Positions 1-64,000 of a stretch of DNA of 64,000 nt are shown one piece after another; within the stretch, counting starts at the first letter, position 1; every line of letters starts with the position of its first letter. The DNA comes from Phycicoccus sp. GTDB lineage: Bacteria > Actinomycetota > Actinomycetes > Actinomycetales > Dermatophilaceae. The stretch is from the NCBI GenBank assembly GCA_035418665.1, contig DAOLRO010000001.1:6089-70088 (forward strand), given 5' to 3'. The translations under genes and the position numbers were made by a program. The notes below the pieces were generated by a model, which worked only from the letters and a program-made list of their open reading frames with translations, had not been told where the DNA came from and did not search any database.

Positions 1-52
1 GCCGGGTGTGCTCCGGGGCGACGTGCTCGGGGCGGTCGGACGGGTCGCTCAT
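1..52 (-). CDS. 5' end of a gene running off the window (possibly HtrA-like protease by synteny)
   Basis: ATG at 52-50 overlaps the anti-sigma stop (ATGA) and reads [17 protein letters not shown]. Identity inferred only from the usual sigE-rseA-htrA order. Confidence 0.35.
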   Translation of the reverse strand, partial: MSDPSDRPEHVAPEHTR

Positions 53-633
53 GGTGTGGATTCTGCCCTGTCGATCGAGTCGTTGTCGGGATGGAGTACT
101 GGCACTCCGGCACCGGTCCACGATGCGGGCAACACCGTGGATCGGCGGTCGGTGAGGGGCGAGTTGGCGCCGGGCGCCACCGGCTTCGCGGTGTGAAGCA
201 CCGCGGCGGGGTGGACGTCCTGACTTGTCGGGTTGGTCCTGACGGCCACTCCGAGCGTCCACACGGCCGTGGCGCCGAGCCCGGCCACGGTCGAGGCGAG
301 GACAACCGACCGGAGGATGCTTCGGTGGGCTGGCGGCGCCGAGGGAGCCATGAGGGGCAAGGGCGCCATGGAAGCCGCCGGTCTCGGGACCCCACGCGCA
401 GACTCCGGGCCACCCAGCTCACGGCACGCCATCGCGAGCAGTTGGGCATGCAGGTTTCGGGACACGGCTGGGCCCGACGACAAGCGAGCCTGCAGCCGAC
501 GCTCCTGGCTCACGGCAACGACGCAGTGCTGACAGGTCACGAGATGTCGATCCCACGCCCTGGTGCGTTCGACCGGAAGACGACCCACGGCATACTCGGG
601 CAGTTCGGGCCCGCCACAGCGGACCCGGATCAC
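49..633 (-). CDS. Zinc-binding anti-sigma factor (RseA-like, zf-HC2)
   Basis: HLVTCQHC matches HxxxCxxC; C-terminal TM segment; overlaps the sigE stop. Confidence 0.8.
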
Positions 634-1373
634 AGCGCGCCCGTGGCCGGTCGCATCGAGAGGCGACGCTTCGGACGGGTCGTCACGTGCGTCTCGGGCT
701 TCGGCGCGCGGTGCGCAAGTGCCTCGCGCAACTGCGTGCGGCCACGGTGGATGCGAGAGCGCACCGTCCCGAGCTTGATCCCAAGCGTCGCCGCGATCTC
801 CTCGTAGGAGAGGCCCTCGATGTCGCAGAGCACCACCGCTGCGCGGAAGTCGGGGGCAAGGGCATCGAGGGCCCGCTGCACGTCATCGTCGAAGTGGCTC
901 TCGGCATAGACCTGCTCGGGGCCCCGTTCGCGGCTGGTCAAGCGGGCGGCCGAGTCCTCCGAGAGGGCATCGAAGCGGATCCGCTGCTTGCGGCGCATCT
1001 TGTCGAGGAAGACGTTGGTCGTGATGCGGTGCAGCCAGCCCTCGAAGGTGCCGGGGGTGTAGGAGTGCAGCGAGCGGAAGACCCGGATGAAGACGTCGTG
1101 GGTGAGGTCCTCTGCGTCGTGCACGTTGCCGGTCAACCGGTAGGCGAGTCGGTAGACGCGCGCCGAATGCTGCTCGACGATCTCTTCCCAGGTCGGCGGC
1201 ACCCACGTCTCGGTGGTCGAGTCGGAGAGGGTGGTGGCGGCGGCGGAGGCTGTGCTTTCCGTGGCGCTGTCGGCGGTCAGGGTCGTCATCGTCATCGTCA
1301 TCGCTGTCGGTCCAGTCCTCGGGTCGGGGGCCGTTGCACGGGTCGTGTCGGTGCCCCCATGAGACGTCGTCAT
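630..1373 (-). CDS. sigE: ECF RNA polymerase sigma factor SigE
   Basis: [56 protein letters not shown]. Start uncertain. Confidence 0.93.
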
Positions 1374-1450
1374 GGCCCGAATTGTTCCCGTCGAGTCTGG
1401 ACGTCTCCTGTGAGTCAGCGGCGAATCCGCCGCGAGTAGGGTTGCCTCGC

Positions 1451-2086
1451 ATGAGCACCTTGAAGCCCGCCAGTTGGTCCTACGCCGAAGAATTCGTCGC
1501 CGAGCCGGAAGCCACCGAGGCTGCCCGCCGTCGCGGCATCGAGTTCGGGGACGCAACCCCGGTCGGCACGGGCGCAGGAGCTCTCCTCCAGGTGATCGCT
1601 GCGTCCATCCAGGCACGCCATGTCATCGAGATCGGCAGCGGCGCCGGCACCTCCGGCCTCTGGCTACTCGGCGGGATGCCGATCGACGGTGTCCTCACGA
1701 CGATCGAAGTCTCACCCGAGCACGCGCAGGCGGCCAAGGACGCGTATGCCGGGGCGGGAGTGGCACACCAGCGCACCCGCGTCATCACGGGCCGTGCCTC
1801 CGACGTGCTGCCCCGGATGAGTGATGGGGCCTATGACCTGGCCCTCATCGACGCCGACAAGGTGAGTTATCCGCTCTATGTCGAGCATGCGATCCGTTTG
1901 CTGCGATCGGGGGGCGTGCTGGCCCTCGACAACATGCTCTGGCACGACAAGGTCGCTGACCCCGCAGCGCGTGACGAGTCCACGAGCATCCTGCGGGACC
2001 TGGGCAAGTTGATCCGCGACGATGAGCGACTGCTCACCGCGCTGGTGCCCGTGAGCGACGGACTCCTGCTCGCCGTCAAGCGCTGA
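1451..2086 (+). CDS. O-methyltransferase (Methyltransf_3)
   Basis: [15 protein letters not shown] motif, DLALIDADK; divergent from sigE as commonly seen in Actinobacteria. Confidence 0.9.
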
Positions 2087-2129
2087 TTCACGCCTGTGGC
2101 CCGACAGTCCCTCTGCCAGACGGCAAGGG

Positions 2130-2495
2130 TCAGGCGGATTGGTCGAGACCCGGTCCCGCTCCCCGTCGAAAGGCCGCCGGCCCCTCGGCAATGGCGACGA
2201 CCTCATAGTCCTCGATGATGATCGGCGCGGACCCGATCAACTCGCTGCCCGGGGAGGTCGCGGCGTCGGCCTCGAACTGGGTCCGGAAGCGGTCGCGCTC
2301 ATGTTCGGAGTCGAAGACGTAGGTCCCCTCGAACCACTCCCCTTCGCGCATCCGCCACACCTTGAACGCCAGGCCGTCAAGGAACATGAACCTCGCGATC
2401 GAGGTGCCGACGACATATTCGCGCAATTGGTGGGCCACCTCGGGCCCGCAGCCCTTGAGGGACCAACGCACCGCCAGCCCGTATCCGGCGTTCAT
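2130..2495 (-). CDS. Small hypothetical protein, possibly YdhR-like alpha/beta barrel
   Basis: GLAFKVWRMREGEWFEGTYVF pattern; 121 aa; purine-rich RBS upstream. Confidence 0.6.
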   Translation of the reverse strand: MNAGYGLAVRWSLKGCGPEVAHQLREYVVGTSIARFMFLDGLAFKVWRMREGEWFEGTYVFDSEHERDRFRTQFEADAATSPGSELIGSAPIIIEDYEVVAIAEGPAAFRRGAGPGLDQSA

Positions 2496-2609
2496 TGGAC
2501 ATCCTTCCGGGAAGGGAACAGGTCGTTGCGCAGCACGCTAGGTCGCCGGTGATCTCCCCGGCCACACCGTCTCACCGATTGGGGTTGGGGGCCGGCCACG
2601 GTGAGACGC

Positions 2610-2644
2610 CGAAGGGGCCCGCACCGTGGGTGCGGGCCCCTTCG
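2610..2644 (-). terminator. GC-rich hairpin downstream of the DUF3117 gene
   Basis: CGAAGGGGCCCGCACC-gtg-GGTGCGGGCCCCTTCG perfect stem. Confidence 0.7.
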
Positions 2645-2683
2645 AGAGGCTGGGCCATTCGGCCGTCTCTCACGGGTGCGAGG

Positions 2684-2857
2684 TCACTTGAGGCCTTCGC
2701 AGTTGTCGATGGCCACGCCGAGTGCCTTGACCTCCTCGGCGTTCATCTCGATGACGATGCGACCGCCACCATCCGCGGGCATCCGCAGGACGAAGCAACG
2801 CCCCTCCTTGACCACCTCGAGAGAGCCATCGCCCGTCCTGGGCTTCATTGCCGCCAT
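2684..2857 (-). CDS. DUF3117 family protein
   Basis: MAAMKPRTGDGSLEVVKEGR..MPADGGGRIVIEM signature. Confidence 0.9.
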   Translation of the reverse strand: MAAMKPRTGDGSLEVVKEGRCFVLRMPADGGGRIVIEMNAEEVKALGVAIDNCEGLK

Positions 2858-2965
2858 GGGTAAATCCCTTCGTCGTGGCCCCACTCGCCATCGCGGGGCA
2901 TTCACTTCACCGGCAGGGTCCGGTGGCCGAGGACCATTATCCCGCGCTTGCGGCGTGCATCCTAA

Positions 2966-4252
2966 TCACGGTGGGCGTGACCCCCACGGCGTGTAGGTGA
3001 GGAAGGTGGCGGTCCACCAGACCATGCCCACGACCAACAGGGCGAGCAGCAGAGCCACCCGTCGCTTCCAATGCCGCACGATCCCGTCGCCGGTGGAGGT
3101 GCGCATGGCCACGCTCGCGAACAGGGCCGCGAGGGGAAAGTCCAGGAGCAGGAAGCGCCACATGGAGGTGATGGGCCGCACGACAGCGAACAGGTAGAGG
3201 GGGTAGGCCACCGCCCACACCCGGAGCTCAACGGGGATCCACCGTCCGTGCCGGCCGAGGACGAGGGCGATGTAGGTGCCCACGAGGCCGACGAGGACGA
3301 TCACTCCCGCTGCCCCCTTGCTCTCCCAGGCCCATTGCAACCAGAGCACGAAGGGGCCCGCACTGGGTTGCATCCCCCAGGCCCGCTGCACGTCGAAGAA
3401 GGCCGTCGGTATGCCGCTCACCTGGCCGGCGATGGCAGGCCACAGGATGCCCGATATCCCCGTGAGCCCAACCATGGCCAGCGCCGCCGTGCGTTGACCA
3501 TGGAGCGGCGCCTTGCCGCCCTGTTGGTCCTCACGCCACCGCAAGAACAGATGGACCACGACGGCCAATCCCATGGCGGGGGCCACAGCGCGGGTCAGGC
3601 CCAGTGGCACGGCGAGGAGTGCCACGACCCAGTACCTGCGCTGGAGGAGGGCCAGCAGGCTGCCCGCGATGAGCACCATCGCGAGCGCTTCCGTGTAGGG
3701 CTTGAGCAGCACCGTCGTGGCGGGGTAGAAGCACCAGAGGACGGCAGCCAGGAGGGCCAGGCGTTCGCGCTCCGGCCGAGGCTCGGCGTGCACACCGTGG
3801 CGCAGGGTCGCCCAGATGAGAATCGTCGAGAGGGCACCGAGCCCGAGGTTGAGAAGGACCCCCGCAGCGAGGAACGGGACGCCGAGTGCCATCAGGCCGC
3901 GGAGGATCATCGGGAAGAGCGGATAGAAGGCCCACTCGCTGTAGGTCAGGACACCGGTCTCCGGGTCACCCGGGAGCGGCACGGGATAGCCATGGCGGGC
4001 GATCCGTTCGTACCATTCCGTGTCCCACAGCGGGAGCAGGTCGAGGACACCAGGGTCATCGGTGCCCACTCCGGCGGGGTTCTGAAAATGGTTCGCCGCA
4101 ACCCAGAGGCAACCCCACCCGATGAGCCGGGACACGGCATACACGATCAGCAAGGTGCGCACGGGATGGGCCATGGCCTTCGCCGACCACCCGCCCCGGG
4201 CGGGCAAGAGATGCCCCGCGCCCTGGGCAGCCACAGCCGAACCCTCAACCAT
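2966..4252 (-). CDS. Polytopic GT-C glycosyltransferase (PIG-V-like mannosyltransferase)
   Basis: WDTEWYERIARHGYP, WAFYPLFP and YTEAL motifs; many TM helices. Confidence 0.8.
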   Translation of the reverse strand: MVEGSAVAAQGAGHLLPARGGWSAKAMAHPVRTLLIVYAVSRLIGWGCLWVAANHFQNPAGVGTDDPGVLDLLPLWDTEWYERIARHGYPVPLPGDPETGVLTYSEWAFYPLFPMILRGLMALGVPFLAAGVLLNLGLGALSTILIWATLRHGVHAEPRPERERLALLAAVLWCFYPATTVLLKPYTEALAMVLIAGSLLALLQRRYWVVALLAVPLGLTRAVAPAMGLAVVVHLFLRWREDQQGGKAPLHGQRTAALAMVGLTGISGILWPAIAGQVSGIPTAFFDVQRAWGMQPSAGPFVLWLQWAWESKGAAGVIVLVGLVGTYIALVLGRHGRWIPVELRVWAVAYPLYLFAVVRPITSMWRFLLLDFPLAALFASVAMRTSTGDGIVRHWKRRVALLLALLVVGMVWWTATFLTYTPWGSRPP

Positions 4253-6047
4253 CGCGCCAGCGTCGCACGTCCCAGAAGGCGACGCCGCCTGATTCGGTCG
4301 CCGGGCCCAGGACGGACTCGACACTGACACGGAGCAGGGCATTGTCGGGACGTGGAGGGAGGACGACGAGGTCGGCTCGCCAGAACCGAAGGTCCGAGCG
4401 GAACTGCTCGATCTCGATTGGGGTGGCCACCCGGGGGACCTGGTCCCGCGCGATCTCGGCCAACCATTGGGAGAACGGGCGGCGTACGGCCCCACGGGTA
4501 CCCACGCCCGAGCCACTACCGTCTGGCCCCATGAAATAGCCCTCGACGAGCGGGAACTCCCACCGCGCGCTCGCCTGCCAGTCGTTGGCTCGCATATCGA
4601 CGATGTCGGGGGGAGGCACACCCAACACTGCGCCGCCATCCAGGTAGGAACGCCAATCGCCCGACGTGAAGAACTCCGGGACGACGGGGCGCGGGTCGGC
4701 CCACAACCGCGTCGGGACCATCGGGGCCAAGGCGAGGGTGACGGCGACCCCGATGACGCCGAGAGGGCCCCAACGTTGCCAGATCGGGTCGCCGGAATGT
4801 TGGCGCACTCGAACCCTGGTCGGGCCCCATGACCGCCGGATGGCCCAGTCCAGAGCGGCCACGAGAATGGCGGCCGCGGCGGGGACCGTGACGAGCGTCA
4901 ACCGCGTCGGGAGCACGGACTCGAACAGGGGCAGATCCGCGACGAGAGACCAGAGTCCGGGGATCGACGTGGCCTTCCCGTGCAAGGTCACCTCGCTGCC
5001 GAGGGAGAGCCAGACACTCACCAACACGACAAGGGCGCTGGCGCGCACGACGGGGCGGCGGAGGAGGAGCACGACCAAGCCCAAGAGCACGGGCCAGAGC
5101 GGCACCCCGAAGAAGGCGTTCTCCTCGGTCCTGTTCATCGACAAGGCCGCCGAAGCCCAGGGGTCGGCACCGATCGTCCGCGTCGCCCTCCCCCACAGCG
5201 AGGCCAGGTCGTTGGTGGCCACCGGCTGCCACATCGACGTGTAGCTCTGGGGCCCGGCGAACTGCCACCACAGTGGGAAGGCGAAGAGCAGGACCGTGGT
5301 GAGAACCCCAATGGCGACACCGGGCAGCATCGTGCGCCAGGGCAATCGCCGCTGCACAAGCATCGCCAGCGCCGCGATGGCGATCCCCACCGCAGCCAGA
5401 AGAAGGACCTCCTCACCCATCCACAGTTGCCAGGTCACCACGAGGCCGAGCACGGTCCCCTTGCGCCACACCAGTCGTCGGGGGTGAGCCTGTCCGAGGT
5501 CGATCAGTCGATCGATGATCACCGGCACGAGGAATTGGGCGAGAAAGTTCGGGTGGCCGTTGCCGTGGGAGACCATGGCCGGGGAGAAGCCCACGAACAG
5601 GCCCCCGATGAATGCGGCGGCGCGGTGCGCTCCCATCCGCCGGACGAACAGTGCATACCAGCACCACGCCGTGGCCGCGAAGCCGAGCCACTCGATGAGC
5701 AGGAAGGTCCAGTGCGGCCCCAACGTGAGGGTGATCGGAGCAAACGGGATCCCCAGACCCATGACCGTCGCATTGGCGAGCATGTTGACGCCGGTCGGGT
5801 GGTTCTGGAGGGTCGAGAAGAGGGGGTTGGAGAATGTGGCCAGACTGTGGGCCGTGGCTCCGAAGTACCACTCGAAGGCCTGCTGGTCCTGCACACCCTG
5901 CGAGAGGTAGGTGCCTCTGGGATCCACGAAGAGACGGCTCAGCATCCAGAACGCCACCACCGCGTATGCCGTGGCTGCCGCGGCATCGGCCCTTGACCAG
6001 CGCAGTGGCGGCTGCGCGTCAGCGGTCGAGGGCGGCGAGGAGCTCAT
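4245..6047 (-). CDS. Polytopic membrane protein, probable GT-C glycosyltransferase
   Basis: DQQAFEW loop after TM1, NHPTGVNMLAN, GFSPAMVSH, many TMs and a soluble C-terminus. Confidence 0.7.
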   Translation of the reverse strand: MSSSPPSTADAQPPLRWSRADAAAATAYAVVAFWMLSRLFVDPRGTYLSQGVQDQQAFEWYFGATAHSLATFSNPLFSTLQNHPTGVNMLANATVMGLGIPFAPITLTLGPHWTFLLIEWLGFAATAWCWYALFVRRMGAHRAAAFIGGLFVGFSPAMVSHGNGHPNFLAQFLVPVIIDRLIDLGQAHPRRLVWRKGTVLGLVVTWQLWMGEEVLLLAAVGIAIAALAMLVQRRLPWRTMLPGVAIGVLTTVLLFAFPLWWQFAGPQSYTSMWQPVATNDLASLWGRATRTIGADPWASAALSMNRTEENAFFGVPLWPVLLGLVVLLLRRPVVRASALVVLVSVWLSLGSEVTLHGKATSIPGLWSLVADLPLFESVLPTRLTLVTVPAAAAILVAALDWAIRRSWGPTRVRVRQHSGDPIWQRWGPLGVIGVAVTLALAPMVPTRLWADPRPVVPEFFTSGDWRSYLDGGAVLGVPPPDIVDMRANDWQASARWEFPLVEGYFMGPDGSGSGVGTRGAVRRPFSQWLAEIARDQVPRVATPIEIEQFRSDLRFWRADLVVLPPRPDNALLRVSVESVLGPATESGGVAFWDVRRWRDG

Positions 6048-6402
6048 CAACCTGCTCCATCCGGTAGCCCCGCAACACGACGGGGAAGGTCACGTCGGCG
6101 GCCGGACGGCTCGGGGTCTCCACACCGGCGTCCTCGAGGGGGCCCAGCCACTGGATCCACTCCTCGAGGTGCGCATCGACCGGCCCGGGGTCGTAACCCC
6201 GCAGCCCGGTCTCGAAGCGCACGTCGCGCAACTCCTGCGCCGTGAACCCACGATCAAGTGGCAGATCCAAGGGTGGCACGGAGCTCACGGGCGCCGGCAG
6301 CGGGTCGGTTCGAAGGCCTCGCCGCGACGCCCACACACCCAGCGCCACCACCGAGCAGCCGGTCAGGGCCAACGCCACCCAGATCGGCCAGTCACCCCTC
6401 AC
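6019..6402 (-). CDS. DivIVA-domain protein with N-terminal TM
   Basis: Two DivIVA-like repeats: VRFETGLRGYDPGPVD and VTFPVVLRGYRMEQVD. Confidence 0.85.
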   Translation of the reverse strand: MRGDWPIWVALALTGCSVVALGVWASRRGLRTDPLPAPVSSVPPLDLPLDRGFTAQELRDVRFETGLRGYDPGPVDAHLEEWIQWLGPLEDAGVETPSRPAADVTFPVVLRGYRMEQVDELLAALDR

Positions 6403-7241
6403 TCGAGCTCCTTGGGTTCCTCGGATGCTGGCAGGACGGGTGCCCGACTCCCCCGCAGGCCACCGCCTGAGCGATCCGAGGCCTCGATGCGCGCCACGGC
6501 CTCGTCGACGTCATCGGTGACGGTCATCAGGTCGAGATCGCCCGGGCTGATCGTCCCGTGGGCGAGCGCGGCCTCGCGCAGCCAGTCGAGCAGGCCCGAC
6601 CAGTACGACGTCCCCATGAGGACGATCGGGAAACTGGTCACCTTCTTGGTCTGGACCAAGGTGATGGCCTCGAAGAGTTCATCGAGGGTCCCGAACCCAC
6701 CGGGCAGCACGATGAAGCCTTGCGCATATTTGACGAACATCGTCTTGCGCGCGAAGAAGTAGCGGAAGTTGACTCCGAGGTCGACGTATTCGTTGAGGCC
6801 CTGCTCGAAGGGCAGCTCGATCCCCAACCCCACAGAGACCCCACCAGCCTCGACGGCCCCCTTGTTCGCGGCTTCCATGGCACCGGGCCCGCCACCGGTG
6901 ATCACGGCATATCCCGCAACCACGAGGGCCTTGGCGACCCGGATCCCCAGGTCATAGGTGGGGTCCTCGGGCTTGGTGCGTGCGGACCCGAAGACACTGA
7001 CCGCCGGCCCGACCTCGGCGAGCGCGCCAAAACCTTCGACGAACTCCGCCTGGATGCGCATCACCCGCCAGGGGTCGGTGTGGACCCAGTCGGCACTCCC
7101 CCGCGAGTCAAGCAGTCGCTGGTCGGTGGTCTCCTCGGGCACCTGACCGCGGCGCATGACGAGCGGACCCTTGAAGTAGTCCCCTTGGGCCCCGGTCACC
7201 TCGGCTCCAGACCCCTTGCCGGAGCGACCCTCGACGGTCAT
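6399..7241 (-). CDS. LOG family (TIGR00730) nucleotide phosphoribohydrolase
   Basis: VFGSAR, TGGGPGAMEAANKGA, PGGFGTLDELFE. Confidence 0.92.
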   Translation of the reverse strand: MTVEGRSGKGSGAEVTGAQGDYFKGPLVMRRGQVPEETTDQRLLDSRGSADWVHTDPWRVMRIQAEFVEGFGALAEVGPAVSVFGSARTKPEDPTYDLGIRVAKALVVAGYAVITGGGPGAMEAANKGAVEAGGVSVGLGIELPFEQGLNEYVDLGVNFRYFFARKTMFVKYAQGFIVLPGGFGTLDELFEAITLVQTKKVTSFPIVLMGTSYWSGLLDWLREAALAHGTISPGDLDLMTVTDDVDEAVARIEASDRSGGGLRGSRAPVLPASEEPKELE

Positions 7242-8344
7242 GACGGGCCTCCGCTCAGCCAGCGGATCATGGCCGCCTCAGCCGCGACCAATTGATCGAC
7301 GGGGCACTGCTCGTCGTCCATATGGGCGAGGTTGGGGTCGCCGGGACCGAAGTTCACCGCCGGCACCCCCATGGCCGAGAACCTCGCAACGTCGGTCCAG
7401 CCCTGCTTCCCCGTCACGTCCACACCGAGCGCCGCGACGAAGGCCTGCGCCGCCGGAGTGCCGAGCCCGGGCAAGGCGCCACCGGCGTTGTCCGTGATGG
7501 CCAACTCGAAGCCGTCGAAGACGGTGCGCACGTGCGCCTCGGCCTCCTCCTCAGACACATCCGGCGCGTAGCGATAGTTCACCGTCACCACGCACCGGTC
7601 GGGGATGACATTGCCGGCGATGCCACCGCTGATCCCGACCGCGTTGAGGGCCTCGCGATACTCCAGGCCGTCGATGGTCGCCACTCTTGCCTCGTATGCC
7701 GTGAGTCGCCTGAGGATTTCGCCGGCGTCGTGGATGGCGTTGTGTCCTTTCCAGGGGCGAGCCGAGTGTGCGGCGATGCCCTTGGTGGTGATCTCAGCGC
7801 GGAGTGTGCCCTTGCAGCCCCCTTCGACGTTGCCGTCCGTGGGCTCGAGGAGCACGGCGAAGTCGGCATCCTCGATGAGGTCGGGTCGCTGCTGCTGGAC
7901 GTGGAGAAGGCCGTTGTATTCGGACTCGATCTCCTCGCCCTCGTAGAAGACAAAGGTGAGGTCGCGGTTGGGTTGGCGCACCTCGTGGGCCACGCGCAAC
8001 TGGACAGCCACACCCCCCTTCATGTCGACCGTGCCGCGGCCCCAGAGGACCTCCTCCTCACCCACCCGCTCGCGCCGGACGGGCAGATTGCTCGGGTCCT
8101 TGGTGAGGGGGACGGTGTCGATGTGCCCGGCGAGCACCACGCGGTCGGCGTGGCCCAGGTCGGTCCTGGCAATCAGGGTGTTGCCCAAGCGAGTGACCGT
8201 CAGGTGTGGCAGCCCGGACAGCACGTCCTCGATGGCATCGGCCAGGGCAGCCTCGTCGAGGCTCACGGAGGGGATGTCGCACAGGGCTCCGGTCAGGGTG
8301 ACCACATCGGTGGTGAGGTCGATCGTCAAGGGGTGAGACGGCAT
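7238..8344 (-). CDS. dapE: Succinyl-diaminopimelate desuccinylase
   Basis: AGHIDTVP, GRGTVDMKGG, YEGEE, GWTDVARF, AHMDDE; divergent from dapD. Confidence 0.93.
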   Translation of the reverse strand: MPSHPLTIDLTTDVVTLTGALCDIPSVSLDEAALADAIEDVLSGLPHLTVTRLGNTLIARTDLGHADRVVLAGHIDTVPLTKDPSNLPVRRERVGEEEVLWGRGTVDMKGGVAVQLRVAHEVRQPNRDLTFVFYEGEEIESEYNGLLHVQQQRPDLIEDADFAVLLEPTDGNVEGGCKGTLRAEITTKGIAAHSARPWKGHNAIHDAGEILRRLTAYEARVATIDGLEYREALNAVGISGGIAGNVIPDRCVVTVNYRYAPDVSEEEAEAHVRTVFDGFELAITDNAGGALPGLGTPAAQAFVAALGVDVTGKQGWTDVARFSAMGVPAVNFGPGDPNLAHMDDEQCPVDQLVAAEAAMIRWLSGGPS

Positions 8345-8403
8345 ACCGATGAGCCTAACGACCTCACCCGGGGACCTTCGGCGATCCACGTACCCTTGTC
8401 GCC

Positions 8404-9351
8404 ATGACGCAGACCCGCACCGCCTGGGGCCACGGCCTGTCCACCCGCACGGCCGATGGCACCGTGCTCGACACCTGGTTCCCTCGGCCGGTGCTCGGCA
8501 CACCTCCGGAGGTGGCTGACGAGGCGTATGCCGCGGACGTCGCCCTGCTCGACCCGCTTGTCCGCGATGACGAGGCTCGCGGTGTCCAGATCGGCAGGGG
8601 CCTGGTAGCGATCGATCTCGACGCGGCACCCACCTCGACGGAGGACGCCTACCTCCGGCTGCACCTGCTCTCCCACCGCCTCGTCACCCCGAACTCGATC
8701 ACCCTGGACGGGATCTTCGGGGTCCTCGCCAATGTCGTGTGGACCAACCATGGACCGTGCGCGGTCGAGGGTTTCGAACGAACCCGGGCACGGCTCATGG
8801 CGCGTGGCCCGGTGCAGGTTTTCGGGATCGACAAGTTCCCTCGGATGACCGACTACGTCGTGCCCAGTGGGGTGCGGATCGCGGACGCCGACCGGGTCCG
8901 GCTCGGAGCCCACCTCGCTCCCGGGACGACGGTCATGCACGAGGGTTTCGTGAACTTCAACGCCGGCACGCTCGGCACCTCGATGGTCGAGGGGCGGATC
9001 AGTCAGGGTGTCGTGGTCGGTGACGGCTCGGACATCGGGGGTGGCGCCTCGACGATGGGCACCCTGTCCGGCGGCGGCAACGAGCGCGTCAGCCTCGGCG
9101 AGCGCTGTCTGTTGGGTGCCGAGTCGGGGCTGGGGATCGCGCTCGGGGACGACTGTGTGGTCGAGGCCGGGCTCTACGTCACGGCCGGCACCAAGGTGAC
9201 TCTGCCGGATGGCACCGTCGCAAAGGCCCGCGATCTGTCGGGACAGTCCAACCTGCTCTTCCTGCGCGACTCCGTGACCGGGGCCGTCCTGGCGCGCCCG
9301 CGCGACGGCCACGGGATCGTCCTCAACTCGGCCCTCCACGCCAACGACTGA
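8404..9351 (+). CDS. dapD: Tetrahydrodipicolinate N-succinyltransferase
   Basis: [43 protein letters not shown], hexapeptide repeats. Confidence 0.95.
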
Positions 9352-9357
9352 GCGCCC

Positions 9358-10233
9358 ATGCCACGGACCGATCGGGGAGCCTTCACGTTCGCCGAGGAGC
9401 ACCACCGCCCCCGACTCGTCGGGCGGCTGCTCCTGCTCGGACTTGCGCTCGTCGTCGGGATCGGCGGTTGGTGGGGGGTCCGCGCCGCCCTGGACTCCTT
9501 CGCGACCATGGAGTGTCGCGTCACGGCCTCGGAGCAGACCTTTGACTGGGCTCCTGATCAGGCAAGCAACACGGCCGTGATCACGGCCATCGCGCTGCGT
9601 CGCGGGATGGTCCCGCGCGCCGCGACGATCGCCATCGCCACCGCCCTTCAGGAGAGCAAGGTCCGCAACATCACCTATGGCGACCGGGATTCGGTCGGGC
9701 TCTTCCAGCAACGCCCCTCCCAGGGCTGGGGCACGGTGGAGCAGATCATGAATCCCGAATACTCCTCCAATGCCTTCTACGACGCGCTCGAGAAGGTCAG
9801 CGGCTGGGAGAATGCGGACATCGCGACGGCGGCCCAGGAGGTCCAGCGCAGCGCCGACGGACGGGCTTATGCCGCCCACGAGGCCAAGGCGCGGGTGACC
9901 GCCTCAGTGCTCTCGGGCCACTCGCCGGCGGGCATCGGGTGCCGCCTCGACGACCCGACCACCGCTGGTGACCCGGCGGCACTGGTTGCCCTCATCAAGG
10001 CCGATCACGACCTTGACGCTCGGGTCGAAGGGCGCAGCGTCGTGATCGACGTCGCCGACGCCCGGCAGGCGTGGGCGATCGGTTCCTGGGGCGTGGCTCG
10101 AGCCGTCGACACCGGCGCCAGGTCCGTGCAGGTCGGTGACAAGCAGTGGTCGCGGTCGCGAGCGAGCTCGGCCCTGACGTGGTCCACCTCCTCCACCCCG
10201 CAACCCCAGACCCGCGTCGTCCTCACCCTCTGA
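9358..10233 (+). CDS. Membrane-anchored protein with lysozyme-like domain
   Basis: N-terminal TM; ATALQES..GDRDSVGLFQQRPSQGWG motif typical of actinobacterial lysozyme-like modules. Confidence 0.75.
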   Translation: MPRTDRGAFTFAEEHHRPRLVGRLLLLGLALVVGIGGWWGVRAALDSFATMECRVTASEQTFDWAPDQASNTAVITAIALRRGMVPRAATIAIATALQESKVRNITYGDRDSVGLFQQRPSQGWGTVEQIMNPEYSSNAFYDALEKVSGWENADIATAAQEVQRSADGRAYAAHEAKARVTASVLSGHSPAGIGCRLDDPTTAGDPAALVALIKADHDLDARVEGRSVVIDVADARQAWAIGSWGVARAVDTGARSVQVGDKQWSRSRASSALTWSTSSTPQPQTRVVLTL

Positions 10234-10668
10234 ACCCACCGCGCTACGGCGCAGTAGGTGCTGCTCCAACGGCATTTACTGCGCCGTAGCCAGCGCGACG
10301 CGGAAGCGGTTCGGTGGGCAGAACGCACAAGCGAGCCCACGGCATACCCAAGATTTTTCTTGGGTCAGGCGTGGGCGATCGGTTCCTGGGGCGTGGCTCG
10401 AGCCGTCGACACCGGCGCCAGGTCCGTGCAGGTCGGTGACAAGCAGTGGTCGCGGTCGCGAGCGAGCTCGGCCCTGACGTGGTCCACCTCCTCCACCCCG
10501 CAACCCCAGACCCGCGTCGTCCTCACCCTCTGAACCCACCGCGCTACGGCGCAGTAGGTGCTGCTCCAACGGCATTTACTGCGCCGTAGCCAGCGCGACG
10601 CGGAAGCGGTTCGGTGGGCAGAACGCACAAGCGAGCCCACGGCATACCCAAGATTTTTCTTGGGTCAG
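10066..10668. repeat. Exact 300-bp tandem duplication (10066-10365 = 10366-10665)
   Basis: Line-by-line identity at offset 300. Duplicates the last ~55 codons of the upstream gene and its downstream hairpins. Confidence 0.97.
10243..10290. repeat. Long-stem hairpin (second copy at 10543-10590)
   Basis: GCTACGGCGCAGTA...TACTGCGCCGTAGC 14-bp perfect arms, extendable with G-U pairs. Confidence 0.85.
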
Positions 10669-10680
10669 CCGTGGGCTCGC
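10631..10680. terminator. Hairpin between convergent genes, carrying a CGGCATAC motif
   Basis: GCGAGCCCACGGCATACCCAAGA-tttt-TCTTGGGTCAGCCGTGGGCTCGC; 23-bp arms with 2 mismatches; 20 nt after the gltA stop. Confidence 0.75.
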
Positions 10681-10699
10681 GTTTCGTCGAGGCGTTGCC

Positions 10700-11992
<1,293 letters not shown>

Positions 11993-12163
11993 CCGTCACG
12001 TCCTTCACAGGTGAGTGGCTGTGGGCGGGCGCCGCAGGGTTGGGCGACGTCGCCGTTTCATCCCGACCCTACCGTCGCGTCCGGATCGAGGGTCAATCGG
12101 TCCGCGCGGTGAGGGTCAGCGGCGGGCTGACCATGAACGCGTGCGAAGTGTCGGGGCAAGATC

Positions 12164-13870
12164 TCACGTCTGCGGATGGTGGAGGTCGACGGCCGGACGC
12201 TCGGAGCGGATCCTCGGGATCGAGTCGAAGTTGTGTCTCGGCGGCGGGCAGGAGGTCGCCCACTCGAGACCTGCCCCGAAGCCCCAGGGGTCATCACTCG
12301 CGACGAGCGGGGCGCGGCGCCACGTCACCCAGACGTTCCAGAGGAAGACCAAGGTCGAGGCCCCCAGGAGGAAGGCGCCCACGGAGGACACGTCGTTCAT
12401 CCACTGGAAGCCGTCCTCGGGCAGGTAGTCGGCGTACCGGCGCGGCATGCCCTGCATCCCCAGGACGTGCTGGATGAGGAAGGTCATGTGGAAGCCGATG
12501 AAGAGCATCCAGAAGTGAATCTTGCCCAGGCGCTCGTCGAGCATCCGTCCAGTCAACTTCGGCCACCAGAAGTAGTAGCCGGAGAACATCGCGAAGACGA
12601 CGGTGCCGAAGACGGTGTAGTGGAAGTGGGCCACGATGAAGTAGGTGTCGGTGACGTGGAAGTCGATGGCGGGGCTCGCGATGATCACCCCGGTCAGGCC
12701 GCCGAAGAGGAAGGTCGCCATGAAGCCGAGCGCGAAGATCATCGGCGTGGCGAAACTCAACTGCCCCCGCCACATGGTCCCCAGCCAGTTGAAGAACTTC
12801 ACTCCGGTGGGCACGGCAATGAGCATCGACATGATGGCGAAGAACGGCAGCAACACCTGACCCGTGCCGTACATGTGGTGGGCCCAGACCGACACCGAGA
12901 GCGCCGAGATCGCAATCGTCGAGAAGACCATGGTCTTGTAGCCGAAGAGCGGCTTCCGGCTGAAGCACGGGATGACCTCGGAGATGATCCCGAAGAAGGG
13001 CAACGCGATGATGTAGACCTCGGGGTGCCCGAAGAACCAGAAGATGTGCTGCCACAGCATCGGCCCACCGTTGTCAGGGTCGAAGACGTGGGCGCCGAAC
13101 CGCCGGTCCGCGCCCAGGGCGAAGAGCGCCGCCGCGAGGGCCGGGAAGACCAAGATCACGAGGATCGACGTGAGCAATACGGTCCACGTGAACAACGGCA
13201 ACCGGAACATCGTCATCCCGGGGGCTCGCATCGTGAGGATCGTGGTGATGAAGTTGACGGAGCCGAGGATGGTGCCGAACCCCGACAGCGCCAGCCCGAA
13301 CACCCACAGGTCGCCACCGAGGCCGGGGCTGTAGGACACGTCCGACAGCGGCGCATACGCGAACCAGCCGAAGGCCGCCGCTCCCCCGGGCGTGAGGAAG
13401 CCACCGATGGCGATCAGCCCGCCGAAGAGGTAGAGCCAGTAGGACAGCATGTTGAGGCGGGGGAAGGACACGTCCGGAGCGCCGATTTGCAGGGGCATGA
13501 TCGCATTGGCAAAACCGGCGAAGAGCGGGGTGGCGAAGAGCAGCAACATGATCGTGCCGTGCATCGTGAAGAGTTGGTTGAACTGCTCGGGGTTGTCGAC
13601 AATATCGAGCCCCGGTTGCCACAACTCGGCCCGGATGAGCATCGCCAACGCTCCCCCGATGAGGAAGAACGCGAACGTCGTCGCGAAGTAGAGGTTGCCG
13701 ATCACCTTGTGGTCGGTCGTGGTGATGATGCGCACGATGCGCTCCCCCGGCCTGGCAGGCGGGGTGCGAAGGAGGGATCGGGACCGGTCGGTCAGAGTCG
13801 CCGGAGCAGCATTGGGTATGCCGTGGGGCTGGCCCGTGGAGGCCGGGCGGATCCTTGGTTGGATCGCCAT
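12164..13870 (-). CDS. ctaD: Cytochrome c oxidase subunit I
   Basis: [42 protein letters not shown]. Confidence 0.96.
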
Positions 13871-13903
13871 TTCATTAAATTACATCGAACGATGTGAAAA
13901 AAG
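13871..13903 (-). promoter_or_regulatory. AT-rich ctaD promoter region with short inverted repeat
   Basis: TTCATTAAATTACATCGAACGATGTGAAAAAAG; ACATCG-aa-CGATGT at 13882-13895 just upstream of the ATG. Confidence 0.45.
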
Positions 13904-13922
13904 GGTCTCGGGGACCGACAAA

Positions 13923-15077
13923 TCAGGAGGCGTTGCCCCGAAGCCTCTCAACCGCGGTGGCGATGCGTTCGTCCGTGGCCGTGAGCGCCATGCGCACGTG
14001 TCGTTCCCCCGCTCGCCCGTAGAAGGCGCCGGGGGCGACGAGAATGCCGAGATCAGCCAGCCGTGCCACCGTCGCCCACGAGTCCTCGCCGGCCGTGCAC
14101 CACAGATAGAGGCCGGCCTCGGAGTCGTCCACGCGCAGGCCCCACTGCTCGACGGCCGGTCGGAGGCGGGCCCGCCGATCGGCATAGCGAGCCCTGATCT
14201 CGGCGACATGAGCGTCGTCCCGCAACCCCGCCAGCAGTGCCCGCTGGACCGGCCACGGGACCATGAAGCCGGCATGCTTGCGGACCTCGAGCACCCGCCG
14301 GACGAGAGCGGGGTCGCCCGCCACGAACGCCGCGCGATAACCCGCGAGGTTGGACTGCTTGGACAGCGAATAGCAGACCAAGAGTCCTTCGGTGGATCCG
14401 CCCGTGACCCGCGGGTCGAGCAGGGATGGGGTCGTCGGCGGCTCGGCATCCCAGTCGATCGACCCGTCGCCAGCGTCGTCACGGTCACGCCAGTCCAGCT
14501 CGGCATAGCACTCGTCCGACGCGACGATCACCCCGTGAGCGCGAGCCCAGTCGACGACCTTGCGCAGGTGCCCGACGCCGAGGACCTTGCCCGTCGGGTT
14601 GCCAGGGGTGTTGAGCCACAACAACTTCGGAGTGGTCGAGGGCGTCAGCGGCCCGAGGCTGGTCAGCGAGTCGACGGCCAGCGGGGTTGCCCCGGCCAGC
14701 CGGGCACCGACGTCGTAGGTCGGATAGGCCGCGCGCGGGAAGCCGACGATGTCACCGGGGCCGAGGTCGAGCAGGGTCGGCAGCCAGGCCACGAGTTCCT
14801 TCGACCCCACCGTCGGGATGATCCCGTCGGGATCGAGACCGGGCACGCCGCGTCGACGGGCGAACCACTCCACGACGGCCTCACGCAGGTCCGGGGTGCC
14901 CCAAGTCTGCGGATATCCGGGGGCATCGGCCGCCTCCCGGAGCGCCGTCTGCAACACCGACGGCGTCGGGTCCACCGGTGTCCCGATGGAGAGATCCACG
15001 ATCCCGCCTGGCGCTGCGGCAGCCCGCTCGCGAAAGGGGACGAGCGAATCCCACGGGAAGTCGGGAAGGGTGCGCAC
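13923..15077 (-). CDS. dapC: N-succinyldiaminopimelate aminotransferase
   Basis: LPDFPWDSL, DLSIGTPVDP, NTPGNPTG, SDECY, SLSKQSNLAGYR; follows fdxA. GTG at 15077 after a GAGGGG RBS (alternative start 15107). Confidence 0.92.
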   Translation of the reverse strand: MRTLPDFPWDSLVPFRERAAAAPGGIVDLSIGTPVDPTPSVLQTALREAADAPGYPQTWGTPDLREAVVEWFARRRGVPGLDPDGIIPTVGSKELVAWLPTLLDLGPGDIVGFPRAAYPTYDVGARLAGATPLAVDSLTSLGPLTPSTTPKLLWLNTPGNPTGKVLGVGHLRKVVDWARAHGVIVASDECYAELDWRDRDDAGDGSIDWDAEPPTTPSLLDPRVTGGSTEGLLVCYSLSKQSNLAGYRAAFVAGDPALVRRVLEVRKHAGFMVPWPVQRALLAGLRDDAHVAEIRARYADRRARLRPAVEQWGLRVDDSEAGLYLWCTAGEDSWATVARLADLGILVAPGAFYGRAGERHVRMALTATDERIATAVERLRGNAS

Positions 15078-15152
15078 CCGGCATACCCCCTCAGATGGCG
15101 GCGTCACCCAAAGGTGACCACCGGCCGGTGCTCGTGGATCGGGTGACCCGGA

Positions 15153-15479
15153 TCAGTGGTCGTGGACCTGGGGCGGGAGGGCGGCGATGAGCGGGTGGTC
15201 CTTGGGGATCATGCCCATCTTGGCGGCCCCACCCGGGCTGCCCAGGTCATCGAAGAACTCGACGTTGGCCTTGTAGTAGTCGGCCCACTGCTCGGGGGTG
15301 TCGTCCTCGTAGTAGATCGCCTCGACCGGACACACCGGCTCGCACGCGCCGCAGTCGACGCATTCGTCCGGATGGATGTAGAGACTGCGCTCGCCCTCGT
15401 AGATGCAGTCCACCGGACATTCTTCGATGCAGGCCTTGTCCTTGAGGTCCACACACGGCTGGGCGATCACGTACGTCAT
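15153..15479 (-). CDS. fdxA: 7Fe ferredoxin
   Basis: MTYVIAQPCVDLKDKACIEECPVDCIY..CVDCGACEPVCP. Confidence 0.96.
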   Translation of the reverse strand: MTYVIAQPCVDLKDKACIEECPVDCIYEGERSLYIHPDECVDCGACEPVCPVEAIYYEDDTPEQWADYYKANVEFFDDLGSPGGAAKMGMIPKDHPLIAALPPQVHDH

Positions 15480-15500
15480 GCGCCACATACTATGCGCCCC

Positions 15501-16646
15501 ATGGGTGCTGACGTGGACGCTGTCGCGCTCGGCAGCCGGGTCGTGATCCGCCACCGGCTGCCCGGGCCGGACGCCTTCGGACACACCCTGAGCGATGTCG
15601 TGGGCCAGCTCAACGGCCGTGACGACTCCTCCCTCACCGTCCTCACCAGACGCGGCGAAGTCCGCGTCGACCGGGACCTCATCACGGTCGTCAAGGTGGT
15701 GCCGCCCCGTCCCGCGCGGCGCGGTGCTGCCCATCGCGCGCTGTCCGTCGACGGGATGCAGGAGGTCATGGTCGGCGCGTGGGGCGCCCTCGAGCGCCAG
15801 TGGCTCGGCCGTTGGCAGTTGCGTGCCGCTCGCGGCTACACGCAGCGCGCCAATTCCGTTGCCCTGCTGGGCGACCCGGGCATGCCCCTCACCGAGGCCG
15901 TGGATCGCGCAAAGACTTGGTATGCCGTGCGCTCCCTCCCGCTCAACGTGACCCTCGCCGGGCCGGTCGGCTTCGAGGCAGCGCAGGACCCGGTAGGGGC
16001 CCTGCTCATCGGGCTCGGCGCGCAGGAGTCGGAGCGCTGCCACACGATGACCGCCGACACGGCCTCCGTGGTCGCGGCGCTGCCAGCAACGTCTGCTGCC
16101 AGAGTCGAGGTGGCCAGCGAACTGACCGACGCCTGGTTGGGCGCCCATCACGGCTACCGGTCCTCCGCCGGTCTGTCCGCGAGTGGGATCGCCGACGAGG
16201 GCTGGGTGGACACCGCCCGGGCCGTCCTCACGGGCTCACCGGCCCAACTCTTCGCCACCGTCACCGACGACGGGACGCCTGAGGGTGCGGTCGTCGCTGT
16301 CGGCCGCGCTGGACTCACGCCCGGGTGGGCCGGATTGGGGTCGGTCTGGGTCGATCCGGCCGCTCGCGGCCAGGGGCTTGCCCGGGCCGTCACTCGAGCA
16401 CTGCTCGAGCGCTCTCTGGACCACGGCGCCCGGTCCACCCACCTCCAGGTCCTCTCGAGCAACGCACCGGCGCGGGCCCTCTACGAGGACATGGGCTTCC
16501 AGCCACACCACGACTATGTCAACCTCATCCAGGCCCCAGTCGAGTGGTCACTTGATGAACGAATAAGTGGGTCCATTCCGTCATCAAGTGACCACTCGAC
16601 ACGGGACAGTGGGCCGATCACAGCGCAACGGGAGGATCACGCATGA
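15501..16646 (+). CDS. GNAT family N-acetyltransferase
   Basis: RAARGYTQRANS, VDPAARGQGLA, NAPARALYEDMGF. Confidence 0.85.
   Translation: MGADVDAVALGSRVVIRHRLPGPDAFGHTLSDVVGQLNGRDDSSLTVLTRRGEVRVDRDLITVVKVVPPRPARRGAAHRALSVDGMQEVMVGAWGALERQWLGRWQLRAARGYTQRANSVALLGDPGMPLTEAVDRAKTWYAVRSLPLNVTLAGPVGFEAAQDPVGALLIGLGAQESERCHTMTADTASVVAALPATSAARVEVASELTDAWLGAHHGYRSSAGLSASGIADEGWVDTARAVLTGSPAQLFATVTDDGTPEGAVVAVGRAGLTPGWAGLGSVWVDPAARGQGLARAVTRALLERSLDHGARSTHLQVLSSNAPARALYEDMGFQPHHDYVNLIQAPVEWSLDERISGSIPSSSDHSTRDSGPITAQREDHA
16539..16600. repeat. 20-bp perfect inverted repeat inside the GNAT 3' end
   Basis: GTCGAGTGGTCACTTGATGA (16539-16558) and TCATCAAGTGACCACTCGAC (16581-16600). Confidence 0.9.
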
Positions 16647-17323
16647 CCCAGCTGACCGGCATACCCGATCCCCCGCTCTCCACGGACGAACTGCTCGACT
16701 ACGCCCGCGCCGCAAAGGGATTCATGCCCGAGGACGAGGGCGACCTGCTCTTCGTCGTGGCTCGAGACGCCCTGGAGCACGGTCCCGGAGTCGAGATCGG
16801 CACCTGGTGTGGCAAGTCCGCGGTCATCCTCGGCGCCGCAGCCCGCGAGGCCGGTTCGGTCGTCTTCACCGTCGATCACCACCGAGGGTCGGAGGAGAAC
16901 CAGCCCGGCTGGGAGTGGCACGACCCCACGCTCGTCGACCCCGAGGTCGGTCGGATCGACACCCTGCCCTTCTTCCGGCGGACGATCACCGGAGCCGGGC
17001 TCGAGGAGGAGGTCGTCGGCATCGTGGGGCGGGCGCCGACAGTGGCCCGGCACTGGGGCACCCCCTTGGCCTTCCTGTTCATCGACGGCGGGCACACGGA
17101 CGAACACGTCACGAACGACTACGAGGGCTTTGCCCGGTGGGTCAGTCGAGGCGGGATCCTGGTCATCCACGACGTCTTCGAGCGGCCCGAGGATGGCGGG
17201 CAGCCACCCTGGCGGGTCTACCGCCGCGCGGTGACGAGTGGGGATTGGGACCTCGTGACCCACCGCGGCTCGATGCGCGTCCTCCGGAGGACCGGCGGCG
17301 ACGCGGGCGACGAGGTCCGTTGA
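16643..17323 (+). CDS. Class I SAM methyltransferase (Methyltransf_24)
   Basis: KGFMPEDEG, VEIGTWCGKS, VDHHRGSEE, FIDGGH, HDVF. Confidence 0.9.
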   Translation: MTQLTGIPDPPLSTDELLDYARAAKGFMPEDEGDLLFVVARDALEHGPGVEIGTWCGKSAVILGAAAREAGSVVFTVDHHRGSEENQPGWEWHDPTLVDPEVGRIDTLPFFRRTITGAGLEEEVVGIVGRAPTVARHWGTPLAFLFIDGGHTDEHVTNDYEGFARWVSRGGILVIHDVFERPEDGGQPPWRVYRRAVTSGDWDLVTHRGSMRVLRRTGGDAGDEVR

Positions 17324-17329
17324 CGAGCC

Positions 17330-17881
17330 TCAGAATTGGGAGACGTGGCTGATGCAGCCCTGGATGTCACCGATGATGTCAGCGGGCACCCCGGCATCCT
17401 CGAGGTGCGAGCGGCACCAGAACTTCCCGTAGAACCCGAAGCTGCCGAGGTTGACCCACTGGCCATCGACGTAGTGATGGAAGAACAGGCCGCCATCGCC
17501 GAGCTTGGCCTCGGCCACGGCCCAACTGCCTCGACACCGCTCCAGGGCAAGGTCGTAGGCATCGCGTGACGGCAGTCCGGGCTCGGCACAGTGGTCGACC
17601 GGAGCGGGGGGTGCGGTCTCGGCAGGAGGCGCGGGCGCTCCTGTGGCATCCTGCGCCGCGACCACGGTGTCGGCTCCCGGCGAAGGGGTCACGGTGACCG
17701 TCGCCACGGGCACTGACACGGTCACGGTCACCTCCGAGCCAGCCCCAGAGGTGGCATCGGCTCCGCAGCCGGCCACCACGAGCAGCCCGGCCCCCACGAT
17801 GAACGCAAGGGGTGGGAGGTGGAAGGAGCCAGACCTGGACCGGTGCACTCGTCGATCCTCGCGCGTCGGGCGGCCGCTCAT
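17330..17881 (-). CDS. Hypothetical lipoprotein
   Basis: LVVAGC lipobox, Thr/Pro-rich linker, small Cys-containing C-terminal domain. Start uncertain. Confidence 0.6.
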   Translation of the reverse strand: MSGRPTREDRRVHRSRSGSFHLPPLAFIVGAGLLVVAGCGADATSGAGSEVTVTVSVPVATVTVTPSPGADTVVAAQDATGAPAPPAETAPPAPVDHCAEPGLPSRDAYDLALERCRGSWAVAEAKLGDGGLFFHHYVDGQWVNLGSFGFYGKFWCRSHLEDAGVPADIIGDIQGCISHVSQF

Positions 17882-17903
17882 CGAGTCCACACTTCTGGGG
17901 ACG

Positions 17904-18929
17904 TCAGGTGAGGCGGAAGATGCCTGCTCCGCCGGAGTGATCGGTGACCGCGTCGATCGCCAACAGGACCGCGGCCGACGTCCACGTCGAGCGTTCGAGG
18001 GGCCAACGGACCCCTTCGACATAGACCTGGCCGGTCCAATAGGAACCGTCGGTTTCCCGCAAGTGCTGGATCGACCGGATGAGTTGCTTGGCCCCGTCGC
18101 GGTCCCCGATCGCGTCAAGGGACAGCGCCAGTTCGCACGTCTCGGCCCCCGTCACCCACGGATGGTCAGCGACGCAGTGGATGCCGAGACCGGGCCGGAC
18201 GAACTCGTCCCACCGCTTCTCCAGCCGCTCCCGCGCCGCCTCACCGCGCAGGGCACCACCGAGGACCGGGTAGTACCAGTCCATCGAATATCGGGAGTTG
18301 TCGATGAAGAGCGCCTCGTGATCACGGACTGCTTCGGCCAGACGCACGCGGGCTCGCGCCCAGGCGACCGCTGACTCCCCCACCCCCACGAGTTCAGCCA
18401 GGAGGATCCCACAGTCGAGGGAGTGCACGATGCTCGAACTGCCCGCGAGGAGCGCGGTGTCCCAGAGCGTGCCGTCCGCGCTTTCGTTCCAGGAGATGCC
18501 GCCCCACTCGAGTTGGCGGGCCACGACCCAGTCGAGGGCTCGGCGCACGTGCGGCCACATCACGTCGACGAAATCACGATCCTGGCGCACGAGCCAGTGG
18601 TGCCAGGCCCCGACGGCGATGTAGGCCACCTGATTGGAGTCCGCACTGGCGTCCTCGACGACACCGCGGGTCGAGCGCATCGGCCAGGTGCCGCCAGGAC
18701 GCTGGGTCTCTCGGAGCCACAGGTAGGCCCGATCTGCGGCCTCGTGCTCTCCGAAGGCCGTCATGGCCATGGCTGATTCGGTGTGGTTCCACGCATCGAC
18801 GTGCCGACGGCGCTCCCACCCGAAGGCTCCATCGGCCTCCTGGCAGGTCGCGAGCCATGCCGCGGTCTGCCGGGCTTCGGCCAGGGTCGGCATCCGCTCG
18901 GGGAAGCAGGCGTGGACAGGTCTGACCAT
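17904..18929 (-). CDS. Prenyltransferase/squalene-oxidase-repeat-like (alpha/alpha barrel) protein
   Basis: QEADGAFGW, DAWNHTESAMA, QRPGGTW, SMDWYYPVLGG, PWVTGAETCEL. Confidence 0.8.
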   Translation of the reverse strand: MVRPVHACFPERMPTLAEARQTAAWLATCQEADGAFGWERRRHVDAWNHTESAMAMTAFGEHEAADRAYLWLRETQRPGGTWPMRSTRGVVEDASADSNQVAYIAVGAWHHWLVRQDRDFVDVMWPHVRRALDWVVARQLEWGGISWNESADGTLWDTALLAGSSSIVHSLDCGILLAELVGVGESAVAWARARVRLAEAVRDHEALFIDNSRYSMDWYYPVLGGALRGEAARERLEKRWDEFVRPGLGIHCVADHPWVTGAETCELALSLDAIGDRDGAKQLIRSIQHLRETDGSYWTGQVYVEGVRWPLERSTWTSAAVLLAIDAVTDHSGGAGIFRLT

Positions 18930-18949
18930 GAGGATCCGTATGCCGGGGC

Positions 18950-19663
18950 TCAGGCAGGCTTGTGGCAGTAGAGGACCACGGACTTGGAGATGACGGGGTT
19001 GAGCACTCGATCAGCCGTCCGGGTCAGGGTCGGCGCCTGCATGATGTCCCAGACGAGGAGCCGGTGATAGGCCTTGACGAGCGGATTGTCGTCGTTGTCG
19101 ACGCCGACCGCGCACTTGAGCCACCAGTACGGCGAGTGCAGGGCGTGGGCGAAGGAGTGGCCCTCCACGGTGAAGCCGGCTCGCGTCAACTTGGCAGTGA
19201 GTTCGTCCTCCTTGTAGATGCGCACGTGCCCGCCCTCAACCTCGTGGTAGGCATCCGACAGCATCCAGTTGATCTTCTCGGCGAACCACCGCGGCACGGT
19301 CACGGCCAGCACCCCACCGGGCGCGAGGACACGGAAGAGCTCGGCAATCGCCTTCTCGTCCTCCGGGATGTGCTCGAGGATCTCGGCCGCGATGATGCGA
19401 TCGAACTCACCGTCGGCAAAGGGCAGGGCGAGAGCGTCACCCTCGACCGTGCGCGCAGCCGCCTCGGCCGGCACCTCTCCCTCGGCCGCCATGGCCTCGA
19501 ACATCACACCGACCTCGTCGAGATCCTTGACACTCTGATCGAGGGCAGTGACGTCGGCCCCACGGCGATAGAGCTCGAAGGCGTGGCGGCCGGCGCCGCA
19601 GCCCATGTCGAGCACCTTCTCGCCCGGACGCACGCCGAAGCGATCGAAGTCAACGGTCAACAT
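18950..19663 (-). CDS. Class I SAM methyltransferase (Methyltransf_11)
   Basis: MLTVDFDR, VLDMGCGAGRH, AEILEHIPED, HALHSPYWWLKC. Confidence 0.9.
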   Translation of the reverse strand: MLTVDFDRFGVRPGEKVLDMGCGAGRHAFELYRRGADVTALDQSVKDLDEVGVMFEAMAAEGEVPAEAAARTVEGDALALPFADGEFDRIIAAEILEHIPEDEKAIAELFRVLAPGGVLAVTVPRWFAEKINWMLSDAYHEVEGGHVRIYKEDELTAKLTRAGFTVEGHSFAHALHSPYWWLKCAVGVDNDDNPLVKAYHRLLVWDIMQAPTLTRTADRVLNPVISKSVVLYCHKPA

Positions 19664-19666
19664 GCG

Positions 19667-20947
19667 TCAGATCCCTGCCTGCGTGGACACGGTGGGGCGC
19701 GAGCTTCGATCGCCGCGCGCCTGGTGGATGGCGTGTTCGTAGATCTTTGCCGTGGCCCTCGCGACGGCCTCCCACGAGAAGGTGGTCCGAGCCCGCTCTC
19801 GGGCCGCCTGACCCATGCGCTCGCGGCGATCGGGATCGTCGAGCAGAGCCCCGAGCGCAGCGGTCAGTGCCTCGGCGTCACCGGCGGGAACGATGTCGGC
19901 ACACAGACCGGGCTCGCCGACCACTTCGGGGATCGCTCCGCCATCACTGACGACGAGGGGCGTCCCGCAGGCCATCGCCTCCAACGTCGGGAGCGAGAAG
20001 CCCTCGTAGAGCGAAGGGACGCAGACGATCTCGGCCGAGCCCATCGTCGCGGCCAGGTCCTCGACGGACAGGCCATGGACGAAGGTGACGATGTCGCCGA
20101 TGCCGAGTCGGTCGACCAGTCGTTCGGTCACTCCGCCGGCGGTGGGCTTGGTGACCAGTGTGAGCGTGACATCCCGCTCGGTGCGCAACTTGGCCAAGGA
20201 CTCGAGCAGGGTCGCGATGCCCTTCAGCGGGGAATCGGCCGACGCCATCGCGACGATGCGCCCGGGGACTCGCTTCCCGGCATACGGCGCAAAGACCTCC
20301 GGCTGCACGCCCAAGGGAATGACATCGATGCGCTCGGGGTCGACGCCGAACTCGCGCGCGATGTCGACGGCAGAGCTCTGCGACACCGTGACGATGTGCT
20401 TGAGCCCTCGGGCGACCTTGCCCTGCATCCGGAGGAAGCCGTACCAGCGTCGGAGAGAGAGCTTCTTGCGAAGGGTCGGCGCCGCTGCGAGGTCGAGCTT
20501 CCGGTCCATGGTGATGGGGTGGTGGATGCTCGCCACGAGGGGCAGGCCGAGTTCCTGGAGTTCGAGGACACCGTGGGCCAAGGTCTGGTTGTCATGGATG
20601 ACGTCGAAGGTCTTGAGCGCATCCAGATGCTGCGCGACGAGGCGCTTGCCGAAGGTCCAGGGTTCCGGGAACCCAGCCGTGCACATGGTGGCGAACTCGA
20701 GGACGTCGATCCGGTCACGGAACTCCCGCAGGTGTGGGACCCGGAAGGGATCGGGCTCCCGATAGAGGTCCAGGCTCGGCACCTTGACGAGGTCGACCCC
20801 GGGGTCGAGTTCGGGGTAGGGCTGTCCGGAGAAGACCGTCACCTCATGGCCGAGGGCGACGAGCTCCCGAGAGAGATGCCGAAGGTAGATCCCTTGCCCC
20901 CCGCAATGGGCCTTGGATCGATAGGACAGCAACGCAACACGCACCAC
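19667..20947 (-). CDS. Glycosyltransferase family 4
   Basis: LSYRSKAHCGGQG; PSLYEGFSLPTLEAMACG (EX7E). Confidence 0.92.
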   Translation of the reverse strand: MVRVALLSYRSKAHCGGQGIYLRHLSRELVALGHEVTVFSGQPYPELDPGVDLVKVPSLDLYREPDPFRVPHLREFRDRIDVLEFATMCTAGFPEPWTFGKRLVAQHLDALKTFDVIHDNQTLAHGVLELQELGLPLVASIHHPITMDRKLDLAAAPTLRKKLSLRRWYGFLRMQGKVARGLKHIVTVSQSSAVDIAREFGVDPERIDVIPLGVQPEVFAPYAGKRVPGRIVAMASADSPLKGIATLLESLAKLRTERDVTLTLVTKPTAGGVTERLVDRLGIGDIVTFVHGLSVEDLAATMGSAEIVCVPSLYEGFSLPTLEAMACGTPLVVSDGGAIPEVVGEPGLCADIVPAGDAEALTAALGALLDDPDRRERMGQAARERARTTFSWEAVARATAKIYEHAIHQARGDRSSRPTVSTQAGI

Positions 20948-21061
20948 GAAAGACTAAGCGACGTCGACGGGCCTGCTGATTCCCTGATCCCGGTGGTGAT
21001 CCGTCTCACTCCCGCCGGTGGCAGCCGCGATGACACCCTTGGCCGACATCCTCGGATGAGC

Positions 21062-22870
21062 TCACTGAGCGACGCCGAGGACCGCCAGATCGGGCGTTCC
21101 CCCACTGTGCGGTGCGGCGGCGAGGTTGCGGACTCCGCTTCCTGCCAAATGCACGGCCACCCCCTCGCTGAGGGCGATGTAAGCCGCATCGTCCACGAGC
21201 GCCTGATCGGCACCGGCCCAGGCCTTCTCACGTGCGGCACGGTCGGCGATGATCCCGATCGTGCTCAGCGAGGCGTTCCAGTCCGGGTTGCTCCACCCAC
21301 CGACATCCCTCCCGCGGTCGGTGTCCCTGAGGTTGAGCGAGGAGTCGAAGAGAGCCGGAAGCACGGTCGAGGCCGATCCCCACGATGGTGCCCAGGTCGA
21401 CCACATCACGTCGTAGGACTCGGCCGCAGCCGACGCCGAGATGGTGGCGAAGTAGTCGTCAGTGATCGGCACGAGGATCGGGGCAAAGCCGGCCTCCGTC
21501 CACGTTGCGACCAGGGCGGCCATGGCCTTGTCCTGCAGCGGTCCGGGACGGTAGGCGACTCGGAGGGGCACCGGCGCACTCATCCCGGCTCCCATGAGGG
21601 CGGCACGTGCCGCGCTCGGGTCCGCAGCGGCCACGGGCGCGGGCGCCGACTGGCGCGCGATGAGCGTGCTGGGGATCACGGACGACACGGGACGGGCCGT
21701 GTCGGGGCCGCCGAGCGACACGGCATACCCGATGCGGTTCGTGGCCTGCGCGAGCGCCTGCCGGATCTCCCGCGTCGCCAGGGTCGGTGAGGTGACGTTG
21801 AGTGCGAGGTAGTCGACGAGTTCGGTCTCGGTGGCGAGCGAGCGCCCCGCCAGACCGGGGATCGCCGAGATCTGTTGGCGAAGGGCCGCCGGCGCCGGAG
21901 CCAGGGCCACCGCGTTGACGGCGTCGGCAGCATCGCGAACGACCCGGTTGGTCAGTTCGGGAGTCGTCATCCCGGTCTCGATGATGACCTTGTCCGGATA
22001 GGCACGACGCATCGGGTCCGAGGCCGTCGACCAGTTCGGGTTGCGCACGAAGGTGCCACCGGTCCGGGGGTCCCAGTCCCCCTGGAGCACATAAGGGCCG
22101 TTGGAGGCCAGAATCATCGACTCGTCGATCGACCCAGCAGCCGTCTCCTCGGGAGGTGCTGTGTCGAGACTGGCCTGGACGGGGGCGAAGGCGGCCTGGG
22201 TCACCATCTCGTCGAAATCAGCCACGGGAAGGGCCAAGGTGAAGGTGATCCGACGTTGGTCGCAGGCCACGGCCGACTCGAAGGCCGTCCGACCCGCTTC
22301 GTCGTCCGGCCCGGTGGCCCAAGGACCTGCGTAGGTGGACGAGCCGTCCGGCTTCTTCGGGATGGCGAGGACGGCGAGCGCGTCGAGAGCTCCACCCCTG
22401 ACGGTGCTGGTGGCAAAGGTGCGCGCCACCCCATGACGGACATCAGCACAGGTGATCGTGCTGCCGTCCTGCCAGCGCGCGTCATCGCGCAGGGTGAAGG
22501 TCCAGGACTTGAGGTCCGAGCTGGCCGTGCCCGTGTCGGTCGCGAGATCACCGACCAGCCGATCGCCGGCCTGCCCTTGATCGCGTGGCGCGTAGGCCGT
22601 CAACGTCCGGTGGAGCATTCGCCCCGACAGGCTGGCAGCGGTCGGGTCGGCGATCCGCTGGGGATCCCACGTCTCGATCGGGTCCGTGGCAAGCAGGGTG
22701 AGGATGCCGCCCGGCGCCGTCGTGGTCGGCAGCGGCACGACGTCCGAGGCGTCGTCACCGAGGGAGCAGCCGCCCGCGAGACCGACGGCCGCAGCGGCCA
22801 CCAGCCCCACGGCATACGTGCGGCGGGCCCGGCTCCGCACCGAGGCGGGCCGGGACCCCGACCGGACCAT
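21062..22870 (-). CDS. ABC substrate-binding lipoprotein, family 5 (orphan)
   Basis: LAGGC lipobox, WDPQR, LVGDLATDTG, WTFTLRDDARWQDG, NGPY; TGATG overlap with typA. Confidence 0.85.
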   Translation of the reverse strand: MVRSGSRPASVRSRARRTYAVGLVAAAAVGLAGGCSLGDDASDVVPLPTTTAPGGILTLLATDPIETWDPQRIADPTAASLSGRMLHRTLTAYAPRDQGQAGDRLVGDLATDTGTASSDLKSWTFTLRDDARWQDGSTITCADVRHGVARTFATSTVRGGALDALAVLAIPKKPDGSSTYAGPWATGPDDEAGRTAFESAVACDQRRITFTLALPVADFDEMVTQAAFAPVQASLDTAPPEETAAGSIDESMILASNGPYVLQGDWDPRTGGTFVRNPNWSTASDPMRRAYPDKVIIETGMTTPELTNRVVRDAADAVNAVALAPAPAALRQQISAIPGLAGRSLATETELVDYLALNVTSPTLATREIRQALAQATNRIGYAVSLGGPDTARPVSSVIPSTLIARQSAPAPVAAADPSAARAALMGAGMSAPVPLRVAYRPGPLQDKAMAALVATWTEAGFAPILVPITDDYFATISASAAAESYDVMWSTWAPSWGSASTVLPALFDSSLNLRDTDRGRDVGGWSNPDWNASLSTIGIIADRAAREKAWAGADQALVDDAAYIALSEGVAVHLAGSGVRNLAAAPHSGGTPDLAVLGVAQ

Positions 22871-24774
22871 CAGCTCTTGCGAGCCCGCGATGCCGTGCGG
22901 CCGCGGACCACCTGGTCGAGTTCCACCTTGCGGATGCGGATCGCCTCGGGTGTGACCTCGCAGCACTCGTCCTCGCGGCAGAACTCCAGGGACTGCTCGA
23001 GGCTGAGCTTGCGCGGCGGGACGACCTTCTCGAAGTTGTCCGCCGAGGAGGCGCGCACGTTGGTGAGCTTCTTCTCCTTGGTGATGTTGACGTCCATGTC
23101 GTCGGCTCGGGAGTTCTCGCCGACGATCATGCCCTCGTAGACCTCGGTGCCCGGCTCGACGAAGAGGATGCCGCGCTCCTGCAGGTTGACCATTGCGTAT
23201 GCCGTGACCGGCCCCGTGCGGTCGGCGACCAGCGACCCGCTGATGCGGGTCGTGATCGGCCCGAACCACGGCTCGTACTTCTCGAAGACGTGGTTGGCGA
23301 TTCCGGTGCCGCGGGTCTCGGTGAGGAACTGGGTGCGGAAACCGATGAGGCCACGGGAGGGCACGAGGAACTCCATGCGGATCCAGCCGGTGCCGTGGTT
23401 GCTCATCTGCTCCATGCGGCCCTTACGGGCGGCCATGATCTGGGTGATCGTGCCGAGGAACTCCTCGGGGGTGTCGATCGTGAGGCGCTCGACCGGCTCG
23501 TGGACCTTGCCGTCGATCTCGCGGGTGACCACCTGGGGCTTGCCGACGGTCAGCTCATAACCCTCGCGGCGCATCTGCTCGACGAGGATGGCCAGCGCCA
23601 GTTCGCCACGCCCCTGGACCTCCCAGGCGTCGGGGCGCTCCGTGGGGAGGATCCGCATCGAGACATTGCCGATGAGCTCGCGGTCGAGGCGGTCCTTGAC
23701 GAGGCGCGCGGTGACCTTGGCGCCGCGCACGCGACCGGCCATCGGGCTGGTGTTGGTGCCGATCGTCATGGAGATGGCGGGCTCGTCGACCGTGATGAGC
23801 GGCAGCGGGATGGGGTTGTCCGCGTCGGCGAGGGTTTCGCCGATGGTGATGTCGGGGATGCCGGCGACGGCGATGATGTCGCCGGGGCCTGCCGACTGGC
23901 CGGCCTCGAGGGGCTGGCGCTCCAGGGCGTTGGTCATGAGAAGTTCGGTGATCTTCACCTTGGTGATCGAGCCGTCATGACGGCACCACGCGACCTGCTG
24001 GCCCTTGGCGATGCGGCCGTTGTGGACGCGCAGCAGGGCGAGTCGGCCCAGGAAGTTGCTCGCGTCGAGGTTGGTGACGTGCGCCTGGAGCGGGGCATCC
24101 TCCTCGTAGGTGGGGGCCGGGATGTGCTCGATGATCGTCGCGAAGAGCGCTTCGAGGTCCGCGCCGTCGGGGAGACCACCGTTGTCAGGGCGGGTGTGCG
24201 AGGCCCGACCGGCCTTGGCGCTGGCATAGACGGTGGGCAGGTCGAGGTAGTGCTCCTTGCCCTCGGAGTCCTCGATGAGGTCCATGAGCAACTCCATGAC
24301 CTCGTCCTCGACCTCCTCGATGCGGGCATCGGGTCGGTCGACCTTGTTGATGCAGAGCACGACCGGCAGGTGGGCCGCGAGCGCCTTGCGCAGCACGAAG
24401 CGGGTCTGCGGCAGCGGGCCCTCCGAGGCGTCGACGAGGAGGACGACGCCGTCGACCATGGACAGGCCACGCTCGACCTCGCCACCGAAGTCGGCGTGGC
24501 CGGGGGTGTCGATGATGTTGATCGTCAGGCCGTCGGTGAGCCCGGCAGCGGCCGCCGCCGGCCCGGCATACCGGACCGCAGTGTTCTTGGCGAGGATCGT
24601 GATCCCCTTCTCACGCTCGAGGTCCCCCGAGTCCATCGCGCGCTCGTCGACGTGGTCGTGCTCACCGAAGGCTCCGGACTGCCAGAGCATCTTGTCGACG
24701 AGGGTGGTCTTGCCATGGTCGACGTGCGCGACGATGGCGACATTGCGGATGTCGTTCCGCGAGATTGTGGGCAT
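22870..24774 (-). CDS. typA: Translational GTPase TypA/BipA
   Basis: AHVDHGKTTLVD, ERGITILAKN-like, DTPGHADFGGEVER, GRGELAL. Confidence 0.97.
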   Translation of the reverse strand: MPTISRNDIRNVAIVAHVDHGKTTLVDKMLWQSGAFGEHDHVDERAMDSGDLEREKGITILAKNTAVRYAGPAAAAAGLTDGLTINIIDTPGHADFGGEVERGLSMVDGVVLLVDASEGPLPQTRFVLRKALAAHLPVVLCINKVDRPDARIEEVEDEVMELLMDLIEDSEGKEHYLDLPTVYASAKAGRASHTRPDNGGLPDGADLEALFATIIEHIPAPTYEEDAPLQAHVTNLDASNFLGRLALLRVHNGRIAKGQQVAWCRHDGSITKVKITELLMTNALERQPLEAGQSAGPGDIIAVAGIPDITIGETLADADNPIPLPLITVDEPAISMTIGTNTSPMAGRVRGAKVTARLVKDRLDRELIGNVSMRILPTERPDAWEVQGRGELALAILVEQMRREGYELTVGKPQVVTREIDGKVHEPVERLTIDTPEEFLGTITQIMAARKGRMEQMSNHGTGWIRMEFLVPSRGLIGFRTQFLTETRGTGIANHVFEKYEPWFGPITTRISGSLVADRTGPVTAYAMVNLQERGILFVEPGTEVYEGMIVGENSRADDMDVNITKEKKLTNVRASSADNFEKVVPPRKLSLEQSLEFCREDECCEVTPEAIRIRKVELDQVVRGRTASRARKS

Positions 24775-25117
24775 TGGTCGATTCTCTCAGGCCGAAGGCC
24801 GTGCACGAAAACGAGTGTTCAGGGTCGCCTTGCCTGTCGATGAGATCCCGGGCACCCACAGCCGGCGTATGCCGGGTGGGCACCGCCCACGGACCGGTCC
24901 CGACCACCTTCGGTGAGCTCCCGGCATACCCCCGGAGGTCTCACTCCGATAAACACTTTCGTCGAGTGCTTGAGCGACGGGAAATCCTCGCTAGGTTTGG
25001 CCGCGTGTGCGCGGAGACACACGGCCCTTGGCACCTCTGCGCGCTCGACCCACCGCACCGACAGCACGGCCCCGGACCCAGAAGGACTCCGGTTCGCACA
25101 CCCAAGCGAGGTTATTG

Positions 25118-26797
25118 ATGACGTTCAAGCGCAAGGTGGCCCCCGTGGTCGCCCTGACGACTGTGGCGCTCGCGCTCACCGCCTGCGCCTCCTCGAGCCG
25201 CGACACCGGCTCGACCGACAGCAGCAGCGGAGCATCCAGCGAGGGCGCCGGCACCTTCACCTTCGGCGCTGCCGGAGCCCCGAAGTTGTTCGACCCGTTC
25301 TACGCCACTGACGGCGAGACCTTCCGGGTCAGCCGCCAGATCTTCGACACCCTGGTCGACATCAAGGCGGGCGCCGCGACCCTCGAGCCGGGTCTGGCCG
25401 AGAAGTGGGAGCCCAGCGCGGACGGTCTGGACTGGACCTTCACCCTCGCCAAGGGCATCAAGTTCTCCGATGGCACGCCGTTCAACGCCGAGGCCGTCTG
25501 CAAGAACTTCGAGCGCATGTTCGACCAGAACGAAGCCGGCGCCACGGCGGCCGAGTACTGGGGCGACAACATGGGCTCCTTCAAGGACAAGCCCGAGGAC
25601 TCCCTCTACAAGGGCTGCGACGCAAAGGACGAGTCGACCGCGATCATCCACATCACGCGGGCGACCTCGAAGTTCCCGGCGATGCTCTCGCTCACCTCCT
25701 TCTCCATGCAGTCGCCGACCGCGATGGACGCGGGCAAGGCCAACGACGTCCAGAAGGCCGGCGAGGGCTTCACCTACCCGGCCTACTCCAAGGCTCCGGT
25801 CGGCACCGGCCCGTTCAAGCTCGAGAAGTACGACGAGGCCAACAAGACCGTGACCTTGGTCCGCAACGAGGACTACCACGGTGAAAAGGCCAAGTCCGCC
25901 AAGCTCGTCTTCAAGATCATCCCCGACGAGGCGACCCGTCGACAGGAACTCCAGGCCGGCAGCATCGACGGTTACGACCTGCCCAACCCGGTCGACTGGA
26001 AGGGTCTCAAGGACGCTGGCTTCAAGGTCGAGGTCCGTCCCGCCTTCAACATCTTCTACCTCGGCCTGCAGCCGAAGAACAACGAGAAGTTGAAGGACCT
26101 CAAGGTCCGCCAGGCGATCTACCACGCGATCAACCGCGAGCAGCTCGTGAAGACCCAGCTGCCCGAGGGTGCGACCGTGGCCACGCAGTTCATGCCTGAG
26201 GCCGTCAAGGGCTACAACAAGGACCTCAAGCCCTACACCTACGACCTCGAGAAGGCCAAGAGCCTCCTCAAGGAGGCCGGCGCCGAGGGCATGACCCTCA
26301 ACTTCGCCTTCCCGTCCGAGGTCTCGCGCCCGTACATGCCGAACCCGCAGAAGCTGTACGACGCCATGAAGACCGACCTCGAGGCGGCCGGCATCAAGGT
26401 CGAGACCACCACCAAGCCCTGGAACGGTGGCTACCTCGACGACGTGTCGGCGTTCAAGTACGACGCCTTCCTCCTCGGCTGGACCGGTGACTACGACTCG
26501 GCCGACAACTTCATCGGCACCTTCTTCGGCAACCTGAAGACCAACCGGTTCGGCACCTCGGACCAGGCCTTCGGCGCCGACCTGGCCGCTGAGCTCAAGA
26601 AGGCCGATGGCATCGTCGACGAGGCCGAGCGCACCAAGGCCTACGAGACGCTCAACCAGAAGATCATGGAGGAGTGGCTGCCTGGCCTGGCCATCAGCCA
26701 CTCGCCGCCGGCCCTCGTGGTCAGCGACAAGGTCGAGGGTCTCGTGGTCAGCCCGCTGACCGCCGAGAAGTTCGCCTCGGTGTCCGTCAAGAAGTGA
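25118..26797 (+). CDS. Peptide ABC transporter substrate-binding lipoprotein
   Basis: LALTAC lipobox, PGLAEKW, FSDGTPFNAEAV, PVGTGPFK. Confidence 0.93.
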   Translation: MTFKRKVAPVVALTTVALALTACASSSRDTGSTDSSSGASSEGAGTFTFGAAGAPKLFDPFYATDGETFRVSRQIFDTLVDIKAGAATLEPGLAEKWEPSADGLDWTFTLAKGIKFSDGTPFNAEAVCKNFERMFDQNEAGATAAEYWGDNMGSFKDKPEDSLYKGCDAKDESTAIIHITRATSKFPAMLSLTSFSMQSPTAMDAGKANDVQKAGEGFTYPAYSKAPVGTGPFKLEKYDEANKTVTLVRNEDYHGEKAKSAKLVFKIIPDEATRRQELQAGSIDGYDLPNPVDWKGLKDAGFKVEVRPAFNIFYLGLQPKNNEKLKDLKVRQAIYHAINREQLVKTQLPEGATVATQFMPEAVKGYNKDLKPYTYDLEKAKSLLKEAGAEGMTLNFAFPSEVSRPYMPNPQKLYDAMKTDLEAAGIKVETTTKPWNGGYLDDVSAFKYDAFLLGWTGDYDSADNFIGTFFGNLKTNRFGTSDQAFGADLAAELKKADGIVDEAERTKAYETLNQKIMEEWLPGLAISHSPPALVVSDKVEGLVVSPLTAEKFASVSVKK

Positions 26798-26843
26798 TCT
26801 GAAACGGGGTCGAAACCACTAGGGTTCGAACCCAACAGACCGT

Positions 26844-26879
26844 GATGGCCGCCCCGGTCACTAGGCCGGGGCGGCCATC
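26844..26879 (+). terminator. Intercistronic hairpin after the SBP gene
   Basis: GATGGCCGCCCCGG / CCGGGGCGGCCATC arms. Confidence 0.7.
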
Positions 26880-26918
26880 GCCGTCCGAGGTGGGCATCGA
26901 CGTGGGAAGGACACGGGC

Positions 26919-27926
26919 GTGCTGAGGTACATCGTTCGACGAATGTTCCAGATGGTGGGGGTGATGTTGGCCCTCTCCCTGCTGCTCTTCCTCTGGCTCC
27001 GCTCCCTCCCCGGCGGCACGGTCTCCGCGATGCTCGGCGAGCGCGCCACCCCCGAGTCCCGGGCCCGCCTGACCAAGGCGCTGGGGCTTGATGAGCCCCT
27101 CTACGTCCAGTACGTCAGGTTCATGGGGCGGGCCTTCAAGGGGGAGTTCGGCACCTCGACCGCCGTCCTCCCCGGCGCGGATGCCTTCGACATCTTCCTC
27201 AAGCGTTTCCCCGCGACGCTCGAGTTGAGCTTCTTCGCCATCCTGCTCGCCGTGCTGCTGGCGATCCCGCTCGGTTACGTGGCGGCTCGTCGCCGCGGCA
27301 GCGCCGTCGACAACGCCGGCATCGTCACCAGCCTCGTGGGCGTGGCGGTCCCCGTCTTCTTCCTCGCCTTCCTGCTCAAGTACCTGTTCGCGATCAAGTG
27401 GGGGATCCTGCCGGCCTCAGGTCGTCAGGACAGCCTCAACTGCACCCGCGTCACCAACTTCTTCATCCTCGACGGCCTGCTCACGCGCGAGTACGACTGC
27501 ACGTGGAGTGCCCTGAAGCACCTGATCCTGCCCTCGCTGGCGCTGTCATCGATCCCCTTCGCGGTCATCTTCCGGATCACCCGCGCGAGCGTCCTCGATG
27601 TCCTCAATGAGGACTATGTCCGGACGGCCGAGGCCAAGGGCCTGGCGAACAAGACCATCAGGGGTCGCCACGTCCTGCGCAACGCCCTTCTGCCGGTCGT
27701 GACCACGGTCGGCCTCCAGGTCGGGGCGCTCCTCGCTGGCGCGGTCCTCACCGAGCGCGTCTTCAACTATGGCGGCATCGGCGACACCCTCGCCGTCTCC
27801 TTCTTCAGCCGCGACTACTCGGTGCTGCAGGTCCTGATCCTCGCGGCCGCGGGTGTCTTCGTCATCGTCAATCTGCTGGTCGACATCTCCTATGCCGTCA
27901 TCGACCCACGCGTCCGGACTAGGTGA
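26919..27926 (+). CDS. Peptide ABC permease (DppB-like)
   Basis: RFPATLEL, EDYVRTAEAKGL, HVLRNA. Confidence 0.93.
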   Translation: MLRYIVRRMFQMVGVMLALSLLLFLWLRSLPGGTVSAMLGERATPESRARLTKALGLDEPLYVQYVRFMGRAFKGEFGTSTAVLPGADAFDIFLKRFPATLELSFFAILLAVLLAIPLGYVAARRRGSAVDNAGIVTSLVGVAVPVFFLAFLLKYLFAIKWGILPASGRQDSLNCTRVTNFFILDGLLTREYDCTWSALKHLILPSLALSSIPFAVIFRITRASVLDVLNEDYVRTAEAKGLANKTIRGRHVLRNALLPVVTTVGLQVGALLAGAVLTERVFNYGGIGDTLAVSFFSRDYSVLQVLILAAAGVFVIVNLLVDISYAVIDPRVRTR

Positions 27927-27933
27927 GGCTGCG

Positions 27934-28977
27934 ATGACCAATCCCCTGAAGAAGTACGGCGACGCCCGCAAGGAGCGCATCGACGACCTGGCCAAGCTGG
28001 CCAAGCCCCGCCAGACCGCCGCGGTGGGCTCCAGCGTGAGCGCTGGTGGCACTGGAGGGCCGGGTTCGGTCGGCGTCGACGACGCCGGCACGGTGCACGA
28101 GGCACCGGGTGTCTCCCTCATCGCGAGCGCGTGGCGGCGGCTCCGCCGCAACCCGGTCTTCCTCACCGGTGCCTTCATCACGGTCAGTTTCATCCTGCTG
28201 GCGATCTTCGCGCGCGTCATCGCACCGCACGACCCCGCGATCGGCTACCTCATCGACAAGGTCCGGCCCCAGTCCAACCCGGTTCCCGGGCCGGAGGAGG
28301 GCTTCCCACTCGGCGCCGACAACGTCGGGCGCGACCTGCTGTCCCGTCTCATCGTCGGCTCGCAACAGACCCTCATCGTCGGCGTCTTCGCCACTGTGTT
28401 CGGCCTCATCGGGGGACTCATCCTGGGGACCCTGGCCGGCGCCTTCTCGGGCTGGATCGACTCCACGGTCATGCGCGTCGTGGATGTCATGCTCTCGATC
28501 CCCTCCCTCCTGCTCGCCCTCTCGATCAGCGCCCTGGCGCCCAGCCCGAGCCAATGGACATTGATCATCGCCATCGCCGTGGTCCAGGTCCCCATCTTCG
28601 CCCGATTGCTCCGGGGCACCATGCTTCAGCAACGCTCCAGCGACCATGTCCTCGCGGCCAGGGCGCTCGGGATCAAGCGGAGCGCGATCATCTTCCGGCA
28701 CATGCTCCCCAACGCGCTTGGGCCGGTCATCGTGCAGGCCACCCTCGTGCTCGCCGTCTCGATCATCGATGCGGCGGGCTTGTCCTTCCTCGGTCTCGGC
28801 AACCCCGACGACCGTGCTCCGGAATGGGGCCAGATGTTGGGCCAGTCCCAGCAGTTCATCTATGACGACCCGCAACTGGCGTTCTATCCCGCGGCGTGCA
28901 TCATCGTCGTGGCGCTCGGCTTCACCCTCATGGGCGAGTCCCTGCGGGAAGCCCTCGACCCCAAGAGCCGGAGGTGA
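27934..28977 (+). CDS. Peptide ABC permease (DppC-like)
   Basis: PLGADNVGRDLLSRL, HMLPN, LSFLGLG, PEWG. Confidence 0.93.
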   Translation: MTNPLKKYGDARKERIDDLAKLAKPRQTAAVGSSVSAGGTGGPGSVGVDDAGTVHEAPGVSLIASAWRRLRRNPVFLTGAFITVSFILLAIFARVIAPHDPAIGYLIDKVRPQSNPVPGPEEGFPLGADNVGRDLLSRLIVGSQQTLIVGVFATVFGLIGGLILGTLAGAFSGWIDSTVMRVVDVMLSIPSLLLALSISALAPSPSQWTLIIAIAVVQVPIFARLLRGTMLQQRSSDHVLAARALGIKRSAIIFRHMLPNALGPVIVQATLVLAVSIIDAAGLSFLGLGNPDDRAPEWGQMLGQSQQFIYDDPQLAFYPAACIIVVALGFTLMGESLREALDPKSRR

Positions 28978-29993
28978 CCTCGGTGACGCGGTCCACGGAT
29001 GCTCCCCTGCTGAGCGTCGAGAACCTCTCCGTGACCTTCCAACGTCAAGGCGAGGAACCCTTCCGCGCGGTCGACGGCGTGAGTTTCGCGGTCCGCCCCG
29101 GCGAGACCGTCGGTCTCGTCGGTGAGTCCGGGTGCGGTAAGTCGGTGACCTCACTCGCGATCATGGGCTTGCTGCCCAAGCGCGGCAACAAGGTGACCGG
29201 TCGGGTGGGCTACGAGGGCACTGACCTGCTCTCGCTCTCCGACGATGCCATGCGGGACCGCCGTGGCAAGGACATCGCCATGGTCTTCCAGGACCCGCTG
29301 TCCTCGCTCAACCCCGTCATCCCGGTGGGGGTGCAGGTCACCGAGGTCCTCGAGCGCCACCGCGGCATGTCGCGCAAGGCCGCCATGCCGATGGCCGTCG
29401 ACCTGCTCAAGCGGGTGGGCATTCCCGACCCCAACCGCCGCGTCAAGGACTACCCCCACCAGATGTCGGGAGGCATGCGTCAGCGCGCGCTCATCGCCAT
29501 CGCGCTGGCATGTGCCCCTCGCCTGCTCATCGCGGACGAACCCACCACTGCCCTGGACGTCACCATCCAGGCCCAAATCCTCGCCCTGCTCAAGGAATTG
29601 GTCCAGGACACGGGCACCGCGCTGATCATGATCACCCACGATCTCGGTGTCGTGGCCGGGCTCTGCGACGAGGTCAACGTGCTCTATGGCGGCAAGATCG
29701 TCGAGCGTGGTGACCGGCACGAGCTCTTTGCCGATCCCCGTCATCCCTACACCAACGGTCTGCTGAACTCGATTCCCCGCCTGGATGCGCCCGCCGGTGA
29801 GCGGCTCAACCCCATCCCGGGGTCGGTCGCGGACAACCTGCCCTGGGATCACGCCTGCGCTTTCGCCCCCAGGTGCTCGCAGCCGATCGAGGTGTGCACG
29901 GCGACGATGCCCGAGCTCGAGTCCGCTGGGTCGCGCGCGCTGCGTTGCCACAACCCGGTGCAGCGCACCGAGTGGAAGGAGGATGCCCGATGA
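28974..29993 (+). CDS. Peptide ABC ATPase (DppD-like)
   Basis: [32 protein letters not shown]. Confidence 0.94.
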
Positions 29994-31192
29994 GCTCGCA
30001 GGAACACGAGCCACGTGCCGAGGGCACGGACGCCACTCCCCCAGCACAGCCCGATCGCGGCTCGACCGACCCGAGCGCCGGCGACATCCTCGTCGACGTG
30101 CGAGGGGTCAAGGTGCACTTCCCGATCAAGAAGGGCGTCATCTTCGACCGCACCGTCGGCTATGTGTATGCCGTGGACGGGGTGGATCTGCAGATCCGCA
30201 AGGGCGAGACCTATGGCCTCGTCGGTGAGTCAGGGTGTGGCAAGTCCACTCTCGGCCGAGCGATCCTCAACCTCGAGCCACCGACCGATGGATCGGTCTT
30301 CTTCCAAGGTGTCGACATCGCCAGCCTCAAGGGCGAGGAGTTGCGGCGCAAGCGCCAGGACATCCAGATGGTCTTCCAGGACCCCCTGTCCAGTCTGGAC
30401 CCGCGCCAGTCCGTCGAGTCGCTTCTCGTCGAGGGCATGCAGGCGCACGGCCTGGCCAAGAACGCCAAGGACGCCCGCCCCCGGCTGCGCGAACTGCTCA
30501 AGGCCGTCGGCCTGCCACCCGTGGCGCTGTCGAAATATCCGCACGAGTTCTCTGGCGGGCAACGACAGCGCATCGGCATCGCCCGGGCCCTGTCCGTCGA
30601 GCCCGAACTCATCGTGGCCGACGAGCCGGTGAGCGCCCTCGACGTCTCCGTCCAGGCCCAGGTGATCAACCTGCTCGAGGACCTGCAGGAGGAGTTCGGG
30701 CTCACCTACCTCGTCATCGCGCACGATCTCGCCGTCGTCCGGCACATCAGCGACCGCATCGGGGTCATGTATCTCGGAGCCCTGGTCGAGGAGGCGACGG
30801 GCGCCGACCTCTACGCCGAGCCCCTCCACCCCTACACCCGCGCTCTGCTCTCGGCAGTCCCCGTGCCCGATCCCCTCATCGAGGACAAGCGCGAGCAGAT
30901 CCTCCTCACCGGCGACCTGCCCTCCCCGTCCAATCCCCCATCGGGGTGCCGCTTCCACACCCGGTGCCCGTGGCGCCAGGAGACTCGGTGTGACACAGAG
31001 CGGCCGGAGCTCAGGGTGCCGGACATCGCCGGCATCCCGAGCACGCACCGGGTGGCCTGCCACTGGGCCGAGCAGATCCACAGCGGCGAGATCTCCCCGC
31101 ACGAGGTCGAGGCCGTCGCGATCGCCCCGGAGGACTTCGAGTCCGGCGCTGGCGACCTCATGGGACCCGCTTCGCTGACCGAGGCCCTGTGA
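29990..31192 (+). CDS. Peptide ABC ATPase (DppF-like)
   Basis: [37 protein letters not shown]. Confidence 0.94.
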
Positions 31193-31929
31193 CCGCTGCC
31201 CCATCGGAGCAGGACGAGGACGAGCAGGGCGAGCACGACGAGCCGCACGGTTCACGCCTGACCGATCGTCTCAACTGGTTGCGTGCCGGAGTCCTCGGCG
31301 CCAATGACGGCATTGTCTCGACGGCCGCACTCGTCATCGGGGTCGCCGCCGCCACCGATGACCGCAGGGCCATCCTCACGGCCGGACTCGCAGGGCTGGC
31401 CGCCGGGGCCATGAGCATGGCGGCCGGCGAATACGTGTCCGTGAGCACCCAAAGGGACACTGAGAAGGCGCTCATCGCCAAGGAGAAGCGCGAGTTGCGG
31501 GAGGAGCCGGAGGCGGAGTTGGCAGAGCTCACCGAGATGTATGCCGAGAAGGGCCTTCCCCATGACCTGGCCCAGGACGTCGCCGTCGCCCTGACCAAAC
31601 ACGACGCCCTGGCGGCCCACGCCGAGGTCGAACTCGGGATCGAGCCGGGCAATTACACCAACCCTTGGCAGGCCGCTGTCGCCTCGTTCGTGTCCTTCAG
31701 CCTCGGTGCGTTGCTCCCCCTTCTTGCCATCATCAATCCGCACGAGGGGTGGCGCATCCCGTTGACGGTTCTGGCCGTGGTCCTGGCGCTCACGGCGACC
31801 GGCTGGTTGAGCGCACGACTGGGACATGCCCGTCCGACTCGAGCCATCCTGCGAAATGTCGGCGGTGGCCTCCTGGCCATGGCCGTGACCTACGGCATCG
31901 GTGCCCTCGTCGGCACCCAGATGGGGTGA
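31189..31929 (+). CDS. VIT1/CCC1 family Fe/Mn transporter
   Basis: [30 protein letters not shown]. Confidence 0.92.
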
Positions 31930-32636
31930 CACACGTGACCCAGATGCTCATCGTCCAGCATGAGGACGACGATCCGATCGGTCTGCTCGGTGAGCGCTTC
32001 GAGGAGTTGGGCGTGTCCCTCGACGTCCGCCGCGGCCACCGCGGTGAGACCATCCCCGAGGACCTCGACCCTTCACGTCACCAGGGACTCATCGTCCTCG
32101 GCGGATCCATGGGCGCCGATGACGACGCCGAACACGCATGGCTGACCCACACGAAGTCCCTGCTGCGATGGGCCGTCACCACGCAGGACGTCGCAGTCCT
32201 CGGGATCTGCCTGGGTCACCAGCTGCTCACGAGCGCCCTCGGTGGACGAGTGGGGCGCAACCCTGCCGGCCGGGCACTGGGGCTCTCCCCCGTAGGACTG
32301 CTGCCCTCCGGCGACGACGATCCGCTCCTCGCGGGCACCTCAGGAGCCCTCGCCCTCCAGTGGAACGACGACGTGGCGCTCGAGCTCCCCACTGCCGCAA
32401 CGGTCCTGGCGCGCTCACCGGACGGCGCTCCCCAAGCCGTGCGTTTCGGCTCGCGTGCGTGGGGGGTGCAATTCCACCCGGAGGTCGATGCGGCCACCTT
32501 CGCGAGTTGGAGCGAGGTCCCCGACGACAAGGCCAAGGCGGCGTATGCCGCGGAGCCGGCCCTCCGGCATACTTGGCGTCCGTTGGCGGACCGTTTCACC
32601 CGCCTGTGCGGGCCCTCCCCAGACCGTCGAAAGTAG
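31926..32636 (+). CDS. Type 1 glutamine amidotransferase
   Basis: LIVLGG, LGICLGHQLL, GVQFHPE triad. Confidence 0.9.
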   Translation: MTHVTQMLIVQHEDDDPIGLLGERFEELGVSLDVRRGHRGETIPEDLDPSRHQGLIVLGGSMGADDDAEHAWLTHTKSLLRWAVTTQDVAVLGICLGHQLLTSALGGRVGRNPAGRALGLSPVGLLPSGDDDPLLAGTSGALALQWNDDVALELPTAATVLARSPDGAPQAVRFGSRAWGVQFHPEVDAATFASWSEVPDDKAKAAYAAEPALRHTWRPLADRFTRLCGPSPDRRK

Positions 32637-32674
32637 TCTCCGACCCGCCCGGGATGCGCCAGCCGGTCCCGCGG

Positions 32675-34801
32675 CTACTGTCGACTGTCTCCGCGAAGAG
32701 CAGCCGCGAGACGAGGCGCGAGGGGCGCGCTCATGGCCTCCTCGAGCGACAACGGCGAACCGTCGGGCCCAGAGAGCGGCACGCACCAGTTGGGGTATTC
32801 GCGATTGGTACCCGGCTGGTTGACCGCACGCTTGTCCCCGACGAGGTCGGCCAGGGCATAGCCCAGCATCCGACTCGGGGACTGCGAGAGCCAGGCGTGC
32901 ATCGCCTCCGTCATGGCCGCATCGTCGCTCTCCGGGGCGAGCAGTCCACGGTGGACCAGTGCCTGACGCACGGTCTCGATGGAGTGCTGCTCCTGTGCCC
33001 GCTCCTCCTCCACCGAGCGGGTGAGCAGGCCGAGACGCTCACGCACGGCAACATGTTCCAACGACAGATAGCCAGCCGTGGGTGGCAGGTCGTGGGTCGT
33101 CACGCTGGAGAAGCACAGCGAGCGATAACGCTCCGGAGGCAGCGGCTGCCCATCGGCCCACTCGAACCACATGATGCTGGTGCCGAGCAGCCCTCTCTCC
33201 AAAAGGTATTCGCGGGTCGATGGCTCGACGACACCGAGGTCCTCACCGATGACGACGGCCCCGGCCCGTTGGGCCTCGAGCACGAGGATGCCGATGAGCG
33301 CCTCGTGGTCGTAGCGGACATAGGTGCCCTCCGCCGGCGTGCCACCCTCGGGGATCCACCACAGGCGGAAGAGTCCGATGATGTGATCGACCCGGATGCC
33401 TCCGGAGTCGCGCAGGACGGTCCTGACCATGTCCCGGAAGGGCGCATAGCCGAGCTCGGCCAAGCGATCGGGTCGCCATGGAGGCTGGCTCCAGTTCTGG
33501 CCCAGCTGATTGAACTGGTCCGGCGGGGCCCCGACGGTGACACCCGCAGCGAGCGCGTCGGCCAGACCCCAGGAGTCGGCACCCACGGGGTGCACCCCGA
33601 CGGCCAGATCATGGATGACCCCGAGCGACATCCCGGCGTCTCGTGCTCGGCGCTGCACCTCGGCCAGTTGGCGCTCGAGGTGCCACTGCAACCAGCAGTG
33701 GAAGTCGATCCGCTGGGCGTGTTCCTGTCGGAACGTCTCGATACCCGAGCTCGAGGGTGACGTGAGGTCGGCAGGCCAGTTCGTCGCCGGGAGACCCTCG
33801 ACATCCGCGATCGCGCACCACGTCGCGAAGTCGAGCAGACCCTGTCCCTCCCGCTCGCGGTAGGTGGCGAACTCCCCGACCCGCCGGCCCGTCAGGCCGG
33901 CCGCGTGGAGGATCTCCAGGGCTTCCCGCTTGAGCGACCAGGAGGCGTCGCGGTCGATGGTGTCCGAGTCGTTGAGGGAATGGGCACGCGACGCCAGCGC
34001 CTCGACCTCACGAGCAGCGCTCGGCTCCAGACCGATGACCTCGGGGATGTCCTCCACCCGCAGATAGAGGGGATTGACGAAGCGTCGCGTGGTCGGCAGA
34101 TAGGGCGAGGCCTCCATCGGCACGATCGGCTCGGCCGCGTGCAGGGGGTTGACGAGGACGAACTCCGCGCCGAGGCGCTCGGCCGACCAGGTCGCCAGCG
34201 CGGCGAGGTCGGACAGATCTCCCACGCCCCAACTGCGCGCTGACCGCACCTGGTAGAGCTGGGTCATCAGACCGGTGGCAGGGTCCTCACCAAGGGCAGT
34301 TGGCAGAGTGAGTCGCTGGGGCGTCACGATGAGGGTCGCGGTCGCCGATGGGGCCGCCTCGGACAGTGCGATGACCTGGTGCCAGCCGGTCGGCAGGTCT
34401 CCCGGCAGCTCAAAGGTGGCCACGCCCAGGACGACCCCGTCGACCTCACGTGGCTCCACCCATTGGTCGACCTGGGCCGTCTCCCGACGAGACCCGTCCT
34501 CGAGTTCGACCTCGAGGCGTACAGCTGAGCCATGCGGCACGCAGACCTGCACCCATGGGGTCCAACCCTCCCGGGTGACGACGGTCGGCGGCAGGGTGCG
34601 ACGCCAGGGCGACAACTCGAGGTCTCGGAGCGCGGCCGCGGCCGATTCGTCGGTGTTGCCATCGATCCCGAGGGCTGCGAGGACGGCCCTGATGCTCTCC
34701 GCCGAGACGACGGTGTGCTGGCCCTGCCAGTCCCAGAAGTCGGTGGCGATGCCCTTGGCTCGGGCCAATTCGGTCAGGACGGACGAGGGCTCCGAAGACA
34801 T
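32675..34801 (-). CDS. malQ: 4-alpha-glucanotransferase (GH77)
   Basis: NPLHA..SPY, HDLAVG, GAPPD, RVDHIIGLFR, GEDLG, TTHDLP, NQPGT. Confidence 0.95.
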   Translation of the reverse strand: MSSEPSSVLTELARAKGIATDFWDWQGQHTVVSAESIRAVLAALGIDGNTDESAAAALRDLELSPWRRTLPPTVVTREGWTPWVQVCVPHGSAVRLEVELEDGSRRETAQVDQWVEPREVDGVVLGVATFELPGDLPTGWHQVIALSEAAPSATATLIVTPQRLTLPTALGEDPATGLMTQLYQVRSARSWGVGDLSDLAALATWSAERLGAEFVLVNPLHAAEPIVPMEASPYLPTTRRFVNPLYLRVEDIPEVIGLEPSAAREVEALASRAHSLNDSDTIDRDASWSLKREALEILHAAGLTGRRVGEFATYREREGQGLLDFATWCAIADVEGLPATNWPADLTSPSSSGIETFRQEHAQRIDFHCWLQWHLERQLAEVQRRARDAGMSLGVIHDLAVGVHPVGADSWGLADALAAGVTVGAPPDQFNQLGQNWSQPPWRPDRLAELGYAPFRDMVRTVLRDSGGIRVDHIIGLFRLWWIPEGGTPAEGTYVRYDHEALIGILVLEAQRAGAVVIGEDLGVVEPSTREYLLERGLLGTSIMWFEWADGQPLPPERYRSLCFSSVTTHDLPPTAGYLSLEHVAVRERLGLLTRSVEEERAQEQHSIETVRQALVHRGLLAPESDDAAMTEAMHAWLSQSPSRMLGYALADLVGDKRAVNQPGTNREYPNWCVPLSGPDGSPLSLEEAMSAPLAPRLAAALRGDSRQ

Positions 34802-34838
34802 GGCGACCATCCTGCCAAACCTTCGGGCCGCCTCCCCA

Positions 34839-34896
34839 CAAAGCCAAGGCGAGGTATGCCGGGAGTCGACTCCCGGCATACCTCGCCTTTGCTTTG
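34839..34896. terminator. Perfect 44-bp palindrome (34846-34889) made of two inverted GTATGCCG motifs, downstream of the peroxiredoxin gene
   Basis: AAGGCGAGGTATGCCGGGAGTC|GACTCCCGGCATACCTCGCCTT, extendable with one mismatch. Confidence 0.8.
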
Positions 34897-34904
34897 CTGC
34901 CGGC

Positions 34905-35534
34905 TCAGCCGCGGACGCGGGCCGTCCGCAGGTAGGGCTTGATCTCCTCGACGTCGTCGAAGGCCTCGCGTGCGTCGTCGGTGGAGACGGTCGGGGGCAC
35001 GATGATCTTGTCGCCGACCTGCCAGTCGACCGGGGTCGCGCAGGCGCCCTTGTCGGCCTGCTGGAGGGCGTCGACGCAGCGGATGATCTCGTCGAAGTTG
35101 CGGCCCGTGGACTTGGGGTAGGTCATGGTCAGGCGGACCGTCTTGGCCGGGTCGATGACGAAGACGCTGCGCACCGAAGAGCTGTCGCCCTGACCCGGGT
35201 GGATCATGTCGTAGAGCTCGGCGACGCGCTTGTCGCCGTCGGCGATGATCGGGTAGTCCACGCTCGCTCCGGCGAACTCCTCGATGTCGGGCTTCCAGCC
35301 GTTGTGGTCATCGACCGAGTCGACGGACAGAGCGATGGGCTTGACGCCGCGGTCGGCCCACTTGTCGGCGAGTTGTGCCACCCGCCCGAGCTCAGTGGTG
35401 CAGACCGGCGTGAAGTCGGCCGGGTGGCTGAAGAAGACGACCCAGTTGTCGCCGGCCCAGTCATGGAAGTCGATCTGGCCCGCGGTGGAGTCAGCGGAGA
35501 AGTTGGGGGCCTTGTCGCCCAGGTGCAGAGCCAT
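34905..35534 (-). CDS. 1-Cys peroxiredoxin (Prx6)
   Basis: FSHPADFTPVCTTELG, GRNFDEIIR, TPVDW. Confidence 0.93.
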   Translation of the reverse strand: MALHLGDKAPNFSADSTAGQIDFHDWAGDNWVVFFSHPADFTPVCTTELGRVAQLADKWADRGVKPIALSVDSVDDHNGWKPDIEEFAGASVDYPIIADGDKRVAELYDMIHPGQGDSSSVRSVFVIDPAKTVRLTMTYPKSTGRNFDEIIRCVDALQQADKGACATPVDWQVGDKIIVPPTVSTDDAREAFDDVEEIKPYLRTARVRG

Positions 35535-35737
35535 GGTGGCCTTTCGATCGCAGTGGGTCTCGTGAGTGCGCCGTGCCGGCCTCGATGACGACGACAACGA
35601 ACCGCGAGGTATGCCGTGGCCACCTTCGCAGATGAGTCGCCTCGCGTCGCGGGCGCGTCCACCATGTGTCTGCGCGATCTGGATGACGGAGTGGCACGCA
35701 CGGCGCCAGCCGGGCTGAACTCTGATAGAAGTGCGCC

Positions 35738-36547
35738 ATGACTGCACAGACCTCCCAGCGCTCGGTCCTCATCTCGGGAGCGGGCTCGGGCATCGGGCGG
35801 GCCACCGCGCTGACCTTTGCTCGGCGGGGTTGGCTTGTCGGCGCCTTCGACATCGACCCCGGAGCGCTCGAGAGCCTGACTGCAGAGGTCGAGGCGCAGG
35901 GGACAGGGCACGTGGTCACCGGAGTGCTGGACGTGCGTGAGGCGGGGCAGTGGGAGGCAGCGCTGGAGACGTTCGCTGCGGCGAGCGGGGGTCGGCTGGA
36001 CGTCCTGGTCAACAACGCCGGGATCCTGCAGTCGGGCCGCTTCGCCGAGATCGGCCTCGCGGCCCAGCAACGGACCGTCGAGGTCAACGTGATCGGCGTC
36101 CTCAACGGCTGCCACACGGCATACCCGTTGTTGCGGGCGACGCCCGGGAGCCATGTCGTCAACCTGTGCTCGGCCTCGGCCATCTACGGGCAGCCGGACC
36201 TGGCCACGTATTCGGCGACGAAGTTCGCCGTGCGTGGACTGTCCGAGGCGCTGGACCTCGAGTGGGAGAAGGAGGGCATCTCGGTGACCGCGATCTGGCC
36301 GCTCTTCGTCAACACGGCCATGGTCGACGGGATGGACGTCGGGTCCCAGCGCAAACTGGGCGTCAACCTCGTGGCCGAGGACGTGGCCGATGTCATCCTT
36401 GAGGCGGTGACCCCGCCCAGCGCCCGGGTGCACCTGCCACACCGTGTCCACCGGGCCGTGGGCACTCAGGCCAAGGCGCTCCTCGCGTCCTCGGCTGTGG
36501 GGCCGGCGTGGCTCAACCGCTTGGTGAACCGGCGTCTCGCGAACTGA
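35738..36547 (+). CDS. Short-chain dehydrogenase/reductase
   Basis: SGAGSGIG, NNAG, YSATK. Confidence 0.92.
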   Translation: MTAQTSQRSVLISGAGSGIGRATALTFARRGWLVGAFDIDPGALESLTAEVEAQGTGHVVTGVLDVREAGQWEAALETFAAASGGRLDVLVNNAGILQSGRFAEIGLAAQQRTVEVNVIGVLNGCHTAYPLLRATPGSHVVNLCSASAIYGQPDLATYSATKFAVRGLSEALDLEWEKEGISVTAIWPLFVNTAMVDGMDVGSQRKLGVNLVAEDVADVILEAVTPPSARVHLPHRVHRAVGTQAKALLASSAVGPAWLNRLVNRRLAN

Positions 36548-37046
36548 CCTTCGCCGGATGGGACCTTCGCCGGAGGCGGGAGATGATCGCCCAGATCAGA
36601 ACCACGAGTGCGAAGGCAAGCAGGGCGAACTTGATCGTCGCTATGAGTGAGGCGACCGGGACGATCAGCACGGACGTCGAGTCGTGGAGACCCCGCAAGA
36701 GGGCGATGTTCTCGACCACGTCGCAGGCGCCCGCCACGGGTACGGCCATCAAGGCGAGTCGGGCTGCACCCGCCAGCTTGAGTGAAGCCCAGATGGTGAC
36801 CACATAGGACGGTATCCAGAGGAAGTCCCACCAGATCTGTTCCTGAGCAGCGCGCACACCGGCGGAGCCCCAGGCAGTCGTGATCCCTTCGAATCTCGCT
36901 GAGGTCCAGGCGAATTCGAGGTCAAGGATTCCGTGTCCACCCGCGCGAAGGATCGTTTCGAGGGGACCCAGCCACACGGCATACACGGCATAGGTGGCGA
37001 CCATCCCGATCGCCCAAAGGAGCCAGAGACGTCCGCGAGAGTTCAC
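36513..37046 (-). CDS. Hypothetical membrane protein
   Basis: About 4 TMs; ILDLEFAW and CDVVENIALL motifs. Confidence 0.65.
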   Translation of the reverse strand: MNSRGRLWLLWAIGMVATYAVYAVWLGPLETILRAGGHGILDLEFAWTSARFEGITTAWGSAGVRAAQEQIWWDFLWIPSYVVTIWASLKLAGAARLALMAVPVAGACDVVENIALLRGLHDSTSVLIVPVASLIATIKFALLAFALVVLIWAIISRLRRRSHPAKVSSRDAGSPSG

Positions 37047-37097
37047 TGGCGCACTCTAAGGGCGAGAGGACGGCTCCAGCCGAACTGCGCCCGGTGA

Positions 37098-37655
37098 TCA
37101 GGCGCGCAGCGGCGCCAGTGCCCGGCCGGTCTCAATCACCTGGTTGACGACGTTCTGGAATTCCTTGGCGCGGCGCTCCTGCGGCGTGAAGTCCCCGTCG
37201 GTGAAGTCCGAGAAGGTCGACAGCGACACCTGAGCACGCACAGCCATGAGGCGGGCGTTGGCCGTGATGACGCGCCACTGCTCAACCGAGCGCACTCCCC
37301 CGTCGGCGCCGTAGGCGACGAAGCCGACCGCCTTGTGCGACCACTCGGGGTAGAGGACGTCGAAGGCGTTCTTCATCGCGGCCGGGACACCGTGGTTGTA
37401 TTCGGGCGTCACCCAGAGGAAGGAGTCGAGCGCGTCGATGGCCTTGCTCCACTCCCGCGTCTGGGGCACCTCGTACTTCCGGTTGGCCGACCCGGGGACG
37501 GTGGGTTCGCAGAGCAGCGGCAGGTCGAAGGACTTGAGGTCCACGAGCTCGAAGGTCGCGTCATCCCGGTCCTTGACCTGATCCATGACCCACTCGGCGA
37601 CGCTCTCGCCGACCCGGCCGGGACGGGTGCTGCAGATGATGATGCCGATCTTCAT
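37098..37655 (-). CDS. NADPH-dependent FMN reductase
   Basis: STRPGRVG, VTPEYNHGVPAAMKNAFD. Confidence 0.92.
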   Translation of the reverse strand: MKIGIIICSTRPGRVGESVAEWVMDQVKDRDDATFELVDLKSFDLPLLCEPTVPGSANRKYEVPQTREWSKAIDALDSFLWVTPEYNHGVPAAMKNAFDVLYPEWSHKAVGFVAYGADGGVRSVEQWRVITANARLMAVRAQVSLSTFSDFTDGDFTPQERRAKEFQNVVNQVIETGRALAPLRA

Positions 37656-37782
37656 GTGAGCTCTCCTCGGGTGGGTGGGACGCTGGGTCAGTCCGCGTAT
37701 GCCGTGACACACCTTCACCACTCAGCCTGCCACGCACGCGGCCGGGATGGGACAGCGACCACACGGCGTCCGCCGGCGCGCA

Positions 37783-38337
37783 TCAGCGCGCACCCACCCC
37801 GATCGGGGCGGTGGCAGCCTTGCGGGGCCAGATCGTGTAGCTCACGGCCCAGAGCAGATCGATCATGAGGATGAAGCTGGCCCATTGGTAGGTGGAGGCG
37901 AGCGCTTCCGTGCGGTCCGGCTCGCCGACCCAGGCGATGAGGAGCCAGGTCATGGCGCAGGCGGTGGCCGCGGCGAGTGCCGTGCGTGCGACATCTGCCC
38001 AACAGAGGCGCATGTAGGCCGTGCCGTGGAGCTTCGCGGGCGCCGGTCCACCGGCGAAGCGGTGGGCGAAGCGGATGTCGGCCCAGCGGATCAGACGATG
38101 CCCGTAGGCGATCGAGAAGCCGAGGTAGAGAGCGGCCAGGCTGTGGGCGAACGTGGCCGTTGCTCCCGAGCGCAGGTTGAGCGCCACGGCGAGGAGCAGG
38201 ATGAGGTCGACGAGTGGGACGAGCGCCAACATGACCAGGCCCGCACGCGGCCTGCGCAGCGGATAGCGAAGAGCAAGCCCGAGGAGGATGACAACCCAGA
38301 AGGCGATCTCACACGTAACGATGATGGTCAGGATCAT
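37783..38337 (-). CDS. YmcC-like membrane protein
   Basis: IVTCEIAFWV, PLVDLILL, AHSLAALYLGFSIAYG; divergent from a TetR gene. Confidence 0.75.
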   Translation of the reverse strand: MILTIIVTCEIAFWVVILLGLALRYPLRRPRAGLVMLALVPLVDLILLLAVALNLRSGATATFAHSLAALYLGFSIAYGHRLIRWADIRFAHRFAGGPAPAKLHGTAYMRLCWADVARTALAAATACAMTWLLIAWVGEPDRTEALASTYQWASFILMIDLLWAVSYTIWPRKAATAPIGVGAR

Positions 38338-38354
38338 GAGTTCCTCTTTGTTGA

Positions 38355-38390
38355 TACGAGTGTGCTCACACACAAGTTAACACAGTCGTA
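38355..38390. promoter_or_regulatory. Candidate TetR operator
   Basis: TACGAGTGTG (38355-38364) and CACAGTCGTA (38381-38390), inverted with 1 mismatch, in the divergent intergenic region. Confidence 0.4.
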
Positions 38391-38404
38391 CTACGATGGG
38401 TTCC

Positions 38405-38980
38405 ATGCCGAAGCTGATCGATCACGAACGCAGAGCCACGGACATCACCGAGGCGGCGTGGCGTGTCCTCGTGCGGGACGGGGCCAAGGCAGTGTCGGTG
38501 CGCAATGTCGCCGCTGAAGCAGGACTGGCGACGGCCTCCTTGAGGCGCGCCTTCCCCACCCAGGATGCACTTCTTGCAGGCTGTCTCGAGCTGCTGGGCG
38601 AGCGTGCTCGACGGCGGATCGGCGCGCTGCCGCACAAGCGCGGGACGCAGGCCTGGGCCCTGGCCGCACTGGCCGAGACGATGCCCTTGGACGATGCACG
38701 GCGGGTCGAGATGGAGGTCTATCTCACTCTTGGGACGGCCGCTCTGACCGACCCGGTGCTTCGCACGGCCCATGCCCGGATCGACGGTGGGCTCAAAGGT
38801 CTGTGCACCGCCGTCGTGGATTCCCTGCTGCCGACCACTCGTCGCCGACAGCGCGCGCGAGAGGTCCGGCATCTGCATGCGCTGCTCGACGGACTTGCCC
38901 TGCATGTGCTGCTGGGCATGGACGCGCGAGAGGCCTTGGGGGTGCTCAAGGCTCACCTCGAGTCGCTACGCAGAGTCTGA
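38405..38980 (+). CDS. TetR family regulator (PksA/BetI-like)
   Basis: MPKLIDHERR, SVRNVAAEAGL HTH, LHALLDGLALH. Confidence 0.88.
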   Translation: MPKLIDHERRATDITEAAWRVLVRDGAKAVSVRNVAAEAGLATASLRRAFPTQDALLAGCLELLGERARRRIGALPHKRGTQAWALAALAETMPLDDARRVEMEVYLTLGTAALTDPVLRTAHARIDGGLKGLCTAVVDSLLPTTRRRQRAREVRHLHALLDGLALHVLLGMDAREALGVLKAHLESLRRV

Positions 38981-39029
38981 CCGCCAATTGGATTGCCTCC
39001 CAAGGACTCCGAGTGACAGCATCGATGAC

Positions 39030-39248
39030 ATGGGGACACCGAGTGGATTCGACTGGAGGGAGCGCACGGACGGCTCGGTCGTCATCACCCACCACGGCTC
39101 CACCGCCACCGTCCTGCGTGGCTCACGGGCGCGCGACTTCTTGGAGGAGGTGGGCGAGGGCGATGGTCAGGAACTCATGGCGCGGCTGACGGGCAACTAC
39201 AAGCGCGGCAACGAGCGGCTCGCCCGCCAACACCCACGCAACCGCTGA
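39030..39248 (+). CDS. Small hypothetical protein (72 aa)
   Basis: Compact ORF ending QELMARLTGNYKRGNER; fills the intergenic gap with typical codon use. Confidence 0.7.
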   Translation: MGTPSGFDWRERTDGSVVITHHGSTATVLRGSRARDFLEEVGEGDGQELMARLTGNYKRGNERLARQHPRNR

Positions 39249-39276
39249 CCCGAGCAGGGGCCAACCCAGGCTCGGC

Positions 39277-40269
39277 TCAGTGCCGAGCCGTGGTCCGCGT
39301 CACCGTGAATCGAGGGTTCTGGGCGATCACCGTGGTGCGGCCGAGTCGGGTGTCGAGTTCATGACGCCACGGCAGGTGCGAGTTGAAGACGCACCACAGC
39401 TGGCCACCTGGCCGCAACACCCTGCGCGCGTCGCCGAACATCGAGAGGGTGTCGGCCGACTCCTTGGCAAACCCTTGGTGGAAGGGCGGATTCGTGACAA
39501 TGGCGTCAAAGGATGCATCTGGATAGTCCGAGAGCCCACTCCCCCACGTCGCGTCCACGGCGAGTGAGTTGGCCAGCGCTGTCGCCTTCGTGGCGGACAC
39601 CGCTGCCCACGACACATCACGGGCGGACACCCGGTGGCCGGCCCGGGCGAGCACCGCAGCGATCACGCCGTTGCCCGACCCGAAGTCCAGGACGTCAACG
39701 ACATCGCCGCCGGCGACACCCTCGACCTGAAGCACCTCGAGAAACAGGCGGGTGCCATGATCCAGTTTGGTGCCACCGAAGGTCGCACCGTGGGCGGCAA
39801 TCACGAGGTCAAGCCGCTCGTCTCGACGTCGGCGAGGCCACTGGCTCGCCCGGCCCAGAGGACCCGACGCGCAGAGCACCCTGGACTTCTGGCGACTCAG
39901 ACTGGCGACGACGGTGCTGAAGTGATCGGCGAGGGTCGCGTTCATCGAGCGGTTGAGGTGCTTGATCCGGGCACCGCCGAGATAGGCGACCTCTGGCGCA
40001 CCCTGGACGCTCGCGGCCTGCTCCTCGAGAGCCGCCAGCGACTTGGGCAGCCGCGCCAGGACGAGATCCACGCCCGCGAGTTCGTGCGGCAGCGCTCGCA
40101 GGCCGGGGTCGACCCGTTGGGCATCGCGCCAGTCGTCGCACCACACCCGGACGTCGTCGGTCAGGGTGAGAGCACGCTCGACGAGGGCGGGTGCATCGAT
40201 GATCGCGATCGCGGCTGCGCTGGTGGGCGTCTCGCTCCAGATCAGCTCATCCACTGGGTCGGCCTGCAC
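39277..40269 (-). CDS. RsmC/RlmG-like (MTS) methyltransferase
   Basis: LPKSL, KLDHGTRL, LDFGSGNG, TNPPFHQG. Confidence 0.88.
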   Translation of the reverse strand: MQADPVDELIWSETPTSAAAIAIIDAPALVERALTLTDDVRVWCDDWRDAQRVDPGLRALPHELAGVDLVLARLPKSLAALEEQAASVQGAPEVAYLGGARIKHLNRSMNATLADHFSTVVASLSRQKSRVLCASGPLGRASQWPRRRRDERLDLVIAAHGATFGGTKLDHGTRLFLEVLQVEGVAGGDVVDVLDFGSGNGVIAAVLARAGHRVSARDVSWAAVSATKATALANSLAVDATWGSGLSDYPDASFDAIVTNPPFHQGFAKESADTLSMFGDARRVLRPGGQLWCVFNSHLPWRHELDTRLGRTTVIAQNPRFTVTRTTARH

Positions 40270-40311
40270 GGGAGCGAGGCTACGTCACTGGCTCGAGGGT
40301 CGAGCTCGCGC

Positions 40312-40352
40312 ATAGTTCAGCGAATGCTGTATGGTCAGCAGATGCTGACCAT
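40312..40352 (+). promoter_or_regulatory. ArsR/CmtR operator overlapping the start codon
   Basis: ATGGTCAGCA-ga-TGCTGACCAT perfect repeat at 40331-40352, plus a degenerate copy TTCAGC-gaat-GCTGTA upstream. Confidence 0.7.
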
Positions 40353-40704
40353 ATCGTCACGGATCGATGCCATGTCGAGGATCGGACGCGCCATGGCCGA
40401 CCCGACCCGATCCCGGATTCTGCTGGCAATCCTCGACAAGCCGGGATATCCGGCCGAGCTCGCCAAGGAACTCGGGCTGACCCGGACGAACGTGTCGAAC
40501 CACCTGACCTGTCTGCGTGGTTGCGGGATCGTCGTTGCGGAGCCCGAGGGTCGCCAGACCCGCTACGAGATCTCTGACCCGCACCTCGCCTTGGCTCTGA
40601 CGGCACTGGTCGACCTCACCCTTGCCGTCGACGAGAGCGTGCCCTGTATCGACCCGGAGTGTCCGGTGCCCGGCTGCTGCGACACCCGGGGTGGTGCGCA
40701 ATGA
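40342..40704 (+). CDS. cmtR: Cd/Pb-sensing ArsR family repressor (CmtR-like)
   Basis: GRAMADPTRSRILL, NVSNHLTCLRGCG, Cys-rich C-terminus. Confidence 0.88.
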   Translation: MLTISSRIDAMSRIGRAMADPTRSRILLAILDKPGYPAELAKELGLTRTNVSNHLTCLRGCGIVVAEPEGRQTRYEISDPHLALALTALVDLTLAVDESVPCIDPECPVPGCCDTRGGAQ

Positions 40705-42806
40705 GCAAGGAGTGCTGCGGCGGGGACGACGAACCCGCCCGCCCGCCAGCGCGGCTGGAGGGTCCAGGGTCAACTGGATCACTCCAACTGCTCACGCTGA
40801 CGACGCCTGAGACCGCGGCGAGCACCTGCTCACGCGCGGCAGTCGGCGCCGACCAGGTCGCGCCCGGCGTGGGCACCAGCTTCCCTGTGGATGACGGTGA
40901 CGCCTGTTGCGGCCCAGACCTGCGCGACCGTGCCGAGGACGAGGTCCGCCCCCCGTGGTGGAAGGATCGCGCTCTGTTGCCGTCGGCGATCTCCGGCGTC
41001 TTCCTCGTGGGCGGCTACGGCCTCGAATGGTCAGGGATTCGCACGGCTGCGCTTGCCTTCCAAGCGATCGCGCTGGCTGCCGGTGCGTGGACCTTCGTTC
41101 CCGACACGCTGCGCCGATTGGCCCGCAAGCGCATCGGTGTCGGCCTCCTCATGACCATCGCTGCCGTGGGCGCCGTGCTCCTTGGTCATGTCGGCGAAGC
41201 AGCCGCCCTGGCCTTCCTGTTCTCCCTCGCCGAGGCACTGGAGGAGCGGGCCATGGACCGGGCCAAGGAAGGCTTGCGTGCCCTCCTGTCACTCATCCCG
41301 GAGACTGCCAGGGTGTCCCGCGTCACGGGAGTTGCCACCATCCCTGTGACCGAGATCCGCCATCGGGACCTCATCGTGGTCGCTGCGGGAGATCGCGTCC
41401 CGACCGATGCCGTGGTCACCGAGGGCCGGTCGAACATTGACGCGTCCGCCGTCACCGGTGAGTCGATCCCCGTCGAGGTCGGGCCCGGCGATCCGGTCCC
41501 GGCCGGCTCGGTCAACGGGTCCGGTTCGCTCCTGGTCGAGGCGACGGCTGATGGCCGCGACAACTCCCTCACCCAGATCGTCGCCTTGGTTGCTCGGGCG
41601 CACGCCCAGAAGGGTGAACGAGCTCGTCTGGCCGACACGATCGCCCGACCCCTCGTGCCGACCGTCCTCGTCGCCGCTGCGCTCGTGGCGCTCTTCGGCG
41701 TGGTCGTCGGCGATCCGTGGACGTGGGTCGAGCGTGCCCTGGTCGTGCTCGTCGCGGCGTCCCCTTGTGCGCTGGCCATTGCCGTGCCGGTGACGGTCAT
41801 CAGTGCCATCGGTTCGGCCTCGAAGTTCGGCGTGGTCATCAAGTCCGGTGCAGCCTTCGAGCAGTTCGGCACGATCCGGACGGTCGCCTTCGACAAGACC
41901 GGAACCCTCACCCGGGGTCGCCCCGAAGTGGCGGACGTGCGGGTGGCCCCGGGCTTCACCCAGAGCGACGTGGTGAACTGGGCGGCCGCACTGGAGGCCT
42001 CGAGCACACATCCGCTGGCCGCCGCGATCACGACGGCCGCCTCGGAGCACTTGGCGGCCACCATGGTCACGGAGGACGCGGGCCATGGCCTCAGCGGACA
42101 GGTCGAATCCCGCACGGTGCGCGTGGGCAGCCCCCGGTGGATCGAGCCAGCTGGATTGCATTCAGAGGCCGACGCATTGGCTGCAGCCGGCATGACGGTC
42201 GTCGTGGTCGAGATGGACGGTGCCATTGCCGGAGTCATCGGCGTGCGGGATGAGCTACGCCCCGAGGCCGCTGAGACCGTGCGGCTCCTGCACGAGCAAG
42301 GCATCGAGACCGTGATGCTGACTGGCGACAACAGCCGCACGGCCAACACATTGGCGGCCCTGGCAGGCATCACCGACGTGCGGGCCGAGCAGTTGCCGGC
42401 GGACAAGGCCTCCGCGATTGCGACCCTGGCGGCCACCCGGCCGACGGCCATGGTCGGCGATGGGATCAACGACGCACCCGCGCTGGCAACGGCAACAGTG
42501 GGCATCGCCATGGGAGCCGCCGGCTCCGCTGCCGCGGTGGAGTCCGCCGACATCGCCTTCACCGGTCACGACCTGCGCCTCATTCCTGCGGCCTTCGCCC
42601 ATGCCCGGCGCGGTCGGCGGATCATGACGGTCAACATCGGGCTGGCCTTGGCGATCATCGTCGTGCTCTTCCCGCTGGCCCTGTTCGGCGTCCTGGGCCT
42701 GGCCGGAGTGGTGCTCGTCCACGAAGCCGCTGAAGTGCTGGTCATCCTCAATGGCGTCCGGGCAGCCCGCCGGCCGGCAGAACCGATTGCCACCCCGGCA
42801 GCGTGA
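40701..42806 (+). CDS. Heavy-metal P1B-type ATPase
   Basis: TGES, ASPCALAIA, DKTGT, HP, GDGINDAPAL, HE in the last TM, N-terminal CC pairs. Confidence 0.94.
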   Translation: MSKECCGGDDEPARPPARLEGPGSTGSLQLLTLTTPETAASTCSRAAVGADQVAPGVGTSFPVDDGDACCGPDLRDRAEDEVRPPWWKDRALLPSAISGVFLVGGYGLEWSGIRTAALAFQAIALAAGAWTFVPDTLRRLARKRIGVGLLMTIAAVGAVLLGHVGEAAALAFLFSLAEALEERAMDRAKEGLRALLSLIPETARVSRVTGVATIPVTEIRHRDLIVVAAGDRVPTDAVVTEGRSNIDASAVTGESIPVEVGPGDPVPAGSVNGSGSLLVEATADGRDNSLTQIVALVARAHAQKGERARLADTIARPLVPTVLVAAALVALFGVVVGDPWTWVERALVVLVAASPCALAIAVPVTVISAIGSASKFGVVIKSGAAFEQFGTIRTVAFDKTGTLTRGRPEVADVRVAPGFTQSDVVNWAAALEASSTHPLAAAITTAASEHLAATMVTEDAGHGLSGQVESRTVRVGSPRWIEPAGLHSEADALAAAGMTVVVVEMDGAIAGVIGVRDELRPEAAETVRLLHEQGIETVMLTGDNSRTANTLAALAGITDVRAEQLPADKASAIATLAATRPTAMVGDGINDAPALATATVGIAMGAAGSAAAVESADIAFTGHDLRLIPAAFAHARRGRRIMTVNIGLALAIIVVLFPLALFGVLGLAGVVLVHEAAEVLVILNGVRAARRPAEPIATPAA

Positions 42807-42824
42807 CCGCCAGATGGTGCCTCG

Positions 42825-43229
42825 TCAGACCGCAATGATCACGAGCAGGTCGTCCAGCCCCGCAAAGTCATCCGGATTGCGGGTGACGAGGGGCAGCCCC
42901 TCGGCAAGCGCCGTGGCCGCGATGAGAAGGTCTGCAAACCTGCGTCGTGGCTGCCTGCCCGCCGTGACCACCGCCGCATGGACTCGGCCATAGGCCCGTG
43001 CGGCATCGCTGCTGAAGGGGATGGCCTCAAAAGCAGCCTCCGCGCGTTGCAGGCGATCCTGTCGTCGCGCACGCTCGTCCGGGTTGCGGGCGGCCGAGGG
43101 TCCAGCGGCCAACTCAGCCATGGTGATCGCCGAGACGCCAACTGTGAGTGGCAGGAGTTCCGCGTCCACGATGTCGAGGTCAATGACCACGGATGTGTCC
43201 AACAGCCCAGCGGACAGGCGCTCAGCCAC
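42825..43229 (-). CDS. vapC: VapC (PIN domain) toxin
   Basis: LLDTSVVID, SAITMAEL, DLLIAATA, LVTRNPDDF. Confidence 0.9.
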   Translation of the reverse strand: MAERLSAGLLDTSVVIDLDIVDAELLPLTVGVSAITMAELAAGPSAARNPDERARRQDRLQRAEAAFEAIPFSSDAARAYGRVHAAVVTAGRQPRRRFADLLIAATALAEGLPLVTRNPDDFAGLDDLLVIIAV

Positions 43230-43476
43230 GAGGTTCCACGCTCTGATCCACGGCCGCATCAAGATCGTCCCGGAACGTCGTCCCATCGACGCGCGGGGCT
43301 CCCCTGAACAACTCGGTCACCAGCCGTGCATCCACCAGCCGTTGACGTCGAAGTGGGCGCAGCTCTCCGACGGGGACGGAGTTCCGGGTGACGACGAAGG
43401 ACTTTCCCTCGTCAAGGGCACTCATGATCCGGCCACTGTCATTGCGCAGCTCGCGCTGACTGACAACCTCACTCAT
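43222..43476 (-). CDS. Phd/YefM family antitoxin
   Basis: VSQRELRNDSGRIM..FVVTRNSVPVGELRP; overlaps the toxin gene. Confidence 0.88.
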   Translation of the reverse strand: MSEVVSQRELRNDSGRIMSALDEGKSFVVTRNSVPVGELRPLRRQRLVDARLVTELFRGAPRVDGTTFRDDLDAAVDQSVEPRG

Positions 43477-43483
43477 CCCACCA

Positions 43484-43504
43484 CTGTAGCACTGCGTGCT
43501 ACAG
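43484..43504. promoter_or_regulatory. Candidate TA autoregulatory operator
   Basis: CTGTAGCAC-tgc-GTGCTACAG perfect inverted repeat just upstream of the antitoxin ATG. Confidence 0.7.
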
Positions 43505-43524
43505 GCCTCTTCTACGTCAGGGCT

Positions 43525-44610
43525 CTAGACGTTGAATCGAAACTCGACGACGTCGCCATCCTGCATGACGTAGTCCTTGCCCTCGAGCCGCGCCTTGCCG
43601 CCAGCCTTGACTGCAGCCATCGAGCCAGCCTCGTCCAGATCCGAGAACGAGACCACCTCGGCCTTGATGAAGCCCTTCTGGAAGTCGGTGTGGATGACCC
43701 CGGCGGCCTGCGGCGCCGTCCAGCCCTGGCGGATCGTCCAGGCCCGCGACTCCTTCGGCCCGGCCGTCAGATAGGTCTGCAACCCGAGCGTGTGAAAACC
43801 GGTGCGCGCCAACTGATTCAGCCCCGACTCGGTCGCACCGAAGCCCTCGAGCATCTCCTGCGCATCCTCCGCGGACATGTCCATGAGGTCCATCTCGAGC
43901 TTGGCGTTGAGGAAGACCGCGTCCGCAGGAGCCACCAGCTCCGCCAGCGACGAGTGCAGATCCGCATCGCCCAACTGGTCCTCGTCGAGGTTGAAGACAT
44001 AGATGAAGGGCTTGGTCGTCAGCAGACCCAGCCCCGCGGCCAAGCCGAGGTCCACCCCTGCGGCCGGCCCCGCGGCATACAAGGTCTTGCCCTCTTCCAG
44101 CACCTTCTGCGCGGCCAGAGCGTTGTCCAGCAACGGCTTTGACTCCTTCTTGATCCGCGCTTCCTTCTCGAGCCGGACGACGGCCTTTTCGAGGGTCTGC
44201 AGGTCGGCAAGGATCATTTCGGTCTCGATGACCTCAATGTCATCAGACGGAGACACCCGGCCATCCACGTGCACGACATCGCCGTCCTCGAAGGCTCGCA
44301 CGACCTGACAGATCGCGTCCGCCTCGCGGATGTTGGCGAGGAACTTGTTGCCCAAGCCCTCCCCCACCGACGCGCCCTTGACGATCCCGGCGATGTCGAC
44401 GAAGGACACAGTGGCAGGCAGGATCCGCTCCGAACCGAAGATCTCGGCCAGCCGTCCCAGCCGGGTATCCGGCAGCGGGACCACGCCGACATTGGGCTCG
44501 ATCGTCGCGAAGGGGTAGTTCGCGGCGAGCACGTTGTTCTTGGTCAGGGCGTTGAACATCGTGGACTTGCCGACGTTGGGCAGTCCGACGATTCCGATGG
44601 TGAGGGCCAC
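43525..44610 (-). CDS. ychF: Redox-regulated ATPase YchF
   Basis: [34 protein letters not shown]. Confidence 0.97.
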
Positions 44611-44622
44611 GAGAGCAAGAGT

Positions 44623-44853
44623 TTAGTCGGCCTCGGATGCCCCGACGGACGGGCGTTGCCGCCGGACCACCCACCACAGGAGACCCCCGACGACGACAGC
44701 ACCCCCCGCGAAGCCCGCTCCCGTCACGGCCAGCCGTCCGTTGCCGGTGGCGAGGCCGTTGACGATCGCGATGATCCCGAGGAAGAGGCAGGGCAACAGC
44801 AGCACGCCGCCCACCAGGAGCGCGATGCCCATCCAAAAGGTCCGCGTGCTCAC
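44623..44853 (-). CDS. Small two-TM hypothetical protein
   Basis: Two hydrophobic segments; GTG overlaps the NUDIX stop. Confidence 0.6.
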   Translation of the reverse strand: MSTRTFWMGIALLVGGVLLLPCLFLGIIAIVNGLATGNGRLAVTGAGFAGGAVVVGGLLWWVVRRQRPSVGASEAD

Positions 44854-45371
44854 TCCGCGGCACCCGTCTCGCGGGGCCGACCGTCTTCGAGGTATGCCGT
44901 GTGCTCGGCGACCATGGCCGCCTCCACCAGCCGCACGGCATACGGGGCAATGTGCTTGCCCACATCGGCAGGCGACACCCAATGGGCCCCCTTGATCTCG
45001 CGATGGAGGAAGCGGGCGGGGTCGAGGTCGCCGTCGAAGACACCGAGATCGAAGAGGAAGAGGGTCGCGTCATCCCAGCCGCGATAGGGCGGGAGCCAGT
45101 TGACGGCCAGCAGGCGTCCGGCACGGAGCTCGAGGCCCAACTCTTCTCGGACCTCGCGCTCGACGCACGTCGCGGGCGATTCCCCCGGGTCGACGACCCC
45201 GCCGGGCAGGTCCCACTCCTTCTTGTAGGTGAGTTCGCAGAGAAGGATCTCGCCCGCCGCGTTGCGCAGGATGCCTTGGCCGATCGCGCGTTTCTTGGGG
45301 AGCCGGTCGTTGAGGATGCCGATGAAGGTGCGCCGCCCCTCGTCGGTGCCGAGATCGGGCCGCTCGCTCAT
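44850..45371 (-). CDS. NUDIX hydrolase
   Basis: GGVVDPGESPATCVEREVREELG Nudix box. Confidence 0.9.
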   Translation of the reverse strand: MSERPDLGTDEGRRTFIGILNDRLPKKRAIGQGILRNAAGEILLCELTYKKEWDLPGGVVDPGESPATCVEREVREELGLELRAGRLLAVNWLPPYRGWDDATLFLFDLGVFDGDLDPARFLHREIKGAHWVSPADVGKHIAPYAVRLVEAAMVAEHTAYLEDGRPRETGAAE

Positions 45372-45420
45372 GACGCCCACGCTACCCGGGGCTGTCGGTG
45401 GTCTCTGGGAGTGTGTCGAC

Positions 45421-46647
45421 ATGGACACCACGACTGCGTTGCTGCTCGTCGGGCTGGGTTGCGCTGTGGGTGCAGGCCTCGCGTGGCTCGCCCTGCGGAC
45501 CGTGTATGCCGTCCGCTTGGCATCCGCAGCCACCGAGGCGTCCCTCCTGCGCGAGCGCGTCGTCGACCTCGAGGCGAGCCTGTCCGAGGACTCCGAGACC
45601 GCGGCCCTGTTGGCGCCGCTGCGCGATGCGTTGGGGCGGGTGGAGCAGCAGGTCGGGACTCTGGAGCGTGATCGGGTCGGGCAGTTCAGTTCCCTGCGGA
45701 CGTTGATGACTCGGGTCGAGGCCGAGACCCAGGAGGTCGGGCGTGCCACGGCATCGCTCGCGGGCTCCTTGCGGTCCTCGACCGTGCGTGGGTCGTGGGG
45801 CGAGGTCCAGCTCCGGCGGGTGCTCGAGGCCTCGGGGATGCTCGCGCGGACCGACTTCGACGAGCAGGTGAGCGCTGTCTCGACCCATGGCGTGGGGGTG
45901 CGGCCTGATGCCATCGTGCGCCTGCCCGGGGACAAGGTGGTGGTGCTCGATGCCAAGGCGCCGATGACCCACTTCCTCGATGCCCAGGCCGATGAGTTGG
46001 ACGAGGGCGAGCGGCGGGGGCTGTTGGCCGCCCATGCCGATGCGCTCTCCGGGCACGTGACGCGACTGGCGGCCAAGGACTACTGGTCCGCCTTCACCAC
46101 TGCCCCCGAGATGGTCATCTGCTTCGTGCCCAGCGACGCGATGCTCGGGGCTGCCCTGGCCGCGCGGCCCAGCCTCCATGAGGCGGCGATGGCCCAGCGA
46201 GTGGTGCTTGTGGGACCCGGGGCGTTGCTGGCCTTGCTCCGCACGGTGGCCTTCACCTGGCAACAGGACTCGCTCTCGACGAGCGCACGCGAGTTGCTCG
46301 CCGTTGGCCGCGAATTGCACCAGCGGCTCGGCACGCTCGGCGGGCACACGGCCAAGGTCGGCCGCTCGTTGCAGAGCAGCGTCGAGGCCTACAACGCGAT
46401 GGTCGGTGCCATGGAGTCACGGGTCTTGGTGACCGCACGGCGGATGCACGAGTTGGGACTGGCCCAAGACGACCTGCCGGTGCTGACGCCGGTCGAGGTC
46501 GGGCCACGGGTCCTCACGGCACACGAACTCATCGACGCCGCGACCGCCGAGGACGATCGGCCGGAGTTGATGCTGGACCTCCCAGCCATCCCAGCCATCC
46601 CGGCCCGAGCCGAGGGTGCTCCGCCCGACGACCGGATGCATGCATGA
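45421..46647 (+). CDS. rmuC: DNA recombination protein RmuC
   Basis: N-terminal TM, coiled coil, RGSWGEVQLRRV, RPDAIVRLPG, DAKAP. Confidence 0.92.
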   Translation: MDTTTALLLVGLGCAVGAGLAWLALRTVYAVRLASAATEASLLRERVVDLEASLSEDSETAALLAPLRDALGRVEQQVGTLERDRVGQFSSLRTLMTRVEAETQEVGRATASLAGSLRSSTVRGSWGEVQLRRVLEASGMLARTDFDEQVSAVSTHGVGVRPDAIVRLPGDKVVVLDAKAPMTHFLDAQADELDEGERRGLLAAHADALSGHVTRLAAKDYWSAFTTAPEMVICFVPSDAMLGAALAARPSLHEAAMAQRVVLVGPGALLALLRTVAFTWQQDSLSTSARELLAVGRELHQRLGTLGGHTAKVGRSLQSSVEAYNAMVGAMESRVLVTARRMHELGLAQDDLPVLTPVEVGPRVLTAHELIDAATAEDDRPELMLDLPAIPAIPARAEGAPPDDRMHA

Positions 46648-46673
46648 TGCATGTCTCCTATGCTGAGTGCATG
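46636..46673 (+). promoter_or_regulatory. TGCATG-rich candidate operator of the second TA pair
   Basis: ATGCATGCATGATGCATG...GTGCATG directly before the antitoxin ATG. Confidence 0.5.
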
Positions 46674-46910
46674 ACGACGATCCAGATCCGCAATGTTCCG
46701 GAGTCGGTCAGTCGTGCCCTCAAGGCGCGTGCAGCCGCAGAAGGGCGGTCGCTGAGCGACTACCTTCTGCGCGAAGTGACCACGCTGGCTCAACTCCCCA
46801 CGCTCGCCGAGATGGCCGAACGACTCGCCGCGTTGCCGCCACCACCTTCATCGATGCCACCGGCCGCCGAGATGATCCGCCAAGCGCGTGAGGAGGCCGG
46901 AAGGGCGTGA
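46671..46910 (+). CDS. FitA-like ribbon-helix-helix antitoxin
   Basis: MTTIQIRNVPESVSRALKARAAAEGRSLSDYL. Confidence 0.88.
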   Translation: MTTIQIRNVPESVSRALKARAAAEGRSLSDYLLREVTTLAQLPTLAEMAERLAALPPPPSSMPPAAEMIRQAREEAGRA

Positions 46911-47329
46911 CAATCGGCCGACCCAAGCCCATCGTGCTCGATGCCAGCGCCGCCGTGGATCTGGCCTTGGGCCGGCCATGGAGTGCGCTCCTCCGCCACG
47001 AGATCATGGGTGCGGATCGGCTGCACGTTCCTGTCACCTGGCACATCGAATGCGTGTCCGCGGTGCGTCAACTCGCGCTCGGGGATCATCTGGACGACCC
47101 AGGCGCTCGCCGTGCCCTCAATGCACTGTCCAGCCTCCGGCTCCTCCGCTGGGCCACTGAACCACTGAGCGACCGGATGTGGTCCTTGCGACACAACATG
47201 ACCGCCCACGACGCCGTCTACGTGGCCCTGGCCGAGCAGTTGGACGCCACGCTGGCCACCGGCGATCGCCGCCTGGCGAAGGCCGCGCGCCTGGCCACAT
47301 CCCTCAAGGTCCTCGAGCTGACTCCCTGA
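46907..47329 (+). CDS. vapC: VapC (PIN domain) toxin
   Basis: IVLDASAAVD, NMTAHDAVYVALAE, LATGDRRL. Confidence 0.88.
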   Translation: MTIGRPKPIVLDASAAVDLALGRPWSALLRHEIMGADRLHVPVTWHIECVSAVRQLALGDHLDDPGARRALNALSSLRLLRWATEPLSDRMWSLRHNMTAHDAVYVALAEQLDATLATGDRRLAKAARLATSLKVLELTP

Positions 47330-47331
47330 CC

Positions 47332-48252
47332 TCAACGCACCGGGCGCAGTGCGCACTGGGCCACGCTTCGGATGGTGTCGGTGAGACGGGTCAGACGGGT
47401 CGACTCGAGCCGCCAGTACTCCCAGTGCAGGACGACGTCCTCGTGGCCTCGATCCAGCCGCACGAGTTCGCCGCTCACGAGCATGTCCCCCAGTTGCGCC
47501 TCGGGCACCAGGCCCCACCCGAGTCCGGCGCGGATCGCCCGTACGTAGGCGCGTGAGGCTGGCACCTCCTGGGCGGGTCCGACCGGCACCTCGAGTCGCT
47601 CGAGATGGCGGGTCTGGAGATCGTCCTTGGCGTTGAACCGCACGAGGGGCAGCGCCTCCCAATCCATCTGCCGACCACGACGATGCCGATCGCGAAGGGC
47701 GGGCGTGAGCACTGGGTGGTAGCGCATCGCCCCGAGCGTCAACGATCGGCAACCCGCCACCGGATGGGGCTCAGCGGTGATCGCGCCGATGACCTGCCCG
47801 GACCGGAGCAGGTCGCGCGTGTGGTCCTGGTCATCGACACGCACCGAGATCGTGCTGTCCGGCCACTCTGCTGCCAGGTCCATGACGCCTTCGAACCAGG
47901 TGTCGAGCGAGTCGGCATTGACCGCGATGGGAAGGGTCTGGCGGGGGCGGGACATGCCCCGACCGCCTTGACCTCCCTCTCCCGATCCATGGCCACGACC
48001 CTCATGGCCGAGTTCGGCCCACATCTCCTCCTCGAGCAGGGCCCGCTGACGTGCCTGCCGCAGGAGGATCTGTCCGGTCTCGGTGGCCCTCGTCGGCAGG
48101 GTCCGCTGCACCACGAGCTGGCCGACCTCGGCCTCAAGAGCCTTGATCCGTTGACTCACCGCAGAGGGCGTGATGGTCAAGGACTTGGCGGCCGCCTCGA
48201 AGGAGCCCTCGTCGAGGACAGCGGCCAAGGTGCGCAAGTGCTCGGTGTCCAT
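47332..48252 (-). CDS. lysG: LysG/ArgP family LysR regulator
   Basis: GSFEAAA..TPSAVSQRIKALE, IAVNADSLDTW; divergent from lysE. Confidence 0.9.
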   Translation of the reverse strand: MDTEHLRTLAAVLDEGSFEAAAKSLTITPSAVSQRIKALEAEVGQLVVQRTLPTRATETGQILLRQARQRALLEEEMWAELGHEGRGHGSGEGGQGGRGMSRPRQTLPIAVNADSLDTWFEGVMDLAAEWPDSTISVRVDDQDHTRDLLRSGQVIGAITAEPHPVAGCRSLTLGAMRYHPVLTPALRDRHRRGRQMDWEALPLVRFNAKDDLQTRHLERLEVPVGPAQEVPASRAYVRAIRAGLGWGLVPEAQLGDMLVSGELVRLDRGHEDVVLHWEYWRLESTRLTRLTDTIRSVAQCALRPVR

Positions 48253-48322
48253 GAAGCAATCCTAATTATCCATCAGTTTCTTTCGCTGGCCTTAACTACT
48301 GGGCGAGGCCTACGGTCTTCAC

Positions 48323-48919
48323 GTGACCAGCGCGCTCCTCGTCGGACTTCTCACCGGATTCGGACTCATCGTGGCCATCGGCGCCCAGAACGCCTTTGTC
48401 CTGCGCCAGGGGCTGGCTCGCGACCACGTGGGCCTGGTCGTTGCCATCTGCGCGCTCAGCGACTTGGTCCTCATCGTGGCCGGCACCTCGGGGATGGGTC
48501 GGATCATCGCCTCCGCCCCCGCCTTGCTGAAGGCGTTCACCTGGGCGGGTGCGGCATACCTCGTCTGGTTCGGGATTCAGTCACTGCGTTCGGCCCGAAG
48601 TCCTTCAGGACTGCAAGCCGGCGGGGGTCGCGCCCGCGGCTCGATCATCGCAACGACGCTGGCGCTCACCTGGCTCAACCCACACGTCTACCTCGACACC
48701 GTCCTGATGCTGGGCAACTTGGCGAACACCCATGGAGTGCAAGGGCGTTGGTGGTTCGCTGCCGGCGCGGGCATCGCGAGCATCGTGTGGTTCGCGACCC
48801 TCGGCTTCGGTGCGCGAGCGCTGTCCCGCCCCCTCGCGCGACCACGCACCTGGCAGGTCGTCGACACCCTGATCGCCCTGATGATGTTCGCCCTGGCGGC
48901 CTATCTCATCCTCGGCTGA
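48323..48919 (+). CDS. lysE: LysE/ArgO amino-acid exporter
   Basis: AIGAQNAFVLRQG, LTWLNPHVYLDT. Confidence 0.92.
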   Translation: MTSALLVGLLTGFGLIVAIGAQNAFVLRQGLARDHVGLVVAICALSDLVLIVAGTSGMGRIIASAPALLKAFTWAGAAYLVWFGIQSLRSARSPSGLQAGGGRARGSIIATTLALTWLNPHVYLDTVLMLGNLANTHGVQGRWWFAAGAGIASIVWFATLGFGARALSRPLARPRTWQVVDTLIALMMFALAAYLILG

Positions 48920-48986
48920 TCCTCGGCTGACGCCGATTCGATGTATCCGGCGCACTGATTCTGGGTGCTGAATACATCGAATCGGC
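48909..48986. repeat. 11-bp tandem duplication followed by a 15-bp-arm hairpin between convergent lysE and ispH
   Basis: TCCTCGGCTGA x2 (48909-48930); GCCGATTCGATGTAT (48932-48946) and ATACATCGAATCGGC (48972-48986). Confidence 0.85.
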
Positions 48987-48995
48987 CAAGCACAA

Positions 48996-50048
48996 TCAGT
49001 GGAGGGAGCCGGCGTCCTGCAGGGAGGCTGCGTCGTGGCGCATCTTGTCGCTCTTGCCCGCGGCCTTGAGGTCCTTGCGGATCTCGTTGGGCAGCGCAAA
49101 CATCAGCGACTCCTCGGCCGCAACGATGGGCTTGACCTCATCGAAGCCCCGCCCGGCCAGGAAGTCGAGGACCTCCCGCACGAGGATCTCCGGCACCGAG
49201 GCACCGGAGGTCACCCCGACGGTCGACACCCCGTCCAACCACTCCGGGTCGATCTCCGCGGCATAGTCGACGAGATGGCCGGCTCGGGACCCGTGCTCGA
49301 GGGCCACCTCGACCAGACGGACGGAGTTCGAGGAGTTGCGCGAGCCGACCACGATCATGAGATCGCACTCCGGAGCCATCTGCTTGACGGCCAGTTGACG
49401 GTTCTGGGTGGCGTAACAGATGTCGTCACTCGGCGGGTCCTGCAGGCTCGGAAACTTCTCACGCAGGCGGCGCACCGTGTCCATGGTCTCGTCCACGGAC
49501 AGGGTTGTCTGGGACAGCCAGACCACTTTGGCCGGGTCACGCACGACAATGTTGTCGACATCCTCGGGCCCGTTGACGAGCTGGATGTGCTCGGGTGCCT
49601 CGCCGGAGGTCCCGACGACCTCCTCGTGCCCCTCGTGTCCGATGAGAAGGATGTCGTAGTCGGCGTCGGCGAAGCGCACCGCCTCACGGTGGACCTTGGT
49701 CACCAACGGGCAGGTCGCGTCGATCGTCTTGAGCGAGAGCTCACGCGCCTCTTCGTGCACGATCGGTGCCACACCGTGAGCCGAGAAGATGACCGTAGCC
49801 CCCTCTGGCACCTCGTGGGTCTCGTCGACGAAGATCGCCCCGCGCTTCTCCAGCGTGGTGACGACGTGCTTGTTGTGCACGATCTCCTTGCGCACATAGA
49901 CGGGTGGGCCGTAGAGCTCGAGCGCCTTCTCGACCGTCACCACGGCACGGTCGACACCGGCGCAATAGCCACGCGGCGCCGCCAGGAGCACCCGCTTGGC
50001 GGGCTCGTCTGTCGCACTGGAAACGGCGCGGCTGGCGTTGGCATTCAT
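48996..50048 (-). CDS. ispH: 4-hydroxy-3-methylbut-2-enyl diphosphate reductase
   Basis: [40 protein letters not shown]. Confidence 0.96.
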
Positions 50049-50182
50049 GCCTCCATCGTACGTTGGCGAGGGCACCACCCCCGGTCCGCCGGCCGCTCCA
50101 GGAAGGTGACGACACGGCATACCCGAGAGGACTCGCGGACCACAATCCGCACGAATCCGCCCAACGCGGTCACAATGTCCGC

Positions 50183-50986
50183 ATGCACACACCTTCCCTC
50201 GCCCAACGTCTCGGCGCCGAGTTCCTCGGCACCTTCTGGCTCGTCTTCGGTGGCTGTGGCGCCGCCATGTATGCCGCGGGCTTCATGGCCCCCAACATCA
50301 CGTCGGGTCAGAGCGTCCACCTCGGTATCGGCTTCGTCGGTGTCGCGCTCGCCTTCGGTCTGACGGTCGTCACCATGGCGTATGCCGTGGGCCACATCAG
50401 CGGTGGTCACTTCAACCCGGCCGTGACCATCGGTGTCGCCGTCGCCAAGCGCTTCGAGTGGAAGGACGTGCCGGCCTACGTCATCACCCAGGTGATCGGT
50501 GGTCTCGCCGCCGGTGCCGCGCTGTGGGGCATCGCCCGCGGGCGCGCGGGATTCGACCCGATCGGCAACATGGCCGCCAACGGTTATGGCGAGCACTCGC
50601 CCGGCGGCTACTCGCTCGTCGCGGTGTTCTGCGCCGAGGTGTTGCTCACGGCCTTCTTCCTCTACATCATCCTCGGCTCGACCCACGACGCGGCTCCGTC
50701 GGGCTTCGCCCCGCTCGCCATAGGTCTGGGCCTCACGCTGATCCACCTGATCTCGATCCCGATCAGCAACACCTCGGTCAACCCGGCCCGCTCCATGGGT
50801 GTCGCCTTCTTCAACGGCAACGGCGCCCCAGGGCAGCTCTGGCTCTTCTGGCTCGCCCCGATCATCGGCGCGGCGATCGCTGGAGCGACATTCCACCTGG
50901 TGACCGGTGTCGACCGTCGCGACCGCGACATCTCCGGCTCGATCTCGGCCCGCGACGCCGCCGACCACAGCGACGCCCCCGCCTGA
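50183..50986 (+). CDS. aqpZ: Aquaporin Z
   Basis: [36 protein letters not shown]. Confidence 0.94.
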
Positions 50987-51005
50987 CCTGTTCGTCCACC
51001 GTCGC

Positions 51006-51042
51006 CCAGGGACCGCCTCAGATCGTGAGGGGCGGTCCCTGG
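51006..51042 (+). terminator. Hairpin after aqpZ
   Basis: CCAGGGACCGCC / GGCGGTCCCTGG arms. Confidence 0.7.
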
Positions 51043-51087
51043 ACCACCTTCGAGGTCCGCGTCGGTGCCTGCTCCTAGCATGAGCCC

Positions 51088-52356
51088 GTGAGCGACCCCG
51101 CTGGCCCCCGACCCACGCTGCCCGAGCGTGCCGCCGACACCTCGGCCGAGCAGCCCTGGCCGGTGCGCCTGCTGTCGGTCAAGGTCGGCGAATACATCGA
51201 CAGGATGTCGGTCTGCTGGGTCGAGGGTCAGGTCGTCCAGCTCACCAGGCGACCCGGCAGCGGCACGGCCTACCTCACCCTGCGCGACACCGACGTGGAC
51301 ATGTCCTTCTCCGTCGCCATCCGCACCACGGCTCTCGACGCCATGCCGCCGCTCCAGCCCGGAGCGAGGGTGGTCACCCAGGTCAAGCCGGTCTTCTGGC
51401 CTCGCGGCGGCAGTCTCCAACTTGATGCCCGACAGATCCGCCCGGTCGGGATCGGCGAGTTGCTCGCTCGCCTCGAGGCGCTCAAGACCTTGCTGGCGTC
51501 CGAGGGACTCTTCGATGCCCGACGCAAGCGCCCCCTCCCCTTCCTGCCACGGCGGATCGGCCTGATCACCGGGCGGGCCAGCGCCGCAGAGAAGGATGTC
51601 GTCGAGAACGCCCGCCGCCGCTGGCCCAGCGCCACCTTCGAGATGCGCGCCGTCGCCGTCCAGGGGCCGACCGCGGTCACCGAGGTCTACGCCGCCCTCC
51701 GCGACCTCGATGCCCACGACGAGGTCGACGTCATCGTGATCGCACGCGGCGGCGGCAGCACCGAGGACCTCTTGCCCTTCAGCAATGAGGCGATGATCCG
51801 TGCCGTCTCACAGGCACGCACCCCGGTGGTTTCTGCCATCGGTCATGACATCGACACCCCCCTCCTCGACCTCGTCGCCGACGCGCGTGCGTCAACCCCG
51901 ACGGACGCCGCCAAACTCGTCGTGCCGGATGCGAGCGCTGAGTATGCCGGGCTGGTCACCTCCCGCGACCGACTTCATCGCGCGCTCGGGGCGCGGCTGC
52001 ACCGCGAGCGCGACCGGCTGCATCAGATCCGGACGCGTCCGGTCATGGCCGACCCGGGCGCGTACGCCCGCACCCAGAGAGAGGTGATCGCGGGCCTGGG
52101 CCAGCGGGCTCATCGCCGCCTCGCGAGTCGGATCCACACCGAGCAGCAGGGCATCACCCACCTCAGGCGCGCGGCGCGATCCCTCTCCCCGCTCGCCACC
52201 CTCGATCGAGGCTATGCCTTGGTCACCCAGGTCGACGGCACGATCGTCCGTGATCCCGAGGCGCTCGAGGCCGACGAGCTGCTCCGGGTCGTCGTGGCCG
52301 AAGGCGACTTCGCGGTGCGCACCGTGGGCGCTCCCGCTGCCGACGACTCGACCTGA
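51088..52356 (+). CDS. xseA: Exodeoxyribonuclease VII large subunit
   Basis: WVEGQ, ARGGGSTEDL, SAIGHDID, STPTDAA, LSPLATLDRGYA. Confidence 0.95.
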   Translation: MSDPAGPRPTLPERAADTSAEQPWPVRLLSVKVGEYIDRMSVCWVEGQVVQLTRRPGSGTAYLTLRDTDVDMSFSVAIRTTALDAMPPLQPGARVVTQVKPVFWPRGGSLQLDARQIRPVGIGELLARLEALKTLLASEGLFDARRKRPLPFLPRRIGLITGRASAAEKDVVENARRRWPSATFEMRAVAVQGPTAVTEVYAALRDLDAHDEVDVIVIARGGGSTEDLLPFSNEAMIRAVSQARTPVVSAIGHDIDTPLLDLVADARASTPTDAAKLVVPDASAEYAGLVTSRDRLHRALGARLHRERDRLHQIRTRPVMADPGAYARTQREVIAGLGQRAHRRLASRIHTEQQGITHLRRAARSLSPLATLDRGYALVTQVDGTIVRDPEALEADELLRVVVAEGDFAVRTVGAPAADDST

Positions 52357-52382
52357 CGGTGCCTCGACATAAGGTGTGCGAT

Positions 52383-52625
52383 GTGGCAGCCAAGGAGAAC
52401 GACGTGGCATCGGGCGCCGGCGCCAACTCAGACGTCGCAGCGATGCCTTACGAGGTCGCTCGCGACGAGTTGGCCTCGATCGTGGGTCGGCTCGAGAGCG
52501 GTCAGGTGGGCCTCGAGGAGTCGATGACCCTGTGGGAGCGCGGCGAGGCCCTCGCAGCGCACTGCGCGACGTGGCTCGACGCGGCCGAGGCCAAGCTCAA
52601 CGCCACTCAGTCGCCACCCGCCTGA
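52383..52625 (+). CDS. xseB: Exodeoxyribonuclease VII small subunit
   Basis: YEVARDEL..LESGQVGLEESMTLWERGEALA. Confidence 0.93.
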   Translation: MAAKENDVASGAGANSDVAAMPYEVARDELASIVGRLESGQVGLEESMTLWERGEALAAHCATWLDAAEAKLNATQSPPA

Positions 52626-52693
52626 CCCGGTCACCCGATCGGTGACCGTGGCCTGCCGCGCCGGTGGCCCCCACAGCCGGCCGCTGGCCCGCG

Positions 52694-53257
52694 TCAGCGA
52701 GGCGTGACGACCTCGAGGTGCTCGATGAGCTGCGCCAACTCCTCGAAGGTGCCTGTCCCCGTGACCAAGGTCGTCAGCTCACCCTTGGCGCCGGGCACGT
52801 GCACGAGCGAGTTCTGGACCTTGGCGCCGCGCTCGTACTTCGTCCAGGTCCGGCCATCGACCTCGACCGTGCCGACCTTCGTGGCGCGATTGACCTCGGT
52901 CTCGACCCACTTCGAAGTGGCGTCCATGGTCTGCTCGACCGACGCGTAGTTCCCTGAGGGGGCTTGGTAGCCGGCCAGCCAGGTCATGGCACCTTCACCC
53001 GTGCGAACGTAGCGCGCGCTCGTCGCGGTCCAACCCTTGGGGAGCCCCACGGCGGTGACAATGGGCCAGCCGCTCTCCCGGACCACGTCCTGCGCTGTGC
53101 GCTGCACGTCGACGGGTGGCCCCGAGAGGGAGTTGACCCGGGGCACCATGAAGATGATGACGAGCATCAGCCCACCGATGACCAGCATCGAGCGCACCAT
53201 GTTGGGCAGCGAGCCCATCGAATAGCGACTGCGCGGGGCCTGGTCGGGTGTGGTCAC
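52694..53257 (-). CDS. DUF4245 family membrane-anchored protein
   Basis: NMVRSM plus TM, LPKGWTATSA, VTGTG; usual position after xseB. Confidence 0.8.
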   Translation of the reverse strand: MTTPDQAPRSRYSMGSLPNMVRSMLVIGGLMLVIIFMVPRVNSLSGPPVDVQRTAQDVVRESGWPIVTAVGLPKGWTATSARYVRTGEGAMTWLAGYQAPSGNYASVEQTMDATSKWVETEVNRATKVGTVEVDGRTWTKYERGAKVQNSLVHVPGAKGELTTLVTGTGTFEELAQLIEHLEVVTPR

Positions 53258-53382
53258 CGCACCATGGTCGCCGACGAAGCCACCGGCCACCGAATCGGGC
53301 CCATGGGGCGCGCACTAAAGTTGTGGGTGAGGGCCGCGGCGAGGCACGCGACCCGCGTCGACCGAAGGTGGTGAACGGCGAG

Positions 53383-54309
53383 ATGGGCCCGCGTGTCCTT
53401 GTCATCGGTGAGGTACTCATCGACATCGTGCGCACTCCGGACGGGCAGGTGAGCGAACACGTCGGTGGATCCCCGGCCAATGTCGCCACCGGGCTGGCAC
53501 GCCTGGACCATCCCACCGACTTCGCCTCGACCCTCGGCCGTGACGAGCGCGGGACCGCCGCTCTGGCCCATCTCAAGCGGCATGGGGTCGAGACCCTCCC
53601 CTCGAGCCGCACGGCGCATCCGACCTCGGTCGCCGACGCCACACTCGACGAGTCCGGCGCCGCGACCTACATCTTCGCCCTGCACTGGAACCTCGCTCCT
53701 GTCCCGATCCGCAGCGGTGTCGGGCACCTGCACACCGGCTCGATCGCCGCGACCCAACCGCCCGGCGGCGAATTGGTCGTGCGCACCATCCGCGAGGCTC
53801 GCGACGATGCCACGGTGTCCTACGACCCCAACATCCGCCCGAGCATCATGGGGGCTGCCGAGCACGTGCGGCCGCGGATCGAGGAACTCATCGCCCTCAG
53901 CGACGTCGTCAAGGCCAGTGAGGACGACTTGGACCACCTCTACCCCGGTCGGGCGATCGACGGCGTGCTGCTCGACTGGTCGCACTTGGGCGCTGCCCTC
54001 ACAGTCGTGACTCTGGGCGGCGACGGGGTCGCCTACCGGGTCCCCGCCACCGGCGAGGTATGCCGGGTGCCGGCTGCCGTGACCGACCCGGCTGCCGTCG
54101 TGGACACCGTTGGCGCGGGCGACTCCTTCATGGCCGGACTGATCTCGGCCCTGCTCGATGCCGGCCTGCTCGGTTCGGCCGACTCCCGCCTCCGCCTGCG
54201 CACGGCCGACCGGGCGGCGATCGAGCCCGCGATCACCCGGGCCCTCGCCACCAGTGGCGTGACGGTCCGCCATCAGGGCGCCTACTCCCCCACTCGCGAC
54301 GAACTCTGA
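53383..54309 (+). CDS. PfkB family carbohydrate kinase (fructokinase-like)
   Basis: GEVLID, GGSPANVA, YDPNIRP, VKASEDD, VDTVGAGDSF. Confidence 0.92.
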   Translation: MGPRVLVIGEVLIDIVRTPDGQVSEHVGGSPANVATGLARLDHPTDFASTLGRDERGTAALAHLKRHGVETLPSSRTAHPTSVADATLDESGAATYIFALHWNLAPVPIRSGVGHLHTGSIAATQPPGGELVVRTIREARDDATVSYDPNIRPSIMGAAEHVRPRIEELIALSDVVKASEDDLDHLYPGRAIDGVLLDWSHLGAALTVVTLGGDGVAYRVPATGEVCRVPAAVTDPAAVVDTVGAGDSFMAGLISALLDAGLLGSADSRLRLRTADRAAIEPAITRALATSGVTVRHQGAYSPTRDEL

Positions 54310-54344
54310 CCTCCTGAACAACTCAAGAGCCTGAAAGGTTGACG

Positions 54345-56066
<1,722 letters not shown>

Positions 56067-56069
56067 CAC

Positions 56070-56585
56070 ATGGCTGACGAGATCAAGACCCCACGCACCT
56101 TCGACGACTTGCTCGCCGCGAACAGAGAGTTCGCAGCCACCAACGAGATCCTCGGTTTCGACGGCATCGCTCACGCCGGGGTCGCCGTGGTCACCTGCAT
56201 GGACAGCCGGATCGACCCGCTGGGCATGCTGGGGCTCAGGCCCGGCGACGCCAAGATCTTCCGCAACCCGGGCGGGCGGGTCACCGGCAATGCTCTCGAG
56301 GCGCTGGTCCTGGCCGTCCATCTGCTCAACGTCGACCGCATTGTCATCGCCCCGCACACCCGATGCGCCATGGCCAGCAGCACCGAACAGGAGTTGCGCG
56401 ACCGGATCAGCGCGTCCTCGGGCACCGACGCCGCTTGGCAGGGCTTCCACGTCGTCCGCGACCAGAAGGAAGCCCTGCGTGCCGATGTGGCTGCCGTTCG
56501 CGCACATCCCCTCATCGCGGACCGCGCCCTCGTCGGGGGCTTCATCTATGACGTCGACACCGGCCTGCTGGGCCCTGTCGACTGA
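56070..56585 (+). CDS. Beta-carbonic anhydrase (short, clade D-like)
   Basis: CMDSR, RNPGG, HTRC. Confidence 0.9.
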   Translation: MADEIKTPRTFDDLLAANREFAATNEILGFDGIAHAGVAVVTCMDSRIDPLGMLGLRPGDAKIFRNPGGRVTGNALEALVLAVHLLNVDRIVIAPHTRCAMASSTEQELRDRISASSGTDAAWQGFHVVRDQKEALRADVAAVRAHPLIADRALVGGFIYDVDTGLLGPVD

Positions 56586-56603
56586 CCCTCCCCCACGTCA
56601 GCG

Positions 56604-57290
56604 ATGCAGCGCCCGCAACGCCCCCAACGCACCCGGACCCAGCCGGGCACGCGGCCCACGACTCCGGAGCATGCGTGGGCGGTGCTGCGTGCCGGAAATG
56701 CCCGCTTCATGGCCGATGCCCGCGCCCACCCGCACGAGGGCCTGCACGTCCGCAAGCGACTGGCCGGCAAACAGAACCCCTTCGCCATCTTTTTCGGCTG
56801 TGCCGACAGCCGCGTGGGCGCCGAGATCATCTTCGACCAAGGACTCGGTGACCTCTTCGTCATCCGCACAGCCGGGCACGTCATCGACCTCAGCGTCCTG
56901 GGCTCGATCGAGTACGGGATCGCCAAACTCCACATCCCGCTCATCGTTGTGCTCGGGCACGACTCTTGCGGCGCGATCACTGCGACCGCAGAGGCCGTCG
57001 CCACTGGCGACATGCCAGGCGGCTTCATCCGCGACATCGTCGAGCGGGTCACCCCCTCGCTCTTCACCGCCCGCCGCGACAATCCCACGGCAACCGTCGA
57101 CGAGATCGAGACCGAACACATCCGGCAGACTGCCACGCTGCTCGCCGAGCGCTCGAGCCTGATCGCGACCCGGATCGCCGAGGGTCGGCTGGCGATCGCG
57201 GGGGCGCAATATGCCCTGGCCGAAGGTGAGGCCCGACTCAAGTGCGCGATCGGGCCCCTGGGCGAGACCCCGACGATCTCCGACGTCTGA
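56604..57290 (+). CDS. Beta-carbonic anhydrase
   Basis: GNARF, CADSR, FDQGLGDLFVIRTAG, GHDSCGA. Confidence 0.93.
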   Translation: MQRPQRPQRTRTQPGTRPTTPEHAWAVLRAGNARFMADARAHPHEGLHVRKRLAGKQNPFAIFFGCADSRVGAEIIFDQGLGDLFVIRTAGHVIDLSVLGSIEYGIAKLHIPLIVVLGHDSCGAITATAEAVATGDMPGGFIRDIVERVTPSLFTARRDNPTATVDEIETEHIRQTATLLAERSSLIATRIAEGRLAIAGAQYALAEGEARLKCAIGPLGETPTISDV

Positions 57291-57306
57291 TCTGGGACAG
57301 TGGCGC

Positions 57307-58128
57307 ATGCCCAACTCCGTGCGGGTCGACTCCCTGCGCATCCACCCCCTCAAGTCCGGCGCCATCCGCGCGCTCGAGCGTTCTGAAGTCACCCCTGCCG
57401 GACTGACGGGTGACCGTCGCTGGATGGTGGTCGACGCCGCCGGTGAGTGCGTGACGGCACGCAACGACCGCGCCCTCGTCACGATCTCCGCAGAACCCTT
57501 GCCGGACGAAGGTCTTCGCCTCACCTCCCGCTCAGGAAGGACCGTGGAGGTATGCCGTCCGCTCACCTCTCCCTCCGACTCCCCTGCGCGATCGGTCACC
57601 GTGCACGGGCGCGACGCGGCCCCCGGCCTGCCCCTCGACGAGCCCGCCCAGGCCCTCGTCCGTGAGGTCCTCGGACGCGACGACGTGACCGTCCTCTGGT
57701 GCAGCGACGAGACCGTGAGAAGACTCAACCCGGACTTCTCCCGCGACGGCGACTCCACGGCATACGCGGACGGCTATCCAGTGACCCTCGCGAGCCTGGC
57801 GTCGCTGCGCGAACTCAACCGCCTGGGGGACATGGATCTGCCGATCGATCGCTTCCGCCCCAACATCGTCATCGACGGCGACCTCACACCCTTCACCGAG
57901 GACACGTGGAGACGTGTGCGGATCGGCGAGATCGACTTCCGGGTGGCGCGTGGCGTCGATCGGTGCTCGATGACCCTGCTCGACCCCGACACCCTGACGA
58001 CCGGCGCCGAGCCCATCCGGACCTTGTCCAAGCACCGCAAGTGGGAGGGCAAGACGTGGTTCTGCGTGCACCTCATCCCCGAGGGCTCCGGCGGCCTCGC
58101 GGTGGGTGACCCGGTCTCGATAGCGTGA
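57307..58128 (+). CDS. MOSC domain protein
   Basis: IHPLKS, GDRRWMVVD, ADGYP, RFRPNIVI, RCSMT. Confidence 0.9.
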   Translation: MPNSVRVDSLRIHPLKSGAIRALERSEVTPAGLTGDRRWMVVDAAGECVTARNDRALVTISAEPLPDEGLRLTSRSGRTVEVCRPLTSPSDSPARSVTVHGRDAAPGLPLDEPAQALVREVLGRDDVTVLWCSDETVRRLNPDFSRDGDSTAYADGYPVTLASLASLRELNRLGDMDLPIDRFRPNIVIDGDLTPFTEDTWRRVRIGEIDFRVARGVDRCSMTLLDPDTLTTGAEPIRTLSKHRKWEGKTWFCVHLIPEGSGGLAVGDPVSIA

Positions 58129-58133
58129 GGCCC

Positions 58134-59537
58134 ATGTCGACCCAACCCCCTGCCACCGCACTCCCCCAGTTCCCTGAGGGCTTCCTCTTCGGGGCCGCGA
58201 CCGCGTCCTTCCAGATCGAGGGTTCGACGACGGCCGACGGGCGATCGAGGTCGATCTGGGACACCTTCTGCGAGATCGAGGGCAAGGTTGCCAACAAGGA
58301 CACCGGCGACCCGGCCTGCGACCACTACCGCCGGATGCCGGAGGACGTCGTCCTCATGCAGGAGCTCGGGCTGCAGGCCTATCGCTTCTCGGTCGCCTGG
58401 CCCCGCGTGATCCCCACGGGCACCGGTGCCATCAACCCGGCGGGGATCGACTTCTACGACCGGCTCGTCGACCAGTTGCTCGGCGCGGGGATCCGTCCCG
58501 TCGTCACGCTCTACCACTGGGATCTGCCCCAGGTGCTCGAGGACCTCGGTGGCTGGCAGAGCCGGGACATCGCGGGCTGGTTCGGTGAATACACCGACGC
58601 AGTGACCTCGGCGCTCGGCGACCGGGTCACCAATTGGACCACCCTCAACGAGCCGTGGTGCTCCTCGATCCTCAGCTACACCTTGGGTCACCACGCGCCG
58701 GGGCACTTCAGCCAGGAGGAGGGCCTCATCGCGGCTCACCACCTCATGCTCGCGCACGGGACCGCCGTGCCGATCATCCGGGCCAACGCGCCCGGGGCCG
58801 AGGTGTCGATCACCCTCAATCCCACCCAGGTCATCGGGCCGGAGTCGCCCACTGACGCGGATCGCGACGCCGTGCGTCGCGCCGACAACATCCTCAACGG
58901 CATCTTCTTCGGCCCCCTCTTCCACGCGGCCTACCCCAACACCATGCTCGAGGATGTCGACCACCTCACCGACGCCTCATGGATCCACGATGGCGACCTC
59001 GAGACGATCAGCACCCCCCTCGACAACCTCGGCATCAACAACTACTTCCCGACGCGGGTCAAGGCGGGCGTGCCCGGCGCCAACCCCCTGGGTATGCCGG
59101 GATGTGAGGGCGTGGAGGGCGTCGCCCCGGAGGGGCAACTCACCGACATGGGTTGGGAGTGCAACCCCGGCGCACACCGCGACATCCTCAAGCGGTCAGC
59201 AGAGGAGAGCGGCCTCCCGATCTACGTCACCGAGAACGGCTCGGCCTGGCCCGGTGACGTCGTGACGGACGACACCGGGAGTCCGGCCGTCCACGATCCG
59301 GAGCGCACGGCATACCTGCTTTCCCACTTGGCGGCCGTGCGGGAGGCCATCGACGACGGCGCGGACATCCGTGGCTATTTCGCCTGGTCGCTCATGGACA
59401 ACTTCGAGTGGGCCTTCGGCTACGACAAGCGCTTCGGGATCGTCCACGTCGATTACGACAGCCAGGTCCGCACGATCAAGGACTCGGGTCACACCTACAC
59501 CGAGGTGATCAAGAGCAACACCGCCAACCGAGGGTGA
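58134..59537 (+). CDS. Beta-glucosidase (GH1)
   Basis: FLFGAATASFQIEG, TLYHWDLP, TLNEP, YVTENG, WSLMDNFEW. Confidence 0.95.
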   Translation: MSTQPPATALPQFPEGFLFGAATASFQIEGSTTADGRSRSIWDTFCEIEGKVANKDTGDPACDHYRRMPEDVVLMQELGLQAYRFSVAWPRVIPTGTGAINPAGIDFYDRLVDQLLGAGIRPVVTLYHWDLPQVLEDLGGWQSRDIAGWFGEYTDAVTSALGDRVTNWTTLNEPWCSSILSYTLGHHAPGHFSQEEGLIAAHHLMLAHGTAVPIIRANAPGAEVSITLNPTQVIGPESPTDADRDAVRRADNILNGIFFGPLFHAAYPNTMLEDVDHLTDASWIHDGDLETISTPLDNLGINNYFPTRVKAGVPGANPLGMPGCEGVEGVAPEGQLTDMGWECNPGAHRDILKRSAEESGLPIYVTENGSAWPGDVVTDDTGSPAVHDPERTAYLLSHLAAVREAIDDGADIRGYFAWSLMDNFEWAFGYDKRFGIVHVDYDSQVRTIKDSGHTYTEVIKSNTANRG

Positions 59538-59719
59538 CTGCCGCCCGACCGGCCGGCACGAGTCCCGCGGCCCTCGCCTGCCCTTCTCATACCCCCGGGG
59601 GTCACCAGAAGATCACGATTTGCCCGCTCCGGGCGACAAAACGGTCGAGATGATGGACAGTTCCGGCGCACGATGACAGCGTGGGGCCGCACACCATCAT
59701 TCGACCAAGGAGTTCTCCG

Positions 59720-60565
59720 GTGTCTTTTGCTCCCCGTCGGCGCGTGGCCCTCACGGCCGCAGCCGTCCTGTCCTCGCTCGCGCTCGCCGCGTGCGGTTCC
59801 TCCTCCTCTGACGGCGGCAGCTCCTCGGCCGCCGCGGGTTCCGGTGACTCCGGCGTGACGCTGCTCAAGGCCGGCACGCTGCAGGTCTGCACCCACCTGT
59901 CGTACAAGCCCTTCCAGTTCAAGGACGACTCCGGGGCCGTGGTCGGCTTCGACGTCGACCTGATGGACCTGGTCGCCAAGAAGCTCGGCGCCAAGCAGGA
60001 GATCGTCGACATCGACTTCGCCCAGATCACCTCGGGCGCGGTCTTCGCGGCCAAGAAGTGTGACGCCGGTGCCGCCGCCACGACGATCAACGACAAGCGC
60101 AAGGGCGCCATCCTCTTCTCCGACCCGTACTTCGACGCCACCCAGGCGCTCCTGGTCAAGAAGGGCTCGGGCATCACCGACCTCACCGGCCTCAAGGGCA
60201 AGAAACTCGGAGTCCAGACCGACACCACCGGCGCTGAGTACGGCGAGAAGAACAAGGACGCCAACGGCTACGAGGTCGTTGTCTTCGACGACCTGCCCAC
60301 CCAACTCGCGGGCGTGCTGTCGGGCCGCGTCGACGCCGCCGTCAACGACAACGGTGTCGTCTTCGACTACGCCAAGGACAACCCGGGCACCGAGGTCACC
60401 AAGGAGTTCAACACGGGTGAGCAGTACGGCCTGATGTTCCAGAAGGACAACGCCAACGGCACCGCGCTCGCCAAGGTGACCAACGAGGTCCTCAAGGAAG
60501 CCAAGGCCAGCGGCGAGTACAACACCATCTTCAAGAAGTGGTTCGGCGTCGACGCCCCCAAGTGA
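59720..60565 (+). CDS. Polar amino-acid ABC substrate-binding lipoprotein
   Basis: AAGGAG RBS, LALAAC lipobox, GFDVDL, FSDPY, EQYG. Confidence 0.92.
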   Translation: MSFAPRRRVALTAAAVLSSLALAACGSSSSDGGSSSAAAGSGDSGVTLLKAGTLQVCTHLSYKPFQFKDDSGAVVGFDVDLMDLVAKKLGAKQEIVDIDFAQITSGAVFAAKKCDAGAAATTINDKRKGAILFSDPYFDATQALLVKKGSGITDLTGLKGKKLGVQTDTTGAEYGEKNKDANGYEVVVFDDLPTQLAGVLSGRVDAAVNDNGVVFDYAKDNPGTEVTKEFNTGEQYGLMFQKDNANGTALAKVTNEVLKEAKASGEYNTIFKKWFGVDAPK

Positions 60566-60587
60566 CGCGTCACCCTTTCACCACTCG

Positions 60588-60625
60588 CGAGGCGGCGGTA
60601 CGGTTCAGTCCGTGCCGCCGCCTCG
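60588..60625 (+). terminator. Intercistronic hairpin
   Basis: CGAGGCGGCGGTACGG / CCGTGCCGCCGCCTCG arms with a bulge. Confidence 0.6.
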
Positions 60626-60751
60626 GCGCGTGTCACGAGCAGTGATCACGGCATCGCTTCACAGCAGCACCTGCACGGCCTGCACCACCCGCACCATCCC
60701 ACGGCACCACCCGAATGACCCGGCCCAGACCGGCGACGACCAGGAGTCCTG

Positions 60752-61576
60752 ATGAGCACAGTGACGGCTGACCCACCCACCAAGAAGAGGCTGTCGCCGC
60801 GCAAGCGCGCCCAGCGGATGCGGTGGGCGCAATACCTCGTCCTGGCGATCGTCACGGTCGTGGCCATCAGCGTGGCCGACTGGGGCCAGATCCAGTCGGT
60901 CTTCTTCCGCGGGGACATGATCAAGGAGACCTTCGCCCAAGGCCTCCCGACGGCCTTCAAGAACACCATCGTCTACACCCTCGGCGCCTTCGTCCTCGGC
61001 CTGATCTGGGGCACGATCCTGGCCCTCATGCGGCTCTCGTCCGTGGCCCCCTATCGCTGGCTGGCCTCGACCTACATCGAGTTCTTCCGCGGGCTGCCGG
61101 CCATCGTCGTCTTCATCGCCTTCGGCCTGCTCCCGCTGGCCTTCCCGGGTCTGGTCATCCCCTTCGACCCCTACGGCACGGTCTGGATCGCGCTGGGACT
61201 CGTAGGTGCGGCATACATGGCCGAAACCATTCGCGCCGGCATCCAGGCCGTCCCCAAGGGACAGGTGGAGGCCGCCCGATCATTGGGTATGCCGTCCGGC
61301 GTGGCCACGCGGAAGATCGTCCTTCCGCAGGCCTTCCGGATCATCACTCCCCCGTTGACCAACGAGTTGATCCTCCTCGTCAAGGACTCCTCGCTCGTCT
61401 ACATCCTCGGCCTCTCGCGCGACGCCTTCGAGTTGACGAAGTACGGTCGAGACATCGCCAACACCAACGCCAACCTCACGCCGCTGGTGATCGCCGGCTT
61501 CTGCTACCTGCTCATCACCCTCCCGCTCTCCATGGTCGTCCGGCGCATGGAAGCCCGTCAGAAGAAGGAGCGCTGA
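60752..61576 (+). CDS. Polar amino-acid ABC permease
   Basis: [37 protein letters not shown]. Confidence 0.93.
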
Positions 61577-61577
61577 C

Positions 61578-62480
61578 ATGGCTGCGTCCGGTTCGCATGC
61601 ATCGCGCGAGGTCGTCATCCAGGTCGATGACCTGACCAAGGCCTTCGGCAAGAACGAGGTGCTCAAGGGCATCACGACCAACATCCACCGCGGTGAGGTC
61701 GTCTGCGTCATCGGCCCGTCCGGGTCGGGCAAGTCGACCTTCCTGCGCTGCCTCAACCTGCTCGAGCAGCCCACGTCGGGCAAGGTCGTCGTCGACGGCG
61801 TCGAGGTGACCGACCTCGACTGCGACATCGACAAGGTCCGCGCCGACATGGGCATGGTCTTCCAGCAGTTCAACCTCTTCCCGCACCTGTCCGTGCTGGA
61901 GAACTGCACGGTCGGCCAGCTCATGGTCCGCAAGCGCGACAAGGCCGATGCCGAGAAGAGAGCGCGGACCAACCTCGAGCGCGTCGGACTGCTCGACAAG
62001 GAGGCGGCCTTCCCCGGGCAGCTCTCCGGTGGTCAGCAGCAGCGTGTGGCGATCGCTCGTGCCCTGTCGATGGAGCCCAAGCTGATGCTCTTCGACGAGC
62101 CGACGTCAGCGCTCGACCCCGAGCTCGTCGGCGACGTTCTCTCGGTCATGCGCAAGCTCGCCTCGGAGGGCATGACGATGTTCGTCGTCACCCACGAGAT
62201 GGCCTTCGCCCGCGACGTCGCGGACCGGGTGATCTTCATGGACGGCGGCTACATCGTCGAGGAGGGCAACCCGGACGACGTCATCGGCAACCCTCAGCAC
62301 CAGCGGACCCGGACCTTCCTCGACCGCGTGCTCAATCCCACGAAGGTCGGTCAGATCGGCGGCGAGGACGCGGCCTACGCCGAACGCCACGCCGGCGACG
62401 AGCCCACGGATGGTTCAGGCAGCCTGCCCGAGGTTCCGCTGTCGACCAACACCCGCCACGGAGGCGGCCTCCACGGCTGA
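61578..62480 (+). CDS. Polar amino-acid ABC ATPase
   Basis: [32 protein letters not shown]. Confidence 0.94.
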
Positions 62481-62514
62481 CGGGCGAGACCAGGGGTCAG
62501 CTGACTCTTCAAGG

Positions 62515-62657
62515 GGCGCAGGTCCGTCGCGTTGAGGGCGTCGCTTGCCCGGTTGGCGCAGGTCCGTCGCGTTCAGGGGCGGGGTTCAAGTTGAGGGGCG
62601 GGCTTGCACGGACGCCCCTCAACCTCACGGACGCCCCTCAACGTGACGGACCTGCGC
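62515..62657. repeat. Mosaic direct and inverted repeat element between convergent genes
   Basis: GGCGCAGGTCCGTCGCGTT at 62515 and 62555; CACGGACGCCCCTCAAC twice (62607, 62626); inverted copy AACGTGACGGACCTGCGC ending at 62657. Confidence 0.85.
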
Positions 62658-62668
62658 AAACTCTCGGA

Positions 62669-64000
62669 TCAGGGGAGGGAGAGGCGCTCCTTGACGACCG
62701 TCACGAGGCGCTGAGCCACGGCCTGGGCGCTCTCCTCGGTCGCAGCCTCGACCATGACGCGCACGAGCGGCTCCGTCCCTGACTTGCGCAGGAGCACGCG
62801 CCCATTGCCCGCCAACTCCTCGGTGGCCTCGGCCACCGCCTCTTGGAGCGGCTCGTCGGTCTCGACGCGGCTCTTGTCGACGCCCTTGACGTTGATGAGC
62901 ACCTGAGGCATCCGGGTCATGACGGTGCCGAGCTCGGCCAGGGACGATTTGGTCTCGGCGATGCGGGCACCGAGCATGAGCCCGGTGAGCACACCGTCGC
63001 CGGTGGTGCCATGGTCGAGCATGATGACGTGCCCGGACTGCTCCCCGCCCAGTGAATACTCACCTGCGCGCATGTCCTCGAGCACGTAACGGTCGCCCAC
63101 CCCGGTCTGGCGCACGGTGATGCCCTCACGCTCCATGGCCTTGAGCAGCCCGAGGTTGCTCATGACGGTCGCGACGAGCGTGTCCTGCGCGAGGCGCCCG
63201 CGGGACTTCAGGGCCACCGCCAGGATGCCCATGATCTGGTCTCCGTCGATGACGTTGCCGTCCGCGTCGACCGCGAGGCAGCGATCGGCGTCACCGTCGT
63301 GGGCGATGCCCAGGTGCGCACCCTTGTCGCGCACCGCGGCCTGCAGCCGGTCGAGGTGGGTCGAGCCATAGCCGTCGTTGATGTTGAGTCCGTCCGGCGA
63401 TGCCCCGATCTCGAAGACATCAGCGCCAGCGAGCCGGAAGACCTCGGGCGAGACCTCGCTCGCCGCACCGTGCGCGCAGTCCAACACGACAGTGAGGCCG
63501 TCGAGGCGATTCGGCACGGCCGCGAGGAGGTGCGCGACATAGCGAGCCTGTCCGGCGCGGTTCTCGTGCACCCGCCCGACCTCGGCACCCACGGGGCGCT
63601 TCCACTCCACGCCGATCTGCGCCGCGATCTCGTCCTCGACCGCGTCGGGCAGTTTGTGCCCACCAGCGGCGAAGAACTTGATCCCGTTGTCCGGCATCGC
63701 GTTGTGCGAGGCCGACAACATGACGCCGAAGTGGGCGTCCATGTCCGACGTGAGGAAGGCGACCGCCGGTGTGGGCAGCACCCCCACGTTGTGGACATCC
63801 ACACCCGCCGAGGCCAAGCCAGCGATCACCGCGGCCGACAGGAACTCACCCGAGGCACGCGGGTCGCGTCCGACCACGGCCTTGGGCTTGCGGCCGGCCG
63901 CCCGAGCCTCACGGCCGAGCACATGGGCAGCAGCGGTCGCGAGGTTGAGGGCGAGCTCGGCCGTGATGTCGACGTTGGCCAGGCCACGCACACCGTCGGT
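62669..64000 (-). CDS. glmM: Phosphoglucosamine mutase (5' end outside the window)
   Basis: TDGVRG, SASHN, DGDADR, GGEQSGH, RKSGTEP. Confidence 0.96.

Follow-up and report, generated by a model that had tools for sequence, protein, structure and literature searches.

To our knowledge, good descriptions of recognition words that saturate a genome exist for few groups, namely the Neisseriaceae, the Pasteurellaceae and the cyanobacteria. These are also the groups treated in the accessible parts of PMC2817400 and PMC13756078. The DUS of the Neisseriaceae and its dialects are read by the minor pilin ComP (accessible part of PMC3630211). The octamer GTATGCCG described here resembles the Neisseria DUS in its density of about one copy per kb, its non-palindromic word in both orientations, its presence in coding and intergenic DNA, its inverted pairs, its even spacing and its lineage dialects; that the octamer and AT-DUS have ATGCCGT in common is likely a coincidence. 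The Pasteurellaceae USS likewise has a short core with a long, weaker flank and lies mostly in ORFs with a frame bias (PMC2817400, PMC1939737, in part). Chi of RecBCD/AddAB is also an oriented 8-mer depleted in acquired DNA (PMC8022716, in part), and HIP1 is also a hyper-abundant octamer that is conserved across a clade both inside and outside coding sequence, some lineages having variant words (PMC13756078, in part). However, HIP1 is palindromic, whereas GTATGCCG is non-palindromic, has long graded flanks and showed no co-occurring methylase among two tested. KOPS/AIMS are polarised from ori to ter, which the octamer is not. A literature search found no published description of GTATGCCG.

The window, which is the whole stretch of 64,000 nucleotides analysed, holds 49 exact copies on both strands, making the octamer its commonest 8-mer. 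The sequence-only reading had listed 48, every coordinate of which is exact; it had missed one further copy at 54058 (+). Its strand split of 24:24 was right in being nearly equal, the actual count being 25 GTATGCCG to 24 CGGCATAC, and the T that it saw next to the core in 27 copies belongs to a total of 49. All eight near-matches that it noted keep TATGCCG and differ at the outer base. The features of the window are as follows.

Starts 1744, 3409, 5964, 7694, 8526, 13816, 15920, 18938, 23197, 24867, 30166, 31539, 32543, 34854, 35609, 37697, 44892, 45504, 50269, 50380, 51942, 54058, 57550, 59092 and 61287 (span 1744..61294), + strand: 25 copies of GTATGCCG, exact match
Starts 588, 4135, 8339, 10340, 10640, 15079, 16657, 20278, 21721, 22810, 24564, 24922, 32565, 34874, 36117, 36977, 44073, 44936, 48552, 50115, 54892, 57758, 59308 and 61209 (span 588..61216), - strand: 24 copies, read as CGGCATAC on the + strand, exact match
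8339..8346, - strand: copy with an ATG in frame with dapE, from sequence and gene call
10340..10647, - strand: two copies in the same orientation, 300 bp apart and alike in their printed flanks, which form a local duplication upstream of the gltA end, from the sequence
32543..32572, no strand: inverted pair of copies (32543 +, 32565 -) close to where an ORF and malQ converge
34839..34896, no strand: near-perfect inverted repeat from two copies (34854 +, 34874 -), directly downstream of a peroxiredoxin gene
37705..44072, no strand: motif-free stretch of 6.4 kb holding a heavy-metal P-type ATPase that shares 74% identity with one on a Microbacterium plasmid
57541..57575, + strand: extended site by consensus, with the core at 57550 followed by TCCGCTCACCT, a secondary YCRCCT element whose final T is at +18

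Relative to called genes, 22 of the 49 copies run in sense and 12 in antisense, while 15 are intergenic or partial. Adjacent copies face opposite ways in 35 of 48 pairs, and among pairs closer than 900 bp there are 8 on the same strand (10340/10640 among them) versus 22 on opposite strands. The inverted repeat at 34839..34896 is likely a terminator hairpin, judging by its position, of the kind formed by DUS pairs. The ATG of the copy at 8339..8346 may be the dapE start codon; genome-wide, 21 sense copies lie exactly at -2 of called starts. The motif-free stretch is likely acquired DNA. The window has no Rfam match.

In the 3.03-Mb genome of this activated-sludge actinobacterium, the octamer is the top 8-mer once runs of N are excluded, with 2,461 copies (0.81/kb, a mean interval of about 1,200 bases). 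Its observed/expected ratio is 22, 60, 40 and 24 under Markov models of order 0 to 3, respectively, and it outnumbers its reversed control 38-fold. Coding DNA has 1,773 copies versus 171–220 in 10 within-gene synonymous shuffles (~9x). The ratio thus stays far from 1 after correction (24–40 at orders 2–3), and no other 8-mer is equally frequent in window or genome. This codon-level control combined the synonymous shuffle with counts of rare codons in context, the latter standing in for a dicodon-preserving shuffle. Contigs from 4 runs of 4 other studies match long pieces of positions 1-20000 of the window, mostly with 0–2 differences, and therefore the octamer is not an assembly artefact. It is confirmed as a real, highly over-represented DNA-level signal.

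The copies occupy all reading frames and both orientations. There are 1,082 sense copies inside genes, and one frame, encoding x-Tyr-Ala-x, takes 964. Tyrosine is written TAT in the motif context at 936:54, versus 3,465:9,784 elsewhere, and 148 of the genome's 283 ATA codons sit in the motif; the motif overrides codon preference and forces rare codons. Intergenic density is three times that of coding DNA, copies concentrate near gene ends and starts, and density is halved in the most codon-adapted fifth of genes. A motif-dense, self-regulated gene was looked for and the idea was dropped. Strand counts per contig are under-dispersed (chi2 31.5, 84 df) and do not correlate with GC skew, while two distant blocks of a closed genome gave 54/56 and 48/48, in agreement with the lack of strand polarity read from the window. 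The octamer is missing from prophage and IS contigs. A viral scan returned 3 contigs with 1–3 copies each, and a search of 60 listed plasmids out of 1,429 contained none from the family, which is probably the Dermatophilaceae.

The extended consensus is GTATGCCG followed by T (62%) and G (78%). The suspected longer consensus with T(G) was thus correct and reaches further than guessed, as flank bias runs from about -25 to +49, an asymmetric footprint of ~75 bp with an echo of 17–18 nt. The motif strand is A-poor from +8 to +47, and CACCT peaks at +14, +30–33 and +48. This profile is identical for sense, antisense and intergenic copies; a hairpin in the flank was rejected, as there was no covariation. 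Isolated sites score higher in the flank (4.65 out of 9) than crowded ones (4.0–4.1, p 2e-10). In motif-rich genome G099 the consensus spans ~20 bp, with CT continuing in 56 of 65 sites. The flanks of the USS are AT-rich tracts, whereas that of the octamer is pyrimidine-rich on one strand and carries the echo.

The spacing of the copies is a new observation: same-orientation copies repel within about 1 kb, and opposite copies do not. At 60–900 bp there are 335 same-orientation pairs versus 792 expected (0.42, binomial p 8e-57), and 880 opposite pairs versus 792 (1.11). The same-strand gap CV is 0.67 versus 0.96±0.02 at random, and three abundant control 8-mers showed no repulsion. The effect was replicated in G123 (same 42/89, opposite 74/89, p 0.004) and G104 (135/193, 219/193, p 9e-6), with G099 concordant on few sites (3/9, 10/9). 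Same-to-opposite ratios were 101:352 within genes, 50:128 across co-directional genes, 10:28 across divergent genes and, more weakly, 17:25 across convergent genes; the repulsion is independent of gene layout. Its range scales with density, from ~0.6 kb at 1.5 copies/kb through ~1.2–1.5 kb at 0.8–1.0/kb to ~2 kb at 0.33/kb. No 5′/3′ asymmetry was found in close pairs (p 0.69), and that idea was dropped. Because the spacing is strand-wise, the reader of the octamer would appear to act on one strand, or in one direction, at a time. Of the rules tried in a toy model whose parameters were set by hand, same-strand rescue alone yielded 0.38/1.03/1.10 for the three pair classes; under orientation-blind rescue all three were depleted, and under a directional duplex tract the convergent pairs were.

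The octamer is abundant in 63 of 120 genomes of the family and at background in 296 other Actinomycetes. At orthologous codons the exact 8-mer is kept at 11/22, 13/42 and 10/18 sites in motif-rich relatives versus 0/44 in four motif-poor genomes of similar protein identity; it is conserved at 0/29 coding sites in G099, which is motif-rich. Sister lineages carry dialects differing by one or two letters, with A at position 3 in all four dialects. The dialects show the strand-specific spacing weakly or not at all (same versus opposite): GGATGCCG gave 0.90 vs 1.07 in G075 and 0.97 vs 1.14 in G193, CGATGCGG 0.84/0.84 and GTACGCCG 0.99/1.17. Since 8 of 44 sites in motif-poor genomes read GTACGCCG, mere decay was considered for this word; however, it is 6–14 times as frequent as CTACGCCG in four genomes versus ~1x in true motif-lows, and it is therefore kept as a dialect. 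An origin of the octamer by CpG deamination of GTACGCCG was rejected, the precursor being too rare. Single 20-kb samples of low power from 17 other families and three f7 genomes gave no clear word, with two exceptions, GGACGCCG in G025 (33 vs 6.5) and GTACGCCG in G040 (13 vs 3.2). A related word is abundant in Microbacterium. A loose scan of genome contigs returned mostly chance loci, the usable ones being three named carriers, one Microbacterium and the Neisseria control.

The best explanation, put forward tentatively, is that GTATGCCG(TG) is a strand-read recombination tag that spreads itself by biased conversion, most likely during transformation. A candidate protein would read the octamer on one strand at a time and promote the recombination of the strand so recognised into the chromosome, thereby spreading the tag by biased gene conversion. 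The likely setting would be natural transformation through the encoded Tad/ComEA/ComEC/DprA apparatus, with the tag helping DNA from kin to recombine into the chromosome. A second same-strand copy would add little because one recognised site would already rescue the strand, while a copy on the other strand would serve a different molecule. The 3′ footprint and its echo may reflect single-stranded DNA laid over a repeating binder, either SSB-like OB folds or a RecA turn, to whose step sizes the 17–18 nt are presumably related. Transformation of Micrococcus luteus rests on tad and comEA/EC (PMC4322843, in part); no report of transformation in the family was found in the literature search.

The competence genes whose co-occurrence the sequence-only reading had proposed to check are present, but their presence does not follow the motif. 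Every one of the 121 family genomes has comEC and dprA (121/121 each), comEA was found in 32/32 and the tad ATPase in 121/121 (113 over the cut-off), equally in motif-poor genomes, and all were rejected as motif-tracking readers. Gene order at the tad locus is the same in 10 genomes covering all motif states. No dialect-following residue was seen in alignments of ComEA (46 rows, by eye), DprA (22 rows) or AdnA (21 rows); the ComEC tree was a quick tree. SSB paralogues (2–4 copies in all 5 genomes tested) do not track the motif either, and the tad-linked helicase, the DUF7059 methyltransferase and TadA yielded just 1–4 mostly conservative columns on 9–10 rows. No reader protein was found among ComEA, ComEC, DprA, Tad, AdnA, RecC and two methylases. 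A more far-reaching form of the strand-read tag is possible but doubtful: a new class of chromosome signal, selfish or serving kin recognition and neither surface uptake sequence nor Chi, in which a sequence-specific single-strand reader of actinobacteria would license each incoming or resected strand for recombination and nucleate a directional protein filament with a 17–18-nt step, with thousands of strand-spaced sites family-wide and switchable dialects acting as gene-flow barriers.

The same-strand rule fits a directional scanning enzyme equally well, and the main rival, unlikely though serious, is a non-polarised Chi-like checkpoint at which the resecting helicase-nuclease AdnAB, having entered at a DNA end, would halt at the first correctly oriented copy and load RecA. 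Two-ended breaks and incoming linear DNA would need both orientations, so each strand would be spaced on its own. Such directional reading would account for the same-strand spacing, as scanning that stops at the first encounter would make same-orientation copies repel over a range that grows with their spacing, and AdnA is present in 30/30 genomes. We know of no Chi for AdnAB. Core DNA is enriched in Chi sites, themselves 8-mers, and candidate Chi without polarity occur in 23 Vibrio species (PMC8022716, in part). Nonetheless, the leading-strand polarity of Chi is absent here, the octamer's 38-fold excess compares with ~4x for E. coli Chi, and the first 100 E. coli Chi sites show no self-repulsion (same-strand 14/15.6, 0.90; CV 1.02). 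No AdnA column separates GGAT from GTAT genomes. A lead at AdnA residue 662, the one column of 468 in which 4/4 motif-poor rows had Gln, did not hold up on 92 genomes: Gln was found in 12, one of them motif-rich, and 21 motif-poor genomes had Ala. No match was obtained from 29 of the 121 genomes. RecC was rejected as reader, being found in only 14 of 63 motif-rich genomes.

A classical uptake sequence, in which a surface receptor, either a Tad minor pilin or ComEA/ComEC, would bind the site as duplex and promote the import of own-clade DNA as ComP does with DUS, is improbable. The octamer has the over-representation, the density, both orientations, the lack of polarity, the evenness, the inverted, terminator-like pairs near gene ends, the long graded consensus, the dialects and the depletion in acquired DNA of DUS/USS (PMC2817400, PMC3630211, in part), along with comEA, comEC and dprA, which motif-poor genomes also have. 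However, USS uptake is reportedly orientation-independent (PMC1939737, in part), and orientation-blind rescue would deplete opposite pairs, as in the model and in the N. lactamica DUS (n=170; same 43/71, 0.61; opposite 50/71, 0.70), whereas those of the octamer are not depleted (Fisher p 3e-4 against Neisseria). Hairpins hold 74 of 170 copies in N. lactamica versus 276 of 2,461 octamer sites. The octamer host is a monoderm. PilT was found in 0 of 5 complete (closed) motif-rich genomes, and a motif scan of the present genome (G000, 78% complete) found no type IVa prepilin; in place of a type IVa pilus with a ComP-like minor pilin, the only pilins seen are Tad/Flp, of which the Tad pilins are 45–140 aa long and poorly conserved. 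The idea of a genome-wide DNA-level signal with uptake-sequence hallmarks (both orientations, all frames, forced rare codons, evenness, terminator-like inverted pairs, mobile-DNA depletion, dialects) is supported, but a plain DUS/USS or HIP reading fits poorly with the strand-specific spacing, the absence of PilT from the five genomes and the occurrence of the two methylases.

A one-strand methylation mark, written by an asymmetric-site methylase and used for strand discrimination in repair with a HIP1-like drive, is slightly less credible still. If a methylase marked one strand, each daughter duplex would need its own evenly spaced set, which would yield strand-wise spacing without polarity; the invariant A at position 3 and the link of HIP1 to methylases (PMC13756078, in part) are in keeping with this. 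Against it, the two methylases found in G000, DUF1156 and D12, each occur in 1/5 motif-rich genomes, and no C5 methylase motif was found in G000. The ~20-bp graded consensus and 75-bp footprint are larger than a methylase site, and phage TJE1 (49 kb) neither avoids nor accumulates the site, with 2 copies versus 0.9 expected. An RNA- or transcription-level signal required on both strands, such as a pause or termination of stray transcripts, is very improbable. Transcription is strand-specific, and the lower density in codon-adapted genes and the clustering near gene ends and starts would suit it, but sense and antisense coding copies share one flank profile, repulsion holds across divergent genes, the sense copies inside genes are many and the window lacks an Rfam match. 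That the octamer is a side effect of codon or peptide usage, a mobile repeat or an artefact of assembly is refuted, despite the favoured x-Tyr-Ala-x frame, by the forced rare codons, the intergenic excess, the presence of only 6 duplicated 26-mers among sites and the independent contigs.

About half of a large actinobacterial family, probably that of the phosphate-accumulating bacteria of wastewater plants, carries the octamer as a mark. Reading per strand or per direction was not shown by the two known controls tested, the N. lactamica DUS and E. coli Chi. If the strand-read tag or its Chi-like rival is true, the octamer would reveal either a so far hidden path of gene exchange restricted to kin or the Chi-equivalent that has been missing in actinobacteria. 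The natural pairs of gain, loss and dialect could then be used to find the reader, and the word would offer a practical tag for engineering these hard-to-transform bacteria.

The motif (GTATGCCG as read on the plus strand, CGGCATAC on the minus strand) is real, strong and family-wide. In the window it is the top 8-mer by exact count, with 25 copies of GTATGCCG and 24 of CGGCATAC. The 48 copies listed by the sequence-only reading are all present, and one further copy at 54058 had been overlooked. The source assembly, G000 (3.03 Mb, 320 contigs, 67.9% GC, 78% complete, about a fifth of genes missing), holds 2,461 copies, or 0.81/kb. The strong excess first proposed from the window holds here, at 22-60 times the Markov expectation of orders 0-3. 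Most single-mismatch variants are close to expectation, and near-miss words are depleted (GTACGCCG 87 vs 206 for CTACGCCG). The gene content of the window is ordinary actinobacterial housekeeping (sigE, dapE/D/C, gltA, ctaD, dpp ABC, malQ, rmuC, xseA, glmM). Pieces of it were recovered almost letter for letter in contigs from four other studies, and its DNA was found in activated-sludge and wastewater runs. Local irregularities in the window and in G000 are the following:

Window 10325-10662: local duplication with about 300-bp spacing, flanked by an ORF and by gltA; a point at which public contigs break and have loose ends.
Window 24930-30165: 5.2-kb gap without the motif, over a highly codon-adapted dipeptide ABC transporter operon.
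G000 contig C114:104-220: tight array of five alternating motif copies in 110 bp.
G000 contig C81:11788-11861: tight array of four same-strand motif copies with a 22-bp period.

The motif acts at the DNA level. Among the 2,959 genes called in G000 by the analysis's own gene caller, the excess survives a codon-shuffled null, with 1,773 CDS copies vs 171-220 after synonymous shuffling. The Tyr codon TAT stands at 936:54 within the motif context vs 3,465:9,784 elsewhere, the Ala codon GCA accounts for 530/727 in that context, and over half of the ATA codons in the genome (148/283) fall within the motif. Density is 2.0/kb in intergenic DNA vs 0.67/kb in genes. Motif copies double as parts of other signals (starts, promoters, inverted pairs): 21 lie at -2 of gene starts and supply the ATG, 33 antisense copies at -17/-18 of starts likely form the -10 box of leaderless promoters, and inverted pairs occur 3′ of stops. 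A prophage, whose capsid shares 60% identity with that of Mycobacterium phage Mendokysei, is among the contigs with 0-1 copy, as are integrase/IS contigs and an island for sugar synthesis. When orthologous codons are compared, the intact 8-mer is retained at 11/22, 13/42 and 10/18 sites in three motif-rich relatives, at 0/44 in four motif-poor genomes, at 1/51 in a genome with the GGAT core spelling, and at 0/29 in motif-rich G099, where the sites lie mostly beyond aligned coding DNA.

In 120 family genomes, all at least 90% complete and including kin that are not independent, 63 carry 925-5,422 copies, 12 carry 150-392 and 45 carry at most 132. Three named carriers were found, at loci chosen by their motif-like pattern: 20 kb contains 16 copies in Terrabacter lapilli and 9 in Humibacillus xanthopallidus, and 10 kb of Knoellia subterranea contains 8. 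These names make GTDB Dermatophilaceae the probable family. The motif is at background in 296 genomes from other families of the class (maximum 390 in 7.5 Mb), a set that includes the unpublished G333, G342 and G510; the result stands on the remaining 293. Dialects, that is, one- or two-letter variants abundant in sister lineages, were sought in 20-kb samples of 20 low or intermediate genomes. These use GGATGCCG (G075, G054, G100), GTACGCCG (G088, G128, G051, G048 and, weakly, G135) or CGATGCGG (G011), and in several of the 20 samples no dialect word was seen. G088 also has an unrelated repeat with AAGTTGGACTGCGTGAA-like words, 11-13 times in 120 kb (loci L179-L183). As motif states are interspersed on quick trees of ComEC and AdnA, it is suggested that the GTAT spelling is ancestral, with losses and with recurrent switches of GTAT>GGAT and GTAT>GTAC.

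Family f7 has 1,600-5,000 copies of GKATGCCG in 10/14 genomes, and is probably Microbacteriaceae, since Microbacterium sp. A20 abounds in GGATGCCG (2,749 vs 223 for the reversed control). Its flank and spacing signals are weak, and its word may thus belong to a related but different system. Possible dialects outside the family were also observed in G025 (family f2, locus L184; GGACGCCG 33 per 20 kb vs 6.5 expected) and G040 (family f17, locus L197; GTACGCCG 13 vs 3.2 expected).

The sequence-only reading had described an absence of strand polarity. Contig by contig, the two strands of G000 indeed match in count more closely than chance would give (chi2 31.5, 84 df), with no relation to GC skew. 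In a closed genome, two 100-kb blocks far apart have strand counts of 54/56 and 48/48. This over-equality arises because same-orientation copies avoid one another. Their observed/expected ratio (O/E) in G000 is 0.28-0.44 at 100-800 bp, recovering by about 1.5 kb, and convergent and divergent pairs are near 1 past 300 bp; pooled over 60-900 bp, the values are 0.42 for same vs 1.11 for opposite orientation. Three control 8-mers in G000 gave no similar avoidance. The effect is independent of gene layout and weakest across convergent genes. The same/opposite O/E is 0.47/0.83 in G123; in G104, where the range is shorter, it is 0.70/1.14, and G099 has 3/9 same vs 10/9 opposite pairs, with a longer range; the range of avoidance thus scales with motif spacing. 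Strand-specific spacing of the dialect words is slight or absent in samples of 120-220 kb, which counts against the strand rule.

The claim of a consensus longer than the octamer is borne out by biased flanks from about -25 to +49 after codon-position correction. The preferences are A at -9/-8, T at -3 and not-A at -1, followed by the core, T+8, G+9 and G+11. Further 3′ comes a YCRCCT-like element whose last base is T+18 (2.4-5.1x across four classes of site); it is echoed at +31..+36 and is faint again at +48; the profile has an autocorrelation of 0.40 at lag 18. On the motif strand, A is depleted along the entire footprint, and the flanks have no base-pair covariation. T+18, A-8 and not-T at +15/16 are shared by G123, G104 and G099, and the G099 consensus spans about 20 bp (C-GTATGCCG-CTGRGCTSGCTCCC). 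The flank bias is a long, graded, one-sided putative protein contact. Judging by step size, the footprint may reflect single-stranded DNA lying along a polymer that is SSB-like or RecA-like.

It is proposed that the motif would spread through self-promoting recombination, which predicts what is observed: evenness, near-miss depletion, switches of dialect and flanks that are stronger where a site stands alone. Under the strand rule, rescue would act on a strand or direction as opposed to a duplex fragment. A toy model of motif gain and loss, its parameters set by hand to illustrate the logic and not as a fit, reproduces the pattern only under rescue by same-strand sites. Most weight is given to a putative single-strand reader acting on transforming DNA, a tentative reading held at somewhat below an even chance. 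ComEC, DprA and a tad ATPase each occur in 121/121 family genomes and ComEA in 32/32; no dialect-linked residue survived testing.

A non-polar Chi-like checkpoint comes next and is rather unlikely. AdnA is found in 30/30 genomes and RecC in 14/63 motif-rich genomes; the motif differs from Chi in the polarity test, and Chi in E. coli MG1655 has an O/E of 0.90 and a gap CV of 1.02 (first 100 forward sites). A classical surface uptake sequence is improbable: the motif departs from DUS in two DUS-defining tests, the N. lactamica DUS gives 0.61/0.70 (170 sites, 164 kb; Fisher p 3e-4 vs G000), and PilT was found in 0/5 genomes. A one-strand methyl mark has a slighter chance still, with the two DNA methylases of G000 each in 1/5 genomes. 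A signal at the RNA level is very improbable.

Several side observations concern individual genes. In 4/121 genomes comEC lies in two pieces, broken close to where its Competence domain begins (about position 27-50 of the profile). This looks like insertion of mobile elements, an event that happens in transformable species.

G127:C17 (21104 and 67617): split comEC, pieces 46 kb apart.
G084:C1 (2175993 and 2204467): split comEC, pieces 28 kb apart.
G109:C43/C44 and G078:C33/C65: split comEC.
Motif-poor G019, locus L019 around 9643-9825: comEA apparently frameshifted between the SLBB and HhH domains.
G104, highest motif count (5,422), C1:20813-23917 and C2:136436-139531: two full-length adnA genes.
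Locus L302:1812-3362 and orthologues: DUF7059 + MTS methyltransferase between the tad/helicase locus and topA; conserved in all motif states examined.
G000:C18:11127-19401: cluster of four genes, among them one for an SMC-like ATPase of 1,455 aa, presumably resembling a Wadjet-type (TIGR02677-80) system.

No published description of the octamer was found in searches of the open full-text literature. The octamer lists of PMC8022716, in external datasets that cover Terrabacteria among others, may include it. In its behaviour and putative function, the motif works like an uptake-sequence-type driven motif. That it is a single-strand recombination signal belonging to a new class is possible, if doubtful.

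Follow-up and report, generated by a model that had tools for sequence, protein, structure and literature searches.

The window, the whole 64,000-nucleotide stretch analysed here, carries 49 copies of the octamer GTATGCCG, whereas an order-3 Markov model expects 1.8. An Rfam search of the window gave no match, and a literature search, which reached few subscription papers, found no description of GTATGCCG. The features concerned are listed below.

588..61294, both orientations: 49 dispersed copies of GTATGCCG/CGGCATAC
1744..1751, plus: copy, GCG TAT GCC GGG (A-Y-A-G)
3409..3416, plus: copy, AGC GGC ATA CCG (S-G-I-P) in a minus-strand gene
10700..11992, minus: gltA (label of the preliminary description), top 0.5% of codon bias, GTATGCCG at 0 of its 3 reachable positions
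13816..13823, plus: copy in minus-strand gene 12164-13870, within its 5' leader or an N-terminal extension that is uncertain
16657..16664, minus: copy, ACC GGC ATA CCC (T-G-I-P)
24867..24929: intergenic inverted pair of copies, divergent genes on either side
30166..30173, plus: copy, GTG TAT GCC GTG (V-Y-A-V)
32543..32572: close inverted pair within a gene, A-Y-A-A at 32543 and R-H-T (CGG CAT ACT) at 32565
34854..34881: intergenic hairpin of two inverted copies plus a T-rich tail (terminator-like)
36117..36124, minus: copy, ACG GCA TAC (T-A-Y)
37705..44072: longest stretch of the window free of GTATGCCG (6.4 kb), genes mostly accessory-looking
48552..48559, minus: copy, GCG GCA TAC (A-A-Y)
50380..50387, plus: copy, GCG TAT GCC GTG (A-Y-A-V)
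54892..54899, minus: copy, ACG GCA TAC (T-A-Y)
57550..57557, plus: copy, GTA TGC CGT (V-C-R)
59092..59099, plus: copy, GGT ATG CCG (G-M-P)
61287..61294, plus: copy, GGT ATG CCG (G-M-P)

The preliminary description had placed the octamer at 13 coordinates and assigned each a reading frame. It is present at all 13, and the frames agree with gene models for 12 of them. The copy at 13816 encodes G-I-P only if the cytochrome-oxidase-like ORF begins at the upstream ATG at 13870; its gene model starts at 13735. Across the host genome, terminator-like inverted pairs occupy 26 of the 337 convergent gaps. Contigs of four runs over 43500-63400 are near-clonal and uninformative on polymorphism at GTATGCCG sites.

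Abundance and codon effects

The 3.03-Mb host genome (G000) contains 2,461 copies of this non-palindromic, asymmetric 8-mer, about one per 1,200 bases and nearly equal between strands (1210 + 1251), against 64 copies (30 + 34) of the reversed word used as a control. There is no replichore skew (873 vs 876; chi2 61 on 161 contigs), which rules out a replichore-polar signal such as KOPS. Density is higher between genes than within them (1.84 vs 0.67 per kb), yet 1790 of the 2461 copies (73%) are coding, unlike REP elements, which are intergenic, clustered palindromic units. The flanks show a weak consensus from about -9 to +18, with TG as the preferred 3' extension, and one-mismatch forms are mostly not enriched. 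Coding copies use all six reading frames, at 5-26 times the count in synonymous shuffles:

TAT-GCC frame: 939 observed, 133 shuffled
GCA-TAC frame: 526 observed, 22 shuffled
GGC-ATA frame: 150 observed, 7 shuffled
ATG-CCG frame: 97 observed, 21 shuffled
CGG-CAT frame: 53 observed, 8 shuffled
GTA-TGC frame: 25 observed, 1 shuffled

Codon counts bear out the earlier proposal that the word forces disfavoured codons. Genome-wide, 150 of 274 ATA codons lie inside GTATGCCG; ATA fills 150 of 462 nnC-GGC-ATA-C contexts and 3 of 1163 neighbouring ones. GTA is used in 25 of 55 GTA-TGC-CG contexts against 1 of 398, and GCA in 526 of 726 nCG-GCN-TAC contexts against 29 of 974 otherwise. For tyrosine, nnG-TAT-GCC-G outnumbers nnG-TAC-GCC-G by 939 to 55, so that 939 of 994 G-TAY-GCC-G contexts carry TAT. 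This codon is better called non-optimal than rare, because it makes up 31% of Tyr codons (28% outside GTATGCCG) yet only 11 of 272 in the reference genes with the strongest bias; in motif-poor relatives it accounts for 8%.

The word was also said to be missing from gltA and from two SBP genes. It is indeed absent there, but gltA offers 3 reachable positions, the SBP gene at 25118 offers 1 and the one at 59744 none, and they therefore prove little by themselves. The trend itself holds genome-wide: the top 3% of codon-biased genes fill 7 of 54 reachable positions, against fractions of about 0.45-0.54 in deciles 1-6. Orthologues in rich genomes carry GTATGCCG at 180 of 438 reachable positions, and those in motif-poor relatives at 3 of 334. 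The tripeptides TAY and YAV reach 3.6 and 2.9 times expectation in the host, compared with 1.5 and 1.1 times in poor relatives, while residues at GTATGCCG sites are conserved like those elsewhere (306/349 vs 55566/63537). The synonymous shuffle and the rich/poor orthologue comparison rule out conserved peptides with ordinary codon choice. Together with the tripeptide skew and the thinning in biased genes, the shuffle excess in six frames and the orthologue contrast support the view that GTATGCCG is held at the DNA level, overriding codon choice. The word measurably shapes codon and tripeptide usage, a point of relevance to expression estimates from codons in such genomes.

Strand-specific spacing

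Within about 1.5 kb, copies of GTATGCCG on the same strand avoid each other, whereas those on opposite strands do not. Between 45 and 1000 bp, the host genome has 409 same-strand pairs and 987 opposite-strand pairs, against 902 expected for each. In the weaker frames, the filled fraction of reachable positions is 0.09-0.11 with a same-strand copy less than 500 bp away and 0.58-0.63 beyond 1.5 kb. Relatives repeat the rule (same-strand 223 observed vs 406 expected, opposite-strand 456 vs 394). Same-strand depletion is absent from five control 8-mers, and one-mismatch forms of GTATGCCG do not share the rule. Across oppositely transcribed genes, it is the genomic strand that sets the spacing (51 same vs 88 opposite); because of this, and because sense strands are enriched for the word in either orientation, an RNA-level or one-per-transcript signal is ruled out.

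A control with the Pasteurellaceae-type USS shows little strand preference (108 same-strand vs 127 opposite-strand pairs), giving a same/opposite ratio of 0.85 compared with 0.41 for GTATGCCG (Fisher p 7e-7). This comparison bears on an ordinary double-strand uptake sequence of the Neisseria/Haemophilus type, in which same-strand spacing would be a separate effect, caused by deletion of close direct repeats. The classical sequence features of DUS are present, and the USS control is likewise short of same-strand pairs below 200 bp (9/28, vs 25/28 for opposite-strand pairs). At 200-1000 bp, though, the control is not strand-specific, the five control 8-mers lack the depletion, and an orientation-blind model predicts opposite-strand repulsion, which is absent here. 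The chance that this reading is right appears slim. A toy model that requires each strand to carry its own tag reproduces the spacing profile, and an orientation-blind one fails. Same-strand repulsion also emerges in toy models when the reader is Chi-like or nicks DNA.

Another candidate is an intracellular, strand-specific site for repair or replication restart: a protein would load onto or nick one strand, with a range of about 1 kb, and both strands would therefore need regular coverage. Even strand-specific spacing, the lack of skew and the genome-wide distribution all fit, but the proposal has no candidate protein, long GTATGCCG-free stretches are tolerated, and repeated loss or respelling would be odd for a core function. 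It seems quite unlikely.

Head-to-head pairs are in slight excess in G000 (285 vs 239; 45-500 bp, p 0.049). They are not inverted duplications of local origin, as their flanks are no more alike than shuffled ones (8.01 vs 8.03 of 24). As a working unit the head-to-head pair was rejected, since relatives fail to replicate the excess (113 vs 100).

Comparison with known DNA signals

Chi sites are skewed between replichores. Like Chi of RecBCD/AddAB, GTATGCCG is an asymmetric 8-mer; Chi acts in one orientation and is read as single-stranded DNA. If GTATGCCG were a Chi-like signal, a copy in the right orientation would halt the helicase-nuclease AdnAB as it resects inwards from an end, or make it load RecA, and each direction of travel would then need its own sites. 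Such orientation-specific reading directly explains same-strand repulsion, AdnAB-type nuclease domains occur in 151 of 151 genomes, and a two-ended process could give the head-to-head excess of G000, although relatives do not replicate it. Against this, GTATGCCG lacks leading-strand skew, is denser than Chi and forms hairpin pairs, and the resident prophage has no copy. The universal resection enzyme of Dermatophilaceae is AdnAB, with RecC patchy (8 of 41 rich genomes), and no AdnA or AdnB column tracks GTATGCCG beyond background. The available text of PMC13000450 names no Chi for AdnAB. We consider a Chi-like role unlikely.

HIP1 of cyanobacteria is a palindrome, hyper-abundant as an octamer in all frames and linked to a methyltransferase; its spread by methyl-directed repair has been proposed. 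GTATGCCG shares the hyper-abundance and the use of every reading frame. As a methyltransferase target spread in the same way, an asymmetric site would be strand-specific if methylated on one strand. However, it is not a palindrome, none of four methyltransferase families searched was found in G000 (78% complete), and the Eco57I family, whose members differ greatly in length, is present in no more than 16 of 41 rich genomes. This origin is very improbable.

The preliminary description had likened GTATGCCG to DUS/USS, and most features fit those of Neisseriaceae (DUS, GCCGTCTGAA) and Pasteurellaceae (USS, AAGTGCGGT). The available text of PMC2817400, by which such sequences are known from two Gram-negative families only, matches GTATGCCG in density (about 0.8 per kb), non-palindromic form, equal orientations, a spread more even than random, higher density between genes, inverted terminator-like pairs, raised encoded tripeptides, weakly conserved flanks, ordinary residue conservation at the sites, absence from foreign genes and lineage variants. 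The differences are a high-GC Gram-positive host with Tad/Flp pili, the 73% share of coding copies, and main frames built on non-optimal codons, in contrast to DUS/USS, for which frame correlates with codon preference (PMC2817400, available text). The part of the analogy that does not hold is spacing, strand-specific to 1.5 kb in GTATGCCG and unlike the USS control. Known uptake sequences work in either orientation, according to the available text of PMC1939737; judged through spacing, GTATGCCG departs from this expectation.

Foreign DNA was assessed in prophage and island contigs, which hold 0 copies of GTATGCCG in 7.1, 7.0, 6.5 and 9.3 kb, and in a near-identical phage locus (L391) with 1 copy in 10.8 kb. 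Among the viral loci only L391-L392 count as evidence, the 59 capsid-related loci having no host assignment. Viral loci chosen by the inverted-pair pattern proved to be chance matches, with 1 of 79 loci of at least 4 kb reaching 0.3 extra copies per kb.

The reading we favour, held at about even confidence, is that GTATGCCG is an uptake-sequence-like self-DNA tag for natural transformation, read on one strand. A putative reader would act on single-stranded DNA during entry or recombination, so that uptake or recombination would favour donor strands with GTATGCCG over those lacking it, and biased recombination would spread the word. A new copy would spread only if its own strand has none within about one fragment length (1-1.5 kb), copies on the opposite strand would make no difference, and translational selection would restrain the word in highly expressed genes. 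For a reader of single strands there is no close precedent, because known uptake sequences are orientation-independent and the USS control shows little strand preference. Strand-specific spacing makes the site of tag action, at the cell surface or after strand separation, directly testable.

Competence genes and distribution in Dermatophilaceae

ComEC is found in 151 of 151 genomes and ComM in 30 of 30, and G000 carries comEA-comEC, yraN-comM-dprA and tad clusters. The tad clusters are laid out like the two that Micrococcus luteus needs for transformation, as described in the available text of PMC4322843. A reader search by presence showed ComEC, ComM, the AdnAB nuclease, the FtsK family and a tad-1 pilin to be near-universal, while the occurrence of RecC and of Eco57I-type methyltransferases is patchy and does not match that of GTATGCCG. 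Against the tag reading, genomes that lack the word have competence genes just as intact. A search for covarying residues in 17 alignments, with tad-1 pilins as the pilins compared, gave nothing above background. Three DprA columns are weakly suggestive, and in ComEA, ComEC, four tad pilins, DprA and ComM no position follows GTATGCCG or its dialect convincingly. Presence and covariation thus identified no reader among the candidates searched.

GTATGCCG reaches high abundance in 80 of the 151 Dermatophilaceae genomes and was lost or respelled repeatedly across the tree. The dialect GGATGCCG replaces it in 8 of the 151 and co-occurs with it in 2; the candidate dialects CGATGCGG (G011) and GTACGCCG (G116) show no same-strand depletion. 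A broader and more tentative proposal is that this may be the first self-DNA tag known in Gram-positives, read as a single strand in transformation by a putative protein, ancestral to Dermatophilaceae and repeatedly respelled (GTATGCCG, GGATGCCG, as far as CGAAGGGGG). If true, it would be a third, independent case of uptake sequences, in actinobacteria, revealing a hidden species-selective route of gene exchange, and an 8-base tag added to DNA might make such strains transformable. Dermatophilaceae are common in activated sludge, as seen for this organism.

Abundance and genomic setting of the octamer

The octamer GTATGCCG (reverse CGGCATAC) is the most over-represented 8-mer in the window, with 49 copies where 1.8 are expected, and the source genome, G000 (3.03 Mb, 78% complete), carries 2461 copies. 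Using our own codon-based gene calls, made with the word masked (2939 genes), its density in G000 is 1.84 per kb outside genes versus 0.67 per kb inside; it is densest between convergent genes, where inverted, terminator-like pairs occur. The flank prefers TG on the 3' side; lesser preferences are for T at positions +13 and +18 and for A near -8. The longest word-free stretches are mostly prophage, integrase, polysaccharide, secretion and resistance islands, as labelled by reading protein sequences, though a few contain ordinary genes. Sequencing runs containing this DNA are chiefly metagenomes of sludge, digester and wastewater, and the nearest named relatives of one window protein belong to Phycicoccus, Ornithinimicrobium, Ornithinibacter and Ca. 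Phosphoribacter, putting the source organism within Dermatophilaceae. Searches of open-access main texts returned nothing relevant on the literal word or on such a signal in actinobacteria.

Beside gltA, at window ~10066-10668, lies an exact tandem duplication of 300-base period, real or an assembly artefact, each unit of which bears a GTAG-type palindromic repeat and one GTATGCCG copy. G000 also holds a REP-like palindromic family, distinct from the octamer, with arms CTACGGCGCAGTA...TACTGCGCCGTAG (55 arm copies), for example:
Window 10244-10289: REP-like palindromic unit of G000

Codon and peptide choice

The preliminary description held that the octamer is read in several frames against codon preference, and all six frames indeed lie 5- to 26-fold above a within-gene synonymous shuffle. 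Twelve of its 13 cited examples are in the frame it gave; the thirteenth, at 13816, hinges on an uncertain gene start. Where the peptide permits the word, TAT-GCC-G outnumbers TAC-GCC-G by 939 to 55, and in G000 GCA is chosen at 526/726 positions and GTA at 25/55; genome-wide, 150 of the 274 ATA codons lie inside the word. Such reachable positions are filled in 908/1409 cases in the Y-A frame, 516/1079 in A-Y and 146/906 in G-I. TAT, described earlier as disfavoured, is non-optimal rather than rare in G000, since it makes up 31% of Tyr codons overall and 11/272 in the most codon-biased genes; its share is 23% in word-rich relatives and 8% in word-poor ones. Filling falls to 0.25 among the tenth of genes with the strongest codon bias, and to 7/54 in the top 3%. 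The gltA gene, described earlier as strongly codon-biased, and the two SBP genes are all in the top 1.5%, but their lack of copies is weak evidence, as they offer only four positions jointly. The tripeptide TAY occurs at 3.6, 2.2 and 1.5 times expectation in G000, rich and poor relatives, respectively, and YAV at 2.9, 1.5 and 1.1 times.

Alignment of 12 orthologous gene families from about 40 genomes agrees with the proposed maintenance at the DNA level, with 180/438 reachable positions filled in rich genomes versus 3/334 in poor ones, some of which carry other words. Among the 180 filled sites, 56 match the poor-genome consensus peptide unchanged, 17 demand an amino-acid change, 90 fall at weak consensus and 17 in gapped regions. 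Conservation of conserved residues is 0.877 at word sites versus 0.875 elsewhere.

Distribution and dialects

Across 151 Dermatophilaceae genomes, 80 have at least 725 copies and the other 71 at most 392, while 24 genomes from other families of the order have at most 117, close to their own controls. On a LeuS/DegV/ComEC tree, rich and poor genomes are interleaved, which suggests, with deep branches weakly supported, that GTATGCCG is ancestral and was lost or respelled many times. Eight genomes from four genera carry GGATGCCG in its place. Both words are abundant together in two genomes, G133 and G168, and their congener G084 uses GGATGCCG almost exclusively; a dialect switch is possibly under way. 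Top words in sampled stretches of other relatives are GTATG[A/C/G]CG (G006, G158), CGATGCGG (G011), GTACGCCG (G116) and CGAAGGGG(G) (G077). In loci of word-poor genomes, L283-L289 (G077), L290-L295 (G011), L296-L302 (G116) and L008, the over-represented CGAAGGGGG, CGATGCGG, GTACGCCG and GGATGACG form a graded series with GTATGCCG; only the G077 word shows same-strand depletion.

Strand-specific spacing and a putative donor-strand tag

With hairpins removed, neighbouring copies in G000 lie on opposite strands 1294 times versus 596 on the same strand (p 3e-59). Within 1 kb, pairs on the same strand reach only 0.3-0.6 of the expected number, with recovery near 2 kb; opposite-strand pairs show no fall, and no same-strand dip was seen in control words. 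In the weaker frames, the filled share of reachable positions grows roughly six-fold with increasing distance to the nearest same-strand copy and is flat with distance to an opposite-strand copy, and the rule persists across oppositely transcribed genes. The pattern recurs in other genomes, where observed/expected pairs are 223/406 (same strand) and 456/394 (opposite) in pooled relatives, 63/99 and 91/100 for GGATGCCG in G063, and 3/13 and 16/13 for the 9-mer of G077; no depletion was found for the G011 and G116 words. An excess of head-to-head pairs in G000 was not reproduced in relatives.

A USS control differs from G000 (p 7e-7), with 108 same- versus 127 opposite-strand pairs at 45-1000 bp among 467 sites; it comprises 38 of 59 metagenome loci of at least 5 kb kept after dereplication and a USS-density filter, picked on hairpins and with taxon assumed from the word. 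Among the toy models, the best fit comes from a tag required on each strand, whereas one blind to orientation makes all pairs repel one another; repulsion within a strand also arises with polar and two-ended readers.

The overall profile of GTATGCCG matches the one summarized for uptake sequences in PMC2817400. USS function is independent of orientation, according to a passage of PMC1939737. We file GTATGCCG as apparently working like an uptake sequence and keep it out of that class because its spacing depends on orientation. Excerpts of PMC7811141 state that only one strand passes ComEC. G000 encodes comEA-comEC, yraN-comM-dprA and three tad loci, two of them laid out like the M. luteus loci that sections of PMC4322843 and PMC8467076 describe as needed for transformation. 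The simplest joint reading, to which we give an even chance, is that GTATGCCG would be a tag helping the single donor strand, which would drive new copies only at places where the same strand has none. The spacing would also be consistent with an unlikely alternative, a Chi-like signal read by AdnAB, but the absence of skew would not, no replichore skew having been found in G000.

The letters GCCGTC are common to GTATGCCGTC and the Neisseria DUS core printed in PMC2817400. Letters shared by the motif and the Neisseria DUS are probably coincidence. With the longer DUS form, GTATGCCGTC has ATGCCGTC in common.

Presence and covariation tests on chosen candidates found no reader protein. Competence machinery does not discriminate rich from poor genomes, because it is equally intact in both. 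Among 81 family genomes, RecC occurs in 8/41 word-rich and 17/40 word-poor ones, a slight anticorrelation uncorrected for kinship. In two word-poor genomes, G077 (L360) and G119 (L366), an internal stop interrupts the tad-1 minor pilin match. A large gene at G000:C60:7169-11909, probably split between two frames, encodes an FtsK/SpoIIIE-like ATPase whose N-terminal part is FHA-like (labels from reading the sequence); it adjoins a whiB gene as well as the tad-1 cluster.
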